Shown: positions 1 through 64,000 of the stretch, one piece after another | How positions within the stretch are numbered: position 1 is the stretch's first letter | Layout: each line of letters begins with the position of its first letter | Source: an uncultured bacterium | GTDB lineage: Bacteria; Krumholzibacteriota; Krumholzibacteriia; Krumholzibacteriales; Krumholzibacteriaceae | Length of the DNA: 64,000 nt | NCBI GenBank assembly: GCA_963813815.1 | Contig: CAWFAD010000012.1 | Location: 128,001-192,000 of the forward strand | Direction: 5' to 3' | Notes under the pieces: model-generated | Told to the model about the DNA's origin: nothing | Databases searched by the model: none | What the model saw: only the letters and a program-made list of their open reading frames with translations | Position numbers and translations under genes: made by a program

Positions 1-72
1 GTCCTTGAGGGTAAGCCCCCGCGAAAGCCTGAATTGCTTAATTCTCGAGCCGATTTCGTCCTTGCCGTCCAT
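1..72 (-). CDS. XRE-family helix-turn-helix regulator, N-terminus only (runs off window start)
   Basis: Manual translation from ATG at 72 gives MDGKDEIGSRIKQFRLSRGLTLKD, a typical XRE/Cro start (IGxRIKxxRxxRGLTL). GGGGAG RBS just upstream. Not in the ORF track. Confidence 0.75.
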   Translation of the reverse strand, partial: MDGKDEIGSRIKQFRLSRGLTLKD

Positions 73-159
73 TGTACTCCCCCGCTCTTATCCTATGGGG
101 CAAAAAGGCCGTAAAAGAACCGACAACCCCAATATTAAGAGAAAAAGCGATAATTTTCA

Positions 160-216
160 AGAATGAAATTTGTCATTCTGCAAATATTGCTGATTAATGC
201 AATTTGATTGCATTAA
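160..216. promoter_or_regulatory. Cluster of inverted repeats (candidate operators) in an AT-rich divergent intergenic region
   Basis: AGAATGA-N6-TCATTCT (160-179), GCAA-ATA-TTGC (180-190), TTAATGCAAT-N3-ATTGCATTAA (194-216). Confidence 0.5.
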
Positions 217-323
217 ACGAATTATCTCGGCGCCCTCGGCGGCAACGGGAGCGCCACGAATTCTTTATCTCTTTCATTTATCTGGACTTGATATAACGCT
301 TCCCTTATATTGAGCGGCACACG

Positions 324-1379
324 TTGGAGTATGTTCCGATGCCCTTCAATTTAAATAAAATCCTCGTCATCAGGCTGAGCTCGCTCGGCGATCTCGTTCT
401 CCTCGTTCCGGAGCTCCTGAGGCTCCGGCGCGCGGCGCCTGGCGCCGTCATCCACCTGCTCACGAGGGAGCGATTCGCGGGGCTCTTCGAGGGAAACACC
501 TATCTCGACGACGTCCTGACGCTCGGCGGGGGCGGCCCGGGAGAGCTCCTCCGCATGCGCGCGCGGCTCGCCCGCGAGCGCTACGACGCCGTCGTCGACG
601 CGCATGGCGTGACGCGCAGCTCGATTCTCTATCACGCGCTTCGCGCGCCGAAGAAGATCAGGATCGAAAAAAACGAAATCCGAAAGTTCATGCTCATCGT
701 GGGCAAGTTGAATCTCTACCGCGGCGCCGTCACGCAATCGGACCGCTACGCGCGGCTCGTCGCGGCGCTCGGCGCGGAGCCCGGCGGCGGATGTCTCGAG
801 ATGCCGCTTCCGCCCCACGCGGCGGCGGCGGCGGACGCCGTTCTCTCACGCTCGGCGGAGGGCGGCCGGCGGCTCGTCGCGTTCGCTCCCGGCGCGCGGT
901 GGGAGACGAAAACGTGGCCGCGGGAGCGCTACGTCGAGGTCATGAGGGAAACGGCGCGGCGGGGATTCGCCACGCTCCTCATCGGCGGAGCGGCGGACCT
1001 CGATCGCAACGCTGAAATCGCGGCGGCGGTTTCTCCGGCGCCCCTCGATCTCACGGGAAAGCTCTCGATCCTCGAATCGGCGGCGGCGCTCAAACGGTGC
1101 GCCGCGCTCGTGACGAACGACTCCGCGCCGCTGCACCTCGCCGAGGCGGTCGGCACGCCGGTCGTCGCGCTCTTCGGCCCCACGGTGCGGGAGTTCGGCT
1201 ATTTCCCGCGCCTCGAACGCAGCGTCGCGCTCGAGACGAAGCTCGGCTGCAGACCATGCTCCCGAAACGGCGCCCGCCGCTGCCCCTACGGAACCAAGGA
1301 GTGTCTCGCCGCGATACCAGCGGCGACGGTCGCGGAAGCCCTCGCCGGAATCGTCGGCGAACGCGAGGCCCGCGCATGA
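324..1379 (+). CDS. Glycosyltransferase family 9 (LPS heptosyltransferase-like)
   Basis: KILVIRLSSLGD N-terminus, PGARWETKTWP, NDSAPLHLAEAVGTPVVALFGPT and CRPC motifs. Start may be ATG at 339. Confidence 0.9.
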   Translation: MEYVPMPFNLNKILVIRLSSLGDLVLLVPELLRLRRAAPGAVIHLLTRERFAGLFEGNTYLDDVLTLGGGGPGELLRMRARLARERYDAVVDAHGVTRSSILYHALRAPKKIRIEKNEIRKFMLIVGKLNLYRGAVTQSDRYARLVAALGAEPGGGCLEMPLPPHAAAAADAVLSRSAEGGRRLVAFAPGARWETKTWPRERYVEVMRETARRGFATLLIGGAADLDRNAEIAAAVSPAPLDLTGKLSILESAAALKRCAALVTNDSAPLHLAEAVGTPVVALFGPTVREFGYFPRLERSVALETKLGCRPCSRNGARRCPYGTKECLAAIPAATVAEALAGIVGEREARA

Positions 1380-2695
1380 GAATCGAGCACGCTCTCTACA
1401 ACGCCCTGATCCCCGCGGTCGCCTTCGGCGCCCGCGTCGCCTCGCTGTGGAACGCCAAAATCGCCGAGGGACTCGCCGGGCGGAAGGGATGGCGGGAGCG
1501 TTGGATCGAAAACGCGTCGAGGATCGAGCGGCGCCGGCCGCTCGTATGGTTCCACGTCTCGTCGGTCGGGGAGTTCGAACAGGCGAAGCCCGTCATGAGC
1601 ATGCTCGCCGATCGTCCCGGCGGCGGGGTCGAGATAGCCCTTACCTTCTACTCGCCGTCGGGCATGAGCTACTACGGGCGATTCGACCGATCGAGGCGGA
1701 TCGAGGCGATTCGCTTCGTCGACTATCTCCCGATCGATACCGCCGGCAACGCGCGTTTCTGCCTCGACACGCTGCGGCCCGATCTCATCGTGTACGTCAA
1801 GTTCGACATATGGCCGAATCTTCTCGTCGAGGCGTCGAAACGGGGAATCCCGCAGGCGCTCATGGCCGCGACGCTCTCGCCCGGATCGCTGCGTCTCTCG
1901 CGGATCGCGCGGGGCTACTACGGCGATCTCTACTCGCGGCTCGACGCGATCGCGGCGATCTCCGAGGAGGACGCGGAGCGTTTCCGGCGCGGCGTCCGCG
2001 ACGCGGCGAGGATCGTCGTCGCGGGGGACACGCGATTCGACCAGGTCTGCCGCCGCGTCGACTCCTCGACGGCGAGGCCGTCCGGCGCCGTCGCCGCCGC
2101 GGGCAGAGCATGGATCATAGCCGGGAGCACGTGGCCGAAGGACGAGGCGCTCGTCGTATCGGGCTATCGCGTTCTCCGGAAGGCGCATCGCGGCATCGGG
2201 CTCATCATCGTCCCGCACGAGCCTTCCGCCGAGCGGCTCGCCTCGATCCACCGGGCGCTCGCGTCGGCGGGCCTTTCCTACCGTCTGCTCTCGAGCCTCA
2301 AAGAGGGCGTTCCGTTCGAGGAGGACGTCGTCGTCGCAGACGGGGTCGGCTACCTCGCGGAGCTGTACCGTGCCGGGTGCATCGCCTACGTTGGGGGCAG
2401 CTTCACGACGGGCGTTCACAACGTCATGGAACCGGCCGTGCTCTCCCTTCCCGTCTTCTTCGGACCCCGCATCGACAACTCGTACGAGGCCCGGCGTCTC
2501 GTCGAGCTCGGCGCCGGAAAGATCGTTCGGCGGGGAATCGACTTCGCCCGGGAAGCCGGAGCCCTTCTCGCCGATCCGGAGCTCCGGGCGCGGGCGGGCG
2601 GCGCGGGGGAGCGTTTCATACGAAACCATTGCGGCGCGGCGTCCCGTTGCGTAGATTTAGCGGAAAACCTCCTCGCGAGAAAGGGTACTCCGTGA
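1376..2695 (+). CDS. waaA: 3-deoxy-D-manno-octulosonic acid (Kdo) transferase
   Basis: WFHVSSVGE, YLPID, GDTRFD, AGSTW, YVGGSF and HNVMEPA motifs. ATGA overlap with the GT9 stop places the start at 1376. Confidence 0.9.
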   Translation: MRIEHALYNALIPAVAFGARVASLWNAKIAEGLAGRKGWRERWIENASRIERRRPLVWFHVSSVGEFEQAKPVMSMLADRPGGGVEIALTFYSPSGMSYYGRFDRSRRIEAIRFVDYLPIDTAGNARFCLDTLRPDLIVYVKFDIWPNLLVEASKRGIPQALMAATLSPGSLRLSRIARGYYGDLYSRLDAIAAISEEDAERFRRGVRDAARIVVAGDTRFDQVCRRVDSSTARPSGAVAAAGRAWIIAGSTWPKDEALVVSGYRVLRKAHRGIGLIIVPHEPSAERLASIHRALASAGLSYRLLSSLKEGVPFEEDVVVADGVGYLAELYRAGCIAYVGGSFTTGVHNVMEPAVLSLPVFFGPRIDNSYEARRLVELGAGKIVRRGIDFAREAGALLADPELRARAGGAGERFIRNHCGAASRCVDLAENLLARKGTP

Positions 2696-3552
2696 AACAG
2701 CAGCTCAAGCTTCCGGCGCAACCGCGTTACATTCAGATCGAGACCATTCTCGGCTGCGACGCCGAGTGCCCCTTCTGCCCGCAGAAAACCATCGATCGCC
2801 GGCCCATCGTCATGGGCGAGGCGACCTGGAGAAAGATCATCGACGATACGCGAGGGCTCGGCGTCACCTACCGGCCCTTCCTGCAGAACGAAGCGCTCCT
2901 CGACAAACGTCTCGCGAAGATCGTCGCCCACATCAAGAAAGATCCGACCGCCCGCGCCGAGATCAACACGAACGGGAACCTCCTCGACGAACGCCGGGGA
3001 CGCGAGCTCATCGAGGCCGGAATCGATCTCGTGAGATTCAGCATCGACGCCTTCTCCCCCGAAACCTTCGCCCGCTGCCGCGTCGGCCTCGACTACGCGC
3101 GGGTCGTCGACAACGTCAACCGCTTCGTCTCGCTCGCTCGCGAGCGCGGCGGCCGCGTGGCGACGGAGGTCAGGATGATCGATATGGAGACGAACCGCCA
3201 CGAGCAGGAAGCCTTCGTGGAATACTGGGGCGCGCGGGCGGACCGCGCGCTCGTCGTGCCGCTCTACAACTGGCCGTGGGACGAGGGCGTCGAGATGGTG
3301 CCGAAACCCTGCCTCAAGATGCGCGAGGAGATGTTCTTCTACACCGACGGGCGGGCCGTGCTCTGCTGCTGGGACATCGCCGGCCGGGCCGTGATCGGCG
3401 ACGTCACGAAGGAGAGCGTCCTCGAGATTTGGAACGGCGAGGTCCGCCGCGGGTACGCGGGGCATCTCGCGCGAGGCGAGCGTGAAAAGATTCAGCTCTG
3501 CTCGCGCTGCGACGCCTACAAGGACCGCCGCTTCGAGGGATTCCCCGACTGA
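2692..3552 (+). CDS. Radical SAM protein with SPASM/twitch domain
   Basis: CDAECPFC (CxxxCxxC), INTNG and C-terminal PC...LCCWD...IGD...IWNG...CSRC. GTGA overlap with waaA. Confidence 0.9.
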   Translation: MKQQLKLPAQPRYIQIETILGCDAECPFCPQKTIDRRPIVMGEATWRKIIDDTRGLGVTYRPFLQNEALLDKRLAKIVAHIKKDPTARAEINTNGNLLDERRGRELIEAGIDLVRFSIDAFSPETFARCRVGLDYARVVDNVNRFVSLARERGGRVATEVRMIDMETNRHEQEAFVEYWGARADRALVVPLYNWPWDEGVEMVPKPCLKMREEMFFYTDGRAVLCCWDIAGRAVIGDVTKESVLEIWNGEVRRGYAGHLARGEREKIQLCSRCDAYKDRRFEGFPD

Positions 3553-4196
3553 CCGCCGCCCCACGCCCGGCGACGCGATCCGGCGCGCTCCTCCAACCTC
3601 ATTGGCCATTCCACGGCGCCGCGCCGCACGAGCGACGGCCGCGCTCTCCTGAAATCGACGATCGTCGAAGGGGCCGCCGGCGAGCGGCCGCGCCTCGAGA
3701 CGTACGCGTCGAGCCCCGGAAAGGCCCGCTCGATATCCCCGATGCGCGCGAGCGGCCTGCCGCCCGAGACGTTGGCGCTCGTCGAGACGAGCGGCTCCCC
3801 GACCGCGGCGACGAGCGCGCGCAGGGCCGCGTCGGCGGGCACGCGCACGGCGACGGCTCCGCGGGGGGCAAGCGCCGCGGGCAAGCGCCTTCGGGCGGGC
3901 AGGATCGCCGTCAGCGGCGCCGGCCAGAGACGGGACAGGATCCCCCTCGCCTCTCCGGGCCACCGCGAGACGACGCGCTCCGCCATCCGGGCGTCGGCCG
4001 CGAGCAGTATGTACCCGATTCCCCTCGATCGCCCCTTGAGCTTCCTGATCCGCTCCACGGCGTCGAGACGCGATGCGGCGCAATGAAGACCGTAGATCGT
4101 GTCCGTGGGAAGGACCGCCACCCCGCCCGACGCGAGGACGGCGGCGACGCGCGCGGCGAGGGAGCGCGTGAGGTATCCCTTCAGGATCGGTGCCAC
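3516..4196 (-). CDS. tsaC: L-threonylcarbamoyladenylate synthase (YrdC/Sua5 family)
   Basis: VLPTDTIYGL, WPAPLT, STSANVSG and PSTIVD motifs. GTG start overlaps the purE end. Confidence 0.85.
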   Translation of the reverse strand: MAPILKGYLTRSLAARVAAVLASGGVAVLPTDTIYGLHCAASRLDAVERIRKLKGRSRGIGYILLAADARMAERVVSRWPGEARGILSRLWPAPLTAILPARRRLPAALAPRGAVAVRVPADAALRALVAAVGEPLVSTSANVSGGRPLARIGDIERAFPGLDAYVSRRGRSPAAPSTIVDFRRARPSLVRRGAVEWPMRLEERAGSRRRAWGGGQSGNPSKRRSL

Positions 4197-4647
4197 TGTT
4201 CGCGCATGTCCTGAAGTTTGCCGGCGATCCGCTCGTCCGCGAGGGCGAGTATCTCCGCGGCGAGGATGGCGGCGTTTCGCGCGCCGGGCGCGCCGACGGC
4301 CACCGTGGCCACCGGAACCCCGGGCGGCATCTGCGCGATGGCGTACAGGGCGTCGATCCCGCCGGGAAGCCCGCTCGCGAGCGGCACGCCGATGACGGGG
4401 CGCATCGTAAGGGATGCGACGTATCCCGGCAACGCCGCGGCCATCCCCGCGCCGGCGATGAACACCTTCGCCCCCCGCCGCAGAGCTTCCTCGACATACT
4501 CGACCGTCGCCTTCGGCTGGCGATGGGCGGAGGAGACTCGAAGCTCCCACGTCACGCCGAGCTTATCGAGCTGCTCGACGCACGCCTGCATCGCCTCCCG
4601 GTCGGATTCGCTCCCATCAGCACGGCGACCTGAATATCCCCTTTCAC
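4181..4647 (-). CDS. purE: N5-carboxyaminoimidazole ribonucleotide mutase; one-base frameshift near 4613
   Basis: VKGDIQVAVLMG in one frame continues as SESD...SAHR...AGAGMAAALPG...QMPPGVPVATV in another. ATG GG- AGC lacks one base. Confidence 0.9.
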
Positions 4648-5954
4648 CGCTGCTCCTTTCTTCCTCCCGGGCTGAGCGCCCGCTTGCCGATGTCGCTCCG
4701 GGAGAACGCGCCCTCGAACCGAATCGCCCCGACGCCGCGATACGCATTTTCTATCGCCGCGGCGAGATCGTCCGCGACGGCCGTCACCCCGAGCACCCGG
4801 CCTCCCGCCGTGACGACGGCGTCTCCGCGGAGCGCCGTTCCGGCATGGAACACGAGGCATCCCCTGTCGGCAGCTTCCTCGAGTCCCGAAATCTCGAATC
4901 CTTTCCGGTACGTCCCGGGATAGCCGCCCGAGGCGACGACGACGCACGCCGCGGCGCGCGAGCCGCCCGCGAAGGCGACCCGGTCGAGCTCCCCCGCGGC
5001 CGCCGCTTCGAGCGCGTCGAGCAGATCTCCCTCGTAGAGCGGCAGAACCGCCTGCGTCTCCGGATCGCCGAAGCGGCAGTTGTACTCGAGCACCATCGGC
5101 CCGTCCGCGGTGAGCATGACGCCGAAGTAGAGCGCGCCCGCGCACGCGATCCCATCCTCCCGCATCCCCTCGAAGGTAGGCTCGATGATCGCGGAGCGAA
5201 TGCGCTCGAGCATCCCGGGGGCGAGCGCCGGCACCGGGGCGTAGGCCCCCATGCCGCCCGTATTGGGACCAAGATCATTGTCGCGCGCCCGCTTGTGATC
5301 CTGCGACGGCGCGAAGAGACGGTACGTTTTTCCGTCGAAGAGGGAAAGGATCGACACCTCGGGCCCCTCGAGATACTCCTCGATCACGATGCGCTCCCCC
5401 GCCGCGCCGAACTCCCTGCGCAGCATCATGAGCTCGATCGCCGCGCGGGCCTCGTCCTGCGTCCTCGCGATGATGACGCCCTTGCCGGCGGCGAGCCCGT
5501 CCGCCTTGATGACGAAGGGAGGTTCCGCGCGGGAGATCGCGGAGAAAGCGGCGCCGGAGTCGGCGCACACGGCGAACCCGCCCGTCGGAATGCCGTGCCG
5601 GCGCATGAACTCCTTCGCCCAAACCTTGCTCCCCTCGAGCTTCGCCGCGCCGCGGCCGAACCCGAAGATCCCGAGAGAGCGCGAGGCGAAGAGATCGGTT
5701 ATTCCGGCGACGAGCGGCGCCTCGGGCCCGACGATCGTGAGAGCGACCTCCCGCTCCGCGGCGAACGCGGCGAGCCCGGCGATATCCTCGGCGCTCACGT
5801 TCACGCACTCGGCGACCGCCGCCATTCCGGCGTTCCCCGGAGCGGCGTAGAGCTTTCCGGCGCGCGGCGACTGCGCTATCTTCCACGCGATGGCGTGCTC
5901 GCGGCCTCCGCCACCCACGATGAGAACGTTCATGCCGTTCCTCTCTTCGCTCAC
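4644..5954 (-). CDS. purD: Phosphoribosylamine-glycine ligase
   Basis: GGGGREHA, LEGSK, KADGLAAGKGV, GPNTGGMGAY, EYNCRFGDPETQ and GGRVL motifs. Confidence 0.97.
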   Translation of the reverse strand: MSEERNGMNVLIVGGGGREHAIAWKIAQSPRAGKLYAAPGNAGMAAVAECVNVSAEDIAGLAAFAAEREVALTIVGPEAPLVAGITDLFASRSLGIFGFGRGAAKLEGSKVWAKEFMRRHGIPTGGFAVCADSGAAFSAISRAEPPFVIKADGLAAGKGVIIARTQDEARAAIELMMLRREFGAAGERIVIEEYLEGPEVSILSLFDGKTYRLFAPSQDHKRARDNDLGPNTGGMGAYAPVPALAPGMLERIRSAIIEPTFEGMREDGIACAGALYFGVMLTADGPMVLEYNCRFGDPETQAVLPLYEGDLLDALEAAAAGELDRVAFAGGSRAAACVVVASGGYPGTYRKGFEISGLEEAADRGCLVFHAGTALRGDAVVTAGGRVLGVTAVADDLAAAIENAYRGVGAIRFEGAFSRSDIGKRALSPGGRKEQR

Positions 5955-6005
5955 GGCCGGCCTCCGGCGCGCCGGCTCATCGGCGCTCGCCGGGCGGCGG
6001 CGCTC

Positions 6006-6034
6006 ATTATACTACCGCCCGGAGGGACGTGCAG
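6006..6034 (-). promoter_or_regulatory. Putative sigma70 promoter for purD-purE-tsaC
   Basis: CTGCAC-N17-TATAAT on the minus strand. Confidence 0.45.
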
Positions 6035-6036
6035 CC

Positions 6037-7368
6037 TCATTCTGCGCCTCCCGCGGGAGTGGAGGGCCGCGCGCGCGGCGACTCGGCCGGAGCCTCTCCG
6101 GCCTTCGCCTCCGGCAGCAGCAGCGCGCCGTTTTCGATCACGAGAATATCGTCGTCGTCGAGGCAGGCGAGGAGAAATTCCTCGTGCCCGTCCATCCACG
6201 GGCACAGGCCGAAACGGCTCGCGAGCGAGTCCTCCATCGCCGATTTGAGATAGATCGAAAAGCGAGCGGCGAGCTCGCACGTCGACAGCGCGGCCTGGGC
6301 GTTCAGCGTATACCGCCCGCGCACGCGCTCGGGCACGCCGAACCTGCCGTCGGCAAAGGCTTCCTCGTACGAGTCGGAACCCACGCCCTCGCGACACTCG
6401 GCGGCGACGAGCATGAGGCCTCCTTCCTCGAGTGCGTACGAGGCGTGACGGATCGCCTTGTGGCTCTGCAGGAGATTCAGGTCCCTCGGATATCCGCCCG
6501 CCGAAAGAACGACGGCCCGGTACGGGCGCGCGACGGGAACGCGCATGTGCGAGGAGAGAAACTCGCAGGCGGCGCGGTGCGAAGCGTCGAGCTCTCCCGC
6601 GTTCACGAAGATCGTTTCCCCGCGGCCGCCGGCCACCACGTTCACCGCGAAAACGCGCGTCCCGATGAGCCGCGCCCCCTCGAGCATGTCCTCGTGCACG
6701 CGGTTGCCGTCCAGGTTGCCCGGCCGGCAGCCGGGCGCGAGCCCCGATCCCGCGTCCGCGCGAAGCGATAGCCGGTGGTTGGCGAGAATCGTGCCCTCCG
6801 AGGCGATGCCCGGCAGAATGAGCTTCCGTCCGCCGCCGTACCCCGCGAAATAATGAAACGACGCCGCGCCGAGCGTCACGACGAGGGACGAATCGACGGC
6901 GGCGCGGTTGAGAAGGCACGGCGTGCCGGCGCTCGTCGTGCCGACGTCGACGAGCGATCCTCCGTCGCGCGGGTCGTGCTCGATCACGGTCCAGCGATCG
7001 AGGACGGCGGCGCCGAGAAACTCCGCGAGCTCCCGTCGTTCGCTCCGCCGGTGCATGCCGAGGGCGAGGATGACGACGACGCGATCGGGGCCCGCGCCGC
7101 CCCGCTCGAGCTCGCCGAGCAGCGCTCGGAGAAGCCGCGCCCCCGACTCTCCGCGCGTGAGATCCGAAATCAGCACGGCGACCGAGCCCGTCCGCGGGAT
7201 GAGCTTCGCGAGGGGGGACGATCCGACGGGCCGCTCGAGCGCGGCCGCGAGCGCGGCGGCCTCATCGGGAAGGGCGGGACAGGAGTGACCGTCCACTATC
7301 CTGACGGCCGTCCTGCCCGGCATCTCGAGGGCGAGGGAACCGTTTCCATAGGGGAGAGAAACCCGCAT
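6037..7368 (-). CDS. Nickel-dependent lactate racemase (LarA) family protein
   Basis: ISDLTR, ALGMHR, GTTSAGTP, FHYFAGYGGGRKLILPG, GGYPRDLNLLQ and AECREGVG motifs. Start MRVSLPYG. Confidence 0.85.
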   Translation of the reverse strand: MRVSLPYGNGSLALEMPGRTAVRIVDGHSCPALPDEAAALAAALERPVGSSPLAKLIPRTGSVAVLISDLTRGESGARLLRALLGELERGGAGPDRVVVILALGMHRRSERRELAEFLGAAVLDRWTVIEHDPRDGGSLVDVGTTSAGTPCLLNRAAVDSSLVVTLGAASFHYFAGYGGGRKLILPGIASEGTILANHRLSLRADAGSGLAPGCRPGNLDGNRVHEDMLEGARLIGTRVFAVNVVAGGRGETIFVNAGELDASHRAACEFLSSHMRVPVARPYRAVVLSAGGYPRDLNLLQSHKAIRHASYALEEGGLMLVAAECREGVGSDSYEEAFADGRFGVPERVRGRYTLNAQAALSTCELAARFSIYLKSAMEDSLASRFGLCPWMDGHEEFLLACLDDDDILVIENGALLLPEAKAGEAPAESPRARPSTPAGGAE

Positions 7369-7440
7369 GAGGACCTTCCCGGAGCGCGCGGGCTCCGCTT
7401 CGCCCGCGGCCCGCACGGCCGGCGGAAGGAATGAGGCGGA

Positions 7441-8382
7441 TCAGTCCGGAAGCACGTGCGTGCCCGCCGCACCCGCGCAGGCGTCGAGAAGCATGGCCGC
7501 GTCGGATATGATGACGCGCCGCCCGCCCGATTCGATGAACTCGATCGCCGAGTCGATCTTCGGCCCCATGCTTCCGGCCGGAAACTCGCCCGCATCCCGG
7601 AAGCGCCGCAGCTCGCCGAGCTTCACGTTGCGCAGGGCCCGCTCGTCGGGTTTCCCGAAACTCACGTAAACCTCGGGGACGCTCGTGAGAATGATGAGGC
7701 GCTCCGCGCCGACCATCTTGGCGAGCACGGAGGCGGCGCGGTCCTTGTCGACCACGGCCTCCACTCCCCTGAGCCGGCCGCCCTCCCGCACGACGGGGAT
7801 GCCGCCGCCGCCGACCGCGATCACGACGACGTCGAGCTCGAGGAGCCGCGATATCACCGCGGCCTCCACGATCTCGAGCGGCTTCGGCGACGGCACGATG
7901 CGCCGCCACCCGCGGTTGGCGTCCATGATCATCCGGAAGCCCTTGTCCCGCTCGAGGGCTTTCGCCTCGGCCTCGCTGTAGAACAGTCCGATCGGCTTCG
8001 TCGGGTGCTCGAAGGCCTCGTCGTCCTTCGAGACGACGACCTGCGAGACGAGCGCGACGACCTCGCGCGAGATCCCCTTCGCGAGGAGCTCGTTGCGGAG
8101 CGACTGCTGGATCATGTACCCGATCCCGCCCTGCGAATCGGCGTCGCAGACGTCGAGCGGCATCGGAGGAATCCGGTCCTTCACGGCCTCGTTGCGCTCG
8201 ACGATGTTGCCGACGATGGGTCCGTTGCCATGGGTGACGATCACCTTCCGCCCCGCCGAAATGAGCTCGGCGACCTGCCGCATCGAGGTGTCGGTCAGTA
8301 TCCGCTGCTCCTCGATCGTCCCCGTTCCCTTCGTCGGGATGATCGCGTTTCCTCCAAGCGCAATGACGTCAATGCCGCGCAC
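7441..8382 (-). CDS. arcC: Carbamate kinase
   Basis: IALGGNA, THGNGP, PTKPIG, GWRRIVPSP, EAVVDKD and GSMGPK motifs. GTG start with GGGAGG RBS. Confidence 0.93.
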   Translation of the reverse strand: MRGIDVIALGGNAIIPTKGTGTIEEQRILTDTSMRQVAELISAGRKVIVTHGNGPIVGNIVERNEAVKDRIPPMPLDVCDADSQGGIGYMIQQSLRNELLAKGISREVVALVSQVVVSKDDEAFEHPTKPIGLFYSEAEAKALERDKGFRMIMDANRGWRRIVPSPKPLEIVEAAVISRLLELDVVVIAVGGGGIPVVREGGRLRGVEAVVDKDRAASVLAKMVGAERLIILTSVPEVYVSFGKPDERALRNVKLGELRRFRDAGEFPAGSMGPKIDSAIEFIESGGRRVIISDAAMLLDACAGAAGTHVLPD

Positions 8383-8397
8383 CGCGGATGCCCTCCC

Positions 8398-8440
8398 CAA
8401 AAAGAAGTCCCCTGCCGGAGGCGGCGCCTCCAGCAGGGGC
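8398..8440 (-). terminator. Intrinsic terminator-like hairpin after the aminotransferase gene
   Basis: CCCCTGCTGGAGGC/GCCTCCGGCAGGGG stem followed by ACTTCTTTTT on the minus strand. Confidence 0.55.
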
Positions 8441-8460
8441 ACGTTCCTTCGATACGTTCG

Positions 8461-9615
8461 TTACCTGAGGGCGCTCCGAATCTTCTCGAGCGCCTTCTTG
8501 ATGTTCTCCTGCGAGTTCGCGTATGAGAAACGCAGGTATCCCTCGCCGTACTTGCCGAAGCTCGTGCCGCTGAGGCCGGCCACGCCCGCCTTCTCGAGGA
8601 GGAACGTCTCGAGATCCTTCGATTTCATTCCCGTTCCCGTGATATTCGGAAACACGTAGAACGCGCCCTTCGGCTTCAGGCACCGGAATCCCGGAATCGC
8701 GTTGAGGCCGTCGACGATGAGGTCGCGGCGCGCCTTGAACTCCTTGACCATCTTCCGCGATCTGCTCTGCGATCCGGTCAGGGCCTCGATGCCGGCCATC
8801 TGCGTGAAGCTCGCGGTGCAGGAGTTCGAGTTGGTCTGGAGCCTCGCCACCGCGTCGGCGAGCTTCACCGGCATGATGCCGTAGCCGAGGCGCCATCCGG
8901 TCATCGCGTACGTTTTCGAGTGCCCCTCGAGCAGAATCGTGCGCTCCTTGACCTCGGGAAAGTCGCAGATGCTGACGTGCTTTCCCTCGTAGATGATCTT
9001 GCTGTACACCTCGTCGCTGAGGATCCACGCGTCGTACTTGTCGGCGAGCTCGGCGACCGTTTTCATGTCCTTCTTGGTGAGGATGCCGCCCGTCGGGTTC
9101 TGGGGAGAGTTGATGATGATGAGCTTCGTTCTCTCGTTCACGAGCGAGCGCAGCTCGTCGACGTCGAACGAGAAGTTCTTCTCTTCCCGCAGCGGAATGG
9201 GAACGGGCTTTCCGCCGACGAAATTGATCACCGATTCGTAGATGGGGAATCCCGGGTTGGGATAGATGACTTCGTCCCCCTCGTCGACGAGGGCCATGAT
9301 CGAGAAGAAGAGAATCGGCTTGGCGCCCGGGGTGATGACGATGTTTTCCGGCTTCACGTCGACTTTGCGGTCCCGCGAGATGTACTCGGCGAAAACCTTC
9401 TTGGCCGCCGGCATGCCGGCCGAAGGGCCATAGTGCGTGAAGCCTTCCTTGAGAGCCTTGATGGCGGCCTTGACGATGTTGGGCGGGGTGTCGAAATCGG
9501 GCTCGCCGATCTCGAGATGGACCATGTCCCTCCCCTCGGCCTCCATCGCCTTCGCGCGGGCCAGAACCTCGAAGGCGGTTTCGGTGCCGAGCCTGCTCAT
9601 TCTCTCCGCAAACAT
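8461..9615 (-). CDS. PLP-dependent class I/II (aspartate-type) aminotransferase
   Basis: GEPDFDTP, NSPQNPTG, SDEVY and SKTYAMTGWRLG (PLP Lys) motifs. GAGGAGG RBS before ATG 9615. Confidence 0.93.
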   Translation of the reverse strand: MFAERMSRLGTETAFEVLARAKAMEAEGRDMVHLEIGEPDFDTPPNIVKAAIKALKEGFTHYGPSAGMPAAKKVFAEYISRDRKVDVKPENIVITPGAKPILFFSIMALVDEGDEVIYPNPGFPIYESVINFVGGKPVPIPLREEKNFSFDVDELRSLVNERTKLIIINSPQNPTGGILTKKDMKTVAELADKYDAWILSDEVYSKIIYEGKHVSICDFPEVKERTILLEGHSKTYAMTGWRLGYGIMPVKLADAVARLQTNSNSCTASFTQMAGIEALTGSQSRSRKMVKEFKARRDLIVDGLNAIPGFRCLKPKGAFYVFPNITGTGMKSKDLETFLLEKAGVAGLSGTSFGKYGEGYLRFSYANSQENIKKALEKIRSALR

Positions 9616-9674
9616 CTCTCCTCCTCGTGAATTCTCGCCAGGAACGGGCATCTCACAAAAATTGAACCATATCT

Positions 9675-9703
9675 ATATTACGGGGGGACAGGGGCTTTGT
9701 CAA
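9675..9703 (-). promoter_or_regulatory. Sigma70-type promoter
   Basis: TTGACA-N17-TAATAT upstream of the aminotransferase gene. Confidence 0.7.
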
Positions 9704-9764
9704 CTCATTAGGCGAAACGCCGCAGCAACTTGTCCGGCAAAGGAATACGGGAAAACGCGGACCG

Positions 9765-11312
9765 TCATTTCAGCGAGGAGAGGTAATGCTGAACCTCGCG
9801 CCGGACCTCTTCGCGAATCGAGGCCCCCTTGCCGGCGAGCCTCGAGAGGGAGGCCTTGTCGATGAACCGCACGTGCACGAACTTGCGGAGCGAGGCGAGG
9901 GAAATCTTGGCGGGATTCTGAAGCAGGTTGATGGGAACCTCCTTGTTCGAAAATCCCGAATAGAGCGAACGATTGTTCGCGAGCATATTGAGAACGCGCG
10001 TCGAGCGCGATTTTTGGGCGATGAGCGGCATGATGCCGGGCTGGGCGACGACCCGCGGATTGTTGAGGAGCTCGACGATGAAGTTGTCGTTATCCATGTA
10101 GGTGAGAACGAGGGTCCGCCAGCTCACGATGGATTCCCGCTGAAGGTTTGTCCAATCGACGTCGCGCGGCGCGTCATCGTTATCGATGAACGGCGCCGAC
10201 GGAACCTTCGAGAGATCGATCGTCAGGATCCTTTCGCTGAGATCGAACCCCGGCATCTTGAGGAGCATCTTGAGGAGATTCAGCGAGGATTGCTTCTGGA
10301 GCATGATCTCGAGCATTCCGCCCCCCGCGGCGTCGATATAGATGGCGAGACAGCTCAAGAAATCGGGCTTGCGGTGCTGGCGGAGCAGCAGCGGATGCAT
10401 GAGGAGCGCCCGTACGACGGAGGTCCCCGTTTTGAGCGACGGGTAGGAATGCGCCTTGGCGCTCTGAGCCTCGAAGAGGCCCGCGATGCTCGCTCCGGCG
10501 GGCGATTCCCGGAGAGCCTCGATCATCGGCTCCCACTTGCCACCGAGGCTTTGCCGGATCACGAGCGTCGCCTCGCCGAAGCGCTGGTAAGCCTCTTCGA
10601 GCGCCTGTATCCGCCAGCGCGTCTCCTCGCCTCTCGTGGTGAGCAGGACCGTGGAGCGCTCCTTGCTCAGAAAATCGATCTTCGTGAGGAGCAGCTTGAT
10701 GCGCAGCTCGACTGCTTCGAGCTCGGCTTCGGCGCGCTCGAGCACGGCCTTGTCCCAGCGCCGGTCCGGATCGGACACGGCGCGGCGAACCTGATCGTTC
10801 CAGTCGAGCCATGGGGAGTCGAGAGGGGCGTTCGAACCGCCGGGGAGCGGATGGGAAATCGAGAGAAGCAACACCTTCTGTTTGAACCAATCCTCGCTCT
10901 CGCGAAGCGGCGTTCCCGCCTTTTCCTTGACGGCGATGTGCGACATGACGCGCCGTATGTTTCTGAACTCGATGAGCTCCATGACGAGATGCTCGGCCGG
11001 AGGCACGGCGAGGAGAGCGGCGCAGACGAGCTTGAACCCGGCCGTCTCGCCGGAAACCGCGAGAGAGGCGATGCGCAGGATGTCCTTGTGCGGCTCTTCC
11101 GCCGTTCCGAGGTACGCGGCGAGCTCGGACGAACGCTTGAAGACGTTCTCGACCGCGGCGATTCTGAGCAGGTTGTCCTTCGACTCCCCGGCGGGCTGGA
11201 GGGGAAGCAGCTCGATCGCGTGGTCGATGAACGGCAGCGGCGGCGGAAAGGCGATAACCTTTCTCCCGCTCGTTTTATCGTCATATACGATTGTCCGAAC
11301 GGCATCCATCAA
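9765..11312 (-). CDS. Hypothetical alpha-helical protein (515 aa)
   Basis: Long ORF with natural amino-acid composition (K/E/L-rich), unlike GC shadow frames. No recognised catalytic motif. Confidence 0.75.
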   Translation of the reverse strand: MMDAVRTIVYDDKTSGRKVIAFPPPLPFIDHAIELLPLQPAGESKDNLLRIAAVENVFKRSSELAAYLGTAEEPHKDILRIASLAVSGETAGFKLVCAALLAVPPAEHLVMELIEFRNIRRVMSHIAVKEKAGTPLRESEDWFKQKVLLLSISHPLPGGSNAPLDSPWLDWNDQVRRAVSDPDRRWDKAVLERAEAELEAVELRIKLLLTKIDFLSKERSTVLLTTRGEETRWRIQALEEAYQRFGEATLVIRQSLGGKWEPMIEALRESPAGASIAGLFEAQSAKAHSYPSLKTGTSVVRALLMHPLLLRQHRKPDFLSCLAIYIDAAGGGMLEIMLQKQSSLNLLKMLLKMPGFDLSERILTIDLSKVPSAPFIDNDDAPRDVDWTNLQRESIVSWRTLVLTYMDNDNFIVELLNNPRVVAQPGIMPLIAQKSRSTRVLNMLANNRSLYSGFSNKEVPINLLQNPAKISLASLRKFVHVRFIDKASLSRLAGKGASIREEVRREVQHYLSSLK

Positions 11313-11435
11313 TTCCGGATTGCAGCATGAATGATTCCAAATCGGTCGTCCGGCAGAGCCGATGCTGACGATTCCGGCGAATATTCCGCCTCCTGCAGCC
11401 TCTCCGCCGGCCGGAGCGCCACGGTCGCCTGCCCG

Positions 11436-12986
11436 CTAGAAGACCGATAGCGCTTGAACCGTCCCGTCGGGCGCCGCCCCCATTTTACAAACAACTTTAT
11501 ACGATATCTGTATCTTGCTGTATTTAATAGATATTAGGCACGCAACGGTCTCGTGTCCGCCCGAAGCGTATTTCCACGGATAAACGCCTTCGAGAGAGGG
11601 TTCGTAATAGTAGCAGGCGGGCGCTCGCCCATGAACGCGGTACCCCGCGTAGGAGACCGTCGCCGCGACGCCGCCTCCCCGCGATCGCGCCCGAATCATC
11701 GGAGCGATGAGGATGCCGCTCCCGCCACCCGATTCGCCGACCCACTTCAGGGCGAGGCGCATCGAAAAGAGCGCGGCCGGATAGAGATCGACGAGCAGAC
11801 CGCACGAGCGGTTTTCCTCGCTGCTCGGCGGCTCGCATCCCGGCTGCGGTAAAAGCGGCGTCTCCTCCGACCCCGCCGCGGCGCCGGAGAGTTTCAGGCG
11901 AAGGATCTTCCATTTCTTCTCGAGCTCGGCTCTCGCGATCGCTCGCTCGCGTCTCTCGGTGTCGCCCGCGCGCACCGTGCGCTCGATCGCCGCCCGAAAA
12001 GCCCCGCGGCGCGCGATCCTGCGCTCCGCCATGACGGAGGCCCCGCCGTACGATGCGATGGAGCTCAGGTTGCCCCCTCCCGCCGCCCCGAAGGGACAAC
12101 CGCCCGACGGAATCGAGTGAAGCAGGGCTCCGAAACGCGTGCCGCCGCGCCGCGCCGAGATCGCGGCGCAGGCGGCGATGCCGCCTGCCCGGCCGCGGGC
12201 CGCCTCGAAGGCGGCGCGAAGAGGCCCTCTTTCTACGCGCGCGTCGGCGCCCGCGAGCAGGCGCCTCCCGTCGCCGGGACCGGTCATCAGGGATATTCCG
12301 GCCAAGGAGCGTCCACCCCGCGCCTCGACCCTACCTCCCGCGATCGTCGCTCCGCCCATGACGAGGCGGCCGCCCCGGATGATGCGCTCCCGTCCCGCGA
12401 AAATGATCGCGCCGACGGGGCCGCGGCGCGCCTCGACCGCGCCGCCGATCAGGGCGCGGCCGTACCCTGAGGTGTTGGAGGCGATCCACCTCCTCTCGTT
12501 CGCGGGAAACGCGCTCGAGAAGACGGAGGGGGCGCTCGCGCCGGCGACGAGCCTCTCGGCGAAATCGGGAGAAAAGCTGCCCGCATGAAGCGAGAGCGCC
12601 CCGCGAACCGGCGCCGCGGCGGCGAACCACGACACCCACGAAACGTCTTCCCCGGTTTTCCTCCGCAGAACGATCCGAAGGCGTTCGGCGTCGATCGAGA
12701 TGCGCTCCTCCCCCCGCTCCCCTTCATCGCCCGGGATTCCGTGGAGCGTGAAACGGGCGCGGGCGCTCATCCTCTTCGATTCTTCGCGGCTCCGCGACCC
12801 ACCGGAACGCTCTTCCGCGGTTTCGAACTCCTCGATGGATACCGCGGGATCGACCGAGTCGCCGAAACCCGCGTCCCCGGCGCGGCCCGCCGCCGCGTCC
12901 CCCGCCGCTCCGCGGCGCGCCCCGCCCGCGCCGCAGCCGGACGCAAGAAACGCCGCGCAGACGAGAATCGATGCGATCCTCACCAC
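11436..12986 (-). CDS. Putative outer-membrane protein/lipoprotein
   Basis: GGAGGAGG RBS, signal peptide with lipobox-like LASGC and amphipathic beta-strands. C-terminal YYYEPSLEGVY resembles FCB ComEA-associated barrel proteins. Exact start uncertain. Confidence 0.55.
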   Translation of the reverse strand: MVRIASILVCAAFLASGCGAGGARRGAAGDAAAGRAGDAGFGDSVDPAVSIEEFETAEERSGGSRSREESKRMSARARFTLHGIPGDEGERGEERISIDAERLRIVLRRKTGEDVSWVSWFAAAAPVRGALSLHAGSFSPDFAERLVAGASAPSVFSSAFPANERRWIASNTSGYGRALIGGAVEARRGPVGAIIFAGRERIIRGGRLVMGGATIAGGRVEARGGRSLAGISLMTGPGDGRRLLAGADARVERGPLRAAFEAARGRAGGIAACAAISARRGGTRFGALLHSIPSGGCPFGAAGGGNLSSIASYGGASVMAERRIARRGAFRAAIERTVRAGDTERRERAIARAELEKKWKILRLKLSGAAAGSEETPLLPQPGCEPPSSEENRSCGLLVDLYPAALFSMRLALKWVGESGGGSGILIAPMIRARSRGGGVAATVSYAGYRVHGRAPACYYYEPSLEGVYPWKYASGGHETVACLISIKYSKIQISYKVVCKMGAAPDGTVQALSVF

Positions 12987-13740
12987 GACCACCTCCTCCC
13001 CGCCCCCGCCGAGGCGCTCAAGCCCAGCGACGGATTGACGCCCCATGAGAAACCGAGGAGCAGACGCCGTATCTCGACGATGACACCGCACGTGAGCTCG
13101 CCCGATCGAAAAGCGTATGCCGCTCGAACGCCGATCCGCTCTCCGAGCGGCACGATCATGTCGATCCGGTATTCCGTCTCGACGCCGTCCGGCGATGAGC
13201 GGCTCAAGCCGGCCATGAGCTCGCCGATGGAGATGCCGCACGACCATGCGCAGCGCCCCGGCGTCGCGCATCTCTCTCGACGAGCGGAAGGGCGAACGTC
13301 GCCGAGACCGAGCGCGCGCGCCGAAAGCCGACGAGCAGACGAAGCGACGACGAACGCTCCGCCGGGAACCCTTCGGCCCGGCGCCGCAGCGTAGCGAGCT
13401 CGGCGCCCGCGATGATTCCCGGAATGGGGACGGGAATCGCGGCCGCGCACGATAGAAGGTCCTCCCGGTAGAGCGAGTGCGAAATCCTTCTCCAGTCGAG
13501 GCCGACCATGACGACGCCGCCGTCGATCTCGCCCTCGAGGCGGGAGGAGACGAGCCCCTCGATCGAGTACGGATTCGCGATCGACAGGAAGACGGACGCG
13601 GCCCTCGCCGTGTCGCGCCCGGCGGCGAAGCGCGGTCCGGAACATGCGCGAAACGGCGTCTCGCCCCATGATGCGGCGGCCCCGGCGCTCAGGCCGACCG
13701 CGAGCGTCTGCCCGGCGACGAGCGCCCGGACGAGGGTCAG
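12980..13740 (-). CDS. Putative PorP/PorV-like beta-barrel protein, probable frameshift near 13265
   Basis: Signal-like N-terminus and YRED motif in one frame; barrel-like C-terminus (GFSWGVNPSLGLS) in another. Confidence 0.45.
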
Positions 13741-15452
13741 CCGCCGGCCACGACCACGCAGGCCTTCTCTCTTCTGCATACCCCACCTCCCGGCCCAATG
13801 AACTCGACGAGGCATACGTAGATCCCGGACGGCAGAGCGCGGCCCTCGTCATCCATTCCGTCCCACCCGCATGAGAAGGCTCGAGCGCCGCCCGCTTCCG
13901 CGAAGAGGCGGCGAAGCTCGATACCGGCGACGCTGAATATCCGCACGCGAAAACCCGTCTCCCCGCGCGCGAGGGAGCCCGAGATGAAGGTCTTGCCGTG
14001 CCGCGCCGGAGAGTAGGGATTCGGGGAGAGCGCGATCCCCGATCCCTTCGGCATCCTACGGAGACGGGTCGAGTTCTCCGCCCCCGGTGTCGCGCCATCC
14101 CTCGCCGCGGACCGGTGCCATACGCCGCCCGGTATCGATCCGCAGGCGGTCTCCGAGTAGCGCTCGATGCTCCGTCCGCGCTCCTCCCCGAGGAGATCAC
14201 CGTAGGAAACCGCCTCGACGAGGGCGCCGGAGGCGTTCCGCAGCGAGATCCTGTCGGCGACGCCGTCGCGCTCGGCGTCGTTGAGGGACGGCCATCCGCC
14301 GGCTGGGATTTTCACGGGAGCGGGGCAGCGCGGGTACCGCGCGGCGAACGCCGCGGAATCGCGGGCCAGAATGAGATATCCGAAAGGCGGCAGAACGAGC
14401 GCCTCCTCGGAAATGATCCGCCTCGAACCCGTCGCGTCGCTCATCGTCCAGCCCTCGAGATCACATGAGGCGCCCATGGCGCCGGCGATCTCGATCCACT
14501 CGCACTCTCCCTCCCCGGGGCGGTACATGATTTCGTTCACCACGACCTCTCCGGGAGACGGGCGGATCGACGCGCGGCTGGTGTCGTCGAGGGCCCAGTC
14601 GTCGGGAGCGCCCGTCAGGCACGCCTCGACCGAGAAGCTATCCGCCACGGGCGACACCGCCCGCGCCGCGATCGAGTCGCGCGTCTCCGGCGCGAGAAGG
14701 AGATCTCTCGATGCCGTCGCGGAATCCGCCGCGCCGGCGGGTCCGGCGACGACGACGCGCAGCGTCACCCGGCCGTCGAACGTCTCCAGTCCTGCGTTCT
14801 TCAACCTCGCCACGAGCGTAAAGCGGGCGCCTCGGCACGGCAGATCGACGAGTGGCGCGATGGACACTTCGATGTCGCGGCGGAAAAAATTGCGCCGCCC
14901 CGGCGTCGGTGATGCCGCGACGAAATCGAAGGCGTTCCGGTCGCTGTCGGCGCCGTCCGGCCTGCGGGCGAGACTCGTCCCCGCCGGCACTTCGGGAGCC
15001 GGGCTCCCCTCGAAGAGCCCGTCGAGAAGGAGCGGACCGTACCCGAGAACGTCGATCCCGCCCGCGGCGGCCACGAGACGAACCGCGTCCGGGCCGTTCT
15101 CGAGCGCGCCCGCGAGAACCCGTCCGGGCGGAGGTTCGCGCGCGCTCCCCGCGACGCAGAAGGCCTCGCCGGGAAGGATCCGGGCTCCCGAGGGGGCGGT
15201 CCAGAGGCACGCCGTTTCCCCCGATGCTCCGTCGACGGATTCTATCCGCCAGCCCGAGAGATCGACGGTGTCAACGCCCGCGTTGTAGAGCTCGACGTAT
15301 TCCCATCCTTCGTCCCGTCCCGGATGGTCGTAGTACACCTCGTTGACGACCACGCGGGAGGTCTCGCCGGGGAACGCCGCGATCGAATGGAGTTGAAACG
15401 AGAGAACAAAGGCGGCACAAACAAAAAGGCTCGTCCACATCACATCCACCAC
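13737..15452 (-). CDS. Secreted lamin-tail domain protein with C-terminal FlgD-Ig/T9SS-like sorting domain
   Basis: Two VVVNEV/IxY...EY/WVE/IEL lamin-tail units; C-terminal SPNPYSP...WDGMDDEGRALPSGIY. Confidence 0.85.
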   Translation of the reverse strand: MVDVMWTSLFVCAAFVLSFQLHSIAAFPGETSRVVVNEVYYDHPGRDEGWEYVELYNAGVDTVDLSGWRIESVDGASGETACLWTAPSGARILPGEAFCVAGSAREPPPGRVLAGALENGPDAVRLVAAAGGIDVLGYGPLLLDGLFEGSPAPEVPAGTSLARRPDGADSDRNAFDFVAASPTPGRRNFFRRDIEVSIAPLVDLPCRGARFTLVARLKNAGLETFDGRVTLRVVVAGPAGAADSATASRDLLLAPETRDSIAARAVSPVADSFSVEACLTGAPDDWALDDTSRASIRPSPGEVVVNEIMYRPGEGECEWIEIAGAMGASCDLEGWTMSDATGSRRIISEEALVLPPFGYLILARDSAAFAARYPRCPAPVKIPAGGWPSLNDAERDGVADRISLRNASGALVEAVSYGDLLGEERGRSIERYSETACGSIPGGVWHRSAARDGATPGAENSTRLRRMPKGSGIALSPNPYSPARHGKTFISGSLARGETGFRVRIFSVAGIELRRLFAEAGGARAFSCGWDGMDDEGRALPSGIYVCLVEFIGPGGGVCRREKACVVVAGG

Positions 15453-15536
15453 CCTTCACCTGAGCCGGAGAGGATTGAAACCGATCGCGCGCCGGATTGC
15501 AAGAAAAATCGAGATGCGGGGCCGCTCGCCGCGCGG

Positions 15537-16811
15537 CTATCTGCGGATCACGCCGAGCCGCTTCAGAACGGCGTGCCCCGCGACCGATCCCTTCTCGTAG
15601 CCGTACCAGGCGTCGGCGATCCGCCCCTCGGAATCGATGATGTAGTTGAGCGGAACGGCGCTCTGCCCCTTGAGGGTCTGGTAGCGCCGGTAGTAGAGAT
15701 CCTTGACGGCCGCCGAAGTGTCCGCGGCGTTCGGAAAGGTGATCCGCCGCTCGTCGAGGTACTCGCGCGCCGCGGCGGAGGCGTCCGCGAAGTTCACACC
15801 CACGACGACGAATCCGTTCTTTGCGTGCTTTCCGTAGAGGCGGTCGAGCTCGGGGAGCTCCACGCGGCAGGGCGGGCACGCGAGACGCCAGAAGCAGAGC
15901 CATACGGTCTTGCCGCGCTGATCGAAGAGGTTGAATCGCGAGCCGTCGAGGAGCGTGACCGTAAAGTCCGGCGCCTCGCTCCCCGGCAAGAGCAGCCCGT
16001 CGACGAGACCCGGCAGGCGGTATTCGGTCCAGCCCGCCGGCGGCTTCCATGAAAACAGATCGTCCGCGAGCGGCGAGTTCACGGAAACCGCCCGCCAGTC
16101 CTCGCGCTTCACGATCTCCCGGCCGAGCCTCACGGTTTCCACGATGCGCCGGGGGAGGCGGTCGCACCGCGCGATCCAGAACACCCGGCTCCGGCGGCGC
16201 TCTTCGTACTCGGCGGCGACGACGTCGCAGACCTCGCCGTCGACCGCGGCGCTCCCCATGCCGCGCACCTCGACGAGAAACGGCTTCATCGGGTCCTGGA
16301 GGCCGTGAAAGACGCTCGGATCGAGGATCGGCGTCGACATGCCCGTCCCGAGATTGCTCGTTTCGCGGCCGATCGAATGCGAGCCCTCGCGCGCGCTCTT
16401 TCGCATGAACGAGTTCATGCCGCCGGAGGACGCCGCCGACGAATCGATCCCCTGAATGAGCGGTCTGCCCGTCGGCCACCAGATCCACATGTCGCGGCCG
16501 TCGACCACGATGATTCCCGTCCGCGAGAGGTCTCCGCTCCGCGACTCGAGGCGCCCGAAGTTCGGCTTTTTGAGGCGCAGCGCGTAGGTAGAACGTCCGA
16601 TCTCCCTCCCGTTCGACTCCCACACGCACTCGCTCTCGACGGAGAGGGTTTTCGCTCCGCGGATCGCCTCGTGCATTCCCTCGAAAATCGAGAGCGCGGC
16701 GGCGCCCTCGCGCCCCGTGCCTTTCGGGCCCGGCCCGCTCGCGAGCGGCGACGAGAGCGCTATCAGCGCGGCGGCGAGCGAGATCGCCGCCCTTCCGAGA
16801 ACAATCGTCAT
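15537..16811 (-). CDS. LolA-like (DUF2092-like) domain fused to TlpA-type redoxin
   Basis: Signal peptide; LKKPN...FWI..LPRR...DDLFSWKPPAG LolA-like fold; APDFT...CPPC...VVGVN...PLNYIID redoxin. ATGA overlap at 16811. Confidence 0.75.
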   Translation of the reverse strand: MTIVLGRAAISLAAALIALSSPLASGPGPKGTGREGAAALSIFEGMHEAIRGAKTLSVESECVWESNGREIGRSTYALRLKKPNFGRLESRSGDLSRTGIIVVDGRDMWIWWPTGRPLIQGIDSSAASSGGMNSFMRKSAREGSHSIGRETSNLGTGMSTPILDPSVFHGLQDPMKPFLVEVRGMGSAAVDGEVCDVVAAEYEERRRSRVFWIARCDRLPRRIVETVRLGREIVKREDWRAVSVNSPLADDLFSWKPPAGWTEYRLPGLVDGLLLPGSEAPDFTVTLLDGSRFNLFDQRGKTVWLCFWRLACPPCRVELPELDRLYGKHAKNGFVVVGVNFADASAAAREYLDERRITFPNAADTSAAVKDLYYRRYQTLKGQSAVPLNYIIDSEGRIADAWYGYEKGSVAGHAVLKRLGVIRR

Positions 16812-18964
16812 ACGAGCCCCCATGCCTTTCGTACGATCCACTCGGCCCCGAGCAGCGCCACAAGGCCGAGAAATCCGAACGCGCTTCCGCGCAGATCGCG
16901 TGCGCTCCGTATCTCCACGCTTTTTCCCGGGAGATTCCATACCGCGGCGGCCGAGTCGAGCGCGGAGCGCTCGACGCACGCCCCCTTCGTCTCCGCCGCC
17001 GTTCTCGCCAGCAATGCGCGGTCCGGGGATGTGTCGAGAAACTCGACCGAGAGCGGCTCGACGGAAAACTCCACCGGCCTCGACGCGCCGAGGGCTCCCG
17101 GCGGCGACTCGACGGCGACGGCGCTGTAGTCTCCGGGCGCGAGCCCGTCGAGCGCCGCCCGAAAGATGCCCGGACGCCGTGGATCGGGCTCGAAGAGGAA
17201 CGTCGCCTCGACGACCGGGGAATCGCCCGATGGGCGGCGCAGCTCGCCGCGAAGACCTTCCGGCGCCTCCCGCTCGCCGATCGAGGCGGTGAAGCGGATA
17301 CGATCCCCGCTTCGATAGAGAGCGCGATCGGCGTCGAGCGCTATCGGCGGCGATTTCGCGCCTTCGGCCAGATATTGAACGATGCCGCCGAGGAGCGATT
17401 CATAGGCGCGGGCTCCCTCGTTCCCGGCGAGCCTCCAGCGCCACAGGGGAAATCCGAGGACGGCGGCCGAGAGCCCCTTGCCCCGGCGGTCGATCACGAG
17501 AAGCGATCCCCCACCGGCCCCCTCGAGAGCGAGCGGAGATCGCGCCCCGGCGCTCGGCGCGAGACCGGCGATCCGCGCGGGAAAGGGCGGCAGCGCGGCG
17601 ATCGAACCGGCCGGGACGAGCGACGCGGCGGAGGGCTCGACGGCGGCCTCCTCCGGGGCCTTCACGAACCACTCCGCGTACTCGACCCGGATCGCTCCCG
17701 CGCGGCGGACGGGAAGCACCCGCTCGAGAAGCGCGAAGGAGGCCTCGCGCGCCATCGGCGACTCCTCCCCGGCGAGAAAGAGAACGCTTCCCCCCTCCTC
17801 CACGTATCGCTCGAGCGTCTCGACGTTTTTCCGTTCGCCGAAGAGCCCTCCGTCGTCCCCCACGATCACGAGATCATAGGGGGCGAGACCGCGGGAGGAG
17901 GCGGGGAACGTCCAGGACGCTCCTCCGGGATCGAGCACGAGGCTCGAGCCCGATATCCGGAGCGCGATGTCGGCGTCGAGGCGCTTCGAACGCCTCGCAA
18001 GATCCCGCAGAAACGCAGTGTTCCAGTCGGCGAGCTCGTCGATCGAGAGCACGCGAATCTTTTCCCCGCGAACGTCGAGCCGAATCGATTCGACGTTGTT
18101 GCCCGGATCGTCCCCGGCCCGCGCGGGGATCGCCTCGATCGTGAGACGGCGCGATCCCTCCCGTTCCGGGACATAGTCGAAGACGGCGCTCAGGTCCTCG
18201 GCTTCGAGCCGCGCCGCGAGCCGGACGATTCCTTTCGGCTCTCCGTCCTCGAGAAGGCGGGCTTCGATCGCGCTTCCGCGGCAGCCGGCCGTCCGGATGA
18301 CCGCCTCCACCCGGAGCGACGTGCCTCGATAGGCGATTCGGTCGGCGACGATCTCGGCGATCGATACCTCCACGCCCCGCGCGGTGTCGCCGTACCCGAC
18401 GGCGAAAACGGGCGCGCCCGAGGCTCCCGCGCGAGAGGCCATCCCTCGCGTCACGCGGCCGTCGCTGAGAAGCACGATGGAAGCGATGCCGCCCGGATGC
18501 CGCCGGCGCGCGGCCTCGAGAGCGCCTCCGATGTCGGTGCCGTCGCCATCCGGCGAAATGCTGTCGGACGATAGAGGGGATGAGGCGAGCGCCTCCGCGA
18601 AGGGCAGCACCTCCACCTCGGCTCCCCTCCTCTCGAGCGCGGCCCGCACGATCGACGCGTCCTCGAGCGCCGCCTCGATCCTGCTCCGTTCCCCTTCATC
18701 CCGGATCCCCATGCTGCGCGACCGGTCGATCAGCACGAGCACGAGCGGCCGCCGCCCTTCCGTGCGGGACGAGACGAAGGCAGGATTGACGACGAGAAGC
18801 GCGAGCATCAGGAAGCTCCCCGCGCGAAGCGCGCGGAGAAGCGCCCGCCGCGCGGGAGGAAGCGGAGGCGCCGTGCGACGATACGCCGCGAGGGAATAGA
18901 CGACGAGACCCGCGGCGAGAACCGCCGCCCAAACGTCGAACCTCATCGCAAAATCCAATTGCAT
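16808..18964 (-). CDS. Membrane-anchored VWA-domain protein with glutamine-amidotransferase-like domain
   Basis: N-terminal TM helices, MIDAS DRSRSMG, TDIG, LLSDG, YDLVIVGD...GGSVLF and C-terminal AEWIVRK. Confidence 0.8.
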   Translation of the reverse strand: MQLDFAMRFDVWAAVLAAGLVVYSLAAYRRTAPPLPPARRALLRALRAGSFLMLALLVVNPAFVSSRTEGRRPLVLVLIDRSRSMGIRDEGERSRIEAALEDASIVRAALERRGAEVEVLPFAEALASSPLSSDSISPDGDGTDIGGALEAARRRHPGGIASIVLLSDGRVTRGMASRAGASGAPVFAVGYGDTARGVEVSIAEIVADRIAYRGTSLRVEAVIRTAGCRGSAIEARLLEDGEPKGIVRLAARLEAEDLSAVFDYVPEREGSRRLTIEAIPARAGDDPGNNVESIRLDVRGEKIRVLSIDELADWNTAFLRDLARRSKRLDADIALRISGSSLVLDPGGASWTFPASSRGLAPYDLVIVGDDGGLFGERKNVETLERYVEEGGSVLFLAGEESPMAREASFALLERVLPVRRAGAIRVEYAEWFVKAPEEAAVEPSAASLVPAGSIAALPPFPARIAGLAPSAGARSPLALEGAGGGSLLVIDRRGKGLSAAVLGFPLWRWRLAGNEGARAYESLLGGIVQYLAEGAKSPPIALDADRALYRSGDRIRFTASIGEREAPEGLRGELRRPSGDSPVVEATFLFEPDPRRPGIFRAALDGLAPGDYSAVAVESPPGALGASRPVEFSVEPLSVEFLDTSPDRALLARTAAETKGACVERSALDSAAAVWNLPGKSVEIRSARDLRGSAFGFLGLVALLGAEWIVRKAWGLV

Positions 18965-19026
18965 AGCATGCGTTCCCTCGCGACCGCGCGACGGAGCCCC
19001 ATGCTACCAGAAACGCCGCGCCGCGG

Positions 19027-19062
19027 AAAAGAAAAAGCGCTCGGCGCGAAGGCGCCGGCGCT
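19027..19062 (-). terminator. Intrinsic terminator ending the STAS/giant-protein operon
   Basis: AGCGCCGGCGC-CTTC-GCGCCGAGCGCT stem followed by TTTTCTTTT on the minus strand. Confidence 0.6.
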
Positions 19063-19096
19063 CATGATGCGATGCGATGAAGCGCGGAACGCGGAT

Positions 19097-19534
19097 CTAG
19101 CCGTTCTTCGTCCCGTGCGTGCTGCCGACCTTGGCGTCCGCCGGGCTCCCCGATTTATCGGAGCCGGCGTCGCCGGCGGCCTTGCCGAAGGCCTTGACCG
19201 CTTCCGCAACGGTGTCGAAGCTCTGGAGGATCGTCTGGAACTCGAGCAGCTCGAAAACCTCGTACACGTCGGCGACCATGGAAGCGAGCTTGAGATCGCC
19301 TCCGTTTTCACGGATCGATTTGATCTCGCTGATAAAGATGCCCCAGCCGGCCGACGATATGTAGTTCACGCCCGCGAGGTCGATGACGATGTTGAAGCGG
19401 TTCTTCTTGAGCAGTCTCTTGAGACTCTCCTCGAGCTCCGCCGACGTCGTGGTATCCACGAACCCCTGCACGGAAAGAACCGACACGTCCGGGTTTTCCT
19501 CGGGCTTCGAGAACGATACGTTGATCCCTTCCAT
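19097..19534 (-). CDS. STAS-domain anti-sigma factor antagonist
   Basis: GFVDTTT...IDLAGVNYISSAGWG...GGDLKL...VFELLEF. Confidence 0.9.
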   Translation of the reverse strand: MEGINVSFSKPEENPDVSVLSVQGFVDTTTSAELEESLKRLLKKNRFNIVIDLAGVNYISSAGWGIFISEIKSIRENGGDLKLASMVADVYEVFELLEFQTILQSFDTVAEAVKAFGKAAGDAGSDKSGSPADAKVGSTHGTKNG

Positions 19535-19559
19535 GGCAACCTCGCTCCTTCTTCCAGCG

Positions 19560-19928
19560 CTATGATGCTTTCGTGTTTTGAGACGCCGCGAACGCGGCGA
19601 TTGCTTCCTCGCGCGTTCCGTAGGGCCGAAGCAGCGTGCTGAACTCGAGGAGCTCGAAAACCTCTCTCACGTCCGGATGCATGGCCGTGAGCTTGATGTC
19701 TCCCCCCCGCTGGCGTATCCCCTTGATCTCGCCCACGAAAATCCCCCAGCCCGCGGAGCTGATGTAATTCACCTCGCTGAGATCGGCGACAATGCGAACG
19801 GTGTTCGACGCGACGAGCTCGTTGAACGTATCCTCGAGAAACTGCGCCGTGCCCGAATCGATGATGCCACCGAGCTTCAGGACGACGACGTTCTCCACGT
19901 ACTCTTCGCTAATAACGAGCTTGTCCAT
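19560..19928 (-). CDS. STAS-domain anti-sigma factor antagonist
   Basis: GIIDSGT...DLSEVNYISSAGWG...GGDIKL...VFELLEF. GAGAGG RBS before ATG 19928. Confidence 0.9.
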   Translation of the reverse strand: MDKLVISEEYVENVVVLKLGGIIDSGTAQFLEDTFNELVASNTVRIVADLSEVNYISSAGWGIFVGEIKGIRQRGGDIKLTAMHPDVREVFELLEFSTLLRPYGTREEAIAAFAASQNTKAS

Positions 19929-19973
19929 TATCTGGCCAGTCCTCTCCTCTGCCCCACCCTGAATTAGCAAACT

Positions 19974-21092
19974 TCAGTCCAATAATGCCTTTAAAAGGAT
20001 AAATATTCCCTGCTTGTCGTTCTCGGACAACCGCAGGTTTTTCTGCGCCTTCTGGTAATTCCCGTTGATTTCGAGCGCCTTTTGAAAGGCCTTGTTGGCC
20101 CTGTCCATGAATATCTTGCATTTTGCGGTATAGAGGATGCCGAGGCTGTTGTGCCCGTCGGCGAAGGTCGGGTTCTGGTCGACGATCTGGCGCACGCTCT
20201 CGAGATGCCCCTCGATATCCTCCTCGCGTAGATTTTCGCCGTCGTACAGAAGCATCAGGTAGAGGTCGAGCACGATGTCCTCGATCCCGCCCCGCTCGGA
20301 GCGGCCACCGGCGCTCTCGAGGGCCTCGTACGCGAGCTCGTACTCCTTGCCCCGAAACAGGCTTCTCGCCTCCTCGACGCGGTTGGAGGCGAGGTACGGA
20401 TCGAGCTGCACGGCCCGGTCGAGATTGCCGAGAAACGCCGTATCGAGATCGCGCGCGAGCTCGTAATCCTCCTTGATGATCGTGTTGAGGAGAAAGGCAC
20501 GTGCGAGGTTGAGGTAGGGCTCGCCGTAGTAGAGATTGAGCCCGATGGCCCGGTTGAAGCAATCAATCGCGGCGCGGCATCGGCGCTGTTTGAGGTGTAT
20601 CACGCCGAGCAGGTTGTGCAGATCGGGGTACTCGGGATTGATCGCGAGGCCGTTTTCCACGGCCTTTATGGCCGCGTCGAATTTTCCGGCCTCGAAGCTG
20701 CACGAACCGATGATCAAATGAGGAAGGGAATCCTTGTTTCCCTTTTCGATCGCATGCCGCGCCTCCTGGATCGCCTCGTCCAAGAGATGGCGCCTCGCGA
20801 GCGCCTGCGCCACGCGCAGATGCGGCTTCGGATCGTCGCTCTGGCGCACGCGGTCGGTCACGCCGAGCAGAATGAGGAAGCGCCGCTTGTTCTCGAGATG
20901 CGCCTCCTTCGTGGCCCGGCGCAGGGCTTCCGCGGGCGCCTTGCCGTCGATGGCGACGTCCGTCGTATCGAAGGGAACGCCGTTCCTGAAGAACGAGCTC
21001 TGAATGATCCCCTTTTGAGGAAGCATGCTCGTCTGCAGAAAATACTTCCGCCCGGCGTGATCGATTTCCTCTCTCAGCTCGAACCCCGTCAC
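19974..21092 (-). CDS. Tetratricopeptide repeat protein
   Basis: TPR motifs NPEYPDLHNLLG, NPTFADGHNSLG and ALEINGNYQKA. Confidence 0.85.
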   Translation of the reverse strand: MTGFELREEIDHAGRKYFLQTSMLPQKGIIQSSFFRNGVPFDTTDVAIDGKAPAEALRRATKEAHLENKRRFLILLGVTDRVRQSDDPKPHLRVAQALARRHLLDEAIQEARHAIEKGNKDSLPHLIIGSCSFEAGKFDAAIKAVENGLAINPEYPDLHNLLGVIHLKQRRCRAAIDCFNRAIGLNLYYGEPYLNLARAFLLNTIIKEDYELARDLDTAFLGNLDRAVQLDPYLASNRVEEARSLFRGKEYELAYEALESAGGRSERGGIEDIVLDLYLMLLYDGENLREEDIEGHLESVRQIVDQNPTFADGHNSLGILYTAKCKIFMDRANKAFQKALEINGNYQKAQKNLRLSENDKQGIFILLKALLD

Positions 21093-21150
21093 CGGATCTC
21101 CTTCCGTGCCGCCCGGATCATGCTAGCACGGTCCGTGCGCCCGCGCCAGC

Positions 21151-21927
21151 TTACCCTTCCCTCTCCCCGCCGGCGCAGCGTGCGCCGGCGCGATCGAGGC
21201 CGAGGATCTCCTCGGTGAGATGGTAATAATCGAACGCTCCGCGCGAAAGCGGCGCGTGTTCGAATATCGTCTTCTGCCGCCCCGGGGCCTCCCGGATCGC
21301 CTGATTCGCCCTGATGACCGTTTTGAGGAGCCGGCCTCCGAAGCGCTCGCGAAGGCTCTCGAGCATGCTGTGCGCGAGCCGGGTGCGCGAATCGTAGAAC
21401 GTCGGCAGCAGCCGAATCGCAATCGGTCCGCGGCCGTTCCACGCCTGGATTTCCTCGACGATCTCGGCCGTCTGCACCGCGCCCGCCTCCGCCAGATAAT
21501 CCATCGAGACGGGGATGATCACCTCGTCGCAATAGGCCAGCGCGTTGATGTTGATGAGGTTCAACGACGGCGAGCAATCGCAGATCACGTAATCGCACCC
21601 CTTGAGCTGTTTCAGCGACTCGGAGAGGCGCTGCTCGCGGTTGACGCGCGAGCCGAGCGTGAGCTCGACCTCCGCGAGGCGCCGGCCGCCCGAATCGATG
21701 AAGAAGAGATTGTCGCGCACCTGGAGAATCTCGACTTCTCCCGAGGTCAGAAGGTCCGCCAGCCCGCGCTCCCCGCGGACGCCGAGGCTGAGGGCCACGC
21801 TCCGCTGCGGATCGCAATCGATGAGGAGCACCCGCTTCCCCGTGAGCGAGAGACCGTGCGACAGGCACAGCGCGGTCGTCGTCTTGCCGGTTCCGCCCTT
21901 CATGGTCATCACAGCGTACTTTTTCAT
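21151..21927 (-). CDS. ParA/Soj-family ATPase (orphan)
   Basis: Deviant Walker A KGGTGKTT, LIDCDPQ, DCSPS and EAP motifs. Confidence 0.9.
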   Translation of the reverse strand: MKKYAVMTMKGGTGKTTTALCLSHGLSLTGKRVLLIDCDPQRSVALSLGVRGERGLADLLTSGEVEILQVRDNLFFIDSGGRRLAEVELTLGSRVNREQRLSESLKQLKGCDYVICDCSPSLNLININALAYCDEVIIPVSMDYLAEAGAVQTAEIVEEIQAWNGRGPIAIRLLPTFYDSRTRLAHSMLESLRERFGGRLLKTVIRANQAIREAPGRQKTIFEHAPLSRGAFDYYHLTEEILGLDRAGARCAGGEREG

Positions 21928-21949
21928 GCCGCAGCCCAAACGCGCCCTT

Positions 21950-24900
21950 CTACTTCTTGCCCCGCGGCTTGCGATCCGAGTTGCGCAGCCGTTTGCCGTA
22001 TTCGTCCCAGCCTATCCGCGTGATGCGCTTGTCTTTGTCTTCGCGGACGTCCGTTCGCTTCTTGAAATCGATGAAAATCACTTTCTCCGGATCCGCGACC
22101 CGCTCGAGCGGTTCGAGCGGAGCGATCTTCGAGGCGCCCAGAAGCGCGTCCGCGAGATCCTGCTTCCGGTCCTCGGGCTCGGGGGCGGGCGCTCCCGCGG
22201 GCGCTCCGGGACCGGGCGCCGCCTCGGGCGGCGCGAAATCCGCGGCGCCTTTCGCCGGCGCCAGCTCCGCGAGCGCCATTTCGAGCGTTCCGTAATGCGG
22301 AATGAGCGGCTCGAAACCGAGATCGCGGAATATATTGAGAATGCTCGAGCTCATGCCGGCGATGGCGATGCGCCCGCCGGTTTCGCCGAGCTTCTGAAGA
22401 TACCTGATGATGATGCCCCATCCCCCGCTCGATATGTACACCATGCGTTCGACGTCCAGAATGAGATTGAGCGGCCGCTCATCCGCGCGCCGCGAGAGCT
22501 CCGCCTCGAACGCTTCGGCCGTCGAGGAATCGACGGCGCCGTCGATCGTCACCACGACGGTCCCTCCGACCGCGCGGGCGTCGCCTGCGGAAGCGATCGC
22601 GAGCGGCGTCCCGGCGCCCTCGGTCCGCTCCGCGCGGGGAGCCGCGGCGGCCTCGTCCGGAGGCTCCTCGTCGAGGATCTCCCCATCCGCGAGCGTCGGC
22701 GCCTCGTTCTTGAAATCCTCTATCGCCTCGGCCAGAACGCCGAAGGAGCGCATGATCGAGTCGAACCCGAGCAAGCTATAGATGCCGTCGACTTCCTGAT
22801 CCATGCCGAAGATCTTGAGATCGCCGCCCCGCAGTCTGATGTCCTTGATGCGCGAGGCGAACACTCCCCAGCCGCTCGAGCTCACGTACTCGACGCGCGA
22901 CATATCGATGACGATCTTCACCGCGCCGCGGTCGACGAGCCCGTCCAGAACGGAGCGGAGGTTCACGCAGCTCACCGTGTCCACGACCCCGTCGAGGTAC
23001 AACACGGTGATTTCCCCCTGATCTCCGACCGTCCCCGCCTCGATCTTGAGGGCGGCCCACGACGAATCCGTCTCCGGGACCTCTCCGGGCCCCGACGCGC
23101 CGGAAGCCGCCGTGGACTGGCGCGTTTCGAGCGTTCTGAGCGGGGCCGGGCGGGCCGATTCCCTCTCGAGTCGGCTCCGCCGCTCCGCGAGCGGGAGCGA
23201 GATATAAGCCGCCGCTTCATCGACCGTCGCGAACTGGAGGATGATCTCCTGGAAGCCGAGGAGCTCGTAGATGTCGTACACCTCCGGCGACATGCTGGCG
23301 AGCACCACGTCCCCCTCTCCCTCGCGAAGCGATTTGACCCGCCCCGTGAAGATTCCCCAACCGCCGCTCGATATGTACATCACCCCGGCGAGATCGACGA
23401 TGATCTTGCGGTATCCGTACTCGTGCACGCTTTCGAGAATTCCCTCGAGCTCTCCCGCCGACGAGGAATCGAGGTGGCCGGCCACGTGCAGCACCACCAC
23501 GTCCCCCGCGAGCTCCTCCGATGTGACCTCGATCGCCCGTCCTTGGCCGGTCCCGAACGACTCGCGGGCGCCCCGCCGGCGCAGCGGCGGCGCGCTCTCG
23601 CGACGGAGGGACGGCGCCGCAGCGGCCGGACGAGCTTCGGGAACGCTCGCCGGCGCCGCTTCCTCCGGGGCGGCTTCCGCGGGGGCCTGCGGCGCCCCGG
23701 CTGCCTCGGCGGCCGCCTCGGCCGGACGGCCGTGCGCGGCGACGAGCTTCTTGAACTCCTCGTCGGAAATGAACCGGTTGCGGCGCAGATACTCGAGCCG
23801 CATTTCGTAGGTGTTGAGCCGGATGCGCTTGAGCTCGTCGTAAACGATGGCGGGCGAGAGCAGGTCGCCCTCCGCCTTTCCCTCGTTGAACGCCGCGGTG
23901 ATCTTCTTCGCGCCGTAGCGGGGATGGTCGCGAATGATCCCGAGAAGCCCCTTCCGCTGCTCGATGCTCACGCGCCGGATATCGACCTCGCGTCGCAGCG
24001 TCTTGTCCTGCAGCCCCCGCTCCCCGAGCTCCTCGAGGCGCTTCTTGTATCGATAGTAGGTCGACGGCGACACCCGCATCATCCGGCAGGCCTCGGCGAC
24101 CGCCACCCCCTGCACCTCGACGAGATCGAGGAGCTTCCGCCGGATGCCGTAGAGCACCTCGTCCGCCTGGAGCTTCTCCTTGATTGCGACCACGGTGATG
24201 TCGTCGTTCTGCGGCTGATCGCCGGTAAAGCTCTTGATGTCGTCGTTGAGGCGATCGATGAACTCCTGCGGGGCGAGACGTCCGCACTGCTTGATGAGCC
24301 TGATGAGACGCTCCTCGCCGTATTGGTTGCGAGCGCCGTTCATCGCCTCCGTCACGCCGTCCGTATAGATGACGAGCATGTCGTCCTTCTTGAGCTTGAT
24401 CTTCTCGACGTCGATCGAGCGGCGGAAGAGCGTGTCGTCGGGCAGCTTGATGCCGACCGGAAATCCTCGCGGGTTGAGAAAATACGTCTCGTCCGTCTCG
24501 GCGCGGTAGAGGATCATCGGATTGTGGCCGGCCGAGGCGTAGCTGATGATGCGGTTTTTCGAATCGAGGATCGAGTAGAAGATCGTAACGAACATGCCTT
24601 TTTTCATGTCTTCCGTCACGAAATCGTTCATGCGCGCCATGACCTCGGCGGCCGAGTGGTTGCCCCGCGCCTCCATGCGCAGAGCCGTCCGGATCATCGT
24701 CATAACGAGCGAGCCGGGCACTCCCTTGCCGGAAACGTCCGCGACGACCACCCCGAGCGTGTCGTCGTCGACCCGCACGAAGTCGTAGTAATCGCCGCCG
24801 ACCTCCTTGGCGGCCCGGTAGAGGCTCGCGATGTCGTAGCCGCCGATCGTGGGGACGCGCTTCGGGAGCAGCGTCTGCTGGATTTCCTGCGCGACCTGCA

Positions 24901-26182
24901 TCTCCTTGTGGAGCCGCTCCTGCTCGACGACGTTCTTCTGGGCCTCGCGGAACTTCGACGTTATCTCGTTGAAGGCCCGGGCGATCTCGCCGATTTCCTG
25001 CGGCCCCGTGATTTGGATCTCGTCGCTGAGCGAGCCCTCGCCGATGGCGCGCACGCCGTCGGTGAGCGCCTGGATCGGGCGGACGAAAATGGCCACGAGC
25101 AGGTAGCTGAGCGCCACCCCGGCGGCGAATACGCCGACGAGTATGAGCGTCATCATGGGCCGCGGGTCGATGATATCGCCCGTCGCGATCGCCTCGGAGA
25201 TGCCCACGACGACGCGTCCGATCTCGGAGGTCTGCCCCCGCTCGGAATCGGTCAGGTAAACGGCCTGATGAAACTCGCGAATGAGACCGAGGCTGTCGTG
25301 GGCCACCGTCCGGTACGCGGCGCCGCGATCGAGCGAGCGCACCTCGGCGGGAATCGCGTACGTCGTGAGAAACTCGTCCTGCTGGTTCGAAGCGAAGATG
25401 CGCCCGTCGGCGTGCACGACGCGGATATACTTCACCTCGGGATACCGCTTTATCTGCCGCGGAATCGCATCCGTGCTGAGCTCGAGCCCGCTCACGTCGT
25501 AGGGATCCTTCGTGAGCGCGCCGACGCTCAGGCTCGCGATGGTTTCGGCGACCCGCTTGCGCTGCAGCCAGGTGTCGGCGAATCGGTCGCGCAGCTCGTT
25601 CGTCTGACGGTAGAGGAGAATCGCCCAGAGGAACACGACGAGGCCGAAGAGGCCGAGCGTCGTGCGCAACGCGAACTTGAATCGGAGCGTCGAGGTCCAC
25701 TTCGGCCGCCTGATCGAGCCGAAGAGCTGCGGCCGCGCGGCGGCCGCGGCCGAGTTTTTTACCATGTAGAGGCGATTCCCCGTCGGCGAAGCCGAATAGC
25801 TCAAATTGTCCATGAGGCGGTTCATCAGGTAGATGCCGAGACCGCCCTTCTTGCCGATTTCGACATAATGGTCGAGGTCGGGCTCCTTGACCTTGGACCA
25901 GTCGAAGGGCTCGCCGCGGTCGAAGATGCTGATCTCGACCGTGCCCGGACCCGCCTGAACGTCGATCCGGATGTCTCCGGCTTTCTCTTTGTACGCGTGT
26001 TTGATGATGTTCGTGCATGCTTCATCGACGGCGAGCTTCGTGTTGTTCGTTTCGCCCTTCGAGAATCCCGCGCGATCGCAGATGCCGGCGATGAAATCCC
26101 GGACCTCGCTCAGGTTGTTCTCGTCCGCGGGAACCTCGAGATGGAACGTCTCGCGCTCCCGCATGCGCTCGCCGCGTTTCAC
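21950..26182 (-). CDS. Hybrid partner-switching protein: RsbW-like Ser kinase, TM, periplasmic domain, TM/HAMP, SpoIIE PP2C phosphatase, HTH, 3x STAS
   Basis: Kinase AVDEACTNIIKHAY/DRGEPFD/GGLGIYL; two hydrophobic helices; HAMP EIGEIARAFN; PP2C VGGDYYD/ADVSGKG/YTDGVTEA/DDIT; three YxSSxGWG STAS motifs. Confidence 0.9.
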   Translation of the reverse strand: MKRGERMRERETFHLEVPADENNLSEVRDFIAGICDRAGFSKGETNNTKLAVDEACTNIIKHAYKEKAGDIRIDVQAGPGTVEISIFDRGEPFDWSKVKEPDLDHYVEIGKKGGLGIYLMNRLMDNLSYSASPTGNRLYMVKNSAAAAARPQLFGSIRRPKWTSTLRFKFALRTTLGLFGLVVFLWAILLYRQTNELRDRFADTWLQRKRVAETIASLSVGALTKDPYDVSGLELSTDAIPRQIKRYPEVKYIRVVHADGRIFASNQQDEFLTTYAIPAEVRSLDRGAAYRTVAHDSLGLIREFHQAVYLTDSERGQTSEIGRVVVGISEAIATGDIIDPRPMMTLILVGVFAAGVALSYLLVAIFVRPIQALTDGVRAIGEGSLSDEIQITGPQEIGEIARAFNEITSKFREAQKNVVEQERLHKEMQVAQEIQQTLLPKRVPTIGGYDIASLYRAAKEVGGDYYDFVRVDDDTLGVVVADVSGKGVPGSLVMTMIRTALRMEARGNHSAAEVMARMNDFVTEDMKKGMFVTIFYSILDSKNRIISYASAGHNPMILYRAETDETYFLNPRGFPVGIKLPDDTLFRRSIDVEKIKLKKDDMLVIYTDGVTEAMNGARNQYGEERLIRLIKQCGRLAPQEFIDRLNDDIKSFTGDQPQNDDITVVAIKEKLQADEVLYGIRRKLLDLVEVQGVAVAEACRMMRVSPSTYYRYKKRLEELGERGLQDKTLRREVDIRRVSIEQRKGLLGIIRDHPRYGAKKITAAFNEGKAEGDLLSPAIVYDELKRIRLNTYEMRLEYLRRNRFISDEEFKKLVAAHGRPAEAAAEAAGAPQAPAEAAPEEAAPASVPEARPAAAAPSLRRESAPPLRRRGARESFGTGQGRAIEVTSEELAGDVVVLHVAGHLDSSSAGELEGILESVHEYGYRKIIVDLAGVMYISSGGWGIFTGRVKSLREGEGDVVLASMSPEVYDIYELLGFQEIILQFATVDEAAAYISLPLAERRSRLERESARPAPLRTLETRQSTAASGASGPGEVPETDSSWAALKIEAGTVGDQGEITVLYLDGVVDTVSCVNLRSVLDGLVDRGAVKIVIDMSRVEYVSSSGWGVFASRIKDIRLRGGDLKIFGMDQEVDGIYSLLGFDSIMRSFGVLAEAIEDFKNEAPTLADGEILDEEPPDEAAAAPRAERTEGAGTPLAIASAGDARAVGGTVVVTIDGAVDSSTAEAFEAELSRRADERPLNLILDVERMVYISSGGWGIIIRYLQKLGETGGRIAIAGMSSSILNIFRDLGFEPLIPHYGTLEMALAELAPAKGAADFAPPEAAPGPGAPAGAPAPEPEDRKQDLADALLGASKIAPLEPLERVADPEKVIFIDFKKRTDVREDKDKRITRIGWDEYGKRLRNSDRKPRGKK

Positions 26183-28089
26183 CGCGCACCCCCCGCTCCG
26201 CCGCTGTTCTGAAGGCGCTTGCGGGCCTCCCCGATGTTCCTCAGCACGCTCTCGTTATCGGGATCGATTTCGAGAATCCGCTGCCACCGCTCGACGGCCT
26301 TCAGGTAATTCCCGTCCGTGAAATGCTTCATTCCCTCGAGATAGAGAGCGCGCACCTCCGCCTTTTCGCCGTCGCTGAGCGGGGTCATGCGCCGCTCGGC
26401 GCGCAGCAGCAGGGTTCGCGCCTCCGCGTGCTTCGGATCGATGGAGAGCAGCTCCCTGATCTGTTTCACGGCGTCCGGATACCGCCCCTCCCCGAACGAC
26501 CTCACGGCGCCGTCGTAGAGCTCCGCGACCCGGAGCCGCTTGGCCGTCGTGAGATAATCCCGGCTCATCTCGTCGACTCGCTCGTTCAGCCGCTCCACGG
26601 CTGCGAGCGCCTCGGCGGATTCGGGCACGATCGTCCGGACCATATTCCACTCGCCGAGTGCGGCTGCGAGCTGTCCCTGCCGCTCGAGATCGAGGGCCCG
26701 CTCGCGGTGCTGCGCCGCGAGGCCATCGAGCTTCTCCTCGGTCGCTCCGAGATACTCCGCCGCCTGCCCGTTCTCCGGATCGATCTCGAGGACACTCCGC
26801 CATTCCGCGCGGGCGCGGATATAATCTCCCGTGCCGTAGTATTCGAGTCCGAGACGGAAGTGACGGTTCGTGAGGGCCGCTTTTTCGGCGTCCTTCGTCC
26901 GCTGCTCTTCCGCTGCGAGAACGTCGCGCTCGACCACGCTGATGGTGTCGGCGACGGCCCGGCTCGTCGGATCGTACTCGAGGGCGATTCTGAGCTCGTC
27001 GAGCGCCTTCGCCGGCTGCCCATCGCGCCGGAACTGCTCGGCGGAGGCAATGTGGCCGGCGATCCTCCTCGTGAGCATCTGCTGGATGCGACGTTCTTCG
27101 TCGGCGAGGCGCCGCTCCTCGCGCAGCCGTATACGGTCGTCGATCGAGGATCCGATCCGGGCGGAGAGCGAGAGCGGATGCGCGCTTCCGGCCTCCTCGC
27201 GGCTCAGATAGCCGTAATCGAATCCGAAGCCGTGCCAGCCGACGCCGACCCCCGCCGTGATGCTTTGCCCGTCGTATCCGGCGCGGATCGCGAGAAAGTC
27301 CCGGAACCGGTACTCGGCCCCGGCCCGCACCTTCGTGTCGCCGCGCGCGGGAAGATCCATCTGCGCCGCCAGCACGAGCGCGGAGCTCTTTCCCAGCGCG
27401 CGGGCGTAGCCGGCGCCGATCATCACGGTGCGGTCCACGGGCTCGCTCACCGAGACGAGCTTGATCTCCGCGCCGACGATATCCTGAAGGTTGCACCCGA
27501 CGCGGAGGCCCTCCAACCAGCGCGGCTGGTACACGAATCCGACGTCGAGCCCCGTGCCGGTATCCGAGAAATCTCCGACGCGCTGGCTCAGCATCTTCGC
27601 CGACGAGCCGACGGTGACCGCGCCGGCGTAACGCCACGGCAGCGTGTACGCGTAGGCGACGATCATCTGACTCTCGCGGTAGCTGAGCTCGCCCGTTTCA
27701 CGGCTCCACTCGTCGAACCCGCGGATGCCCCCCGTCCCCGCCGTCATGAAGCCCGCGCCGAGGGCGCCGGCGGAGATCGTCGGATACACGAAACCGAGAA
27801 AGTCGTATCCCGTGTCGCTCCATCCGGAAAAGAGCTGCGCGTGGCTCGCGAGCACCGCGGTGTACCGGTTGAGCGCGAGGGCGGCCGGGTTGTAGAACAA
27901 CGCCGACGCGTCGTCGCCCACGGCGGAGAAGGCTCCCCCCATGGCGATCGCCCGCGCCCCCGCCCCGACGGCAAAGATCGAGCTCGTGCCGCCCGTTCCC
28001 TCCTGCGCCGCGACGCTCGACACGAGCATCGCCGAGAGCAGGACGGCGGTCAACGCCGCATACCGATGGTTCGTTCGCATACCCATCAC
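26179..28089 (-). CDS. PorV/PorQ-like beta-barrel fused to C-terminal TPR array
   Basis: Signal peptide, GAGARAIAMGGAFSAVGDDASALFYNPAAL, GAEY...LAIRAGY...FDYGY, then TPRs (LEIDPEN, LSIDPKH, LEIDPDN). Confidence 0.85.
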   Translation of the reverse strand: MMGMRTNHRYAALTAVLLSAMLVSSVAAQEGTGGTSSIFAVGAGARAIAMGGAFSAVGDDASALFYNPAALALNRYTAVLASHAQLFSGWSDTGYDFLGFVYPTISAGALGAGFMTAGTGGIRGFDEWSRETGELSYRESQMIVAYAYTLPWRYAGAVTVGSSAKMLSQRVGDFSDTGTGLDVGFVYQPRWLEGLRVGCNLQDIVGAEIKLVSVSEPVDRTVMIGAGYARALGKSSALVLAAQMDLPARGDTKVRAGAEYRFRDFLAIRAGYDGQSITAGVGVGWHGFGFDYGYLSREEAGSAHPLSLSARIGSSIDDRIRLREERRLADEERRIQQMLTRRIAGHIASAEQFRRDGQPAKALDELRIALEYDPTSRAVADTISVVERDVLAAEEQRTKDAEKAALTNRHFRLGLEYYGTGDYIRARAEWRSVLEIDPENGQAAEYLGATEEKLDGLAAQHRERALDLERQGQLAAALGEWNMVRTIVPESAEALAAVERLNERVDEMSRDYLTTAKRLRVAELYDGAVRSFGEGRYPDAVKQIRELLSIDPKHAEARTLLLRAERRMTPLSDGEKAEVRALYLEGMKHFTDGNYLKAVERWQRILEIDPDNESVLRNIGEARKRLQNSGGAGGAR

Positions 28090-31000
28090 TTCGCCACGGC
28101 GATCTTGAAGAGCGCCGATTGCGAGCCAGCCTCGACCTTGCAGAGATACACGCCGTTTCTCACCGTTTCTCCGCGGGCGTTCCGCCCGTCCCAGGGGATC
28201 TCATGCATGATCCCGTCGGCGGAGCCGGTGCCGCCCTCCTCGCCCGAGGCGATTTCCTTCGTCCAGACGAGAATGCCGGCGAGATCGTAAATGCGGATCG
28301 ATACCGCCGCGTCCTCGAGCAGGAAGTAGCAAATGCGCGTTTCCTGCGATCCCGCGGCGAAGGGGTTCGGATAGTTGTGGACATAATCCTCGAAGCGCGC
28401 GCTCAGAACGGTCAGCGGACCGCTCAGGAACGAGCCGGCGATGTCCCCGCCCTGATCGTCCACGACGCCGACGCGCGATCCCGCGCCGCCGCCCTCGAGC
28501 GTGATCGAGAAAACGACGTCGGCGCTCTCTTCGATTTCGAAGCGAATCTCCCCTGCCGGGGCGTTCGCCGCGATATCGGCGGTGAGGAGCAGCGTGTCAG
28601 CGGCGCCGGGAACGACCTCGAACGCATGTCCCGCCACGATCGGCACCGGGTTCGCCTCCGAGACCGCCGCCTCGAAGCGAACCCCTCCCGCCACGAGCGC
28701 GACGCCCGACACCCGCCGCGAAGGCGGCGAGACGAGCCGGCCGGTCCCGTCCTTGATCGCCACGTAGAGCGTATCGAGCCCGATCGTGTAACCCGACGTG
28801 TTCTCGAACTCGGCGCGCATGATCGGCACGCCGGCGGCCCCCTGGGGAACGACGACCGGCGGGATGGTATCGAGGGAGGAGAGGTTCAACATGCGCACGG
28901 CGCCCGTCTCCGTCTGCACCGGCAGGAACACTTCGCCCGTCGTCACCGCGCAGGCGAGGTTCGTGTTGACGTCCTCCGCCAGCGGCTCGACGAACCTGAT
29001 CTGCAGGTTCCCGGGGGACGTGGGCTCGGCGGGCGCGCGCACGTTCCACGCGACGGGCTCGCCCGGATAGAACGGCTTCCGGTAGGTCTCGCCCGCTCCG
29101 TCGAGATCGTAATTCTGGCCCGAGGGCAGGACGAGCTCGATCCGCGCTCCCGCCGTGTCGACGCCCGCCTCGCCCGCATTGGCCGCCGTCGCTTCGATCG
29201 TGAACGACTGATTCACGGACAGGATCCCGTCGAGCGCCCCGTCGGGACCCGATATCCGCCCGGCGAGGGCGAGAGCCGCTTTTTCGACCGCGCGCACGGC
29301 GAACACGACGCGGCGAACGGGGAGCCGCTCGCCCGAGTTGGCGTCCACGCCTCCCGCCCGTCCGACGAGCGTGTCGACCGGAGCGGCGATCGAGGGCGCC
29401 CGAACGGTCCAATCGAGCGTTACGAGCTCTCCGGCGCCGGCTCCGACAAACTTGATCATGTCCCCCGCGACGGCGTACCCGGCGGGCGCCGAGAGCTCGG
29501 CCCACACCGAATCGGCGTTGACCGAGGGAACGAGCGCCACGCGCGCGACGAACTCCTGATCCGTCGAGAGAACGCCGTCGACGGCTCCCGCGGGGGCCGC
29601 CACGGACACCGAGCATTCGGCGATGCCTCCGGCCTCTTCCGTACGCGCGACGATGCGCGACTCGGCGGTTTGGATTGCCGCGGGCGAGCCGATATTGATG
29701 TCGTTCGGAACGGAGCTGATCGACGCCCGCAGGGTGTCGAGCGACGGAGCCGCCGGCGCTACCAGCGTCCACTCGAGCGGCGCGCCCGCGTCGAACCGCC
29801 TCGTGAGCGGATCCGCCGGATCGGCGAGGCTCATCGAGACCGGCAACGCGAGCGTCACCCTGCCCGTCGTATCGATCGCGGCTTCTCCCGCGTTTTCGAC
29901 GAGAACGGTCACGACGAAGATCTGACCGGTCGAAAGCGTGTCGTCGATCGCCCCCGCCGGCGAGGTGATGGAAGCGCCGCACGCGAGGAGCGCGGCGGTT
30001 TCAATCCTCAGATTCTCGATCGACTCGACGGCCTCCGCCGGCGTCACGGGCTCTCCCGTGTTGACGGAAACCGCCTTCACGATCGAGGCGCGCAGATATT
30101 CCACGGCGCTCGACGGCGCCGCCGTCACCGCGTAGACGAAATCCCGTTCGGTTCGCGACGGCATGTAGGCGAGAGAGTCTCCCTCGACGAGGGTGCCCGA
30201 AACGCCGCTCGTCGCGAGCCTCACGAGAACGCTGTCGAGATCGTCCCCGCCCGTATTCTCCACCCGCACCGTGAGGTTGAAGGTCTGGCCGGTGTTGACG
30301 ATCGACGTGTTCGCGAATGAGGCGTTGTTCGGCGCGTCGCTCGTCACGGCGACTATTCTGAGCCCGGAAGGAGGCCGCACGAGCACCGATCCGCTCCCCG
30401 AGGCCGGCGGTCGCGGCGCCTCGGGCTCGTTGCCGTCGATCCAACCGAGCGTGGCGGCGATATCGACCGAGCCGGTATCGCGGCCCGTCGCGGCGATTCG
30501 ATAGAGAAGCGTATCGGCCGCGCCTCCCTCGAGCACGAGCGGCGAGGCTCCCGACACGAAGGTCTCCGGCGCGATGACGAGGTACCCTCCGACCGAAACG
30601 CCGTCGATGGAGAATGCCAGATCGTCCGAAGCGGCGGCGTCGATCTCGAGCGGCGCCTCGCCGTCGTTCCGCACGCCGACATCGATGGTCCACTCGATGG
30701 TCTGTCCGGCGTTCACCGCCTCCTGCGAAGGGGTGACGGCGGTCACGACGAGCGCCGCCGGTCTCTGTATCACGGCCAGCGCCGTATCATCCACGGCGGC
30801 GTCGAACAGCACGTAATCGCTCTCACCCGAGTTGGCGTCGACGGCCGAGCGGATGCGCGCCGTGAAAATCTCCGAGCCCTCGCCATCCGCGGTCACGAGA
30901 AACGTGTCGGAAGCCGACGCGAACCCGGCGATGGCATCGATGAAGACGAGGGTGTCGGCGATGGCGGACGAGCCCGAACCCTCGAGCGCGACGCCGACGT

Positions 31001-34000
31001 TCTCGACTCGCGCCTCGCCGCCGTTCGCAACTTCGGCGACGACGACGAACTGCTGCCCCGAGTCGACGTACGGCGCGCGCGGAGCCGCGGTGGCCGCGAG
31101 CGCGACCGCCAGCCGGGCCTGCGCCTGCACGCGGATCGAGCCCGAACCCGAGCCGTCGAGCCGCGTGTCGTAGGAACGATGAACGCCGTTGTTGTTCTCC
31201 ACGAGCTCGACGTCCGCATGGAGCTCGATGTCGGCGCCCGCGGGAATCTCCGGCGTCGGAGAAACGGAGAACACGAGGTGGCGGCATTCGCCGCCCGGCA
31301 GATCGAGCCCCCCCTCGACGAACGCCGGCGGCCGCGCATGGGCGAGCGGCAGACCCTCGTCGCGGTAGACGCGCGCGCTGTCGGGGATGAGCGTGAGATC
31401 AGCCTCCCCCGCGTTGCAGACCTCGCACGCGATCTGCCACGGGGTCGTTTGCGCCGAGGTCACGGTCGCCCGCGAGGGCGCGCTCGAAACGACGGCGGGA
31501 TCGCCGGGCAGCTCGACCATGACGTGGCTGAAACCGCCGCTATAGGTATCGTCAGAGACGGTGAGATTGCTGTTGACGTCGGTGCCCGTCACCGTTCCGT
31601 TCACGAGGGCGATGCCCGGGGTCGAACCCGTGGAGGTCACCGTGAAGAGGAGACTGTCGACCGCCCCTCCCGGAAGAATGGCGCCTCCGATGCCCGAGAG
31701 CGCCGCCGGGCGTACGACGGTATATTCATACGTCCGGTCTCCCACCCCGACGATCGTAAAGGTGAGGAAGGTCTTCGCCGCCGCGAGATCGAGGGAAACG
31801 GACGCCTCGCCGCTGTTCCGGAGCTTCATCCATACGTTCCACGGCTCCGTCTGGGAGCGGGTCACCGATTGAGGCGTGACGATGCCGCTGATACCGAGCT
31901 GGGGCGCCTGCTCCACGAGAACGGAATCGGGCGAGAGCGGCAGCACGGTCGAGAACGGATTGCCGTTCTCCTCCCCGACGAGCCGGATGAACGCGGCGTG
32001 CCTGCCGAGCGAGAGAGCGACGTCGACGAGCGCGGCGTCGAAGAGCAGCGTTTGCTGGCTCGCGCTCGGCAGCACGTTGGGGGACACGTCCGAAAGCGAC
32101 GTGCGGACGGTGTCGCCGTCGGCGTCGCCGAAGCTGAGCGTCGTCGCCGAGCGATCGAGCGTGAGGGTCGAGCGCAGACCGGCATCCGCGGCGATAGCCG
32201 CCTCGAACGAGACGCTCGTGCCGCTGCTCGCGGCGAGTGGAGCGAGGCTTCCCGTCACGTACGACGGATCGGGAGGCAGCTCGAACGTGACGGTATCCTC
32301 CGGCGCCGCCCGCGACGCGAAGACGTGCCGGTCGCTCGTCGTTTCCACGGCGAGAACGGAGCCCGCGAGCGCCAGCGTTCCCGGAGAGATCATTCCCGTC
32401 GTCGACACGGTGAACACGAGCCGCCCCGCGGCGCCGCCGCGCAGAACGGTTCCGCCCTCGACGAGCGCGAGCGGATTGTCGATGACGAACCCCGATCCCC
32501 CCGGAATCACGACCCGGGTCGAATCGATCCGCCCCAGCTCGAGCGCCGCGTCCGACTGCCCGGTGTTGCGCACTTCCATTTCGACGCTCCACGCGCGATC
32601 CTGCGATACGGTCACGGGATTCTGGAGCGGCGTGATGCGGGAGATCGCGAGCGCGGCGGGCGTCTGCACGAGCACGTCCCCGCTGATTCCCTGATCGCCG
32701 CTCGCGAGAGAAATAATCCTGCCGCTCGTGAGCTCCGTGCCCCGGACGGTCGACTCGACGACGCAGGGTCCGGCGACCGAGCCGCTCCGGTCGATCCGCC
32801 AGCGGAGCGTATCCGTCGATCCTCCCTCGAGCACGACGCCGCCTCCGGCGAGCTCGACCGGCGGAACGACGATGAAATCGCCCGAGGTCGAGAAGGCGAT
32901 AAAGCTGGCCGCCGGATCGAGATCGAGCCCGAGGTCGGATTGACCGGCGTTCCGCACCGCCACGTCGCAGAACCAATCCTTCGTCTGAAGCGCCGTGACC
33001 GTGTCCGTCGAGGCCGTGACGGCCGCGAAGACGAGGCTCGCCGGCGTCTGCACGAGATAGCTCCCCTTGCCTCCGTACTCGGTCGTGGCGAGCAACGAAG
33101 CGCCGCTATTGAGATCCCGCCCCGCGAGAGCGGATTCGATGACGATCGTGCCCGTCGTCATGGCCCCGGAGGGATTGTCATCGAGCCTCACGAGAATCGC
33201 GCGCGTTTCGCCGCCGAGGAGAGAGTCGACATTGGGCGTGAAATCGAGCGGCGCGAGGATGCATTCCCCCGTCACATCGACCGGCCCGGCGAGGAGGCGC
33301 ATGGAAAAGCTCTCGAGGCGCACGGTGGCTCCGCCGTTGTTCCTGACCTGCACGCTCGCGAACCAGGGGGTCGCCTGATCCGCCGTGACCATGGGGGCGG
33401 GCAGCACCGTCGTGCTCGTGATGGCGAGCTGCGAGGGCTCTTGTACCCCGACGCTATCGGCGAGCGCGAAGATCGACGCGAAACGGAGGCCGTTCTCGGA
33501 TCCTCCGATCGCGAGTGAAGGCGGGTAGCTCCCGACGGCCATGTCTGAGGGCACGACGGCCGCTCTGAAATAGAGCGTCGCGACGCCGGGATCGATCGTT
33601 CGCCCGCGCGTCGCGTCGAGGGAGGCGGCATACGTCAGGGAGCCGTCCGTGAAGGTGAACCACGTCGAGTCGGGATCGCAGAGGACGCTCGCGCCCCCCG
33701 AGTTGGCCACGCCGACACCGAACGAGACGTCGCTCTGCTTGCTCACAACCGCCGGGGCGAGAGTGCCTATCACGTACGAGACCGCCGCGGGATCCACGAC
33801 CCTCATCTCGTCGGAGAGAACGAGCGTCGTATCGAAAAACCCGCCGTTTTCGGTTCCGCGGAGCCGCACCGCGACAGGCCAGCTTCCCGCGTCCATGGCC
33901 GTAGGCACAGAGACCGGCGGAAACACGAGCGCCGTGGCCGTGTTGCCCGGGATCGCCCCCGCGTAACCGAGCGGGACGGAAACGGCGTCGGCTCCGTCCG

Positions 34001-37000
34001 TGAAGGAGAGCCTCGTCTCCGACGGATCGAGTATGAGCGCCGCGTCGCCGGCGTTGCGCACGGAGAGGGAGAACGAATGCGTCTGCCCTCGCGATACGGT
34101 GTCCGGATCGAGCGTGGAGGCGACGTAGGACAGCGACGCCGCCGCCTGCACGAAGATGACCGACACGTTCGGATAGGCCGTTTGATCCTGCACCTGCGAG
34201 CCGTTGGCCTGCGCGGTGATCGACGCGTCGATCGTGTCGAAACCGAGCGGAGAGTAGCCGAGAGCGAATATATCATGACGGTAGAGCCGCTCCGCCCCCG
34301 GAGCGAGATCGTCCGGAAGCGGCGGATTCCAATCGCCGGCCATACCGTAGAAACCATTCGCGAACTTCAACGTTATGTCGATCACCGACACCGTCGAGCC
34401 GCCGCCGTTGCGCACGCGCACGTCCACGGTGAACGTGTCCCCCCGGCTCACGATCGCTTTCTCGGAAACGACCTGCAGGATGTCGACGTCCGAGACCGAT
34501 ACCGAATTCGATCCGGCGCTGAACTCGCCGCGGTACGAGAAACCGTAGATATCGTTCCCCGCGAGCGCCACGCGCGGCGTGTACGTGCCGCCGAGCAGGC
34601 CGGCGGGAACGACGACCGTTTGGAAGTCGAGCGTATCGGTCGCGGAGCCCCGCAGAAACGCGGGTGCCGCGAGATGAGCCTCGTAGACGTGTCCGAGACT
34701 GTCCGCGAACGATATGGTCGTCGCGGTCGAAAGGTACGTTCCCGTCGGACTCGTGTTGGAGGTCGAGCAGCGGAACTGAGCCGGCTCCGTGGGAAGGAGA
34801 TGCCGCGGCGCGAGGTAGCCCGCATAGAGGCAAACGGGCGCCGGAGCGAACACCACGGCCACCGATCCGACCGCGCTTCCAGTGACGCTCTGGAACTCGA
34901 CCGTCGAAACGGCCGGCGAGGTCGCGGAACGAACGAAGACGGACACCGCGCCGCTCGCCTCCGTCTGGCGCTCGACGGTGAGCGGCGTCGAGGGATCCTT
35001 GTCTTCGCTGATGACCGTTCCGGCGGAGGCCGTGACGCGCACGAGGGTGCCCGGCGCGACGACGTTGCCGTAGACATCGCGTATCGCCCCCGTGCTGATG
35101 GCGCTCGTGCTCGTGCCGTTCGCCGTGATGGTGTCGGGGATCACCGTCGCGATGCCGATCGCCCCGCTCGGCGCCTCGGGCGACACCGTGATCGTGCCGC
35201 TGTAGCTCGTGGCGCCCCCGGCGAGCGTCCGGGCCCGGAGAACGAGGAGCTCCGCGACGGTATCCCGGGCGCTCGCGGTCGCGCGGCCGGCCGACAGCGT
35301 GACCGGGTTTACGGCGAACGTCGCGGAGCCGTCGCTCGCGAGCAGCACCCGGGTCGTGTCGTCGTCGAACGCTTCGTTCCCGTACCCGTCGTACGCGATT
35401 ATCTCGACGGCGAAGCTCTCCCCCGCCTTTTTGGCGAAACCGTCCGGAATGACGTCGAACCGGGCGATGGTGCCCGCGATCGTCCCGACGTCGAACACGA
35501 CCTGCTCGAGCAGGGGCGGCGAGGCGTCGAGAATGGAGGCCGAAACCGAATTGACGCCGGCATTCGCGTCGGTCGTGAGCGCGCAGAGCGCCGCGCCGCC
35601 GGCGTCCGTGAGAACGAGCCCGTCGTTCGCGGCGCCGGTGCCGTCCCAGAGGACCGGGGATCCGCCGAGATCGCTCGTGACCTGAAAGCGAACGATCTCG
35701 TCCGGCGCGGCGTTGCCGTACCGGTCCGTCACGCGGGCCCTGAGATCGACGGAAGCCCCCGCGATGACCCCGGAGGTGTCTCCGTTGACCTCGACGACGC
35801 GGTAGGCGGCCGCCGGTTCGATCGCGATCTCCGCGCTCCAGGGAGCGAGCGTATCTCCGGCGAGCGAGAGGACGGCGATGCGGTTCGCCCCCGCCGTCGA
35901 ATCGAAAGCCGTGAACGAGGAGACGCCCGCGAGAAGCGTCATGACATCCGGGGTGAAATCGATCGACGCGCGCTCGGCCACCGCCCTGAGCCCGGTGCTC
36001 GAATCGGTATCGATCAGGTTACCGTAAACGTCGTACGCCGCGACCTCGCAGGTGAACATTTCTCCGGCCGTGAAGGACGTTCCGGGCAGCGACAGCGCGA
36101 CACGGTCGATGGCGCTCCGCGGAACGGTCGTCACGGTGAATCCCTGCGTCTCGAGACCCTCGGGACTCGCGTCGAGAATGGCGGCGCGCGCCCGATTCGT
36201 CCCGCAGAGCGTATCCGTGCGGAACCAAGCCCGAGCGACGCCCGCAGCGTCGCTCACCGCGAGCGGCGACGAGATCGCCCCGCCGCCTTCCTGCACGGTA
36301 AAGAACACGCTGTGGCCGTCGACCGTGTTGCCGTACGCGTCGAGCACACGCGCGGCGAGACGCACCGAATCCCCCACGGCGACTCCCGAGCTGTCCCCGC
36401 CGATCTTCACGAGCTGGTAGGCCGCTGCGTTGCCCACGGAGACGGCGCCGCTATACCCCTTGACGGCATTGCTCACGCTCGAGACCTCGACGCGGATGGG
36501 CTCCGCCACGGTGTACCGGAAATTGGCGCCGGCAAAGAGCCCGTTCACGAGCGTTCCGCTCGCGGGCGAAAGGGCGCTCGAGGCCGTCTGTGTGCTGTCG
36601 GAAGCCTCGACGGCCCTGAAATCGACCGTATAGCCGGCGGAGGCGACCCGGTTGCCGTAGAGATCGCGCGCCTCGGCCGTGACGGCGAACTCCGCCCCCG
36701 CGACCGCAGCGGCGGGAGCGGTGACGACGTAGGAGCTCACGACATCGTTCGCCACGATGAGAATCGGAATCTGCGCCGGCGCGAGGACCGCCGCTTCGTC
36801 CAGAGCGTCGATCTGCCATGAGCCGGCCCGCGTGCCTCGACCGTAGATGATAACGGCTCCCGAGGCGAGGTCCGCTTCGGTGATCGTCGCGCCGAAATCG
36901 CTCAAGCTGAACGAGAAGCCGCCGTCGACCGACGCTTGGAGAAGTATGCGGCTCGAGTTCGCGAGGTCCCGGTTGCCGTTCCCGTCGACCGCCTCGACGA

Positions 37001-40000
37001 CGAAGGAGAAGGTGATGCCCGCCTGCGACGTCGCCCCGGCGAGAACGGTCGCCCGCAGATCGGTCGCCCCGCTCGAAACGGACGAATAGACGGCGTCGAC
37101 GACGCTGGCGGAAGATACGGTGTTCGTGTAAGCGTCGATGGCGTCTTGCGCCCCGGCCGAGGCGGGGGCATGATACGTGACCGAAACGGTGCCGGTGCTA
37201 TCGCTCGTGCCGCGGCGCATCGACAGAGTGAGCTCTTCCGTCGTGCTGCCGGCCGCTGCGCTCAGATAGCCGTCGGCGGGAGTGTCCTTGATGTAGATCG
37301 TGACGTTTTCGTTGAAAACGAGGTTGTTGAAACCGTCCCGGAGCGTGGCCGTTACGGTCGTTTCCGTGTTCACCGTCACCGGCTTGCTCGCGGGGGCGAG
37401 CGCGACGGAGGCGACAGGTCCGTGATCGGTCGTCGCCGTGAAGACCGCTTCGCGAACGGTCCCGGTGGAAATCGCCGCCGTCGCTTCGTTCGTGTTGAGA
37501 CCGGCGACCGTTCCGAGCCGCCAGTATTCGCAGGATGCCGTTCCCGCGCCGCCCGTGACCGCCGTGGTCTGCACGCCCGCGAGCGCGACGCTCGCGTCGA
37601 TCGCGCCGCCCCCCGCCGTGGCGGCGAAGGCCACCGTGACGCCGGGCACCCGGTTTCCGAATGCATCCTCGACCGCGACGACGAGCTGCAGCGGCACCGG
37701 CGTATTGACGACCGCCCGCTGTCCGTCTCCGCTCACGGCGTAGACTCTATCCGCGCCCGCCGGAGAAACGGCGAGCGCCGTGGCGGACGCCGACGACACG
37801 CCGCCACTCGCCGCGGCGATCGTGATCGACTCCGCCAGGCGGTCCGTGATGAGGAGCTCCGCGTCCCCGCCGTCGATCGAGACGAACTGATAGGTCACGG
37901 TATCGCCGGCTTCGGACACGATGAAGCCCGCGGCGTTTCCGAGCCCCCACGTCGCCTCGTCGGCGGCCGCGGCCCTCACCGGATATACTTTGACCGTTCC
38001 GGCGAACGAGGTGAGCTTGTTGTTGTTGGCGTCCCGGGCGTCGATCGACACCGCCGCGGGAACCCCGGCCGTAGCCGTCCCGCCGTGCGTGACGATAAAG
38101 TGGTGGAGCGCTCCCGCCGTAAACGCCACGGGTACGACGTCATCGAGGAGAGCGCCTCCCGCGCGCGCCCGGATGCTCTTTATCTCCGCCACGGTCGACC
38201 GGACGCTCCCGGCCGCCCGGCCGTCCGCGCCCGTCACGACCGAGGGCTGAGCAATAGTGTTGCCGCTTCCCGTGCATTCGAGGGTCACGAGAACGCCGGG
38301 GATCGGATTCGAATCGGCGTCGCGCACGTACACGGTCACGATCACGGCATCCGCGCCGTCGGCGATGATCGCCGTTTTGTCGACCTGGATCTCGGAAACT
38401 ACCGGGTCGAAGGGGCCCGGCACAAAGCTCACGGCGGCTCCCGCCGTGACGAGCGCACCGTCCACGCGAGCCCGAATCGTTTTCGTCTCGGCGACGGTCG
38501 ATTTCACGCCGCCCCTCGCAAGGCCGTCCGGGCCCGTGAGCCCGACCGGCTGCCGTATGTCGTTCCCGCTCCCCGTGCACTCGAGCGCCACGACGCTCCC
38601 CGAGATCGGGTTCCCTTCCCCATCCCGAACAGTCACCGTCACGAGCACGGAATCGGCGCCGTCGGCCGTGATCGTCGTCTTGCTCACATCGAGGTCGGAT
38701 ACGTCAGGAGAGAAAGGCCCCGCCGCGAACGTGACAGGAATGCTCTCCGCCAAATAAACCGCGTCAACGAGCGCGCGTATCGTCTTACCCTCGGCCGCGG
38801 TCGATTTCACGCTTCCAACGGCCCGGCCCAGTACGTCGGTGAGGCTCCCCGGCTGCCGGATCGAGTTCTCCGTTCCCGTGCACACGATCGTCACGGCCTT
38901 GCCCGAGATCGGGTTCCCCTGCCCGTCCCGGACAGTCACCGTCACAACGATCGAGTCCACCCCGTCCGCCGTCGCCGTCGTCTTGCTCACCGCAATGTCC
39001 GACACCGACGGATCAAACGGTCCCGTCACGAACGAGACGGGAATGCTCTCCACCAGGTAAACCGCGTCAACGAGCGCGCTGATCGTCTTCCCCTCGGCCG
39101 CGGTCGATTTCACGCTTCCAACGGCCCGGCCCAGTGCGTCGGTGAGGCTCCCCGGCTGCCGGATCGAGTTCTCCGTTCCCGTGCACTCGAGCGCCACAAC
39201 GCTCCCCGAGATCGGGTTCCCCTGCCCGTCACGAACAGTCACCGTCACAACGATCGAGTCCACCCCGTCCGCCGTCGCCGTCGTCTTGCTCACCGCAATG
39301 TCCGACACCGACGGATCAAACGGACCCGTCACAAAGCTCACCGCCACGAGCTCCGTCAGATATATCCCGTTCGCTCGAGCGCGTATCGTCTTGCCCTCCG
39401 CCACCGTCGACGCCACGCTCCCCACCGCCACCCCACTCGCGTTCGTCACCGCACCCGGCTGCCGTACGTCGTTCCCGCTCCCCGTGCACTCGAGCGCCAC
39501 AACGCTCCCCGAGATCGGGTTCCCCTGCCCGTCACGAACAGTCACCGTCACAACGATCGAGTCCACCCCGTCCGCCGTCGCCGTCGTCTTGCTCACCGCA
39601 ATGTCCGACACCGACGGATCAAACGGACCCGTCACAAAGCTCACCACCACCTGCTCCGTCAGATATATCCCGTTCGCTCGAGCACGTATCGTCTTGCCCT
39701 CCGCCACCGTCGACGCCACGCTCCCCACCGCCACCCCACTCGCGTTCGTCACCGCACCCGGCTGCCGTACGTCGTTCCCGCTCCCCGTGCACTCGAGCGC
39801 CACGACGCTCCCCGAGATCGGGTTCCCCTCCCCGTCTCGAACAGTCACCGTCACAACGATCGAGTCCACCCCGTCAGCCGTCGCCGTCGTCTTGCTCACC
39901 GCAATGTCCGACACCGACGGATCAAACGGACCCGTCACAAAGCTCACCGCCACGAGCTCCGTCAGATATATCCCGTTCGCTCGAGCGCGTATCGTCTTGC

Positions 40001-42950
40001 CCTCCGCCACCGTCGACGCCACGCTCCCCACCGCCACCCCACTCGCGTTCGTCACCGCACCCGGCTGCCGTACGTCGTTCCCGCTCCCCGTGCACTCGAG
40101 CGCCACGACGCTCCCCGAGATCGGGTTCCCCTGCCCGTCTCGAACAGTCACCGTCACAACGATCGAGTCCACCCCGTCAGCCGTCGCCGTCGTCTTGCTC
40201 ACCGCAATGTCCGACACCGACGGATCAAACGGACCCGTCACAAAGCTCACCGCCACCTGCTCCGTCAGATATATCCCGTTCGCTCGAGCGCGTATCGTCT
40301 TGCCCTCCGCCACCGTCGACGCCACGCTCCCCACCGCCACCCCACTCGCGTTCGTCACCGCACCCGGCTGCCGTACGTCGTTCCCGCTCCCCGTGCACTC
40401 GAGCGCCACGACGCTCCCCGAGATCGGGTTCCCCTGCCCGTCCCGAACAGTCACCGTCACAACGATCGAGTCCACCCCGTCCGCCGTCGCCGTCGTCTTG
40501 CTCACCGCAATGTCCGACACCGACGGATCAAACGGACCCGTCACAAAGCTCACCGCCACGAGCTCCGTCAGATATATCCCGTTCGCTCGAGCGCGTATCG
40601 TCTTGCCCTCCGCCACCGTCGACGCCACGCTCCCCACCGCCACCCCACTCGCGTTCGTCACCGCACCCGGCTGCCGTATGTCGTTCCCGCTCCCCGTGCA
40701 CTCGAGCGCCACGACGCTCCCCGAGATCGGGTTCCCCTGCCCGTCTCGAACAGTCACCGTCACAACGATCGAGTCCACCCCGTCAGCCGTCGCCGTCGTC
40801 TTGCTCACCGCAATGTCCGACACCGACGGATCAAACGGACCCGTCATAAAGCTCACCGCCACCTGCTCCGTCAGATATATCCCGTTCGCTCGAGCGCGTA
40901 TCGTCTTGCCCTCCGCCACCGTCGACGCCACGCTCCCCACCGCCACCCCACTCGCGTTCGTCACCGCACCCGGCTGCCGTATGTCGTTCCCGCTCCCCGT
41001 GCACTCGAGCGCCACGACGCTCCCCGAGATCGGGTTCCCCTCCCCGTCCCGAACAGTCACCGTCACAACGATCGAGTCCACCCCGTCCGCCGTCGCCGTC
41101 GTCTTGCTCACCGCGATGTCCGACACCGACGGATCAAACGGACCCGTCACAAAGCTCACCGCCACGAGCTCCGTCAGATATATCCCGTTCGCTCGAGCGC
41201 GTATCGTCTTGCCCTCCGCCACCGTCGACGCCACGCTCCCCACCGCCACCCCACTCGCGTTCGTCACCGCACCCGGCTGCCGTATGTCGTTCCCGCTCCC
41301 CGTGCACTCGAGCGCCACGACGCTCCCCGAGATCGGGTTCCCCTCCCCATCCCGAACAGTCACCGTCACAACGATCGAGTCCACCCCGTCCGCCGTCGCC
41401 GTCGTCTTGCTCACCGCGATGTCCGACACCGACGGATCAAACGGACCCGCCACGAAGACCGCCTCGAGGTCATGGGCGACGTATATACCTCCGCTCGAGG
41501 CAGTGACCGTCTTGCTCTCGGCCACGAGCGAGCGAATCGAGCCGCTCGCGAGACCGTTCACGTCCGTCGCTGCGGCGGGCTGGATGATCGTGTTGCCGCT
41601 TCCCGTCGCCTCGAATGCGACGGTCGCCCCCTCGATGCCGTTCGAAAACTCGTCGAGGATATGCGCGGCGAGCGGAACGGAATCGACCCCGTCCGCGACG
41701 GCGCTCGGGTCGCTCGAGACGATATCCGAAACTACCGGATCGTATGGGGCGTGATCGATGTAGATCGCGGCGGAGGCGGCCTCGAGCGTCGGAAAGACCC
41801 CGTCCTGATCGAGCAGGCCGAGGATGTAGGGAATGACGAGCTCCTTCAGGGTGTTGCGATAGTCGAGAGAGATGGAATACGAGCCGCTCGGAATAACGAT
41901 CTGCGCGATCGGAGTCGAGTGATCGCCCGTCGTGTAAAAGCTCCCCGGCTGGCCGAAAAGCGAGATGGTCTGGCTGCTCGAAACAGGGCTCGGGTTGCCG
42001 AAGGCGTCCTCCACGAGCAGCCGGTACCTCACGTAGTCGCCCGCGACGGCGAGCGTATCCGCCGGCGCAACGAGGAGACGGAATGGCGTGCCGGGCAGGA
42101 CGGTGATGCTCTGCTGCGGGTCGGCCCAATCCTGCCCCACTGCCGATGCCGTGATGGTCTTGACGCCCGCGACCGTATCGCGATAGTAGAAAGAGACGGT
42201 ATCGGTTCCAACCGCAATCGTCACCGTATCGGTATCCGAAAAGCCCGCGCCCCCGAGATGCGAGAATCGTCCGGTAGGGGCGCTCGACGAAAGATACACG
42301 TCCAGATCCGCGGAAACGGGCGTTGAGTTCCCAAAGGCATCCACGGAGGAGAGACGAATCACGCTGCTTTCCGAGTCAGCCGGAAAGACGCGCGGCGGAG
42401 TGACGAACGCGATCCCCGCGGTCGGGCCGCCCACGACGACATCGAGGGTCGGCGACGATGCGATGGGCACCCGAGGGCCCGGAGTGTTGGGATCTGAGCG
42501 CACCAGGAAAGGGACGTTGCTCTCGGGATAGGTCTGCGCCCTCGCCGCGCCGCCCGGATTCACTGAAACGTCGCCGTATATGACCGCCACCGTCTGCCCC
42601 AAGCCGAGGGTCGTAATGTTGACGATAATGCTTTGCCCCGAGATCGTGATAGCCGGCGTTCCGAGAGTCCCGGCCGTCGAAGCCCTCACGTAGCCAGCCA
42701 CCAATGAGCTCAATATTTGCGGCGGACTCCATCCATCGGGAATAACGACCTCGATCGAGCCGACGGAGAATGTCTCCGCGCTCGTGTAAGTAATGGTCCA
42801 CGTGCCATACGTGCCGACTATGACATCCGCCGACGGGCTGATGACGGCCGTGCCCGATCCCTCGGCGGCCCGAGCGCCAGGCCCGGCGAGCGCCGAGAGG
42901 ACGAGCAACGCAATGAGCAGCGGAATGATTCTGGGGAATTGTTTTTTCAT
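28086..42950 (-). CDS. Giant (~4954 aa) secreted Ig-like (Big_1/invasin-type) repeat surface protein with C-terminal FlgD-Ig/T9SS-like domain
   Basis: Uninterrupted ORF; signal peptide MKKQFPRIIPLLIALLVLSALAGPGARA; TADG...VTVRDxxGNP Big_1 repeats; C-terminal HNYPNPF...IYDLAG...WDGRNARGETVRNGVY. Confidence 0.9.
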   Translation of the reverse strand: MKKQFPRIIPLLIALLVLSALAGPGARAAEGSGTAVISPSADVIVGTYGTWTITYTSAETFSVGSIEVVIPDGWSPPQILSSLVAGYVRASTAGTLGTPAITISGQSIIVNITTLGLGQTVAVIYGDVSVNPGGAARAQTYPESNVPFLVRSDPNTPGPRVPIASSPTLDVVVGGPTAGIAFVTPPRVFPADSESSVIRLSSVDAFGNSTPVSADLDVYLSSSAPTGRFSHLGGAGFSDTDTVTIAVGTDTVSFYYRDTVAGVKTITASAVGQDWADPQQSITVLPGTPFRLLVAPADTLAVAGDYVRYRLLVEDAFGNPSPVSSSQTISLFGQPGSFYTTGDHSTPIAQIVIPSGSYSISLDYRNTLKELVIPYILGLLDQDGVFPTLEAASAAIYIDHAPYDPVVSDIVSSDPSAVADGVDSVPLAAHILDEFSNGIEGATVAFEATGSGNTIIQPAAATDVNGLASGSIRSLVAESKTVTASSGGIYVAHDLEAVFVAGPFDPSVSDIAVSKTTATADGVDSIVVTVTVRDGEGNPISGSVVALECTGSGNDIRQPGAVTNASGVAVGSVASTVAEGKTIRARANGIYLTELVAVSFVTGPFDPSVSDIAVSKTTATADGVDSIVVTVTVRDGEGNPISGSVVALECTGSGNDIRQPGAVTNASGVAVGSVASTVAEGKTIRARANGIYLTEQVAVSFMTGPFDPSVSDIAVSKTTATADGVDSIVVTVTVRDGQGNPISGSVVALECTGSGNDIRQPGAVTNASGVAVGSVASTVAEGKTIRARANGIYLTELVAVSFVTGPFDPSVSDIAVSKTTATADGVDSIVVTVTVRDGQGNPISGSVVALECTGSGNDVRQPGAVTNASGVAVGSVASTVAEGKTIRARANGIYLTEQVAVSFVTGPFDPSVSDIAVSKTTATADGVDSIVVTVTVRDGQGNPISGSVVALECTGSGNDVRQPGAVTNASGVAVGSVASTVAEGKTIRARANGIYLTELVAVSFVTGPFDPSVSDIAVSKTTATADGVDSIVVTVTVRDGEGNPISGSVVALECTGSGNDVRQPGAVTNASGVAVGSVASTVAEGKTIRARANGIYLTEQVVVSFVTGPFDPSVSDIAVSKTTATADGVDSIVVTVTVRDGQGNPISGSVVALECTGSGNDVRQPGAVTNASGVAVGSVASTVAEGKTIRARANGIYLTELVAVSFVTGPFDPSVSDIAVSKTTATADGVDSIVVTVTVRDGQGNPISGSVVALECTGTENSIRQPGSLTDALGRAVGSVKSTAAEGKTISALVDAVYLVESIPVSFVTGPFDPSVSDIAVSKTTATADGVDSIVVTVTVRDGQGNPISGKAVTIVCTGTENSIRQPGSLTDVLGRAVGSVKSTAAEGKTIRALVDAVYLAESIPVTFAAGPFSPDVSDLDVSKTTITADGADSVLVTVTVRDGEGNPISGSVVALECTGSGNDIRQPVGLTGPDGLARGGVKSTVAETKTIRARVDGALVTAGAAVSFVPGPFDPVVSEIQVDKTAIIADGADAVIVTVYVRDADSNPIPGVLVTLECTGSGNTIAQPSVVTGADGRAAGSVRSTVAEIKSIRARAGGALLDDVVPVAFTAGALHHFIVTHGGTATAGVPAAVSIDARDANNNKLTSFAGTVKVYPVRAAAADEATWGLGNAAGFIVSEAGDTVTYQFVSIDGGDAELLITDRLAESITIAAASGGVSSASATALAVSPAGADRVYAVSGDGQRAVVNTPVPLQLVVAVEDAFGNRVPGVTVAFAATAGGGAIDASVALAGVQTTAVTGGAGTASCEYWRLGTVAGLNTNEATAAISTGTVREAVFTATTDHGPVASVALAPASKPVTVNTETTVTATLRDGFNNLVFNENVTIYIKDTPADGYLSAAAGSTTEELTLSMRRGTSDSTGTVSVTYHAPASAGAQDAIDAYTNTVSSASVVDAVYSSVSSGATDLRATVLAGATSQAGITFSFVVEAVDGNGNRDLANSSRILLQASVDGGFSFSLSDFGATITEADLASGAVIIYGRGTRAGSWQIDALDEAAVLAPAQIPILIVANDVVSSYVVTAPAAAVAGAEFAVTAEARDLYGNRVASAGYTVDFRAVEASDSTQTASSALSPASGTLVNGLFAGANFRYTVAEPIRVEVSSVSNAVKGYSGAVSVGNAAAYQLVKIGGDSSGVAVGDSVRLAARVLDAYGNTVDGHSVFFTVQEGGGAISSPLAVSDAAGVARAWFRTDTLCGTNRARAAILDASPEGLETQGFTVTTVPRSAIDRVALSLPGTSFTAGEMFTCEVAAYDVYGNLIDTDSSTGLRAVAERASIDFTPDVMTLLAGVSSFTAFDSTAGANRIAVLSLAGDTLAPWSAEIAIEPAAAYRVVEVNGDTSGVIAGASVDLRARVTDRYGNAAPDEIVRFQVTSDLGGSPVLWDGTGAANDGLVLTDAGGAALCALTTDANAGVNSVSASILDASPPLLEQVVFDVGTIAGTIARFDVIPDGFAKKAGESFAVEIIAYDGYGNEAFDDDTTRVLLASDGSATFAVNPVTLSAGRATASARDTVAELLVLRARTLAGGATSYSGTITVSPEAPSGAIGIATVIPDTITANGTSTSAISTGAIRDVYGNVVAPGTLVRVTASAGTVISEDKDPSTPLTVERQTEASGAVSVFVRSATSPAVSTVEFQSVTGSAVGSVAVVFAPAPVCLYAGYLAPRHLLPTEPAQFRCSTSNTSPTGTYLSTATTISFADSLGHVYEAHLAAPAFLRGSATDTLDFQTVVVPAGLLGGTYTPRVALAGNDIYGFSYRGEFSAGSNSVSVSDVDILQVVSEKAIVSRGDTFTVDVRVRNGGGSTVSVIDITLKFANGFYGMAGDWNPPLPDDLAPGAERLYRHDIFALGYSPLGFDTIDASITAQANGSQVQDQTAYPNVSVIFVQAAASLSYVASTLDPDTVSRGQTHSFSLSVRNAGDAALILDPSETRLSFTDGADAVSVPLGYAGAIPGNTATALVFPPVSVPTAMDAGSWPVAVRLRGTENGGFFDTTLVLSDEMRVVDPAAVSYVIGTLAPAVVSKQSDVSFGVGVANSGGASVLCDPDSTWFTFTDGSLTYAASLDATRGRTIDPGVATLYFRAAVVPSDMAVGSYPPSLAIGGSENGLRFASIFALADSVGVQEPSQLAITSTTVLPAPMVTADQATPWFASVQVRNNGGATVRLESFSMRLLAGPVDVTGECILAPLDFTPNVDSLLGGETRAILVRLDDNPSGAMTTGTIVIESALAGRDLNSGASLLATTEYGGKGSYLVQTPASLVFAAVTASTDTVTALQTKDWFCDVAVRNAGQSDLGLDLDPAASFIAFSTSGDFIVVPPVELAGGGVVLEGGSTDTLRWRIDRSGSVAGPCVVESTVRGTELTSGRIISLASGDQGISGDVLVQTPAALAISRITPLQNPVTVSQDRAWSVEMEVRNTGQSDAALELGRIDSTRVVIPGGSGFVIDNPLALVEGGTVLRGGAAGRLVFTVSTTGMISPGTLALAGSVLAVETTSDRHVFASRAAPEDTVTFELPPDPSYVTGSLAPLAASSGTSVSFEAAIAADAGLRSTLTLDRSATTLSFGDADGDTVRTSLSDVSPNVLPSASQQTLLFDAALVDVALSLGRHAAFIRLVGEENGNPFSTVLPLSPDSVLVEQAPQLGISGIVTPQSVTRSQTEPWNVWMKLRNSGEASVSLDLAAAKTFLTFTIVGVGDRTYEYTVVRPAALSGIGGAILPGGAVDSLLFTVTSTGSTPGIALVNGTVTGTDVNSNLTVSDDTYSGGFSHVMVELPGDPAVVSSAPSRATVTSAQTTPWQIACEVCNAGEADLTLIPDSARVYRDEGLPLAHARPPAFVEGGLDLPGGECRHLVFSVSPTPEIPAGADIELHADVELVENNNGVHRSYDTRLDGSGSGSIRVQAQARLAVALAATAAPRAPYVDSGQQFVVVAEVANGGEARVENVGVALEGSGSSAIADTLVFIDAIAGFASASDTFLVTADGEGSEIFTARIRSAVDANSGESDYVLFDAAVDDTALAVIQRPAALVVTAVTPSQEAVNAGQTIEWTIDVGVRNDGEAPLEIDAAASDDLAFSIDGVSVGGYLVIAPETFVSGASPLVLEGGAADTLLYRIAATGRDTGSVDIAATLGWIDGNEPEAPRPPASGSGSVLVRPPSGLRIVAVTSDAPNNASFANTSIVNTGQTFNLTVRVENTGGDDLDSVLVRLATSGVSGTLVEGDSLAYMPSRTERDFVYAVTAAPSSAVEYLRASIVKAVSVNTGEPVTPAEAVESIENLRIETAALLACGASITSPAGAIDDTLSTGQIFVVTVLVENAGEAAIDTTGRVTLALPVSMSLADPADPLTRRFDAGAPLEWTLVAPAAPSLDTLRASISSVPNDINIGSPAAIQTAESRIVARTEEAGGIAECSVSVAAPAGAVDGVLSTDQEFVARVALVPSVNADSVWAELSAPAGYAVAGDMIKFVGAGAGELVTLDWTVRAPSIAAPVDTLVGRAGGVDANSGERLPVRRVVFAVRAVEKAALALAGRISGPDGALDGILSVNQSFTIEATAANAGEAGVDTAGARIELVLPSGQNYDLDGAGETYRKPFYPGEPVAWNVRAPAEPTSPGNLQIRFVEPLAEDVNTNLACAVTTGEVFLPVQTETGAVRMLNLSSLDTIPPVVVPQGAAGVPIMRAEFENTSGYTIGLDTLYVAIKDGTGRLVSPPSRRVSGVALVAGGVRFEAAVSEANPVPIVAGHAFEVVPGAADTLLLTADIAANAPAGEIRFEIEESADVVFSITLEGGGAGSRVGVVDDQGGDIAGSFLSGPLTVLSARFEDYVHNYPNPFAAGSQETRICYFLLEDAAVSIRIYDLAGILVWTKEIASGEEGGTGSADGIMHEIPWDGRNARGETVRNGVYLCKVEAGSQSALFKIAVAK
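38115..41750 (-). repeat. Tandem array of about 12 x 303-bp (101-aa) Big_1 units; 7 near-identical units at 39327-41447
   Basis: GGATCAAACGG recurs every 303 bp from ~39010 to ~41434. Protein unit GPFDPSVSDIAVSKTTATADGVDS...VSFVT. Confidence 0.95.
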
Positions 42951-43000
42951 CTTTCGAATCCGGCTCCCGGCCCTGTTTTCGCAGCTGATTCGGAAAATTC

Positions 43001-43016
43001 GCAAGGTGTGTGCCAA
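43001..43016 (-). promoter_or_regulatory. Sigma54 (-24/-12) promoter of the giant-protein operon
   Basis: TTGGCAC-ACACC-TTGC matches TGGCAC-N5-TTGC exactly, 50 nt upstream of ATG 42950. Confidence 0.75.
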
Positions 43017-43416
43017 CACCCCGTTAACTGCTGAAACGCCGGGAAAAGGGCCCGGGCTTTCAGGGAAGACGGCTCGCCGCGAGAATCTCCGAATGCCACT
43101 GAGCATCGTAACTGATTCCGGGACAAGCAGTTAACACCATTCCTTGGAGCTGGTTCGAAGCGGCGTAATCCCTCTTCGCCGCGGACTTCACCGGATGAAC
43201 GATCCGCGGCGTCCGCTATCACGGCCCGGCATCGCCACACGCTGAAAATAGCAAACTCCCGGGCAAATCGCAACACCGCCGCCATTCTTAACTTTTTGAA
43301 ATATCGATTATTATGCGGCTCCGCGCAGCCGCCGGAGCGCTCCGGCGGAGGCCGCCGGCCGTGCAGCCGACCGAATGAATTCCGCCGCGGAGAGCGGAGC
43401 TCGAAGGCCCGCTCGA

Positions 43417-43809
43417 TCACGGTCCGACCACGACCACGGAATTGTACCCCCCGAAGCCGTCCTTTTCGCGCTCGGGGTTGCCCGGGTCAGGAAGCCATCT
43501 CTCTCCGTCGACAACGTACTTGTATTCGTACCGGCCGGGCCCGAGCGGAAGCACGACCGTCCACAGCCCGGTCCCTTCTCGATCGAAGAGCGGATCCGCG
43601 CCGGGCGACCATCCGTTGAAATCGCCCGCGATCGCCACCCTCTGAACCTTGGGCAAATAGAGGCTGAAGCGCGTCCCCCCCTCGACGGGCTCCGGTCCGG
43701 CGGCGCCGCCGCCTTGGCCGATGCCGGGATATCCCGTGCCGCACGCGGGCAGAAGCGCCGCGGCGATCACGACGAGAGCAAGAGCCAGTTTCTTCGGCGT
43801 TCGTTTCAT
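43417..43809 (-). CDS. CBM48 (glycogen-binding, AMPK-beta-like) lipoprotein
   Basis: Lipobox LPAC; VAIAGDFNGW...GRYEYKYVVDG..WLPDP...DGFGGYNS. Confidence 0.85.
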   Translation of the reverse strand: MKRTPKKLALALVVIAAALLPACGTGYPGIGQGGGAAGPEPVEGGTRFSLYLPKVQRVAIAGDFNGWSPGADPLFDREGTGLWTVVLPLGPGRYEYKYVVDGERWLPDPGNPEREKDGFGGYNSVVVVGP

Positions 43810-43812
43810 GAT

Positions 43813-44220
43813 TCACGGCACGATGAGCAGGTTCGCCTTTCCTCCTCTCCCGTCATCCACGATCCGCGGGTTATCCGGATCGAAAAGCCATTCCGACTCG
43901 TTCAGGAGAAATCGATAGCGATAGCGGCCCGGCTCGAGGCGCACCGTGATCTCCCAGACCCCGTCCTCCTCCGCGTTCTTCATGAGACCGACGAGAACCT
44001 CTCCCCCTTCCGCGTCGCCGCGCGCCCAGTTGTTGCCCGCCCAGTCTCCCGCGATCTGGACGGTTCGGGCCGAGGGGCTCTTCACGCGGAAGGTGATCTC
44101 GTCCCCCGATATCACGGGCGAGGCGACGCGGCGTTCGAGCAGGCCTCCGCATGAGCCCGCCGCGCCGATCAAGGCCAGGAGGGCGCCGATCGCCAACCCA
44201 ATCGACGTTCCGATGCGCAT
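43813..44220 (-). CDS. CBM48 (glycogen-binding) lipoprotein
   Basis: Lipobox AGSC; VQIAGDW...GVWEI..LEPGRYRYRF..WLFDPDNP...GGKANLL. Confidence 0.8.
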   Translation of the reverse strand: MRIGTSIGLAIGALLALIGAAGSCGGLLERRVASPVISGDEITFRVKSPSARTVQIAGDWAGNNWARGDAEGGEVLVGLMKNAEEDGVWEITVRLEPGRYRYRFLLNESEWLFDPDNPRIVDDGRGGKANLLIVP

Positions 44221-44226
44221 GAGCCG

Positions 44227-44255
44227 ATTATACTCCGGCGTCGTCAGAATGTAAA
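44227..44255 (-). promoter_or_regulatory. Sigma70 promoter, probably producing a leaderless mRNA
   Basis: TTTACA-N17-TATAAT with the ATG only 6 nt downstream. Confidence 0.65.
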
Positions 44256-46184
44256 ACCCGCTTGCAGGGTCACGAGCCAGTCGTCCGCGAGCGCCTCCTC
44301 GGCGTCGAGCAACCTTCTCACGGCCGCCTGCTCCCCCAGCGCGGCGAGGACGCCGAACGGGTTACGCTCCTCGAGGTAACGCTCGCGCCCCCATGCGGCA
44401 TAATCCCACAGCCATCGATCGAACGCATAGGGGGCGACGCCGCACCCGACGAGGCACCAGCAGGAGGAGGCGATCTTCGCGTGCAGCCCGAGAAACGCAG
44501 CGACAAAATCGCCCCGAGTCTCGCCGTAGCCATAGGATACCCCGCGCATGTCCAGAATGAGCGCGGCGCGCGGGTGAACGAACGTTCCATTCGACAAACG
44601 GACCTCGACCGTGCGCGGGGAATACACCCCCGCGCCCGAGCGGTGTCTGACATCCACGGCCGTGCCGGATCCCCAGGAAAGACCGTCGAACGGCTCCCGT
44701 CTCCAGGCGAGCGACATATGGATCTCGCGCAGCTCGCGCGAGGAGAGGAACGGCAGCCGGTCGAGCGTGACGCCGTCGCCGTCGAGCCAGAAATTCTCCG
44801 CCGACAGCCACCAGCGGTTCCCGGCGCCCGAGGCGCCGTAGATCTCGATCTCGCCCGCGAGCGTCGCCTCGAACGCTCCCCCTTCGTACGAGATCTCGCC
44901 GCCGACATTCTCCCTGGTATGCTCCGGGGCGACGGCGGCGAGCTCCTCTATCACGTCGCGCGCGAACGTCGCGCGCGCGTCCACGCGAGCGCCGTCGCGA
45001 GAGACTCCGACGATGAATCGATATCCTCTCTCCCACTCGCGCTCGATGGACGACGGCGCGAACGTATCGGCGACGGAGGTCAAAGCTGCGGCGGCGATCC
45101 GATCGCTCCCTCCGAGCATGAACGCCCCCTCCAATCGCCAACCCTCCTCTCCTGGAATCTCGATGCGCCCACCCCACATTTCCACCCTTTCGTACCCTCG
45201 GCACATCGTTCCGGCGCTCTCCGGGTCCGGCCACGCCCCCGCCATCGTCCTTCGGTCGAGACGGTACAGGGCCTGGAGCCGGGCCGAACCGGCCTTCGCC
45301 TCCACCCGCGCGCCGAACGCGTCGGCGTCGAGCATTTCTCTTTTCGCCGACGAATCCCCCGCCGACGCCATTCCCTCGAGCCCGCAGCCGCATCCACCGA
45401 GGCGGTTCGCATAGACGATCCGGGCATCGAGACCCCCGACGAGCCTGCCCGTGAATCCGGCGCCGCGGCTCATGAGCCCGGCAGGGTAATCGTACGGTCC
45501 GATCCGGCCGAAGAGCGGAAGAGCCTCTCCGTCCTCGGCGAGCGCGGAGGCGGACCTATTGAAAAGGTGAATCGTGCGGCCGCCGAAATCGTACGCAGCG
45601 GATCCTCTCGCGAGGAACGAAGCGCCATCGAGGGCTTGCTCATCCCCCGCGCGAGCGTCGAACCCGACGGTGCAATCCATGCTCGCCCGCTCGTCGAACG
45701 AGCCGGCGACGCGGACGGAACCGCCGAGCGTCGCCTCTTCCGGCCGGGCGGCGAGGCGGATCTCCCCGCCGATCCCGATACGCTCGCGCTCACGGGTTCG
45801 CTCGGAGCGGGAGTCGGCGCTGAGCAGGAGCTCGAGACCTCCCGGCGACTCGAGAATCGTAAAGCACGAGTTGCCGTCGGCATCCGCGCAGGGATTATCC
45901 GGATCCGCCGTCGAGACGCCGTCCGCGACGAAGCGGTATCGGTAGGAACCCGGAACGAGATAGAGCCGGATTTCGAAAACGCTGTCGAGGACCGCCATGA
46001 GATCGACCGTCGGGTTCCATCCGTTGAAATCGCCGACGAGGTAGACCCTCGCGGCGCCCTCCGCCCGCAGACGGAACACGACCTCCTCCTCGTCGACCGA
46101 TACGGAAGCGCCGGCCGGCCCCGCCGAGAGGAGGACGATGAGGACGGCCGCGGCTATCGTGCGAAGGGGGTTCACGGCGTTCAC
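44244..46184 (-). CDS. CBM48 domain fused to a probable outer-membrane beta-barrel
   Basis: Signal peptide, VYLVGDFNGW...PGSYRYRFVADG...DPDNP, then amphipathic strands ending QAGFTF (BAM-type terminal Phe). Confidence 0.75.
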   Translation of the reverse strand: MNAVNPLRTIAAAVLIVLLSAGPAGASVSVDEEEVVFRLRAEGAARVYLVGDFNGWNPTVDLMAVLDSVFEIRLYLVPGSYRYRFVADGVSTADPDNPCADADGNSCFTILESPGGLELLLSADSRSERTRERERIGIGGEIRLAARPEEATLGGSVRVAGSFDERASMDCTVGFDARAGDEQALDGASFLARGSAAYDFGGRTIHLFNRSASALAEDGEALPLFGRIGPYDYPAGLMSRGAGFTGRLVGGLDARIVYANRLGGCGCGLEGMASAGDSSAKREMLDADAFGARVEAKAGSARLQALYRLDRRTMAGAWPDPESAGTMCRGYERVEMWGGRIEIPGEEGWRLEGAFMLGGSDRIAAAALTSVADTFAPSSIEREWERGYRFIVGVSRDGARVDARATFARDVIEELAAVAPEHTRENVGGEISYEGGAFEATLAGEIEIYGASGAGNRWWLSAENFWLDGDGVTLDRLPFLSSRELREIHMSLAWRREPFDGLSWGSGTAVDVRHRSGAGVYSPRTVEVRLSNGTFVHPRAALILDMRGVSYGYGETRGDFVAAFLGLHAKIASSCWCLVGCGVAPYAFDRWLWDYAAWGRERYLEERNPFGVLAALGEQAAVRRLLDAEEALADDWLVTLQAGFTF

Positions 46185-47704
46185 ATGCCTCCGAGGGAAT
46201 AGCGTCCCGAGATGACGAGCGATCTCTCTTCCGGCGGGGCGAGCGGCTCATCCCCGAACCGGATAGCGGCCTCCTCGAAGCCCGGCGCGAACGATCCCGC
46301 GGCGACGGTCAGAAGAAATCGTTCGTGCGGCCTCAGATCCAAGCCGACGCTGTACCGGGTCGTGCCGCCTCCGAAGAGGTAGAGCGCGCCTCCCGCGGTG
46401 AGGGTTCCCGTGAGCCTCATCGAGCTTCGGGCGAGGAACGCAACCTCGTTCCCGTCTCCCGCGTCGTCGATCCGCGTCACGAGACTCGTTCGCGCCAGTC
46501 TCGCGTCGCTCGCGATCGAAACGACGAACGACGATCGCTTCCCGTCGGCGGCGAGGATCCTGCCCGAGAGCTCGAGACCGCCCCGGCAGCGCGCCCGCGC
46601 CTCGGCGGCGAGGCGCCGGCCTTCGCCCGTGTCCCGGCGGCCGTTCGACGCGTCTATCGAGAGAAGGGCGTCCCTCTTCAGCGGCCGCCACCACGCGAGC
46701 ACGCTCGCCTCGTCGGTCCCCGGCGCGAGCTCTCCCTGGGGATTCGCGAAGGAGGCGCCGACGAAGCGATAGGCGGGGACGAATCCGGCCGAGCCGAAGC
46801 GCCCCGCTCGAAACGAAAACCCCTCGATCCCGGCGGAGAACGCGTCGTTCTCCGAAAAAACGGCCGACGGGGCGCCGGGCTCGAAGCGCTCGAAATCGAG
46901 ATCGAAAAACGAATCGTCCCGGAGATCGTCCCATCTGCCGCGCCGCGAGCGCGCGAGCTCGGCGACGAGAGCGATTCCGCGCGCCGCGGCTCCGATATCG
47001 ACGCCAACCGTCACGGCGTCCCCGGCGGCGATCGACCGGACCTCGGAGAGAAGGGCCCCAGCCCGGATGCGCCCTCCCCCCGCCGCTTCGATTCGCAGCA
47101 GGCGGAACACGTCGACGCCGCCATGAAAGAGCGGAAGCCCCCCCACCGTCTCCGCCGCCTCCCGATCTCTCGCGGCGCTCTCGATATATTCGATACGCAC
47201 CCGCGGGATCACGCGCGCGACGATCCTCGCGCCCTCCGCCCTCCCCTCGAGCAGCGCCGACTCATCCGAAACGATCTCCATGAGCCGGTGGTTCGTGCGG
47301 AATTGCCGCTCCCGCAGAAACAATCGTCCCTCGATCGCACCCCCGGGCAGAGCGAACGCGGCGTGCCCCTGATCGAGCATGAAGCGATTCTCGAAACCCC
47401 ATCCCGCGAGACGGCGGCCCGAGGCGCCCTTGAGAAACACCGACACGCCTCCCCGGGGGCGCAGCTCGCCCATTGCCGCGAGCCGGTCGGCGAGATGCGA
47501 GGCGGATTCCTCTTCGTTCCACGGGAAGGCGGCTGATGACCGGACGACGTCGAGCCGCGCCGAGTAGACGGCGCCCCAGACGAAGCGCGGCAGAGAATCC
47601 GCGGCGGCCTCGGCGCATCGAGCCGCGGCCGGGAGGCCGCAGAGCGCGAGGCAGGCCGCGACGAGACCGGCCGTCCAGGCGATCCCTCGAGTCCGCATCC
47701 TCAT
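46181..47704 (-). CDS. Hypothetical exported protein, probable outer-membrane beta-barrel
   Basis: Signal peptide (GIAWTAGLVAACLALCG...ARCA), alternating beta-strands and 4-nt overlaps on both sides. Confidence 0.6.
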   Translation of the reverse strand: MRMRTRGIAWTAGLVAACLALCGLPAAARCAEAAADSLPRFVWGAVYSARLDVVRSSAAFPWNEEESASHLADRLAAMGELRPRGGVSVFLKGASGRRLAGWGFENRFMLDQGHAAFALPGGAIEGRLFLRERQFRTNHRLMEIVSDESALLEGRAEGARIVARVIPRVRIEYIESAARDREAAETVGGLPLFHGGVDVFRLLRIEAAGGGRIRAGALLSEVRSIAAGDAVTVGVDIGAAARGIALVAELARSRRGRWDDLRDDSFFDLDFERFEPGAPSAVFSENDAFSAGIEGFSFRAGRFGSAGFVPAYRFVGASFANPQGELAPGTDEASVLAWWRPLKRDALLSIDASNGRRDTGEGRRLAAEARARCRGGLELSGRILAADGKRSSFVVSIASDARLARTSLVTRIDDAGDGNEVAFLARSSMRLTGTLTAGGALYLFGGGTTRYSVGLDLRPHERFLLTVAAGSFAPGFEEAAIRFGDEPLAPPEERSLVISGRYSLGGM

Positions 47705-48621
47705 CGCCAATCTCTCTCCCGCGCCGCGAAGATCACTCCCTCGCAGAAAAGGCTCCACGTGACGCCGTCCGCCCCCTCGTTCGCGAACGAGACACCCGCC
47801 CGCAGCCGGGATCCGGTCCAGCGAAGCCCGCCCGTCGCGTCGCCGTCCGAGAGGCCGAAGATGAGCTCGACCGGCAGAGCCGCGCGGGCGCTCACTCCGA
47901 AATGCCCCTTCGTCTCGCCGCCCACAGCGCTCCGCGCGATCGAAAGCACGATCGTGTTTTCCCAGAAATAGGAGACGCCCCAACGAGCCGTCCTCCCCCA
48001 GCGGAGGGGACCGGCGTCGTCGGCGCCGCGATCGAACAGGTTGCCCGCGGCGTACCCGAACGAGATGGCGGGAAGCGGGCGGACGACGATTCCGAGATCG
48101 GCGCTCGCCGGCGACCACTCGCCGCCGTCCTCGAGCGGCGATGCGGCTCCGCCGGTCCTTCCGGCGACGGCGGCGGCCCCGATCGCGATGTACGATCCCT
48201 GCGTGCCGGCGAGGAGGGTGCGCGCGGCGCCCGCCGCTATGAAATCCTCGCTCGAGAGCGGCCCAGCGAGCCGGTACCAACCGAGGCCGCAGATCGCGGG
48301 CCCGGCGTTTCCGGCTATCGCGAGGCGCGTTTCGCGCGCGTGCGCCTTCGCGGAAGGCTCGGCGTAATCGGCATACGACTCGAGCCCCCCGATCGAAACG
48401 AGACCGGCGGGATTCACGAAGAGCGCGCCGGCGCCCCCCGCGCACGCGACGGTGGCCCCGCCGGCGGCCGTCGAGAGCGCCGCGAGGGCCGCCCGGTCGA
48501 AGCGGGCGAGCGCCGGAGCGGCGTTCGCGAGCGGAATCGACGCGATCGCGCAGAGGAAAATCGCGCCGGAGAGAGGGCGCGATCCGCCGATCCGGCGCCC
48601 GCCCCGGTTTCCGTCAATCAT
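47701..48621 (-). CDS. PorV/PorP-like beta-barrel protein
   Basis: Signal peptide; AAGGATVA...GALFVNPAGL resembles the PorV-family N-terminal motif; DLG..V.P...SFG...NL. Confidence 0.6.
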   Translation of the reverse strand: MIDGNRGGRRIGGSRPLSGAIFLCAIASIPLANAAPALARFDRAALAALSTAAGGATVACAGGAGALFVNPAGLVSIGGLESYADYAEPSAKAHARETRLAIAGNAGPAICGLGWYRLAGPLSSEDFIAAGAARTLLAGTQGSYIAIGAAAVAGRTGGAASPLEDGGEWSPASADLGIVVRPLPAISFGYAAGNLFDRGADDAGPLRWGRTARWGVSYFWENTIVLSIARSAVGGETKGHFGVSARAALPVELIFGLSDGDATGGLRWTGSRLRAGVSFANEGADGVTWSLFCEGVIFAARERDWR

Positions 48622-49101
48622 CCGCCTCATCGATTCGCTTGAGCCCCTCGAGAATGAGGTAATCGAGCTTGACGTCGAGGAGAATGTCCTCGTCCTGCGG
48701 AGCGCAATCCTTCATAAAGAGAAACGATCCCTGCTTCCACGCGAGCACCTCGTACACGACCTCTTTCATGAGCTCGTGAATGGCGGACACGAGCGTGTCG
48801 TGATCGATGAGCTTGCGCGCTATGAGGGTGTTTCCGATGCGTCCGGAATGCTTGGCGTCGGCGTGCTCGCGGAGCACGGCGTTGAGATCCTTGCGTTCGA
48901 TCCAGCCCTTCTCGATCAGGAATTCGCCGAGCTTTTCTTCCGCGAATCGATCGTCGCGCAGATGAGCTCCCCCTTCTTGAAGTAGAAGCTCGCGACGTTC
49001 TCGGGAGTCACGAACTTGAGCTCGCCCGTGATCCGCGCCATATTGGCGATCTGGATGACGAACGCCGGATCCAGTAGCGCTAGGTCCCCGCCGAAATCCA
49101 T
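48614..49101 (-). CDS. DUF4388 (PatA-N-like) domain protein; one-base frameshift at ~48935
   Basis: FGGDL...TGEL...FKKGELI..A joins LGEFL...IGNTL...VLAWKQGSFLF across an A-run lacking one base. Confidence 0.75.
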
Positions 49102-49200
49102 GGCTCCCCCTTCCTGTCCGGAGCGGAGCGCGGCCGTCGAGCCGGGAAACTCGGGCGAGGCCGCGCTCCGCCGCGGTTTCGCACGTTTCGCTTCACCGCG

Positions 49201-51898
49201 TCAAGCCTTCAGCGCGGCCTGGGCGGCCGCGAGAATCGCGACGGGCACGCGGTACGGCGAGCAGCTCACGTAGTCGAGGCCGACGCGGTGGCAGAACGCT
49301 ACCGACGAGGCTCGCCTCCGTGCTCGCCGCAGATCCCCATCTTGAGGCGGGGATTGACGGAACGGCCCTTTTCGACGCCGATCGTGACGAGGTCGCCGAC
49401 GCCGTCCTCGTCGAGCACCTCGAACGGATCGGCCGGCCAGATCCCGTGCTCGAGGTAGCCGTGAGAAAGCTGCCCGTGTCGTCGCGGCAGATGCCGAGCG
49501 CCGTCTGCGTGAGATCGTTCGTGCCGAACGAGCAGAAGTCGGCGACCTCGGCGATCTCATCGGCGCGAATGCAGGCCGCGCGGGGGAGCTCGATCATCGT
49601 GCCGCACAGGTACGCGACGGAGGGCTCCTCGGCGGCGACGCGCTCGGTCAGCTCGCGCAGCCGCGCGAGCTCCTCGCGGAAGCCGACGAGCGGATGCATG
49701 ATCTCGACGAGCGGCGCCTCCCCCGCCCGAGCCTCCACGGCTGCCGCTGCGCGCACGATCGCCCGCACCTGCATCTCGTAGATCTCGGGGAACTGGAGGC
49801 CGAGCCGGCAACCCCGGGTGCCCGAGCATCGGATTCGCCTCGTGGAGCTCGAAGATGCGGTGCCGCATCGCGTCGCTCGTTGCTTCTTCCGGCGAGGGCA
49901 AGAACTCGTGCAACGGCGGGTCGAGGAGGCGAATCGTGACGGGGAAGCCCGCCATCGCCTCGAAGATGCCCTCGAAGTCGGTCTGCTGCACCGGGAGGAG
50001 CTCGGTCGAGCGCCGCGCGCCGCTCGCTCTCGGTCGACGCCAGGATCATCTCCTGCACGATCGGGAGCCGATCGGGCGCCATGAACATGTGCTCGGTGCG
50101 GCAGAGGCCGATCCCCTCGCGCCGAACTCGACCGCCTTGGCGGCATCCTCGGGCGTGTCGGCGTTCGCGCGCACTCGGAGGCGGCTGAACTCGTCGGCCC
50201 AGCCCATGAGCTCGTCGAAATCCCGGTACAGCGCCGAGGCGTCCCCTCGAGGGTCTTGTCGATGATCACCTGGAGCACCTCGGACGGCTTCGTGTCGATC
50301 TTTCCGGCGATCACCTCGCCCGTCATGCCGTCGATCGAGATATGCTCCCCCTCGCCGATGACGCGGCCGCCGACCGTGATCGTGCGTTTCTTGTAATCGA
50401 TGGAAAGATCCTTCGCCCCGACGACGCACACCTTCCCCATCTGACGGGCGACGAGCGCCGCATGAGAGGTGGCGCCCCCCGTGGCGGTGAGAATGCCGGC
50501 CGCGGCGCTCATTCCCCGGATGTCCTCCGGGCTCGTTTCGACGCGCACGAGGATGACTCGCTCACCGCGCCCCGCCCACTCCTCGGCGTCCGCGGCGTTG
50601 AATACGACCTTGCCCGTCGCGGCTCCCGGGCCGGCGTTGATGCCCTTCGCGACGAGCCGTCCTTCCCGGCAGGCCCGATCCTTCCCCGCGGGGTCGAAGA
50701 CGGGCCGCAGAAACTGGTTGAGTTGCTCGGGCTGAATCCGGCGGATCGCCTCCTCCTTCGTGATGAGCCCCTCGCGCACCATGTCGATCGCGATCTTGAT
50801 GGCGGCGAATCCGGTGCGCTTCCCCGATCGCGTCTGGAGAATCCAGAGGCGGCCCTTCTGTATCGTGAACTCGAGGTCCTGCATGTCGGCGTAATGGAGC
50901 TCGAGGGCCCGGCGGACTTCCTCGAGGGCCTCGTAGATCGCGGGCATCTCATCCTCGAGAGAGACGAGGTCGCACTCCCCCTTCTGCCGGCGGTTGATCG
51001 GCTGCGGCGTTCGGATGCCGGCGACGACGTCCTCCCCCTGCGCCTTGATGAGGTACTCGCCGTAGAAAACGTTCTCGCCCGTCGCCGGGTTCCTCGTAAA
51101 GGCGACGCCGGTGCCCGAATCGTCTCCGAGATTGCCGAAGACCATCGCCTGCACGTTCACCGCCGTACCCCACGAGTCGGGTATGCCGTTGAGCCGCCGG
51201 TAGGTCTTGGCGCGATCGTTGTTCCACGAGTTGAACACGGCGCCGATCGCCTTCCAGAGCTGCTCCATGGGATCGGACGGAAACTCCATCCCGAGGGCCG
51301 AGCGAATCATGTCGCGGTAGCGCCGTATGAGATCGACGAGATCGGCGACGCTGAGCTCGACGTCTTTCTCGACGCCGGCCTCGCGCTTCTTCGCGGCGAG
51401 TATCTCCTCGAAGGGATCGTGGTCGTCCTTGTTCGCGGGCTTCAGCCCGAGCACGACGTCGCCGTACATCTGGATGAAGCGCCGGTAGCAGTCGTAGGCG
51501 AACCGCTCGTCCCCCGTGCTGGCGGCCAGCGCCTTGACCGTCTCGTCGTTGAGACCGAGGTTCAGCACCGTGTCCATCATGCCGGGCATGCTGGCGCGCG
51601 CGCCCGAGCGGATCGAGAGAAGCAGCGGATTGCTCTTCGCGCCGAATCGCGCATCCATCTCCTTCTCGACCTTCTTCAGGTTCTCCGCGATCTCGGTCTC
51701 GATCCCCGAAGGGTACGCGCCCCCGTTCAGGTAGAAATGCGTACAGACCTCGGTCGAGATCGTGAAGCCGGCCGGCACCGGGATGCCGAGGTTCGTCATC
51801 TCCGCGAGCCCCGCTCCCTTGCCCCCCAGAAGCTCCTTCATGGAGCGGTTCCCCTCGGCCTTGCCTCCGCCGAAGAAATACACGTGCTTGGCCTTCAC
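49201..51898 (-). pseudogene. ppdK: Pyruvate, phosphate dikinase; multiply frameshifted in the 3' third as assembled (likely artefact)
   Basis: LLGGKGAGLAEM, SMPGMMDTVLNLGLN, GGATSHAA (phospho-His), [16 protein letters not shown] and ICGEHGG motifs across changing frames. AGGAGG RBS before GTG 51898. Confidence 0.92.
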
Positions 51899-51969
51899 GG
51901 AAGACCTCCTATTCGATTTTTTATCAATGGGTTGCACCGATATCGAACGGGCGTTTTTCATGCTGTCAA

Positions 51970-51998
51970 TGTATAGCGCAGCGGGAGAAAAACGGCAA
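51970..51998 (-). promoter_or_regulatory. Putative sigma70 promoter of ppdK
   Basis: TTGCCG-N17-TATACA. Confidence 0.4.
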
Positions 51999-52066
51999 GA
52001 TAATTATGCGCCGCCGACCCTCAGGGCCCCGCCGGCTCCTCGAGCGCTTCCCGCCCCGCGCGTGGG

Positions 52067-53821
52067 TCATTTTACGTGGATCACCTTGAGGCGGGAGCTG
52101 ATCTCGGCCGAAGAGGCGACCAGAAAATAGACGCCGCTCGCCACGCGTCGCCCCGCCTCGTTCGTCCCGTCCCACGAAACGCTCCACGCCTCGCAGGAGG
52201 GCCGCCCGCTCGCCAGCGTCCGCACGAGAGCGCCCCGGCAATCGTACACCCTGACCGTGACCGGCGCGAGCGCCGGCGATACGTACTGCGCGCGCGTCGA
52301 TCCGCTGAAGGGGTTGGGGAACGGGGCGCCCGTCGCGAGCGTGGCCGGCCAGCCGGCGGCGAGCGTCGCGCTCGGCAGGCCGTAGCCGTACGTGTTGTCC
52401 GGAAAACCGCTCCGGGAGGCGGTCGCGCGGAGGACCGATCGCATCTCCACCGGATCCCAGTCCGGATGCAATTCGAGAAGCTGCGCGCAGATCCCCGCGA
52501 CGAGCGGGGCCGCGAAGGACGTTCCGTTGTAGTAACCGAACCCGGTCGTATCGGGATAGGCGACGCTCCGGGCAGGGTATCCCATGGCGACGAAATCGGG
52601 CTTGATGCGCCCGTCCGCCGTCGGCCCGCGGGAGCTGAAGTACGCTATCTCTCCTCCGCAGTCGACGGCGCCCACGGCGATCACGCTGTCCCCGTCGGCC
52701 GGGGCGACGATCCCCCCGGTCCCGAGATTTCCGACCGAGTTCACGACGACGATTCCGTGGGAGACGGCGATATCCGCCGCCCGCGTGCAGAGAGGCGTCT
52801 CGCCGTCGAGATCGGACTGCGCGTACCAGTCCGAGTACCCGAGCGAGCTCGTGACGATATCCGCGCCCGCGCTGTCGGCCCACTCGATGCCGGCGATCCA
52901 GTTATCCTCCTCCCGCACGATCTCTTCATCGATGATCTCGGTTTTGGCGAGAAGGTAGCGCGCTCCCCAGGCGGGGCCGTAGAGATTGCCGTCGCTCCGC
53001 CCCGCGATGACGCCCAGAACGAGCGTGCCATGCCGGTCCTGGTAGAAGGGGTCGCCGGCCTCGTCCGACACATTGGAGTCGCCTTGAACGAAATCCCATC
53101 GCGCCTCGACGCCCACGCCTCCGAGCGCCTCGTGATCGAGACGAAATCCGGAATCGAGAATCGCGACGAGGACGGGACCTCCCCCTCCCGCGGCGCCGGA
53201 CGCGTTGACGCCGTCATCGAGGAGCTCAATGGCCCCGATCTGCTCGAGCTGGCATCGGCTGAGGCCGTAGGGGTCCTCGAGCGCCGGCGCGAGCTCGCCG
53301 GGTAGAACCGGCATGAGAGGCGGCTCGATGCCGGGGTCGCGCGGAACGCTTTCCGAAGCCACGCAATCGATGCGGACGACGAACGGTTCCGCCGCGAGGG
53401 CGGGAAGAGACGAGATCCGCACGTCCGCGCTCACGGCATTGAAGTACCGCGACGCGTGGCGGACACGCTCGACGTGCCCGCGGAGACGATCGACGCAGAG
53501 CGGATCGACGGGAAGGTCGCTTTCATCGCTCGGGGACGCGCCCCGAAGCGCGCGCCGGCCGGCGGCCCTCGACGACATCCGCGGCGCGGCCGAACCCGCC
53601 GGGGCGCCGGATCGATCGCCGAGAAATATCCAGAGGGCCAGTATCTCGTCGGGGGCCGCGGTTTCGAGCCGCGAAAACACGCGAGGCGTCGCGACCCGCG
53701 AGAGCGCCCCGCTGCGCTCCTGCGGCGCGCTCTCCGCGCGCGGGAAAGCGAACGGGAGGATCATTCCCGCGCCCGCGAGGAGGCGGATGAGCCCGTGGAA
53801 TCCCGTCGTGCGATTCTTCAT
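52067..53821 (-). CDS. S8 (subtilisin-like) serine protease with C-terminal FlgD-Ig/T9SS-like domain
   Basis: Catalytic triad motifs ILDSG, HGT and GTSFAAP; PFPNPF...WDGTNEAGRRVASGVY tail. ATGA overlap at 53821. Confidence 0.92.
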   Translation of the reverse strand: MKNRTTGFHGLIRLLAGAGMILPFAFPRAESAPQERSGALSRVATPRVFSRLETAAPDEILALWIFLGDRSGAPAGSAAPRMSSRAAGRRALRGASPSDESDLPVDPLCVDRLRGHVERVRHASRYFNAVSADVRISSLPALAAEPFVVRIDCVASESVPRDPGIEPPLMPVLPGELAPALEDPYGLSRCQLEQIGAIELLDDGVNASGAAGGGGPVLVAILDSGFRLDHEALGGVGVEARWDFVQGDSNVSDEAGDPFYQDRHGTLVLGVIAGRSDGNLYGPAWGARYLLAKTEIIDEEIVREEDNWIAGIEWADSAGADIVTSSLGYSDWYAQSDLDGETPLCTRAADIAVSHGIVVVNSVGNLGTGGIVAPADGDSVIAVGAVDCGGEIAYFSSRGPTADGRIKPDFVAMGYPARSVAYPDTTGFGYYNGTSFAAPLVAGICAQLLELHPDWDPVEMRSVLRATASRSGFPDNTYGYGLPSATLAAGWPATLATGAPFPNPFSGSTRAQYVSPALAPVTVRVYDCRGALVRTLASGRPSCEAWSVSWDGTNEAGRRVASGVYFLVASSAEISSRLKVIHVK

Positions 53822-54732
53822 GCTCGCTTGCGCCGGGTCGATGCGTTCCGGAAACGGCCGATTCGAAGGTACCGGGCGACGTTCGCCCCCGGATCGATCT
53901 TCGGCACGATGAACTTCCGCTCCGTCGTCATGATGACCGTGACCCCCGGGCCGTGGCCGCCGACGACGCACGAAGCGTGCGCGATGACGCCGATCGAAAG
54001 GGCGCCGCCGCGGATCGAGCGGCCGAACCTGCAGTCGGCGTCGCGGATCGCGACGACGTCCCCGAGCCGGAGGCTCTGGAGACCGTAGCGCTGAACGATG
54101 CCGGCGCCCGAAATCTGAACGTCGAAGTCGCCGCTGAAGCTGTGGCGCGATCCCATGCCCGATCCCATGATCGAGGCCGGGATCACGTGCGTGACCGGAA
54201 CGACGAGGTTCCCGTCCCGGGTCACGATCCCCATCGCGCCGAGGAGCCCCGGATCGACGCTCATGACGTGAACGCCCGGATGGCTTTGCAGCCGAAGCCC
54301 CTGCCCGACGGTTCGAATCTGGATGCGATCCCCGATCACGAGCTTGTCGAGCACGGCCGGCGGAAAATCGATGATGACGTGCTCCACCCCGCCGTGCTTT
54401 CCCGTGACCGTTCCCCGTCCGTGGATCGCCTCTCCGCTTACGACGCGCGCCTCGTTGCCGATGCACGTGAGGATGCTGAGCGCCCCGAGGCTCGTGCCGT
54501 CCCGTTCCTTGTCGTCGAGCGTGACGCTCACGCCGGGTTCGATGTGGTCCCCCGCCGCGCAGATCGCCGAATCGCCGACCTTGACGTTATACGTGATGCC
54601 GCCGGTGCCCGGAAGCACGCTGATCGAGCCGCCCGGGTCGACGAGATAGGGGTTCTTGAGCGCGATGCGGGGATGCGATATCGCCCCGAGCACCGCTTTC
54701 ACGACGCAGTCCTTCGCGTTCGTTCTGAGCAT
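53818..54732 (-). CDS. DUF4438 family protein
   Basis: MLRTN...PGTGGITYNVKVGD...DHIEPGVS...GKHGGVEH...MGSG...GHGPGVT. Confidence 0.8.
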   Translation of the reverse strand: MLRTNAKDCVVKAVLGAISHPRIALKNPYLVDPGGSISVLPGTGGITYNVKVGDSAICAAGDHIEPGVSVTLDDKERDGTSLGALSILTCIGNEARVVSGEAIHGRGTVTGKHGGVEHVIIDFPPAVLDKLVIGDRIQIRTVGQGLRLQSHPGVHVMSVDPGLLGAMGIVTRDGNLVVPVTHVIPASIMGSGMGSRHSFSGDFDVQISGAGIVQRYGLQSLRLGDVVAIRDADCRFGRSIRGGALSIGVIAHASCVVGGHGPGVTVIMTTERKFIVPKIDPGANVARYLRIGRFRNASTRRKRA

Positions 54733-54793
54733 CGGTATCCCTTCGCTTCCGGCGTCGCCGCGCGGGGTCTTTCATCGGGGAATTCGAGACGCA

Positions 54794-54822
54794 ATCGTCG
54801 CAGAAACCGGCCCTTCTGTCAA
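54794..54822 (-). promoter_or_regulatory. Putative sigma70 promoter
   Basis: TTGACA-N17-GACGAT upstream of the DUF4438 gene. Confidence 0.5.
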
Positions 54823-54867
54823 GGCGCAAGGCGCCGGCGGGCCATGGCCCGCCGGGCGAAAAAAAGG

Positions 54868-54903
54868 AAAAAAAAGCCGCTTCCGTTTCCGGAAGCGGCT
54901 TTT
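54868..54903 (-). terminator. Intrinsic terminator (possibly bidirectional)
   Basis: AAAAGCCGCTTCCG-TTTC-CGGAAGCGGCTTTT with a long A/T tail. Confidence 0.8.
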
Positions 54904-54922
54904 GATCGCGCTTCGCCGGCGG

Positions 54923-56185
54923 TCACCGGATGACGACGAGGCGCCCGTACATGTCATCGCCCCCGGCCCCCTCCACCCGGTAGATGTACACGCCCGAGCA
55001 CACATCCCCGCCTTCCTTGTTCTTGACGTCCCACGAGACGACGCCGTCGTCGCCGTCCGCGCTCACGTGGCGGTACTCCCAGACCAGATCTCCCGACACC
55101 GTGAAGATCTTGACCTCGGCATCCCCCGGCACGTTGAAGAACTTGATCGTCCCATCCGGGAAATTGTGATAGGAGGGCGACGTTGCGGCGGAGGTGCCCG
55201 TCCGGTACGGATTCGGCACGGCGTATATCCTGTCGACGCTCTCGGGGGCGTCCACCGTCATGACGACCTCGTGGGCGACATCCTCGCACTCGACCGGCTC
55301 GCCGGGGATCTCGGGGGCCTCCGGATCCTCGTCGCAGATGAAATTGTCGGTCTTGTTGAAGAGGAACTTTCCCTTGAAATACCCCTTGTCGAAGCAGCTC
55401 ACGTGGTAATAGTAGGTGAATCCGACGAAAACGTCGTCGTCGACGATCTCGTAATATGGCCGCCCCCCGCCGTCGACCTTCGGCCACTCGAGAAAGTAGA
55501 GCGAGTCGGCTCTCTCGCCGAGGAGGTACGCGTCGTCGCGGGAGAGCTCCGAGATGATCACCATGTGGCTCGGCACCGGCGAGAGGCCGCGCCAGACGTG
55601 GAAGCCTTCGTACGTCTGAAGATCGATCTCGAAGTAAGCGGGGGCTTCATCCCAGGTCGTATCGACGACGCCGTCGCTGAAGCTCAAGCTGATGCCGAGA
55701 TCGAGATCGACTCCGCTCTCGAGTCCCTCGAGCACGAGCGGTATGGGGCTTCCCACCGTATAGTAGAGGGATCCGAGATTGAACTCCTTCGCGTAGGAAT
55801 CGAAGCGATCGACGACCTCGGCGCGCATGCGGATGGACGGCGTGTACGCGACGGTGTCCCGAGTCGCCGCGCCGACGCGCGATATCTTGACGGTGCGATC
55901 GATTACGCCTCCGTAAACGCCGGCGACGCCCACGCGCGACACGGCCGGATCGTTCACGTACCAGTTGCTGAAATCGCGGGAGCCGGATACCGACGCGACG
56001 TCCTCGGCGGGCGGATACCATCTGACGAGGATCGCCGAACCTTCGCGACGAACGTAGACCGAGTCGGGCGGAACGATGGCGAGCCGCATCGTGTCGATCG
56101 CGCTTTGCGCCCAAGCATCGGAGCCGGCGATGGCTATCCCGAGCAGCACGAACGCGAGCACCGTTCCCCGTCGAATACGATTCAC
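54923..56185 (-). CDS. Secreted protein with C-terminal T9SS-like/FlgD-Ig domain
   Basis: AGGAGG RBS before GTG 56185, signal peptide (...AWA), YEGFHVWR, IYAVPNPY...IFTVSGDLV...WDVKN...SGVYIY. Confidence 0.8.
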   Translation of the reverse strand: MNRIRRGTVLAFVLLGIAIAGSDAWAQSAIDTMRLAIVPPDSVYVRREGSAILVRWYPPAEDVASVSGSRDFSNWYVNDPAVSRVGVAGVYGGVIDRTVKISRVGAATRDTVAYTPSIRMRAEVVDRFDSYAKEFNLGSLYYTVGSPIPLVLEGLESGVDLDLGISLSFSDGVVDTTWDEAPAYFEIDLQTYEGFHVWRGLSPVPSHMVIISELSRDDAYLLGERADSLYFLEWPKVDGGGRPYYEIVDDDVFVGFTYYYHVSCFDKGYFKGKFLFNKTDNFICDEDPEAPEIPGEPVECEDVAHEVVMTVDAPESVDRIYAVPNPYRTGTSAATSPSYHNFPDGTIKFFNVPGDAEVKIFTVSGDLVWEYRHVSADGDDGVVSWDVKNKEGGDVCSGVYIYRVEGAGGDDMYGRLVVIR

Positions 56186-56220
56186 CGTGCCTCCTTTTTC
56201 AGCGCCCCCGCCGTGAAACG

Positions 56221-58494
56221 TCACGGGGCGAGAATCTGCCATTCTCTGAATATCGTGTTCATGATCGAATCGACCTGCGCGCGGTTGAAATACCAGAGCT
56301 CGAACCCCAAATGGAAGCTCGGCGCAGCGACCTCGATACCGGTTTCGGCGTCGGGCACGACGTCCGCGTACTTCGTCACGAACACCGAGATCGCCGTCTT
56401 GTCGAGGACCGAAAGGGTGCTCTTCGAGCGCATCCGGAAGATCGGATGGAAGCAGGGCTGGTTCCTCGTGTAGTTCTGGTCCATCCAGTACTTCGGATCG
56501 TAGATTTCGGCGAGCGTGAAGCCGCCCGGACGGCTGTCCGTGAGCGGGGGGTTCAGGTAGAAGTACGATGTCGGCAACGTAACATTTGACCACAGGTAGA
56601 GCCGCTCCGGAAAACCGGGAATGCTGTCGTGCCATGCATCCGTCGTACGATAGCCGTTGGCCATGCAATCGAAGTTCTTGACCTTTCTCGGCGGCATGCC
56701 CTCATCGGTGCGGATCGTGCCGAGGATCTTGTCCAGCATCGAGATGCAATAGTCCTTGAACGGGAACGAGTTCACGCCGCTCGTATCCCCCTCGCATCCG
56801 GTTCTGTTCCCGGTGATCTCGCATTTGAGGCTCATGGGATAGCTCTGGGCGAGCGTCGGGAGACACGCGGCGAGCCCGCCGGTGCGCTCCGAGTTGCCCT
56901 CGGTGAGGAGATGCCCTCCCTTTGCGAGAAAGAGCGAGAGATAGTTCACCGTCAGCTTGGCTCCCGCGGTCACCTGGCTTTCGGGCGTGAAGAGAATCAC
57001 GTTGTCCCAGCATCCGTTGTCGAGCGCCGACGAGTAGGTCCAAATGATGTTCTTGTAGCGTCCGATGTACGAGATGAGCGGAGGCCGAGCGTTGTTGACG
57101 TAGTAAACGTCGTATACGTCCCGTGCTTGGTCGAATCCGGCCGTTCTCTTGCAGTACGTGAGCCAGAAATCGTCGTGTTCCTTCTCGTTCGGCAGCATGT
57201 AGTTGACCTGCACGAAATCAGAAGACGGGAAGTCGTCGACCCAGAGCAGATTGCGATCCATGGTGAAGGGCACGATGTTGATCTCGATCTGTCCGAGCGT
57301 CTCGGTCCCCGCGTTGTCGATGACCCGCACGAAGAGCGTGTGCACTCCCGAGTACCAGGTAGCCGTGCAGGCACGGATAAACGGGGAGCATTCGGAATCC
57401 CAGTCGCTCGGATTGTTCACGTCGGAGACGTCCCACCCGTACTGGTAGCAGACGATTTCGCCGCCGTAGCTTTCGGCGGTGGCCTCCCAGCGGAAGTTGA
57501 GCGTGACGCCCGGAGGTATGTCGCGCTTCTCGGCATTCAGGTTCGTGCCGAGGAACTGAAAGGTTCCGAGAAACGGCTCGGAGATGTTGAGCGTCGGGCC
57601 GGCCTGCTCCGACACGATGAACTGCCGCACGTTGGATTCGCGGTCGAAAATGCTCGTGACCGCTCCCGCCTCGTCCTTCGCCTGAACGGCGAAGATATGC
57701 GAGCGGTTCAACTCGAGAACCTCGTCGTCGCCGAGAATCGTGAGGCGCCCCGAATCCCCCTCCGCTCGATACCAAATCCACGATTGCCATTTGTCTTCGT
57801 AGCGTTCGGGGTGGTCGTTGAGGTCGGCGACGATGTCGAAGGTCGCGTCGTATACGCCGAGGGGATTGATGAGGAGACTGTACAGGTACCGGATGGAATC
57901 GGGATCCTGCGTGTTGTCGGGCGAATCGATCGGGTCGCGGCCCGTCCATCCGAAAGTGATGATGCGGCTAAGAACCTGGACGGAGGTGGTCGATGGAGGC
58001 CGGGGACGATCGATCGTAACGAACGGAGCGAGCGTCCACGCGGTGAACGAGCGGTACACGGGCACCGAGCGCTTTCCCTGCAAGTCGACGGCGCGCAGGA
58101 AGAAGGTGTGCGTCTTGTCGTACCGCGTATAGAGCGTGGTGCCGATGATCACGTTCCGGGAGGTGTCGTCGGCCGAAACCCTGAAGACGCTGTCGTGAGC
58201 GACGGTTTGCATCCACTTGTCGAGACCCGTCGTATCCTCTTGATTGAACCCGATCGGATCGCCCGCGGCCACGACGAACTCGTACGCCGTCACCTCGCCG
58301 TCGGGATCCCAACCGCCCCAGTAGAAATGCACCTGATATCCCGTCGTGTCCCCTTCCACGGGGCCGCTCGAAAGCCAGACTTCGGGCGGCAGGTTCTGGC
58401 CCCGTTCCCCGATGAGGGTGTTCTCGCACCCGAGCCCCACGGCGAGCGCGGCGAGCGCCGCGAGGACGCCGATACGCAGCAACGACGGTTTCAT
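56221..58494 (-). CDS. Large hypothetical lipoprotein
   Basis: GGAGG RBS, lipobox GLGC, NLPPEVWL...YQVHFYWGGWDPDG and HTFFLRAVD Ig/FnIII-like modules. Confidence 0.8.
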   Translation of the reverse strand: MKPSLLRIGVLAALAALAVGLGCENTLIGERGQNLPPEVWLSSGPVEGDTTGYQVHFYWGGWDPDGEVTAYEFVVAAGDPIGFNQEDTTGLDKWMQTVAHDSVFRVSADDTSRNVIIGTTLYTRYDKTHTFFLRAVDLQGKRSVPVYRSFTAWTLAPFVTIDRPRPPSTTSVQVLSRIITFGWTGRDPIDSPDNTQDPDSIRYLYSLLINPLGVYDATFDIVADLNDHPERYEDKWQSWIWYRAEGDSGRLTILGDDEVLELNRSHIFAVQAKDEAGAVTSIFDRESNVRQFIVSEQAGPTLNISEPFLGTFQFLGTNLNAEKRDIPPGVTLNFRWEATAESYGGEIVCYQYGWDVSDVNNPSDWDSECSPFIRACTATWYSGVHTLFVRVIDNAGTETLGQIEINIVPFTMDRNLLWVDDFPSSDFVQVNYMLPNEKEHDDFWLTYCKRTAGFDQARDVYDVYYVNNARPPLISYIGRYKNIIWTYSSALDNGCWDNVILFTPESQVTAGAKLTVNYLSLFLAKGGHLLTEGNSERTGGLAACLPTLAQSYPMSLKCEITGNRTGCEGDTSGVNSFPFKDYCISMLDKILGTIRTDEGMPPRKVKNFDCMANGYRTTDAWHDSIPGFPERLYLWSNVTLPTSYFYLNPPLTDSRPGGFTLAEIYDPKYWMDQNYTRNQPCFHPIFRMRSKSTLSVLDKTAISVFVTKYADVVPDAETGIEVAAPSFHLGFELWYFNRAQVDSIMNTIFREWQILAP

Positions 58495-58552
58495 GTTTCC
58501 CCGGACCTCCTCATCCCATCTTGCGGCTGGGATATCGAAACGCTTCAACAAG

Positions 58553-60511
58553 CTACCTCACGAGCTTCAGATACACGGTGCCGTTGCGGCCGACACGCCT
58601 CGCGTAGTTCGCGAAAAAGTAATCCGTCGTGATCCAGTTATCCGCCGGAATTACGACGCCGAGGCTATCGAACGTCGGGCTTTTTCCCCGAATGCCCTCG
58701 CTGAACATCTCCGTATCCTTGACGTCGGATCCGGTCACGTTGATGTACTGAGTCCCGAAAAAGGCGGGCGGATTCGCCACCACCGAATCGGTCTGCGCAA
58801 AAAGCTCCTCCGGCGTATCCACGTAGGGGACCGTTATGCTGAACGACACCTCCTGCGTGCACGTATTGAGCGGCTTGTCGAACTGCCATTCCCCCTCGCG
58901 GTAAAACGCGAGATCCTGATCCGGATCGGTCACGTAGTAACGCCACGCCTTGATGCCGGAGCCGATCCGATCCCGTTTGTCGTCATGCCCGCCGACCACG
59001 ATGTGCCACTTGTAGTATTTCGTGATCGAAACGCCAAGGACGGTCTTGAGGTCGTACGGGCATACGAGATCGCCCAGCGAGCCGCGGAGCGGCGCGAGCC
59101 AGCTGAACCGGATCGTATCGTTATCCGAGTAGTGGAAGAGGGTCGTCGTCCTTTGGTCGAAAAAGCCCGTTATCATGCTGTCGATCGATGGAACGAAGTT
59201 CCCGCTGAACGTCACCACGGCCGGCGTTCCGTCGGGCCGGCTCTGCTCGTCGTACGATCGCGCCAGGAACCGGTATTCGAACGAGCCCACCCGCATCGTC
59301 GTCGAATCGACGTCGCGGTTGATGTCCTCGACGTCCGCGTTGGGGTTGGTGTCCTCGGGGGTCTTGAGCGGATACCACGGCGACAGCTTGTCCGCGGTCG
59401 GCAGTCCGCTCTCGGAGATCGACCAGCGGTTGTACTGAAACTGGAACCGGATGGGCAGCGGGGGATTCTCGTACTGCAGGTCGTCCTTGGGATCGTCCCA
59501 TCCGCGGTACCGCATGCGAAGGCGCGCGTTGTACGGAAGGGTGTCCGGAATGCCGTCGCTGAAATCGACCGACAGGCTCTCCGGAAGACCGGTCGAGGCC
59601 GGCCAGTAAAAGCAATCGCCGCGCAGAATCTCGGTGTCCGGATCGTGGTTGACGACGACGCGGCAGACCCCCTCGCCGGTGATGATGTCGGATCTGGAAA
59701 GCGCGCCGGCCTCGTCACGGGCAATGACCTTGAAGTTGAACGCTCCGCTCGGCAGAACCTCGGCGCCGGTGTTGGGGAGCACGACCGATACGACCTCGTC
59801 CTGCCTCTCCGGTATGAGCCAATCGACGGTGCCGTCGCCGTCGTAGTCCGGATACACGACGCCGCCGTAGCTCCAGCGATACCCCGTGATGACGTTGTTC
59901 ACGGTCGTCCCGAGGAACTTGACCGTAAAGGGAGCGAACATGCTGATGGTATCGAGCGCGCTCGGATCGTAGGGCACGTCTCCGGCGCCGAAATTCAGCC
60001 AGAACTGAACCTTCGGAATCCCCCGGACGCGGGCGAAGAACTGAATCCGGGCCGGGCTGGGGTCGATGCGTCCGCCGTCGTCGATCGACGCCACATGAAA
60101 GGCCTGCCGGTTGATCATGGCGAGCTTGACGTCGTCGAATCCCTTGAAAATGATCACGGTGTCGGTCTTCGTGGTGAACCGTCCGCGCAGGTAGTCGGCG
60201 ATGCGCTGCTCCGGATTCCAGTCGCGCAGCTCCGTGTCGGGATTGCCTTCGGGATCGAGGGTGAGCAGGGTGTCGGATATGTACCAGATGTAGCGCTTGA
60301 CCGTTCCGTCATTGTCCGTCCCGTGCCAGAACATGTGGACGCGATAGTCCGTCGCGGTCGTCTCGGTCGGCGAGTTCGTGAGATACGTCCCTGGCGCCTG
60401 ATTGCGGTCGAGCGGTTCCGGCTCGCGCCGGCACGCGGGAAGGAGCATGAGGAGAACGAGCGCGGCCGCGAGCGCGGCCTCAACTGCGAACAATGCCTTC
60501 ATCCGTCCCAT
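58553..60511 (-). CDS. Large hypothetical lipoprotein, N-terminus paralogous to 56221..58494
   Basis: Lipobox LPAC; NQAPGTYL...YRVHMFWHGTDNDG; FHVASIDD..IDPSPA. Confidence 0.8.
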   Translation of the reverse strand: MGRMKALFAVEAALAAALVLLMLLPACRREPEPLDRNQAPGTYLTNSPTETTATDYRVHMFWHGTDNDGTVKRYIWYISDTLLTLDPEGNPDTELRDWNPEQRIADYLRGRFTTKTDTVIIFKGFDDVKLAMINRQAFHVASIDDGGRIDPSPARIQFFARVRGIPKVQFWLNFGAGDVPYDPSALDTISMFAPFTVKFLGTTVNNVITGYRWSYGGVVYPDYDGDGTVDWLIPERQDEVVSVVLPNTGAEVLPSGAFNFKVIARDEAGALSRSDIITGEGVCRVVVNHDPDTEILRGDCFYWPASTGLPESLSVDFSDGIPDTLPYNARLRMRYRGWDDPKDDLQYENPPLPIRFQFQYNRWSISESGLPTADKLSPWYPLKTPEDTNPNADVEDINRDVDSTTMRVGSFEYRFLARSYDEQSRPDGTPAVVTFSGNFVPSIDSMITGFFDQRTTTLFHYSDNDTIRFSWLAPLRGSLGDLVCPYDLKTVLGVSITKYYKWHIVVGGHDDKRDRIGSGIKAWRYYVTDPDQDLAFYREGEWQFDKPLNTCTQEVSFSITVPYVDTPEELFAQTDSVVANPPAFFGTQYINVTGSDVKDTEMFSEGIRGKSPTFDSLGVVIPADNWITTDYFFANYARRVGRNGTVYLKLVR

Positions 60512-60568
60512 AGTTCCCTTCTTTATGTCTTGTAAATCGCGCGCAACCAACATCCCAACGCTATATGT

Positions 60569-60596
60569 AATATAGGATTTAATACCGCCCTGTCAA
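60569..60596 (-). promoter_or_regulatory. Putative sigma70 promoter
   Basis: TTGACA-N16-TATATT in an AT-rich intergenic region. Confidence 0.5.
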
Positions 60597-60655
60597 ACTG
60601 ATTTTCACGGGGGGCGAGGGGGGCCGAAAGGCGTTCCGCGGCGGGGTTCGGAGGC

Positions 60656-60690
60656 AAAAAAAGGAGCCGGGAGCTGAGCTCCCGGCTCCT
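60656..60690 (-). terminator. Intrinsic terminator
   Basis: AGGAGCCGGGAGCT/AGCTCCCGGCTCCT stem followed by a T run. Confidence 0.85.
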
Positions 60691-60725
60691 GCCAGGTCAA
60701 TCAGTGAGACCCGGTCGACGCCATG

Positions 60726-63700
60726 CTACCGCAGCATGACCATCTTCTTGGTCTGGCTGAAGTCCTTGGTCTCCATCTTGTAGAAGTAGATGCCGCTCGC
60801 AACAGCGCCGCCACGGTCGTTCATGCCGTCCCAGGCGATGTTGTAGGAGCCCGCATCCTTCACGCCGTCAACGAGCGTGCGCACGAGCTGCCCGGCGACG
60901 TTGTAGATCTTCAACGTCACAAAGCCCTTCTCCCGCATGTCGATCCGGATGGTCGTCGACGGGTTGAAGGGGTTCGGGAAGTTCTGCGCGAGCGCGTAGG
61001 CCGACGGAGTCTCGTTGCCCGAAATCACGAGGTTCGTCTCGTTCTGCATCCAGACGAGCACGTCGTTCGCGATTTCGAACTTGTCCATCGGCACCGTGTT
61101 GACGTCGTCACGAACGTACGAGAAGCTGAACCCGAACCACATGGTGCGGACCGGGAACCCGCTCGTGTTCGTGGTCGCCTTCGAGATGGCGGCGTAGAAG
61201 TTCGTTCCGAGGTACGACGGATACGTCAGGGCGTACTTTCCGCCGGCCGTCTTCTCGAGGCAGTCGAACTGGTTGATGACGAAGCAACCGCCGAAGGCGT
61301 ACAGCTTGTCGGGCACGCCGCTGTGAACGAAGATGCCCGAGTCCGGTGTTGCCCGTGAGAAGCGGCGTCACGACGCCGCCGCTCAACCGGCCGCCCGTCT
61401 CTTCGAAGTAGCTCGTCGCGACGTAGTCGACGCCGCACCAGGAGCTCATGAGGAGAAGCGCGGAGCCGCCGGCCGCGCCGTCGAGGTCAAAGGCGATGTC
61501 GTCGCCGCAGACCCAGAGGCCGCACTGGTGCTCCGAGAGGCTCATCCAGTCGACGAGCATCTGGCAGTCGTTCGCCTTGTCGCTGTGGGCCGTGCCCTCG
61601 CTGATCGTCACGGACTCGAGATCGCCGCAATCCCACACGATCGTCTCGTACGTGCTTCTCAGCTGATAGTTCTTCGCACGGCTTCCCGGACCGTTCGAAA
61701 CGCCCGAGCTCGGGGCGTTCACGTCGTAGATGTCGATCTTGGCGTCCGGCAGAGCGAGCACGGCGTCGAACACCGGCAGCCAGTACTGCTCGACCGAGCC
61801 GAGGAACGATCCACGACCGGTGAAGTCGTCCACGAAGAGCACGTCGGTGTTGAGCGTCGGGAAACAGGTCCACTCGAAGTACGGCGGGCCCGAGCGCGAG
61901 TAGCGCGGGTAGCGCCGACGTGACGTTCTTCGCATCCACGGCCGTGAAGTAGAAATCAATCTTGTAGCCGCGGGTGAAGAGCTCGTCGTTGAGGTCGACC
62001 ATGAACTTGCCTTCGACGAGGCCAGCGCCCGTCCGGGCCGAGTCGCACTGGATCTTCGTCCAGACGCCGCTCGTGCTCACGTAGTTGAAGTTCACGAACG
62101 TCTCCGGATCGTCGTCGATGAGAACCGATCCGGCGAGCGACGCACCGGTGAGATTCGGCTTCGTCGGCGCGGGGCCGATGTAGGTCGCCTTCACGTTGAT
62201 GTACACGGCTGCGCCGCCGAAGGTGTTGTCCTCTTTGAGCCCGTTCGCGAGAAGCGACGTGCAATCGACCACGAGCGAGTCGCCCGGATGAATGACCGGG
62301 TTGTCGCCCGCGAAGATGTCGTTCGCCGCGTCGCAGCGGACGTAGCTCTCGATGTTGTACTCAGCCTCGGGGAAGTTGTCCTGGAAGAAATCCAGGTCGC
62401 GGTATCCCCACTGCGGACCGGCGGTCCGGTACCGGTACAGACGCACGTTGTCGATCCAGGGCGACGGAGTGTGCGCCGCGCAGTTGCCGTACGTGTTGTA
62501 CCAGGCGTCGCACATGTCCGAGCAACCGATTCTGAGCTGCACCGGATCGTTGCTGCCGATGAACTTGCTCACGTCGGCGCCCGTATAGATGTAATCCATG
62601 TCGGGGCCGTAGTAAACGAAGTTATCGTCCGCCCACTGGCCGGGGCACCCGTCGATGATCGACCGGACGGACCACGTGTAGAACACGAGGTTCGAGAGCG
62701 GCAGATCGCGGTACGAGGTGAACCGGAGAATGGCTCCGCCGAGCGCGTTCAGATCGGTCGAAGTGATAGTGCCATCCTGAACGTTGTTGCACGCCGTCGA
62801 GTACATCGTCATGTTGATGACCGGCGATACGATGCCCTCATCCTGGCACGGAGCGCTGGTGCCGCCGGGGCCCGTGCAGAACGGGGTATCGAAGAGACCC
62901 GGATAGCTCGTGCTGATCTCGCCGGAGCCGACGAAGAACACAACCTGCGTGGCGAAGTTGTCGCCGCACGGATCCTTGTCGGACAGGTTGTTGTAGAGGC
63001 CGGCGAAGCTGCCGTACGGAGTCTCCGGACGCGCGTGCCAGATCCCCGCGTCGGTCGCGTTGACGGCCGCGGCCTCGAAGTTTTCGTACAGGTTGAGGGA
63101 CGCGGCGTCCTGAATGCGCAGCGCGTCGACGATGGACGCGCCGTTCGTGTTCCACAGGCCGTCCTGATCGCTCCAGGCGCCGTCGGCCGTAAAGTGGAAG
63201 CGAAGCTTCGTCCGAGCCTGCGTCGTGTACACGAACACGGTCCCCGTCGTGTCACCGAGGTCGTCGAACTCCGCGAGCTCCACCCAGTTGCCGCCGCCGC
63301 CGTCGTATTCGATCCGCGTGTAATCGTATCCAGGCTCCGAATCCCATCTCAGCATGTACGAGAAGGTGATCGTGCCCTGGAATGCGAACGGATCGCTCGT
63401 CAGCATCTGGTTCCAGTAGTTGCCGTAGCCAGGCGCGTACTCCCACGAACAGAGGTACGGATCAACGAGATTCTCGCGGCAACCGCACCACATCGACTTC
63501 AAGCCCTCGAGCGGAAGCCAGTCGGTGCCGAGGCCGGCGAAATCGTCCACGTGGAAGAACGTATCAACCTGAGCCGTGTTATCGAGCTTGGTCCAGCCCT
63601 GCCAGCTATTCGTCTCGAACGTGTACCAGACCATGCAGTACGTATCCACGGCGGCGGACTCGTAGAGACCGCGCAGACCAGGATCGACCGACTCGAGCGA

Positions 63701-63823
63701 CTCTTCGCTCGACCAGTCTCTCATGGGACGCTTGCCAGGATTCGTTACTTCGCGGGCTGCGACCGAGCCGATGAGCAGGGCAACAAAGCAGACGCCTAGT
63801 AAGAGTACTAGTGCCTTTCTCAT
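60726..63823 (-). CDS. Large Cys-rich secreted protein (~1030 aa) with T9SS-like/FlgD-Ig C-terminal domain; frameshifts near 61905 and 61340
   Basis: Signal peptide MRKALVLLLG...AA; WDSEPGYDY (immune-inhibitor-A/MAM-like). Three ORF pieces join into one protein ending LAQNFPNPFNPST...WDG...ASGIYFY...KKMVMLR. Confidence 0.8.
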
Positions 63824-63890
63824 TATTGTTTTCCCCCCATCGTTAAGAAAACAACGATGTGTATCTACCGCACAACGAATTGAAGGATCT

Positions 63891-63906
63891 CCAAGCAAAG
63901 TGCCAA
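63891..63906 (-). promoter_or_regulatory. Sigma54-like promoter (variant -12)
   Basis: TTGGCAC-TTTGC-TTGG, ~68 nt upstream of ATG 63823. Confidence 0.4.
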
Positions 63907-64000
63907 ACCCCCTTTATATCGAATCATGTTGTATTTCATCACCTCCTTCCACGATCCGATGGCAAGCAGGGCTTCTTCCGTCAGAGTTCCGAAACTTAGT

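Follow-up and report, generated by a model that had tools for sequence, protein, structure and literature searches.

The locus considered here raises the question of whether a giant secreted protein can travel through evolution together with its own outer-membrane partner and with a device by which the cell would read the state of that protein. It lies in a window, namely the whole stretch of 64,000 nucleotides that was analysed, from an uncultured krumholzibacterial genome. Open reading frame and domain searches of this window recover seven co-oriented genes on the minus strand that span the interval from a sigma54 motif to a terminator-like hairpin (Table 1). A re-reading of the sequence bears out the original prediction as regards this layout: both signals are present where they were placed, and the products are identified by domain searches as a Big_1 giant, a PorV-TPR protein, a HATPase/SpoIIE/STAS hybrid, a ParA, a TPR protein and two STAS proteins. 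GTGA overlaps mark the junctions of the giant with the PorV-TPR gene and of the latter with the hybrid gene, an in-frame TGATG start being also possible at the first of these; the gaps that follow the hybrid measure, in gene order, 22, 58, 45 and 25 nt, matching the predicted range of ~22-58 nt.

Table 1. Features of the locus and its surroundings, in the direction of transcription (window coordinates)
Feature	Position	Strand	Remarks
Three CBM48/AMPK-type glycogen-binding-domain genes and one gene without Pfam match	43417-48445	-	Upstream of the giant
sigma70-type motif	43245-43273	-	TTGCGA, 17 nt, extended -10 TGC-TATTTT; ~260 nt upstream of the sigma54 site
Inverted repeat of ~10 nt	43022-43031 / 43125-43134		Upstream of the sigma54 site; unconserved in the alignment of relatives
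sigma54 -24/-12 motif	43001-43015	-	TGGCAC-N5-TTGC; 50 nt before the start codon of the giant; conserved
Giant secreted Ig-repeat protein	28086-42950	-	4954 aa; signal peptide, Big_1, T9SS-type CTD
PorV-TPR: PorV/PorQ-family beta-barrel with helical/TPR arm	26179-28089	-	NF033709, TPRs, predicted model
Hybrid inner-membrane sensor	21950-26182	-	1410 aa; RsbW-type kinase (HATPase_c_2) aa 11-144; TM; sCache-like 192-343; TM; HAMP; PP2C (SpoIIE) 420-670; HTH 672-805; 3 STAS; conserved C-terminal tail
Soj-like ParA ATPase without ParB	21151-21927	-	Lineage-specific accessory; Walker A; nearest solved relative Soj
Internal extended -10 motif	21120-21128	-	Ahead of the TPR gene; from comparison of relatives
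Cytoplasmic TPR protein	19974-21092	-	Accessory; in 12 of 20 ortholog-like loci
Stand-alone STAS protein 1	19560-19928	-	STAS domain
Stand-alone STAS protein 2	19097-19534	-	STAS domain
Intrinsic terminator-like hairpin with T-run	19027-19062	-	-22.5 kcal/mol
Extended -10 motif ahead of the VWA gene	19001-19009	-	Beyond the hairpin
VWA-domain membrane protein	16808-18964	-	Downstream neighbour; own extended -10; system membership uncertain
LTD-CTD protein	13737-15452	-	Beside the VWA gene; flanking LTD genes conserved

The giant starts from the ATG at 42950 behind the promoter (the longest open frame amounts to 5006 aa), has a signal-peptide-like N-terminus and carries 13 Big_1 stretches, with near-identical tandem repeats of 101 aa at about aa 400-1610. 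Orthologous giants of 2857-5918 aa in other genomes rule out an assembly artefact. The last ~112 aa score 27.7 bits with TIGR04183, for which the cut-off is 23, and the protein has no match to TIGR04131 (the type B CTD) at E 0.01. Further, a CTD subtype profile built from 19 module cargoes gives scores of 77-140 to 62 held-out CTDs encoded upstream of PorV-TPR genes and of at most 59 to 16 other CTDs; within this genome the giant reaches 139, a second CTD protein with an adjoining barrel 89, and the other 41 CTD proteins 64 or less. The second protein of this subtype (G000 C6:17108-21418) sits beside a PorV-family barrel of its own, which is without TPR arm or sensor. Altogether, PorV-family genes over or near the cut-off number seven in the genome and CTD proteins about 43, and SprA, PorU and RpoN are each matched over their cut-offs; GldM and GldN gave no match in it, the positive controls for them being likewise silent, and the T9SS here may possibly work without the known motor. 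With a T9SS-type CTD of the barrel-paired subtype and with SprA and PorU encoded in the same genome, the proposed role of the giant as a dedicated-export cargo finds support.

The protein encoded next is a member of the PorV/PorQ family (NF033709, 108.5 with a cut-off of 90) with added TPRs. It falls below the PorV equivalog model (38.2 vs 250 for NF033710) and is not of the PorP type (TIGR03519, 16 vs 90.55; E 0.006 with the PorP model). A barrel at aa 29-313 is followed by a helical/TPR arm of ~315 aa, and an AlphaFold2 model of mean pLDDT 85 places the end of the barrel at residue 311 and helices at 315-628. The best structural match of this model is 6h3i_F from the T9SS translocon (Z 31.4, rmsd 3.6, 278 aligned), which we take to be PorV, and the next are FadL-type and BAM-associated Bacteroidota barrels (Z 25-29). 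Searches of solved structures by sequence returned nothing meaningful for the barrel and, with the PorV-TPR profile, TPR proteins only. The barrel topology of PorV/FadL-like proteins is the basis for placing the C-terminal arm, which is thus predicted to be periplasmic.

The third gene encodes the sensor. Its catalytic and phospho-acceptor positions (N58, the G-boxes, D482, D608, D660 and the STAS serines) are invariant or nearly so across 93 sequences, and the kinase, PP2C and STAS families, which had been foreseen as partner-switch components of the RsbW, RsbU and RsbV kinds, all have their motifs intact. The five STAS domains of the locus, three fused to the sensor and two stand-alone, share 40-53% identity with one another as against 24-33% with the two other matched STAS proteins of the genome; a dedicated circuit fits this pattern of greater mutual proximity.

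Comparison across genomes defines which of the seven genes form the heart of the system. The same full order is seen in all 12 relatives fetched, which were picked for long contigs, with single genes frameshifted in three; CBM48 genes lie upstream in ten of the 11 in which that side is covered and the VWA gene downstream in all 12. Of 41 genomes (this one and 40 relatives), 33 have a match to the TPR gene, one of these being a weak generic TPR match, while 36 match the hybrid, 37 PorV-TPR and 32 the C-terminal part of the giant. At the level of the phylum, an alignment search with PorV-TPR matched 96 of 155 genomes; 40 of the 131 places listed were fetched, chosen by long contigs and spread and not by their neighbours. 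Directly downstream of the PorV-TPR gene, all 40 have a TM-Cache-HAMP sensor (34 with PP2C, six with HD-GYP) and, directly upstream, 38 have a CTD protein. The 20 ortholog-like loci uniformly have a kinase-Cache-HAMP-PP2C-HTH sensor directly downstream, and 18 have a CTD giant upstream, the other two being one at a contig edge and one without it. The 20 distant paralogue loci all have the CTD protein upstream and the TM-Cache-HAMP sensor downstream (14 PP2C, six HD-GYP), and RsbW/STAS and histidine kinase genes often come next at those of the PP2C type.

The reverse test gives a concordant picture. A Cache profile built from 62 sequences matched 117 of the 155 genomes, and 140 of the 150 matches listed (32 more lie beyond these) stand directly behind a PorV-TPR gene, 119 by a listed match and 21 on inspection; because the profile was trained on module members, which makes it partly circular, and the loci are kin, this count is not a statistical test. 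The other listed matches comprise four at contig edges, two behind an arm without a barrel and four without a barrel. At two further loci (L033 and L035), a weak barrel with a TPR arm precedes a Cache-HAMP-PP2C protein, a kinase and a histidine kinase, and upstream of this set no CTD protein was detected. Among 80 metagenome loci, ten have this sensor type, and each of these has PorV-TPR directly upstream, preceded in seven by a CTD protein, with ParA in one; the remaining 70 encode generic PP2C proteins without a barrel match, many on short contigs. Two of the metagenome loci, L054 and L058, have sensors with 92% identity to proteins that carry the labels Eisenbacteria and KSB1, respectively, and the sensor of L059 shares 64% with one labelled Calditrichaeota. 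Look-alikes in the atlas point to Zixiibacteriota, Calditrichota and Eisenbacteria, as leads only. The KSB1/Calditrichota-type sensors of L059 (9998-13873) and L060 (8661-12308) have a fused C-terminal TPR region whose similarity to the TPR protein of the window is generic (30-37 bits), and the STAS proteins of these loci are longer, with open frames of 228-252 aa.

Paralogous copies of the trio of giant, barrel and sensor occur at separate places, as many as four in one genome, and their neighbours differ. In one relative (G023), glmS lies upstream and the giant is shorter; here the upstream block has been replaced and the trio stays. Judged by these neighbourhoods, the conserved core is the giant, the PorV-TPR barrel and the TM-Cache-HAMP sensor, which is smaller than first proposed: ParA and the TPR protein are accessory, and the partner switch has at least one alternative as output. 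The loss of gene order among relatives, named beforehand as grounds for refuting the original prediction, was not observed, and the genes do form a conserved module.

The second output is an HD-GYP domain, which replaces PP2C in 11 full loci (L154, L161, L164-166, L169, L173, L183, L189, L192 and L195), five of them added by the reverse test; both the HD and the GYP motifs were matched in ten. The Cache domains of these sensors are 33-47% identical to those of the PP2C type, and in FastTree trees the six HD-GYP sensors placed form two groups that nest among PP2C-type sensors, all within a single family, with their barrels nesting likewise. As we read these trees, the output domain has been swapped while the barrel and the Cache domain stayed together. 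The distances among Cache domains track those of the barrel as well as those of the arm (Spearman 0.65 for each; the identity and distance comparisons exclude four rows that are frameshifted or short), and hence there is no signal of specific co-evolution with the arm.

At the locus of the window the output would be of a less usual kind. The model for SigB/F/G-type sigma factors (TIGR02980) is over its cut-off in none of the 41 genomes, with a B. subtilis control positive, and canonical SigB regulation is rejected on this account. The 13 sigma70-family matches of this genome read as RpoD, two RpoD-like proteins and ECF types; an ECF or another target of the kinase is possible. The sigma release that defines Rsb/SpoII switching is probably absent, and the failure to find a SigB/F/G factor makes the HTH of the hybrid itself a likely output. 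This region, which like the two sigma70-type motifs treated below goes beyond the original prediction, is IS481-like and bipartite, is kept throughout the ortholog clade as well as in the KSB1-type sensors, and is the best candidate for an output that likely acts on transcription. A complete IS481 transposase was rejected, since only the N-terminal 109 of the 284 profile positions match, and a sequence search of the region against solved structures gave nothing meaningful.

The place of ParA had been seen differently, as a core part that positions the giant. It is missing from seven of the 20 ortholog-like loci (present in 13) and is found in only one of ten metagenome loci, and it is thus better described as a lineage-specific extra. 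With a deviant Walker A motif, it belongs to the Soj branch (best solved relative Soj of T. thermophilus, E 3.6e-39), with one DNA-binding arginine position of Soj presumably replaced; it was rejected as the chromosomal ParA, two other ParA homologues being encoded in the genome. A pattern in the short C-terminal tail of the sensor is seen in 30 of 33 ParA-bearing loci vs none of 15 ParA-less ones, a comparison that represents few independent events and in which two of the exceptions are frameshifted and one is a variant by eye, three of the ParA-less loci are cut by contig ends and two loci (L051 and L148) are one genome. In another relative (G169), the fused STAS domains, the tail, ParA and the TPR protein are missing all together. 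Given the co-occurrence of ParA with the tail, the sensor is a likelier target of ParA than the adhesin. A gene for an RHH-like protein of ~90 aa follows parA directly in ten of ten loci of families f6 and f9 (L133:14760-15035, L020, L134-136, L138-140, L151 and L152); it was not found in this genome. Three of five tested scored E 0.01-0.09 with Pfam RHH_1, and a basic N-terminal motif together with an RHH-like C-terminus gives these proteins the look of type Ib partition partners.

The VWA gene is beside the block in 18 of the 20 ortholog-like loci, and also at the Eisenbacteria-like locus L054. It is thus kept more often than ParA, and some of the synteny therefore reflects no more than the usual gene order of the lineage. 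The upstream CBM48 cluster is kept across the order and in loci of families f5, f6 and f9, and is absent from this position in G023 and in family f8.

Transcription of the block by a single sigma54 promoter was a further part of the original prediction, and it survives in part. The sigma54 motif is the sole exact match in the window, where three matches at up to one mismatch are no more than expected by chance. In orthologous upstream regions, it scores at least 9/10 in 19 of 21 and is perfect in 12, as against 21 and none, respectively, of 1967 random windows of 500 nt. In addition to the rpoN gene, the genome encodes eight GAFTGA-type proteins (enhancer-binding), none within the block. Sigma70-type motifs stand both upstream of the block and inside it. 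The upstream one recurs 243-285 nt ahead of the sigma54 site in 12 of 13 same-order loci and 14 of 21 overall (shuffles 90/4200), and could instead be, or overlap, an activator or repressor site. The internal extended -10 recurs ahead of the TPR gene in this genome and 13 of 32 related loci (shuffles 395/6400) and is a probable sigma70 promoter for TPR-STAS-STAS; a sigma70 consensus scan of positions 16000-30000 found no site. In light of these motifs, one purely sigma54-driven transcript is unlikely. Of 12 relatives, five have a T-run hairpin at -11 kcal/mol or better behind the last STAS gene, and this signal is thus not uniformly kept.

A functional link among cargo, barrel and sensor is very likely on this comparative evidence, and we favour a mechanism in which signalling runs from the outside in. 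To elaborate, the giant would be exported through SprA and handed to its dedicated barrel, which would stay bound as an anchor in the manner of type B cargo with PorP/SprF; the CTD subtype in question is, as far as the sequences indicate, seen almost only directly upstream of such barrels. The arm of the barrel would contact the Cache domain, and whether the barrel has its cargo loaded, is under load or has lost the cargo would reach the output domain by way of the TM helix and HAMP. There, the balance between kinase and PP2C would set the phosphorylation of the five related STAS domains, and the HTH would act on transcription, possibly at the promoters of the giant; related loci have HD-GYP instead or adjoin a histidine kinase. 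ParA would be a lineage-specific addition, likely acting on the C-terminal tail of the sensor. The link across the envelope is drawn from the genes alone, from which we infer the physical contact of arm and sensor; to signalling by such contact we give a probability of roughly 0.5. A complex prediction in which the arm (aa 314-630) was paired to the Cache domain (aa 192-343) scored 0.30, with the mark at 0.32, and, its controls having failed to fold, counts neither way. More tentatively, and at slightly under even odds, we propose a kind of signalling at the cell surface that would be widespread among T9SS-bearing candidate phyla and as yet undescribed: a private barrel would be provided per giant cargo, and its arm would plug into a dedicated Cache-HAMP receptor, through which the cell would sense whether its surface protein is present or under load. 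The output would be interchangeable, being either a c-di-GMP phosphodiesterase or a sigma-independent STAS phospho-switch whose HTH derives from a transposase and is tethered to the membrane.

The same genes could also be co-regulated without any contact, which we consider less likely; the Cache domain itself offers an argument for this view. Its profile finds DcuS (E 3.7e-08) and CitA, both small-molecule sensors, as the nearest solved relatives, and hence a small molecule of the periplasm may bind there instead of the arm. The phospho-switch would then set the production or display of the giant, and the arm would have another job, such as that of a chaperone or in docking to SprA or the cell wall. 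Four orphan Cache sensors without a barrel upstream would suit such an arrangement, as would SypE/SypA and BtrU/V/W, for which the available text of the sources gives control of biofilm or of secretion and no sigma target that is known (PMC3610818, PMC8256260). However, the position of the sensor directly behind the barrel persists in the 140 of 150 listed matches across paralogues that differ in cargo length and output. Moreover, the Cache domain has one invariant column only across the 62 sequences, such that no conserved ligand pocket is evident, and the six arm-less PorV-family genes of this genome, taken as a control, have no Cache-HAMP sensor, the genome having a single Cache match.

The direction of signalling might also be reversed, with the cytoplasmic phospho-state setting the conformation of the Cache domain so that it grips or frees the arm and the giant is kept or released. 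The available account of the Lap system (PMC3032545) offers a parallel in LapD/LapA, where a periplasmic domain, HAMP and cytoplasmic signalling domains likewise accompany a giant adhesin, and the three STAS domains fused to the sensor could feed back on it. Yet LapD is a c-di-GMP receptor, whereas the PP2C, kinase and HD-GYP catalytic motifs are intact here, as for output enzymes, and no periplasmic protease gene is among the seven; control from the inside out is accordingly improbable in our estimation. Least probable of all, and by our reckoning close to dismissal, is that the genes merely share an inherited order with no functional tie between export and signalling. The conservation of CBM48 genes upstream and of VWA and LTD genes downstream, across the order and beyond, and the internal promoter motif that separates TPR-STAS-STAS are what such an order would produce. 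Against it, the trio recurs at separate paralogous loci amid other neighbours, survives the change of output, is translationally coupled here and stays in G023 where the upstream block does not. For the core trio this explanation is largely refuted; for ParA, the TPR protein and VWA it may hold.

Signalling from the barrel inwards, as favoured here, would set the module apart from the systems that it most resembles. In the T9SS, the type B SprB-SprF pair and PG1035-PorP-PorE likewise have a large adhesin gene followed by its own barrel as shuttle or anchor, the available portions of the literature describing type B cargo with the cognate shuttle directly downstream and PorE operons (PMC12618676) and PorP-type barrels as anchors (PMC9143113). 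In contrast, the CTD of the module is type A-like (TIGR04183), its barrel is of the PorV/PorQ kind with the arm fused, and the next gene encodes an inner-membrane signalling protein instead of a peptidoglycan-binding lipoprotein. We take PorE to contain TPRs and the barrel of its operon to be tied to a periplasmic TPR-type partner. To PorV, the type A shuttle, the barrel is joined by its family score and its best fold match, and it differs in its low equivalog score, in being one of seven family members, in its arm and in its pairing with one cargo.

On the signalling side, a counterpart is SypE/SypA of Vibrio fischeri. In the available text, a serine kinase at the N-terminus and a PP2C phosphatase are joined in a single polypeptide and act on a STAS protein; the locus is a surface/biofilm one, and no sigma target is known for it (PMC3610818; for STAS-only proteins and Btr, PMC8256260). 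The input of SypE is a central REC, whereas that of the module is TM-Cache-HAMP, with the HTH and three STAS domains fused. RsbU-RsbV-RsbW-SigB and SpoIIE-AA-AB-SigF use the same three domain families with intact motifs, and differ in the sigma factor for which the 41 genomes offer no counterpart. Similarly, in CapK/CapS an anti-sigma-like kinase phosphorylates a STAS-type transcription controller with no sigma factor; this pair is cytoplasmic, has single-stranded DNA as its activator and controls immune operons, and the available part of its description names no phosphatase, membrane sensor or secretion link (PMC13373217). The Lap system, from what its available account gives, shares a giant adhesin under envelope-spanning control, but ends in proteolysis and has no T9SS cargo or PorV barrel; no GGDEF/EAL or protease domain, as a LapD/LapG counterpart would have, was found among the seven proteins. 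SiaABCD, as partially described, is comparable in that a membrane PP2C controls biofilm, and again has no T9SS cargo or PorV barrel. In FecA-FecR-FecI, an outer-membrane barrel signals to an inner-membrane protein and the pathway ends in an ECF sigma; it lacks both a T9SS cargo and a PorV-family barrel. As for ParA, the deviant Walker A is shared with Soj/ParA and the type Ib ParA-RHH systems, and two other families have the RHH-like gene behind parA; the ParA of the module differs in having no ParB nearby and, in this genome, no RHH gene.

A literature search, in which most subscription papers lay outside the coverage, returned no description of the combination of a giant, PorV and SpoIIE/STAS, nor of type IX secretion in Krumholzibacteri. 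The parts of the module are all from known families, and the neighbourhood of giant, barrel and sensor likely marks a route, not described so far, by which a secreted surface protein signals to the cell interior. It points to T9SS-type export well outside the Bacteroidota, which may run there without the known motor, and to enzymes of partner switching that operate without the usual sigma factor. Though the organisms are uncultured, the small soluble parts (the TPR arm, the Cache domain, the STAS domains and the HTH) are open to study in vitro. Were the link physical, PorV-family barrels would be receptors, beyond their roles as shuttles and anchors, and the T9SS would have a built-in feedback from the secreted protein to the cytoplasm. 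If true, this would provide a testable mechanism by which a bacterium senses attachment through a giant adhesin.

Follow-up and report, generated by a model that had tools for sequence, protein, structure and literature searches.

An IS481-type helix-turn-helix module, predicted to bind DNA, in a membrane serine kinase/phosphatase of an uncultured member of the Krumholzibacteriota

That eukaryotes gain new regulators by domesticating the DNA-binding domains of transposases is textbook knowledge, and the Pax paired domain and SETMAR both have this origin. For prokaryotes, the available part of a 2022 review on the recruitment of mobile-element genes derives transcription factors from helix-turn-helix (HTH) and ribbon-helix-helix (RHH) domains of phages and antitoxins; front ends of IS transposases are not on its list (PMC8987985). 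The closest described signalling systems combine serine kinases with STAS-domain substrates. In CapK/CapS, a GHKL kinase controls a STAS-HTH repressor (Chambers et al. 2026, PMC13373217). CapS is soluble and its HTH is winged, single-stranded DNA activates CapK, the neighbours are immune operons, and the available text describes no phosphatase (PMC13373217). SypE of Vibrio fischeri consists of kinase, REC and PP2C, has neither membrane sensor nor HTH in the available account, and acts on SypA, a single STAS domain (PMC10120452). Rv1364c of Mycobacterium tuberculosis is reported, in the part of the source available, to act as both kinase and phosphatase on the serine of its own STAS domain (PMC10950880). 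A literature search found no paper on a kinase/phosphatase bearing the module described here.

The locus lies in a stretch of 64,000 nucleotides (the window) from an uncultured bacterium of the Krumholzibacteriaceae, and every feature located below is on its minus strand. The host gene (21950..26182) encodes 1410 aa according to the ORF listing, Pfam and NCBIfam. From the N- to the C-terminus, the protein consists of an RsbW-type kinase, a TM segment, a Cache-like sensor, a second TM segment, HAMP, PP2C, the HTH module, a Pro/Ala linker, three STAS domains and a conserved C-terminal motif. The kinase is a HATPase_c_2 domain of the RsbW/SpoIIAB serine kinase type (25757..26134; PF13581, E 8.5e-31) with N-box and G-box motifs. 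The TM segments, read off hydrophobic stretches, enclose an extracytoplasmic sCache_3_2-like domain (25085..25687) whose match (E 8.8e-5) is below the cut-off, and a Pfam HAMP domain follows (24938..25084). The SpoIIE/PP2C phosphatase domain (24173..24862; PF07228, E 2.9e-51) contains the motifs GGDYYD, DVSGKG, TDGVTE and NDDIT, and the top fold match for this part is PDB 3ke6 (Rv1364c). In other words, kinase and phosphatase catalytic motifs are located in one chain, and the motif columns are invariant in the alignment. Behind the module, a poorly conserved Pro/Ala-rich linker (23543..23731) leads to the three fused STAS domains (22268..23506; individually 23213-23506, 22712-23014 and 22268-22561), each with Y[IV]SS[GS]GWG, in which the serine is presumed to be the phospho-acceptor by homology to SpoIIAA. 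The C-terminal motif D.K(I/L)R.(L/M/I)GW..YG..L (21986..22033), found by ortholog alignment, has six positions conserved in at least 103 of 105 orthologues.

The earlier note placed a transposase-type DNA-binding module between the PP2C and STAS domains, and the Pfam limits of the two (residues 472-668 and, for the first STAS, 893-990) do flank it. The peptide it quoted is present in frame in the ORF, but the coordinates it gave (23740-24150) lie a little off and, taken literally, do not keep the frame. NCBIfam, Pfam and an IS481 profile of our own place the module at residues 671-803 (23774..24172). Alignment and a structure model delimit HTH1 at residues 673-724 (24011..24166), with the recognition helix SPSTYYRYKKRL (24035-24070) carrying a net charge of +4, the same as in transposases. 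HTH2 with a terminal helix occupies residues 739-803 (23774..23968) and contains the LNTxxxRL motif common to an IS481 subgroup.

The NCBIfam IS481 transposase family (NF033577) matches the module at E=5.3e-16 over profile positions 2-109 of 284, scoring 53-59 bits against a curated whole-protein cut-off of 224 bits. Matches to IS3 (9.3e-8), IS630 (2e-7) and ISNCY (2.4e-4) in NCBIfam are weaker. Of the IS481/IS630-like assignment in the note, the transposase type therefore stands, with IS481 fitting much better than IS630. The profile check it proposed points the same way: HTH_29, HTH_28 and HTH_23 are over the Pfam cut-offs, HTH_32, HTH_Tnp_1 and TnsD are under them, and no non-transposase HTH family in Pfam or NCBIfam matched the module. 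The profile of our own, made from the N-termini of 97 DDE-bearing IS481 transposases (135 positions), matches the module with 82.7 bits over positions 3-128 of 135 and a single 3-residue insertion. The start of the module (residue 671/672) aligns with the start codon of IS481 transposases, and although this position is internal in the fusion, Met is found there in 98 of 105 close orthologues (83 at residue 672, 15 at 671). The best plasmid matches are IS481 transposases with 32-34% identity, 23 of the 30 listed being annotated so. Two HTH units, the HPxYG motif and the LNTxxxRL helix are shared with IS481 N-termini, and the same domain layout is present in the IS3, IS630 and ISNCY profiles. 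A PDB sequence search with the module gave nothing meaningful (three matches, best E 0.044).

Hallmarks of a mobile element were also looked for. No DDE catalytic core was found in six frames of window positions 19001-28000 and no convincing pair of inverted repeats frames the module, which agrees with the loss of the catalytic part and the lack of visible terminal repeats described in the note; a search of the genome for the 26-nt terminal repeat of the IS481 subgroup, allowing up to 6 mismatches, found none. The genome holds one strong copy of the module, and gene order is constant across the class and in other phyla. The remaining domains have a GC3 of 0.81-0.88 and the module one of 0.91, which gives no hint of foreign composition. 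Within the module, the Arg of the HTH1 'SR' (88% in IS481) is not among the top three residues of fused modules, the R..P..PN linker of IS481 transposases is lost, and in the second recognition helix G..N/V of IS481 has become D/E-E, the helix of the enzyme being acidic (E783 in 74%). Residues S705, T708, Y709, Y710 and K/R713 of HTH1 are retained across phyla. In 105 own-phylum sequences S705, P706, T708, Y710, R711 and Y712 are invariant, and few stretches of the host protein are as conserved as the HTH1 recognition helix.

The module was modelled as two three-helix HTH units (pLDDT 87.9). The top Foldseek rows are the bipartite DNA-binding domains of Pax5, Pax6, TnsB, MuA and Tc3, none at E<=0.001; SETMAR is row 17, also with E above 0.001, and a wide structural search returned generic HTH/Myb matches only (Z <=7.0). 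Overall charge is lower than in transposases (median +6 vs +12.5), but an early impression that the module had lost its DNA-binding charge fails for the recognition helices, HTH1 still being at +4. The module directly abuts the last PP2C strand with no linker between them, and the length of the junction hardly varies, being 10-11 residues in 68 of 70 sequences. The pTM of PP2C with module is 0.79 vs 0.60 for the module alone, which hints that at least one HTH may pack on the phosphatase. A complex prediction for a kinase-domain dimer with the module, following the idea that the module mimics a sigma domain as kinase client, scored 0.00 twice and counts neither way.

The dN/dS ratios of 30 loci, chosen by whole protein and with the linker as internal control, are 0.10-0.11 for HTH1, 0.15-0.19 for HTH2, 0.07-0.08 for PP2C, 0.12-0.14 for STAS1/2 and 0.56-0.58 for the linker. 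A module match is present in 88 of the 88 own-phylum genomes that have the orthologous kinase domain (two lists compared by hand). Orthologues thus keep the domain under purifying selection, so that both checks by which the note said it could be refuted, on the profile matches and on the orthologues, turned out in support of it. Besides the own phylum, the fusion occurs in single copy in Calditrichota (80 of 86 genomes) and in three others (61/99, 26/101 and 6/151 genomes); the four are Calditrichota, Eiseniibacteriota, Gemmatimonadota and the G211 phylum. An independent IS481 profile recovers the module in all 60 top-scoring loci from these phyla, and in a tree with 24 transposase rows the fused modules form one clade (99/97). 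Judged from these sequences, the module is anciently fused and selected, with purifying selection in at least five little-studied phyla, so the capture is likely to lie long ago. At 4 of 4 loci examined in a G211-phylum clade of ~20 genomes, HTH2 is kept, another sequence stands in place of the first recognition helix and the linker is gone; in some Calditrichota the first recognition helix reads SPYMYRK or SPAHYYR. One homologue (G540) stops after PP2C without a module. It was rejected as a pre-capture form: the gene shares 90-100% identity with module-bearing relatives as far as a conserved PP2C motif, beyond which identity drops abruptly, and it nests among those relatives, which makes it a chimera or recombinant.

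Two stand-alone STAS genes in the window (19097..19970; 19560-19970 and 19097-19534, from ORFs and Pfam) are of the same W-containing type and have no extra HTH; the motif SS[GAS]GWG is found in these two and in the three fused STAS domains. In the four other phyla, a basic second copy of HTH2 is usually attached to the neighbouring STAS protein, whereas in the own lineage three STAS domains are fused behind the module. Such a STAS-HTH2 protein is present at 18/20 loci in Calditrichota, 9/10 in Eiseniibacteriota, 3/3 in Gemmatimonadota and 3/7 in the G211 phylum. In the own phylum it is present at 0/21 loci, STAS being fused in cis at 17/21 (counted by hand), and 4/21 loci have neither. The STAS-linked copies of HTH2 are even more basic (median +8) than the first recognition helix (+4). 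A second STAS-HTH2 paralogue elsewhere in the genome also carries HTH2 in 18 of 18 cases retrieved, and in Calditrichota it sits in an exopolysaccharide operon. The HTH of these proteins is of the IS type, with HTH_21 matches below cut-off in 3 of 4, and is, on sequence grounds, derived from the module.

By Pfam and NCBIfam, the neighbours of the host gene encode surface-protein, PorV, TPR, ParA and STAS proteins, and there is no sigma-70-family gene within the window. The cluster begins with a giant Big_1/invasin-repeat surface protein (28086..42950, likely start ATG at 42950), followed by a PorV/PorQ-family protein with TPR repeats (26179..28089), the most constant neighbour across phyla. 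A ParA-family ATPase (21151..21939, NCBIfam) is present in part of the family's range only. It follows the host gene in families f1, f2, f3, f5, f6 and f9. The f8 loci lack it, as do those examined in Gemmatimonadota, Eiseniibacteriota, Calditrichaceae and G211, and the module is retained at every one of these. On this distribution a ParA partnership as the general role was rejected.

The region upstream of the giant gene, 42950-43417, which the note had put forward as a target to test, was searched for a DNA site. It contains a sigma-54 -24/-12 promoter, TGGCAC-N5-TTGC (43001..43015; 29 of 30 loci), and an upstream element, TTGCRWTTTGC-N9-TGnTATTTT (43245..43273; 28 of 30 loci). The element can be read as an enhancer-type site that overlaps a sigma-70-like promoter, but the sigma-70 part of this reading rests on spacing seen by eye, because no sigma-70 site in 42900-43500 reached the threshold of a promoter scanner. 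The genome encodes 13 sigma-54 activators, and one of them would explain promoter and element more simply than the module. At one mismatch, none of the 30 giant-gene upstream regions and neither of two sets of 41 intergenic regions contains the IS481 terminal-repeat core. An inverted decamer pair (43023-43032 / 43126-43135) is unique in the genome; it was rejected as an operator, relatives being without it and 6 of 100 shuffles reaching two matches at one mismatch. No motif common to the giant-gene and exopolysaccharide upstream regions of Calditrichota was found by eye or with two patterns. The giant gene of Calditrichota mostly lies directly after another coding sequence (judged by eye), and several start calls are wrong because of broken frames.

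How might the module act? It is quite possible, if still short of probable, that the two-part IS481-type HTH binds DNA as an output gated by STAS phosphorylation, with a logic like that of CapK/CapS. The module follows PP2C without a linker and precedes three STAS domains with a phospho-acceptor serine. By analogy with RsbW/RsbU biochemistry, the outside sensor and HAMP would set the balance of kinase and phosphatase and with it the phosphorylation of the STAS serine, which may alter the oligomer state or the masking of the HTH and so change DNA binding, in the way described for CapS. The part of mobile arm would fall to the soluble STAS-HTH2 copies in Calditrichota, Eiseniibacteriota and Gemmatimonadota, and in the own lineage the same HTH-linker-STAS pairing would be built into the membrane protein. 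Gene neighbourhood suggests that the functions regulated belong to the cell surface, namely the giant secreted protein and exopolysaccharide. Several results argue against a DNA output: no site was found and the upstream element fits a sigma-54 activator; transposase-typical residues are lost; the four own-phylum loci have neither fused STAS nor STAS-HTH2; the HTH1 recognition helix is replaced in the G211-phylum clade and divergent in some Calditrichota; and in CapK, deletion of the kinase's own HTH had no effect in the part of the study available (PMC13373217).

A tentative alternative, rather unlikely in our estimate, is that the module is a repurposed protein-docking part. In this model, HTH2 of the enzyme pairs with HTH2 of the STAS protein or with a shared third partner, giving substrate specificity or a membrane complex, and the soluble tag is lost where STAS is in cis. 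HTH2 is indeed duplicated onto exactly the cognate W-type STAS proteins, the second paralogue included, and the tag is missing from the phylum that has STAS in cis. The acidic second recognition helix of the enzyme and the basic STAS copies, the fixed PP2C-module junction and the survival of HTH2 after HTH1 in the G211-phylum clade also fit. However, the HTH1 recognition helix is highly conserved in the own phylum and keeps its DNA-binding charge. Furthermore, the module is found beside plain, unfused STAS at the 4/21 own-phylum loci, at 3/7 G211-phylum loci and at 2 further Eiseniibacteriota loci, so no tagged partner is in view there.

The origin of the module is a separate question. Capture from a transposase front end is likely from the sequence evidence. 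The opposite, that the module belongs to an old bipartite HTH family common to sensors, glycosyltransferase fusions and IS481, with IS481 a possible borrower, is unlikely, although the best 150 profile matches comprise 74 PP2C fusions, 38 GT2 fusions, 37 fragments or others and a single DDE transposase. The tree is consistent with it as well: monophyly of the 24 transposase rows is not rejected (p-AU 0.296), the outgroup is unstable, and the sister relation to the IS481 subgroup has an SH-aLRT of 84 only. Against it, the module begins at the transposase start, with Met common there despite the internal position, all curated family matches are transposase families, and transposase use is the more widespread because the layout recurs in the IS3, IS630 and ISNCY profiles. 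Of the exaptation that the note had proposed, retention in a host gene without the catalytic part is upheld; the direction from transposase to host is favoured by the junction and left unproven by the tree.

It is improbable that the module binds DNA as a tether or input, anchoring the membrane sensor and the site of secretion to the nucleoid, perhaps together with ParA, or letting DNA tune the adjoining phosphatase. The missing linker and the pTM rise, which hints at packing, would suit such a role, as would ParA behind the gene in six families, and with two TM segments, promoter access would need DNA at the membrane. Nevertheless, ParA is missing from the groups of loci named above that keep the module, and in f6 and f9 it has its own small RHH-like neighbour (fold judged by eye). 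A recent passive insertion or decaying remnant without function, to which the G540 homologue and the eroded HTH1 of one clade might point, is scarcely credible and is refuted by dN/dS of 0.10-0.19, far below the adjoining linker, together with 88/88 retention, presence in five phyla and ordinary GC3.

A more far-reaching model, which would make the module a bacterial parallel to Pax/SETMAR, is speculative and may well not hold in full: a single capture of an IS481 front end before several FCB-related phyla split would have given rise to a transcription circuit without a sigma factor. In that circuit, membrane kinase/phosphatase and STAS substrates, each with the captured HTH, would come together on DNA, and serine phosphorylation would let them switch surface-protein and exopolysaccharide genes; the same IS481 module would have been separately domesticated, in doubled form, in membrane glycosyltransferases. 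Whichever role applies, a transposase-type module is a fixed, near-universal single-copy signalling part in Calditrichota, is also widespread in four further phyla and was copied onto the substrates of the system. As a docking tag, it would be a DNA-binding fold that has come to serve as an address label. As a DNA binder, it would be a candidate answer to how sigma-less partner switches act downstream, a question described as open for SypA in the text available (PMC10120452).

The module can be aligned with IS481 transposases (NF033577, LxTxxxRL subgroup) from the start codon over 126 positions. Unlike IS481 elements, it has neither DDE nor terminal repeats, is single-copy and syntenic, has lost the SR Arg and the R..P..PN linker, and has an acidic second recognition helix. 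As in Pax and SETMAR, a bipartite transposase-type HTH is kept in a host protein without transposition, but these are eukaryotic, come from another transposon superfamily and have proven DNA binding. SETMAR binds the terminal repeat of its own transposon (PDB title), whereas the IS481 repeat core is absent from the promoters tested here. With Rv1364c the host protein shares PP2C, kinase and STAS in one chain; according to the available text, Rv1364c has a PAS sensor in place of a membrane sensor, another domain order, no HTH among the listed domains, and an interaction with SigF (PMC10950880). With SypE it shares a serine kinase and PP2C in one protein, and the STAS target of SypE has a non-sigma output, concerned with biofilm formation, in the account available (PMC10120452); the place of the second STAS-HTH2 paralogue of Calditrichota in an exopolysaccharide operon is a further parallel. 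The likeness to CapK/CapS, as far as the available text describes that system, lies in a GHKL anti-sigma-type kinase, STAS joined to HTH and no sigma factor, and CapK too has an HTH (PMC13373217). The locus differs from it in that the sensor sits in the membrane and has both kinase and phosphatase, the HTH pair, predicted to bind DNA, is of the transposase type, and the neighbours encode surface proteins; in contrast to CapS, the stand-alone STAS proteins of the window have no HTH, and in other phyla the HTH of the STAS-HTH proteins is IS-type rather than winged.

The sensor is encoded by a minus-strand ORF of 1410 aa (window 21950-26182) that contains the flagged peptide in frame. Its Pfam matches are HATPase_c_2 (residues 17-142), a weak Cache, HAMP, SpoIIE (472-668), HTH_29, HTH_28, HTH_23 and HTH_32 (681-781), and three STAS domains. 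The module itself covers residues 671-803 (window 23774-24172, minus strand). Among NCBIfam profiles it matches that of the IS481 transposases best, over profile positions 2-109 of 284 (E 5.3e-16); the IS3, IS630 and ISNCY profiles match it less well. The earlier note had proposed that a transposase-derived DNA-binding module resembling IS481/IS630 N-termini was exapted between the PP2C and STAS domains of a signalling protein. The in-frame transposase-like HTH was borne out by Pfam, with all four suggested HTH families, and by NCBIfam; the likeness held for IS481 and was weaker for IS630. The absence of a catalytic domain and terminal repeats was upheld as well: no DDE core occurs in six frames of window 19001-28000, and no framing repeat was found around the module. 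The segment lacks three features that define IS481 and so is no IS481 element. To the extent that sequence can tell, it behaves as a domesticated transposase domain.

The module in the sensor is real, old and unusual. An orthologous kinase domain is present in 88 of 208 Krumholzibacteriota genomes, and a comparison by hand gave all 88 a module match; the kinase domain is absent in families f4 (0/91) and f7 (0/12), whose module matches are weak only, at transposase level. Named sensor homologues come from Candidatus Krumholzibacteria and a few genomes labelled Latescibacterota. A single-copy combination of PP2C and module was found in 80/86 genomes from the phylum that a Calditrichaceae record belongs to, 26/101 from that of an Eiseniibacteriota record, 6/151 from that of a Gemmatimonadota record, and 61/99 from a fifth phylum (that of genome G211). 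Because the search alignment included rows from these four other phyla, the matches were rechecked with an independent IS481 profile, which confirmed the module in 60/60 fetched top-scoring loci (54-96 bits). The kinase-sensor-HAMP-PP2C-module core is constant among the fusions, and the downstream part differs (STAS, TPR, unknown or nothing).

Selection was estimated from 30 loci picked by whole protein, synonymous sites being near saturation in the wider set. The dN/dS was 0.10-0.11 for HTH1 and 0.15-0.19 for HTH2, the two units of the module, next to 0.07-0.08 for PP2C, 0.12-0.14 for STAS1/2, 0.37 for the extracytoplasmic domain and 0.56-0.58 for the Pro/Ala linker. Both units had pN/pS <0.6 in other phyla. 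The expectation that orthologues keep the module under purifying selection was thus confirmed, with neither loss among the 88 genomes nor degeneration to the level of the linker. The only homologue without the module (locus L243, G540:C118) breaks abruptly from its relatives inside PP2C and nests among them; the PP2C end of the gene turns to diverged sequence past a conserved motif, and the gene is an assembly chimera or recombinant. In another genome (G200:C1), the halves of a split sensor gene (L256 and L257) lie ~870 kb apart, and within the module each is edged by an N run; the split is probably an artefact of scaffolding.

A profile search of 1.84 billion representatives with 23 module sequences as query matched 908 proteins at E<=0.001. 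The best 150 of these 908 comprised 74 PP2C fusions and 38 GT2 fusions with a doubled module; a single one was a DDE transposase, and the remaining 37 were fragments or other proteins. An IS481 N-terminal profile (97 rows) was made from that one transposase together with those of its listed relatives that are 325 aa or longer (96). The module scores 82.7 bits against it (positions 3-128 of 135), which indicates closeness to one IS481 subgroup and not to all IS481 because the module had been used to select the seed. The alignment takes in the LNTxxxRL helix behind the second HTH. The transposase start Met (profile position 1) aligns with sensor residue 671, and among 105 close orthologues Met occurs at 671 in 15 and at 672 in 83. 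Furthermore, the last PP2C motif lies 10-11 residues from the module start in 68/70 fusions. A start-Met junction with fixed PP2C spacing is the trace that in-frame capture of a transposase 5' end would be expected to leave. For the tree, 78 rows were taken, namely 30 of the 43 non-redundant fused modules, 24 of the 64 GT2 repeats and all 24 transposases; in it, the fused modules formed a single clade (support 99/97). Since the outgroup was unstable and monophyly of the transposase rows was not rejected (p-AU 0.296), capture in the transposase-to-host direction is likely but not proven.

The IS481 subgroup nearest the module (L128, L129, L131, L132, L180-L182) is bounded by terminal repeats that read TGT...(A/C)TT(G/A)ATCTGACA, common to the subgroup from Krumholzibacteriota to Alphaproteobacteria. 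The GT2 proteins (P0184, P0191, P0192, P0197, P0204, P0222 and others) reach 2949 aa and carry two N-terminal copies of the module, followed by hydrophobic segments and the GT2 glycosyltransferase domain, possibly a second domestication.

In other phyla, the STAS gene downstream of the sensor gene often ends with a long flexible linker, an HTH2 copy and a terminal helix. This form was found in 18/20 Calditrichota loci (the other two have both parts in different frames), 9/10 Eiseniibacteriota loci (one likewise split), 3/3 Gemmatimonadota loci and 3/7 loci of the G211 phylum. A STAS-linked HTH2 match is present in 83/86 Calditrichota genomes, and similar clusters in the ESM Atlas come from Calditrichota and Zixiibacteriota. 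The STAS-linked copies are basic (median charge +8), share with the enzyme HTH2 a YG loop absent from IS481, and score the enzyme HTH2 above IS481 (41 vs 21 bits). By these features they probably arose by duplication of the captured module. Among 21 Krumholzibacteriota loci (recounted by hand, one locus being the far half of a split gene and one having a weak module), none has a stand-alone STAS-HTH2; STAS is fused behind the module in 17, the window's pattern included, and four have neither form. A second STAS-HTH2 paralogue was present in 18/18 fetched Calditrichota cases; a priming sugar transferase gene shares its 9-kb locus in 16/18, with Wza and Wzc coming after it in the two annotated loci. 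Upstream of the transferase, a conserved GGCGGAGC element (L299, L300, L303, L306, L307, L311, L312, L315) has TTCTGTGAG..AATCATA on its 5' side in most of these exopolysaccharide loci; the GGCGGAGC element resembles an antitermination (ops-type) signal.

Throughout the class and in the other phyla, the genes stand in the same order (giant Big_1 protein, PorV/TPR, sensor, STAS), with ParA, a TPR gene, VWA and LTD genes as partial additions. The giant ORF (window 28086-43106, minus strand, 5006 codons, likely start 42950) has some 13 Big_1/invasin repeats, a number of them almost the same in sequence, and many relatives' assemblies break within it. Immediately upstream of the giant gene come three consecutive genes whose products have glycogen-binding domains of the CBM48/AMPK type (window 43417-46184, minus strand). 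A C-terminal sensor motif, D.K(I/L)R.(L/M/I)GW..YG..L (window 21986-22033, minus strand), follows an unconserved tail yet hardly varies, co-occurs with ParA in the loci viewed and faintly resembles the GW...L helix of STAS-linked HTH2. Between ParA and the TPR gene, six loci (L031, L032, L033, L088, L141, L144) have a small ORF of ~80-90 aa, ribbon-helix-helix-like by eye with a basic N-terminal tail; the window lacks it and has only a 64-bp gap at that place.

A sigma-54 promoter lies upstream of the giant gene in 29/30 loci (window 43001-43015, minus strand), and an element TTGCRWTTTGC-N9-TGnTATTTT in 28/30, mostly 240-290 bp further upstream (window 43245-43273, minus strand). Promoter and enhancer-like element are conserved across the order, and some of the loci also have IHF-like matches at about -116 and -300. 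The layout fits an enhancer-binding protein, as at NtrC and LuxO promoters. The genome has 13 strong Sigma54_activat domains, and the 64-kb window no sigma-70-family gene. An Eiseniibacteriota locus (L335) has a sigma-54 promoter and a TTGC..TTGCAA element ahead of its large upstream gene. An inverted decamer pair in the window's promoter region (43023-43032 and 43126-43135) has its only two occurrences in the genome there and is not conserved in relatives.

What does a module whose anatomy, ancestry-level similarity, age, selection and duplication onto STAS are established do in the sensor? The tentative first choice, at a little under even confidence, is a predicted DNA-binding output. AlphaFold2 models the module as two three-helix HTH units and two more helices (pLDDT 87.9, pTM 0.60; with PP2C, 86.6 and 0.79), and near the top of the Foldseek list stand the bipartite DNA-binding domains of Pax5, Pax6, TnsB, MuA and Tc3, none at E<=0.001. 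The HTH1 recognition helix is almost invariant in Krumholzibacteriota, and its median charge of +4 equals that of transposases and GT2 fusions. However, retention of DNA binding is countered by the loss of two features typical of transposases, the SR arginine and the R..P..PN linker, by D/E-E in the second recognition helix, and by different residues in the first recognition helix of some Calditrichota. A clade of ~20 genomes also speaks against it: 4/4 examined members have the HTH1 motif replaced and the linker deleted, with HTH2 kept. Those four loci are without adjacent STAS and giant genes, related STAS lying elsewhere in their genomes. No DNA site attributable to the module was found among the upstream regions compared (30 giant-gene loci; Calditrichota loci). 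A protein-docking part is a somewhat unlikely reading. A DNA tether or input, a role that would also use DNA binding, is distinctly improbable, and a functionless remnant is barely conceivable for a domain under purifying selection.

In the same four loci (L246-L249; G630, G636, G623, G641), the kinase domain scores lower and the sensor gene is flanked on one side by RNase R-type and PorV-like genes and on the other, in the one locus annotated, by histidine biosynthesis genes.

The sensor system is of the partner-switching type. Kinase and phosphatase probably act on the STAS serines, the HTH is predicted to bind DNA, and STAS phosphorylation would gate that binding. The literature searched, most subscription papers being outside its scope, holds no description of an IS481-type module fused with a kinase/PP2C sensor. 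SypE/SypA (PMC10120452) and Rv1364c (PMC10950880) share the two-enzyme design but have no HTH among their described domains. The closest tested logic is that of CapK/CapS, in which a STAS-HTH repressor is phosphorylated by a GHKL kinase and so leaves DNA, and removal of the kinase's own HTH had no effect (PMC13373217).
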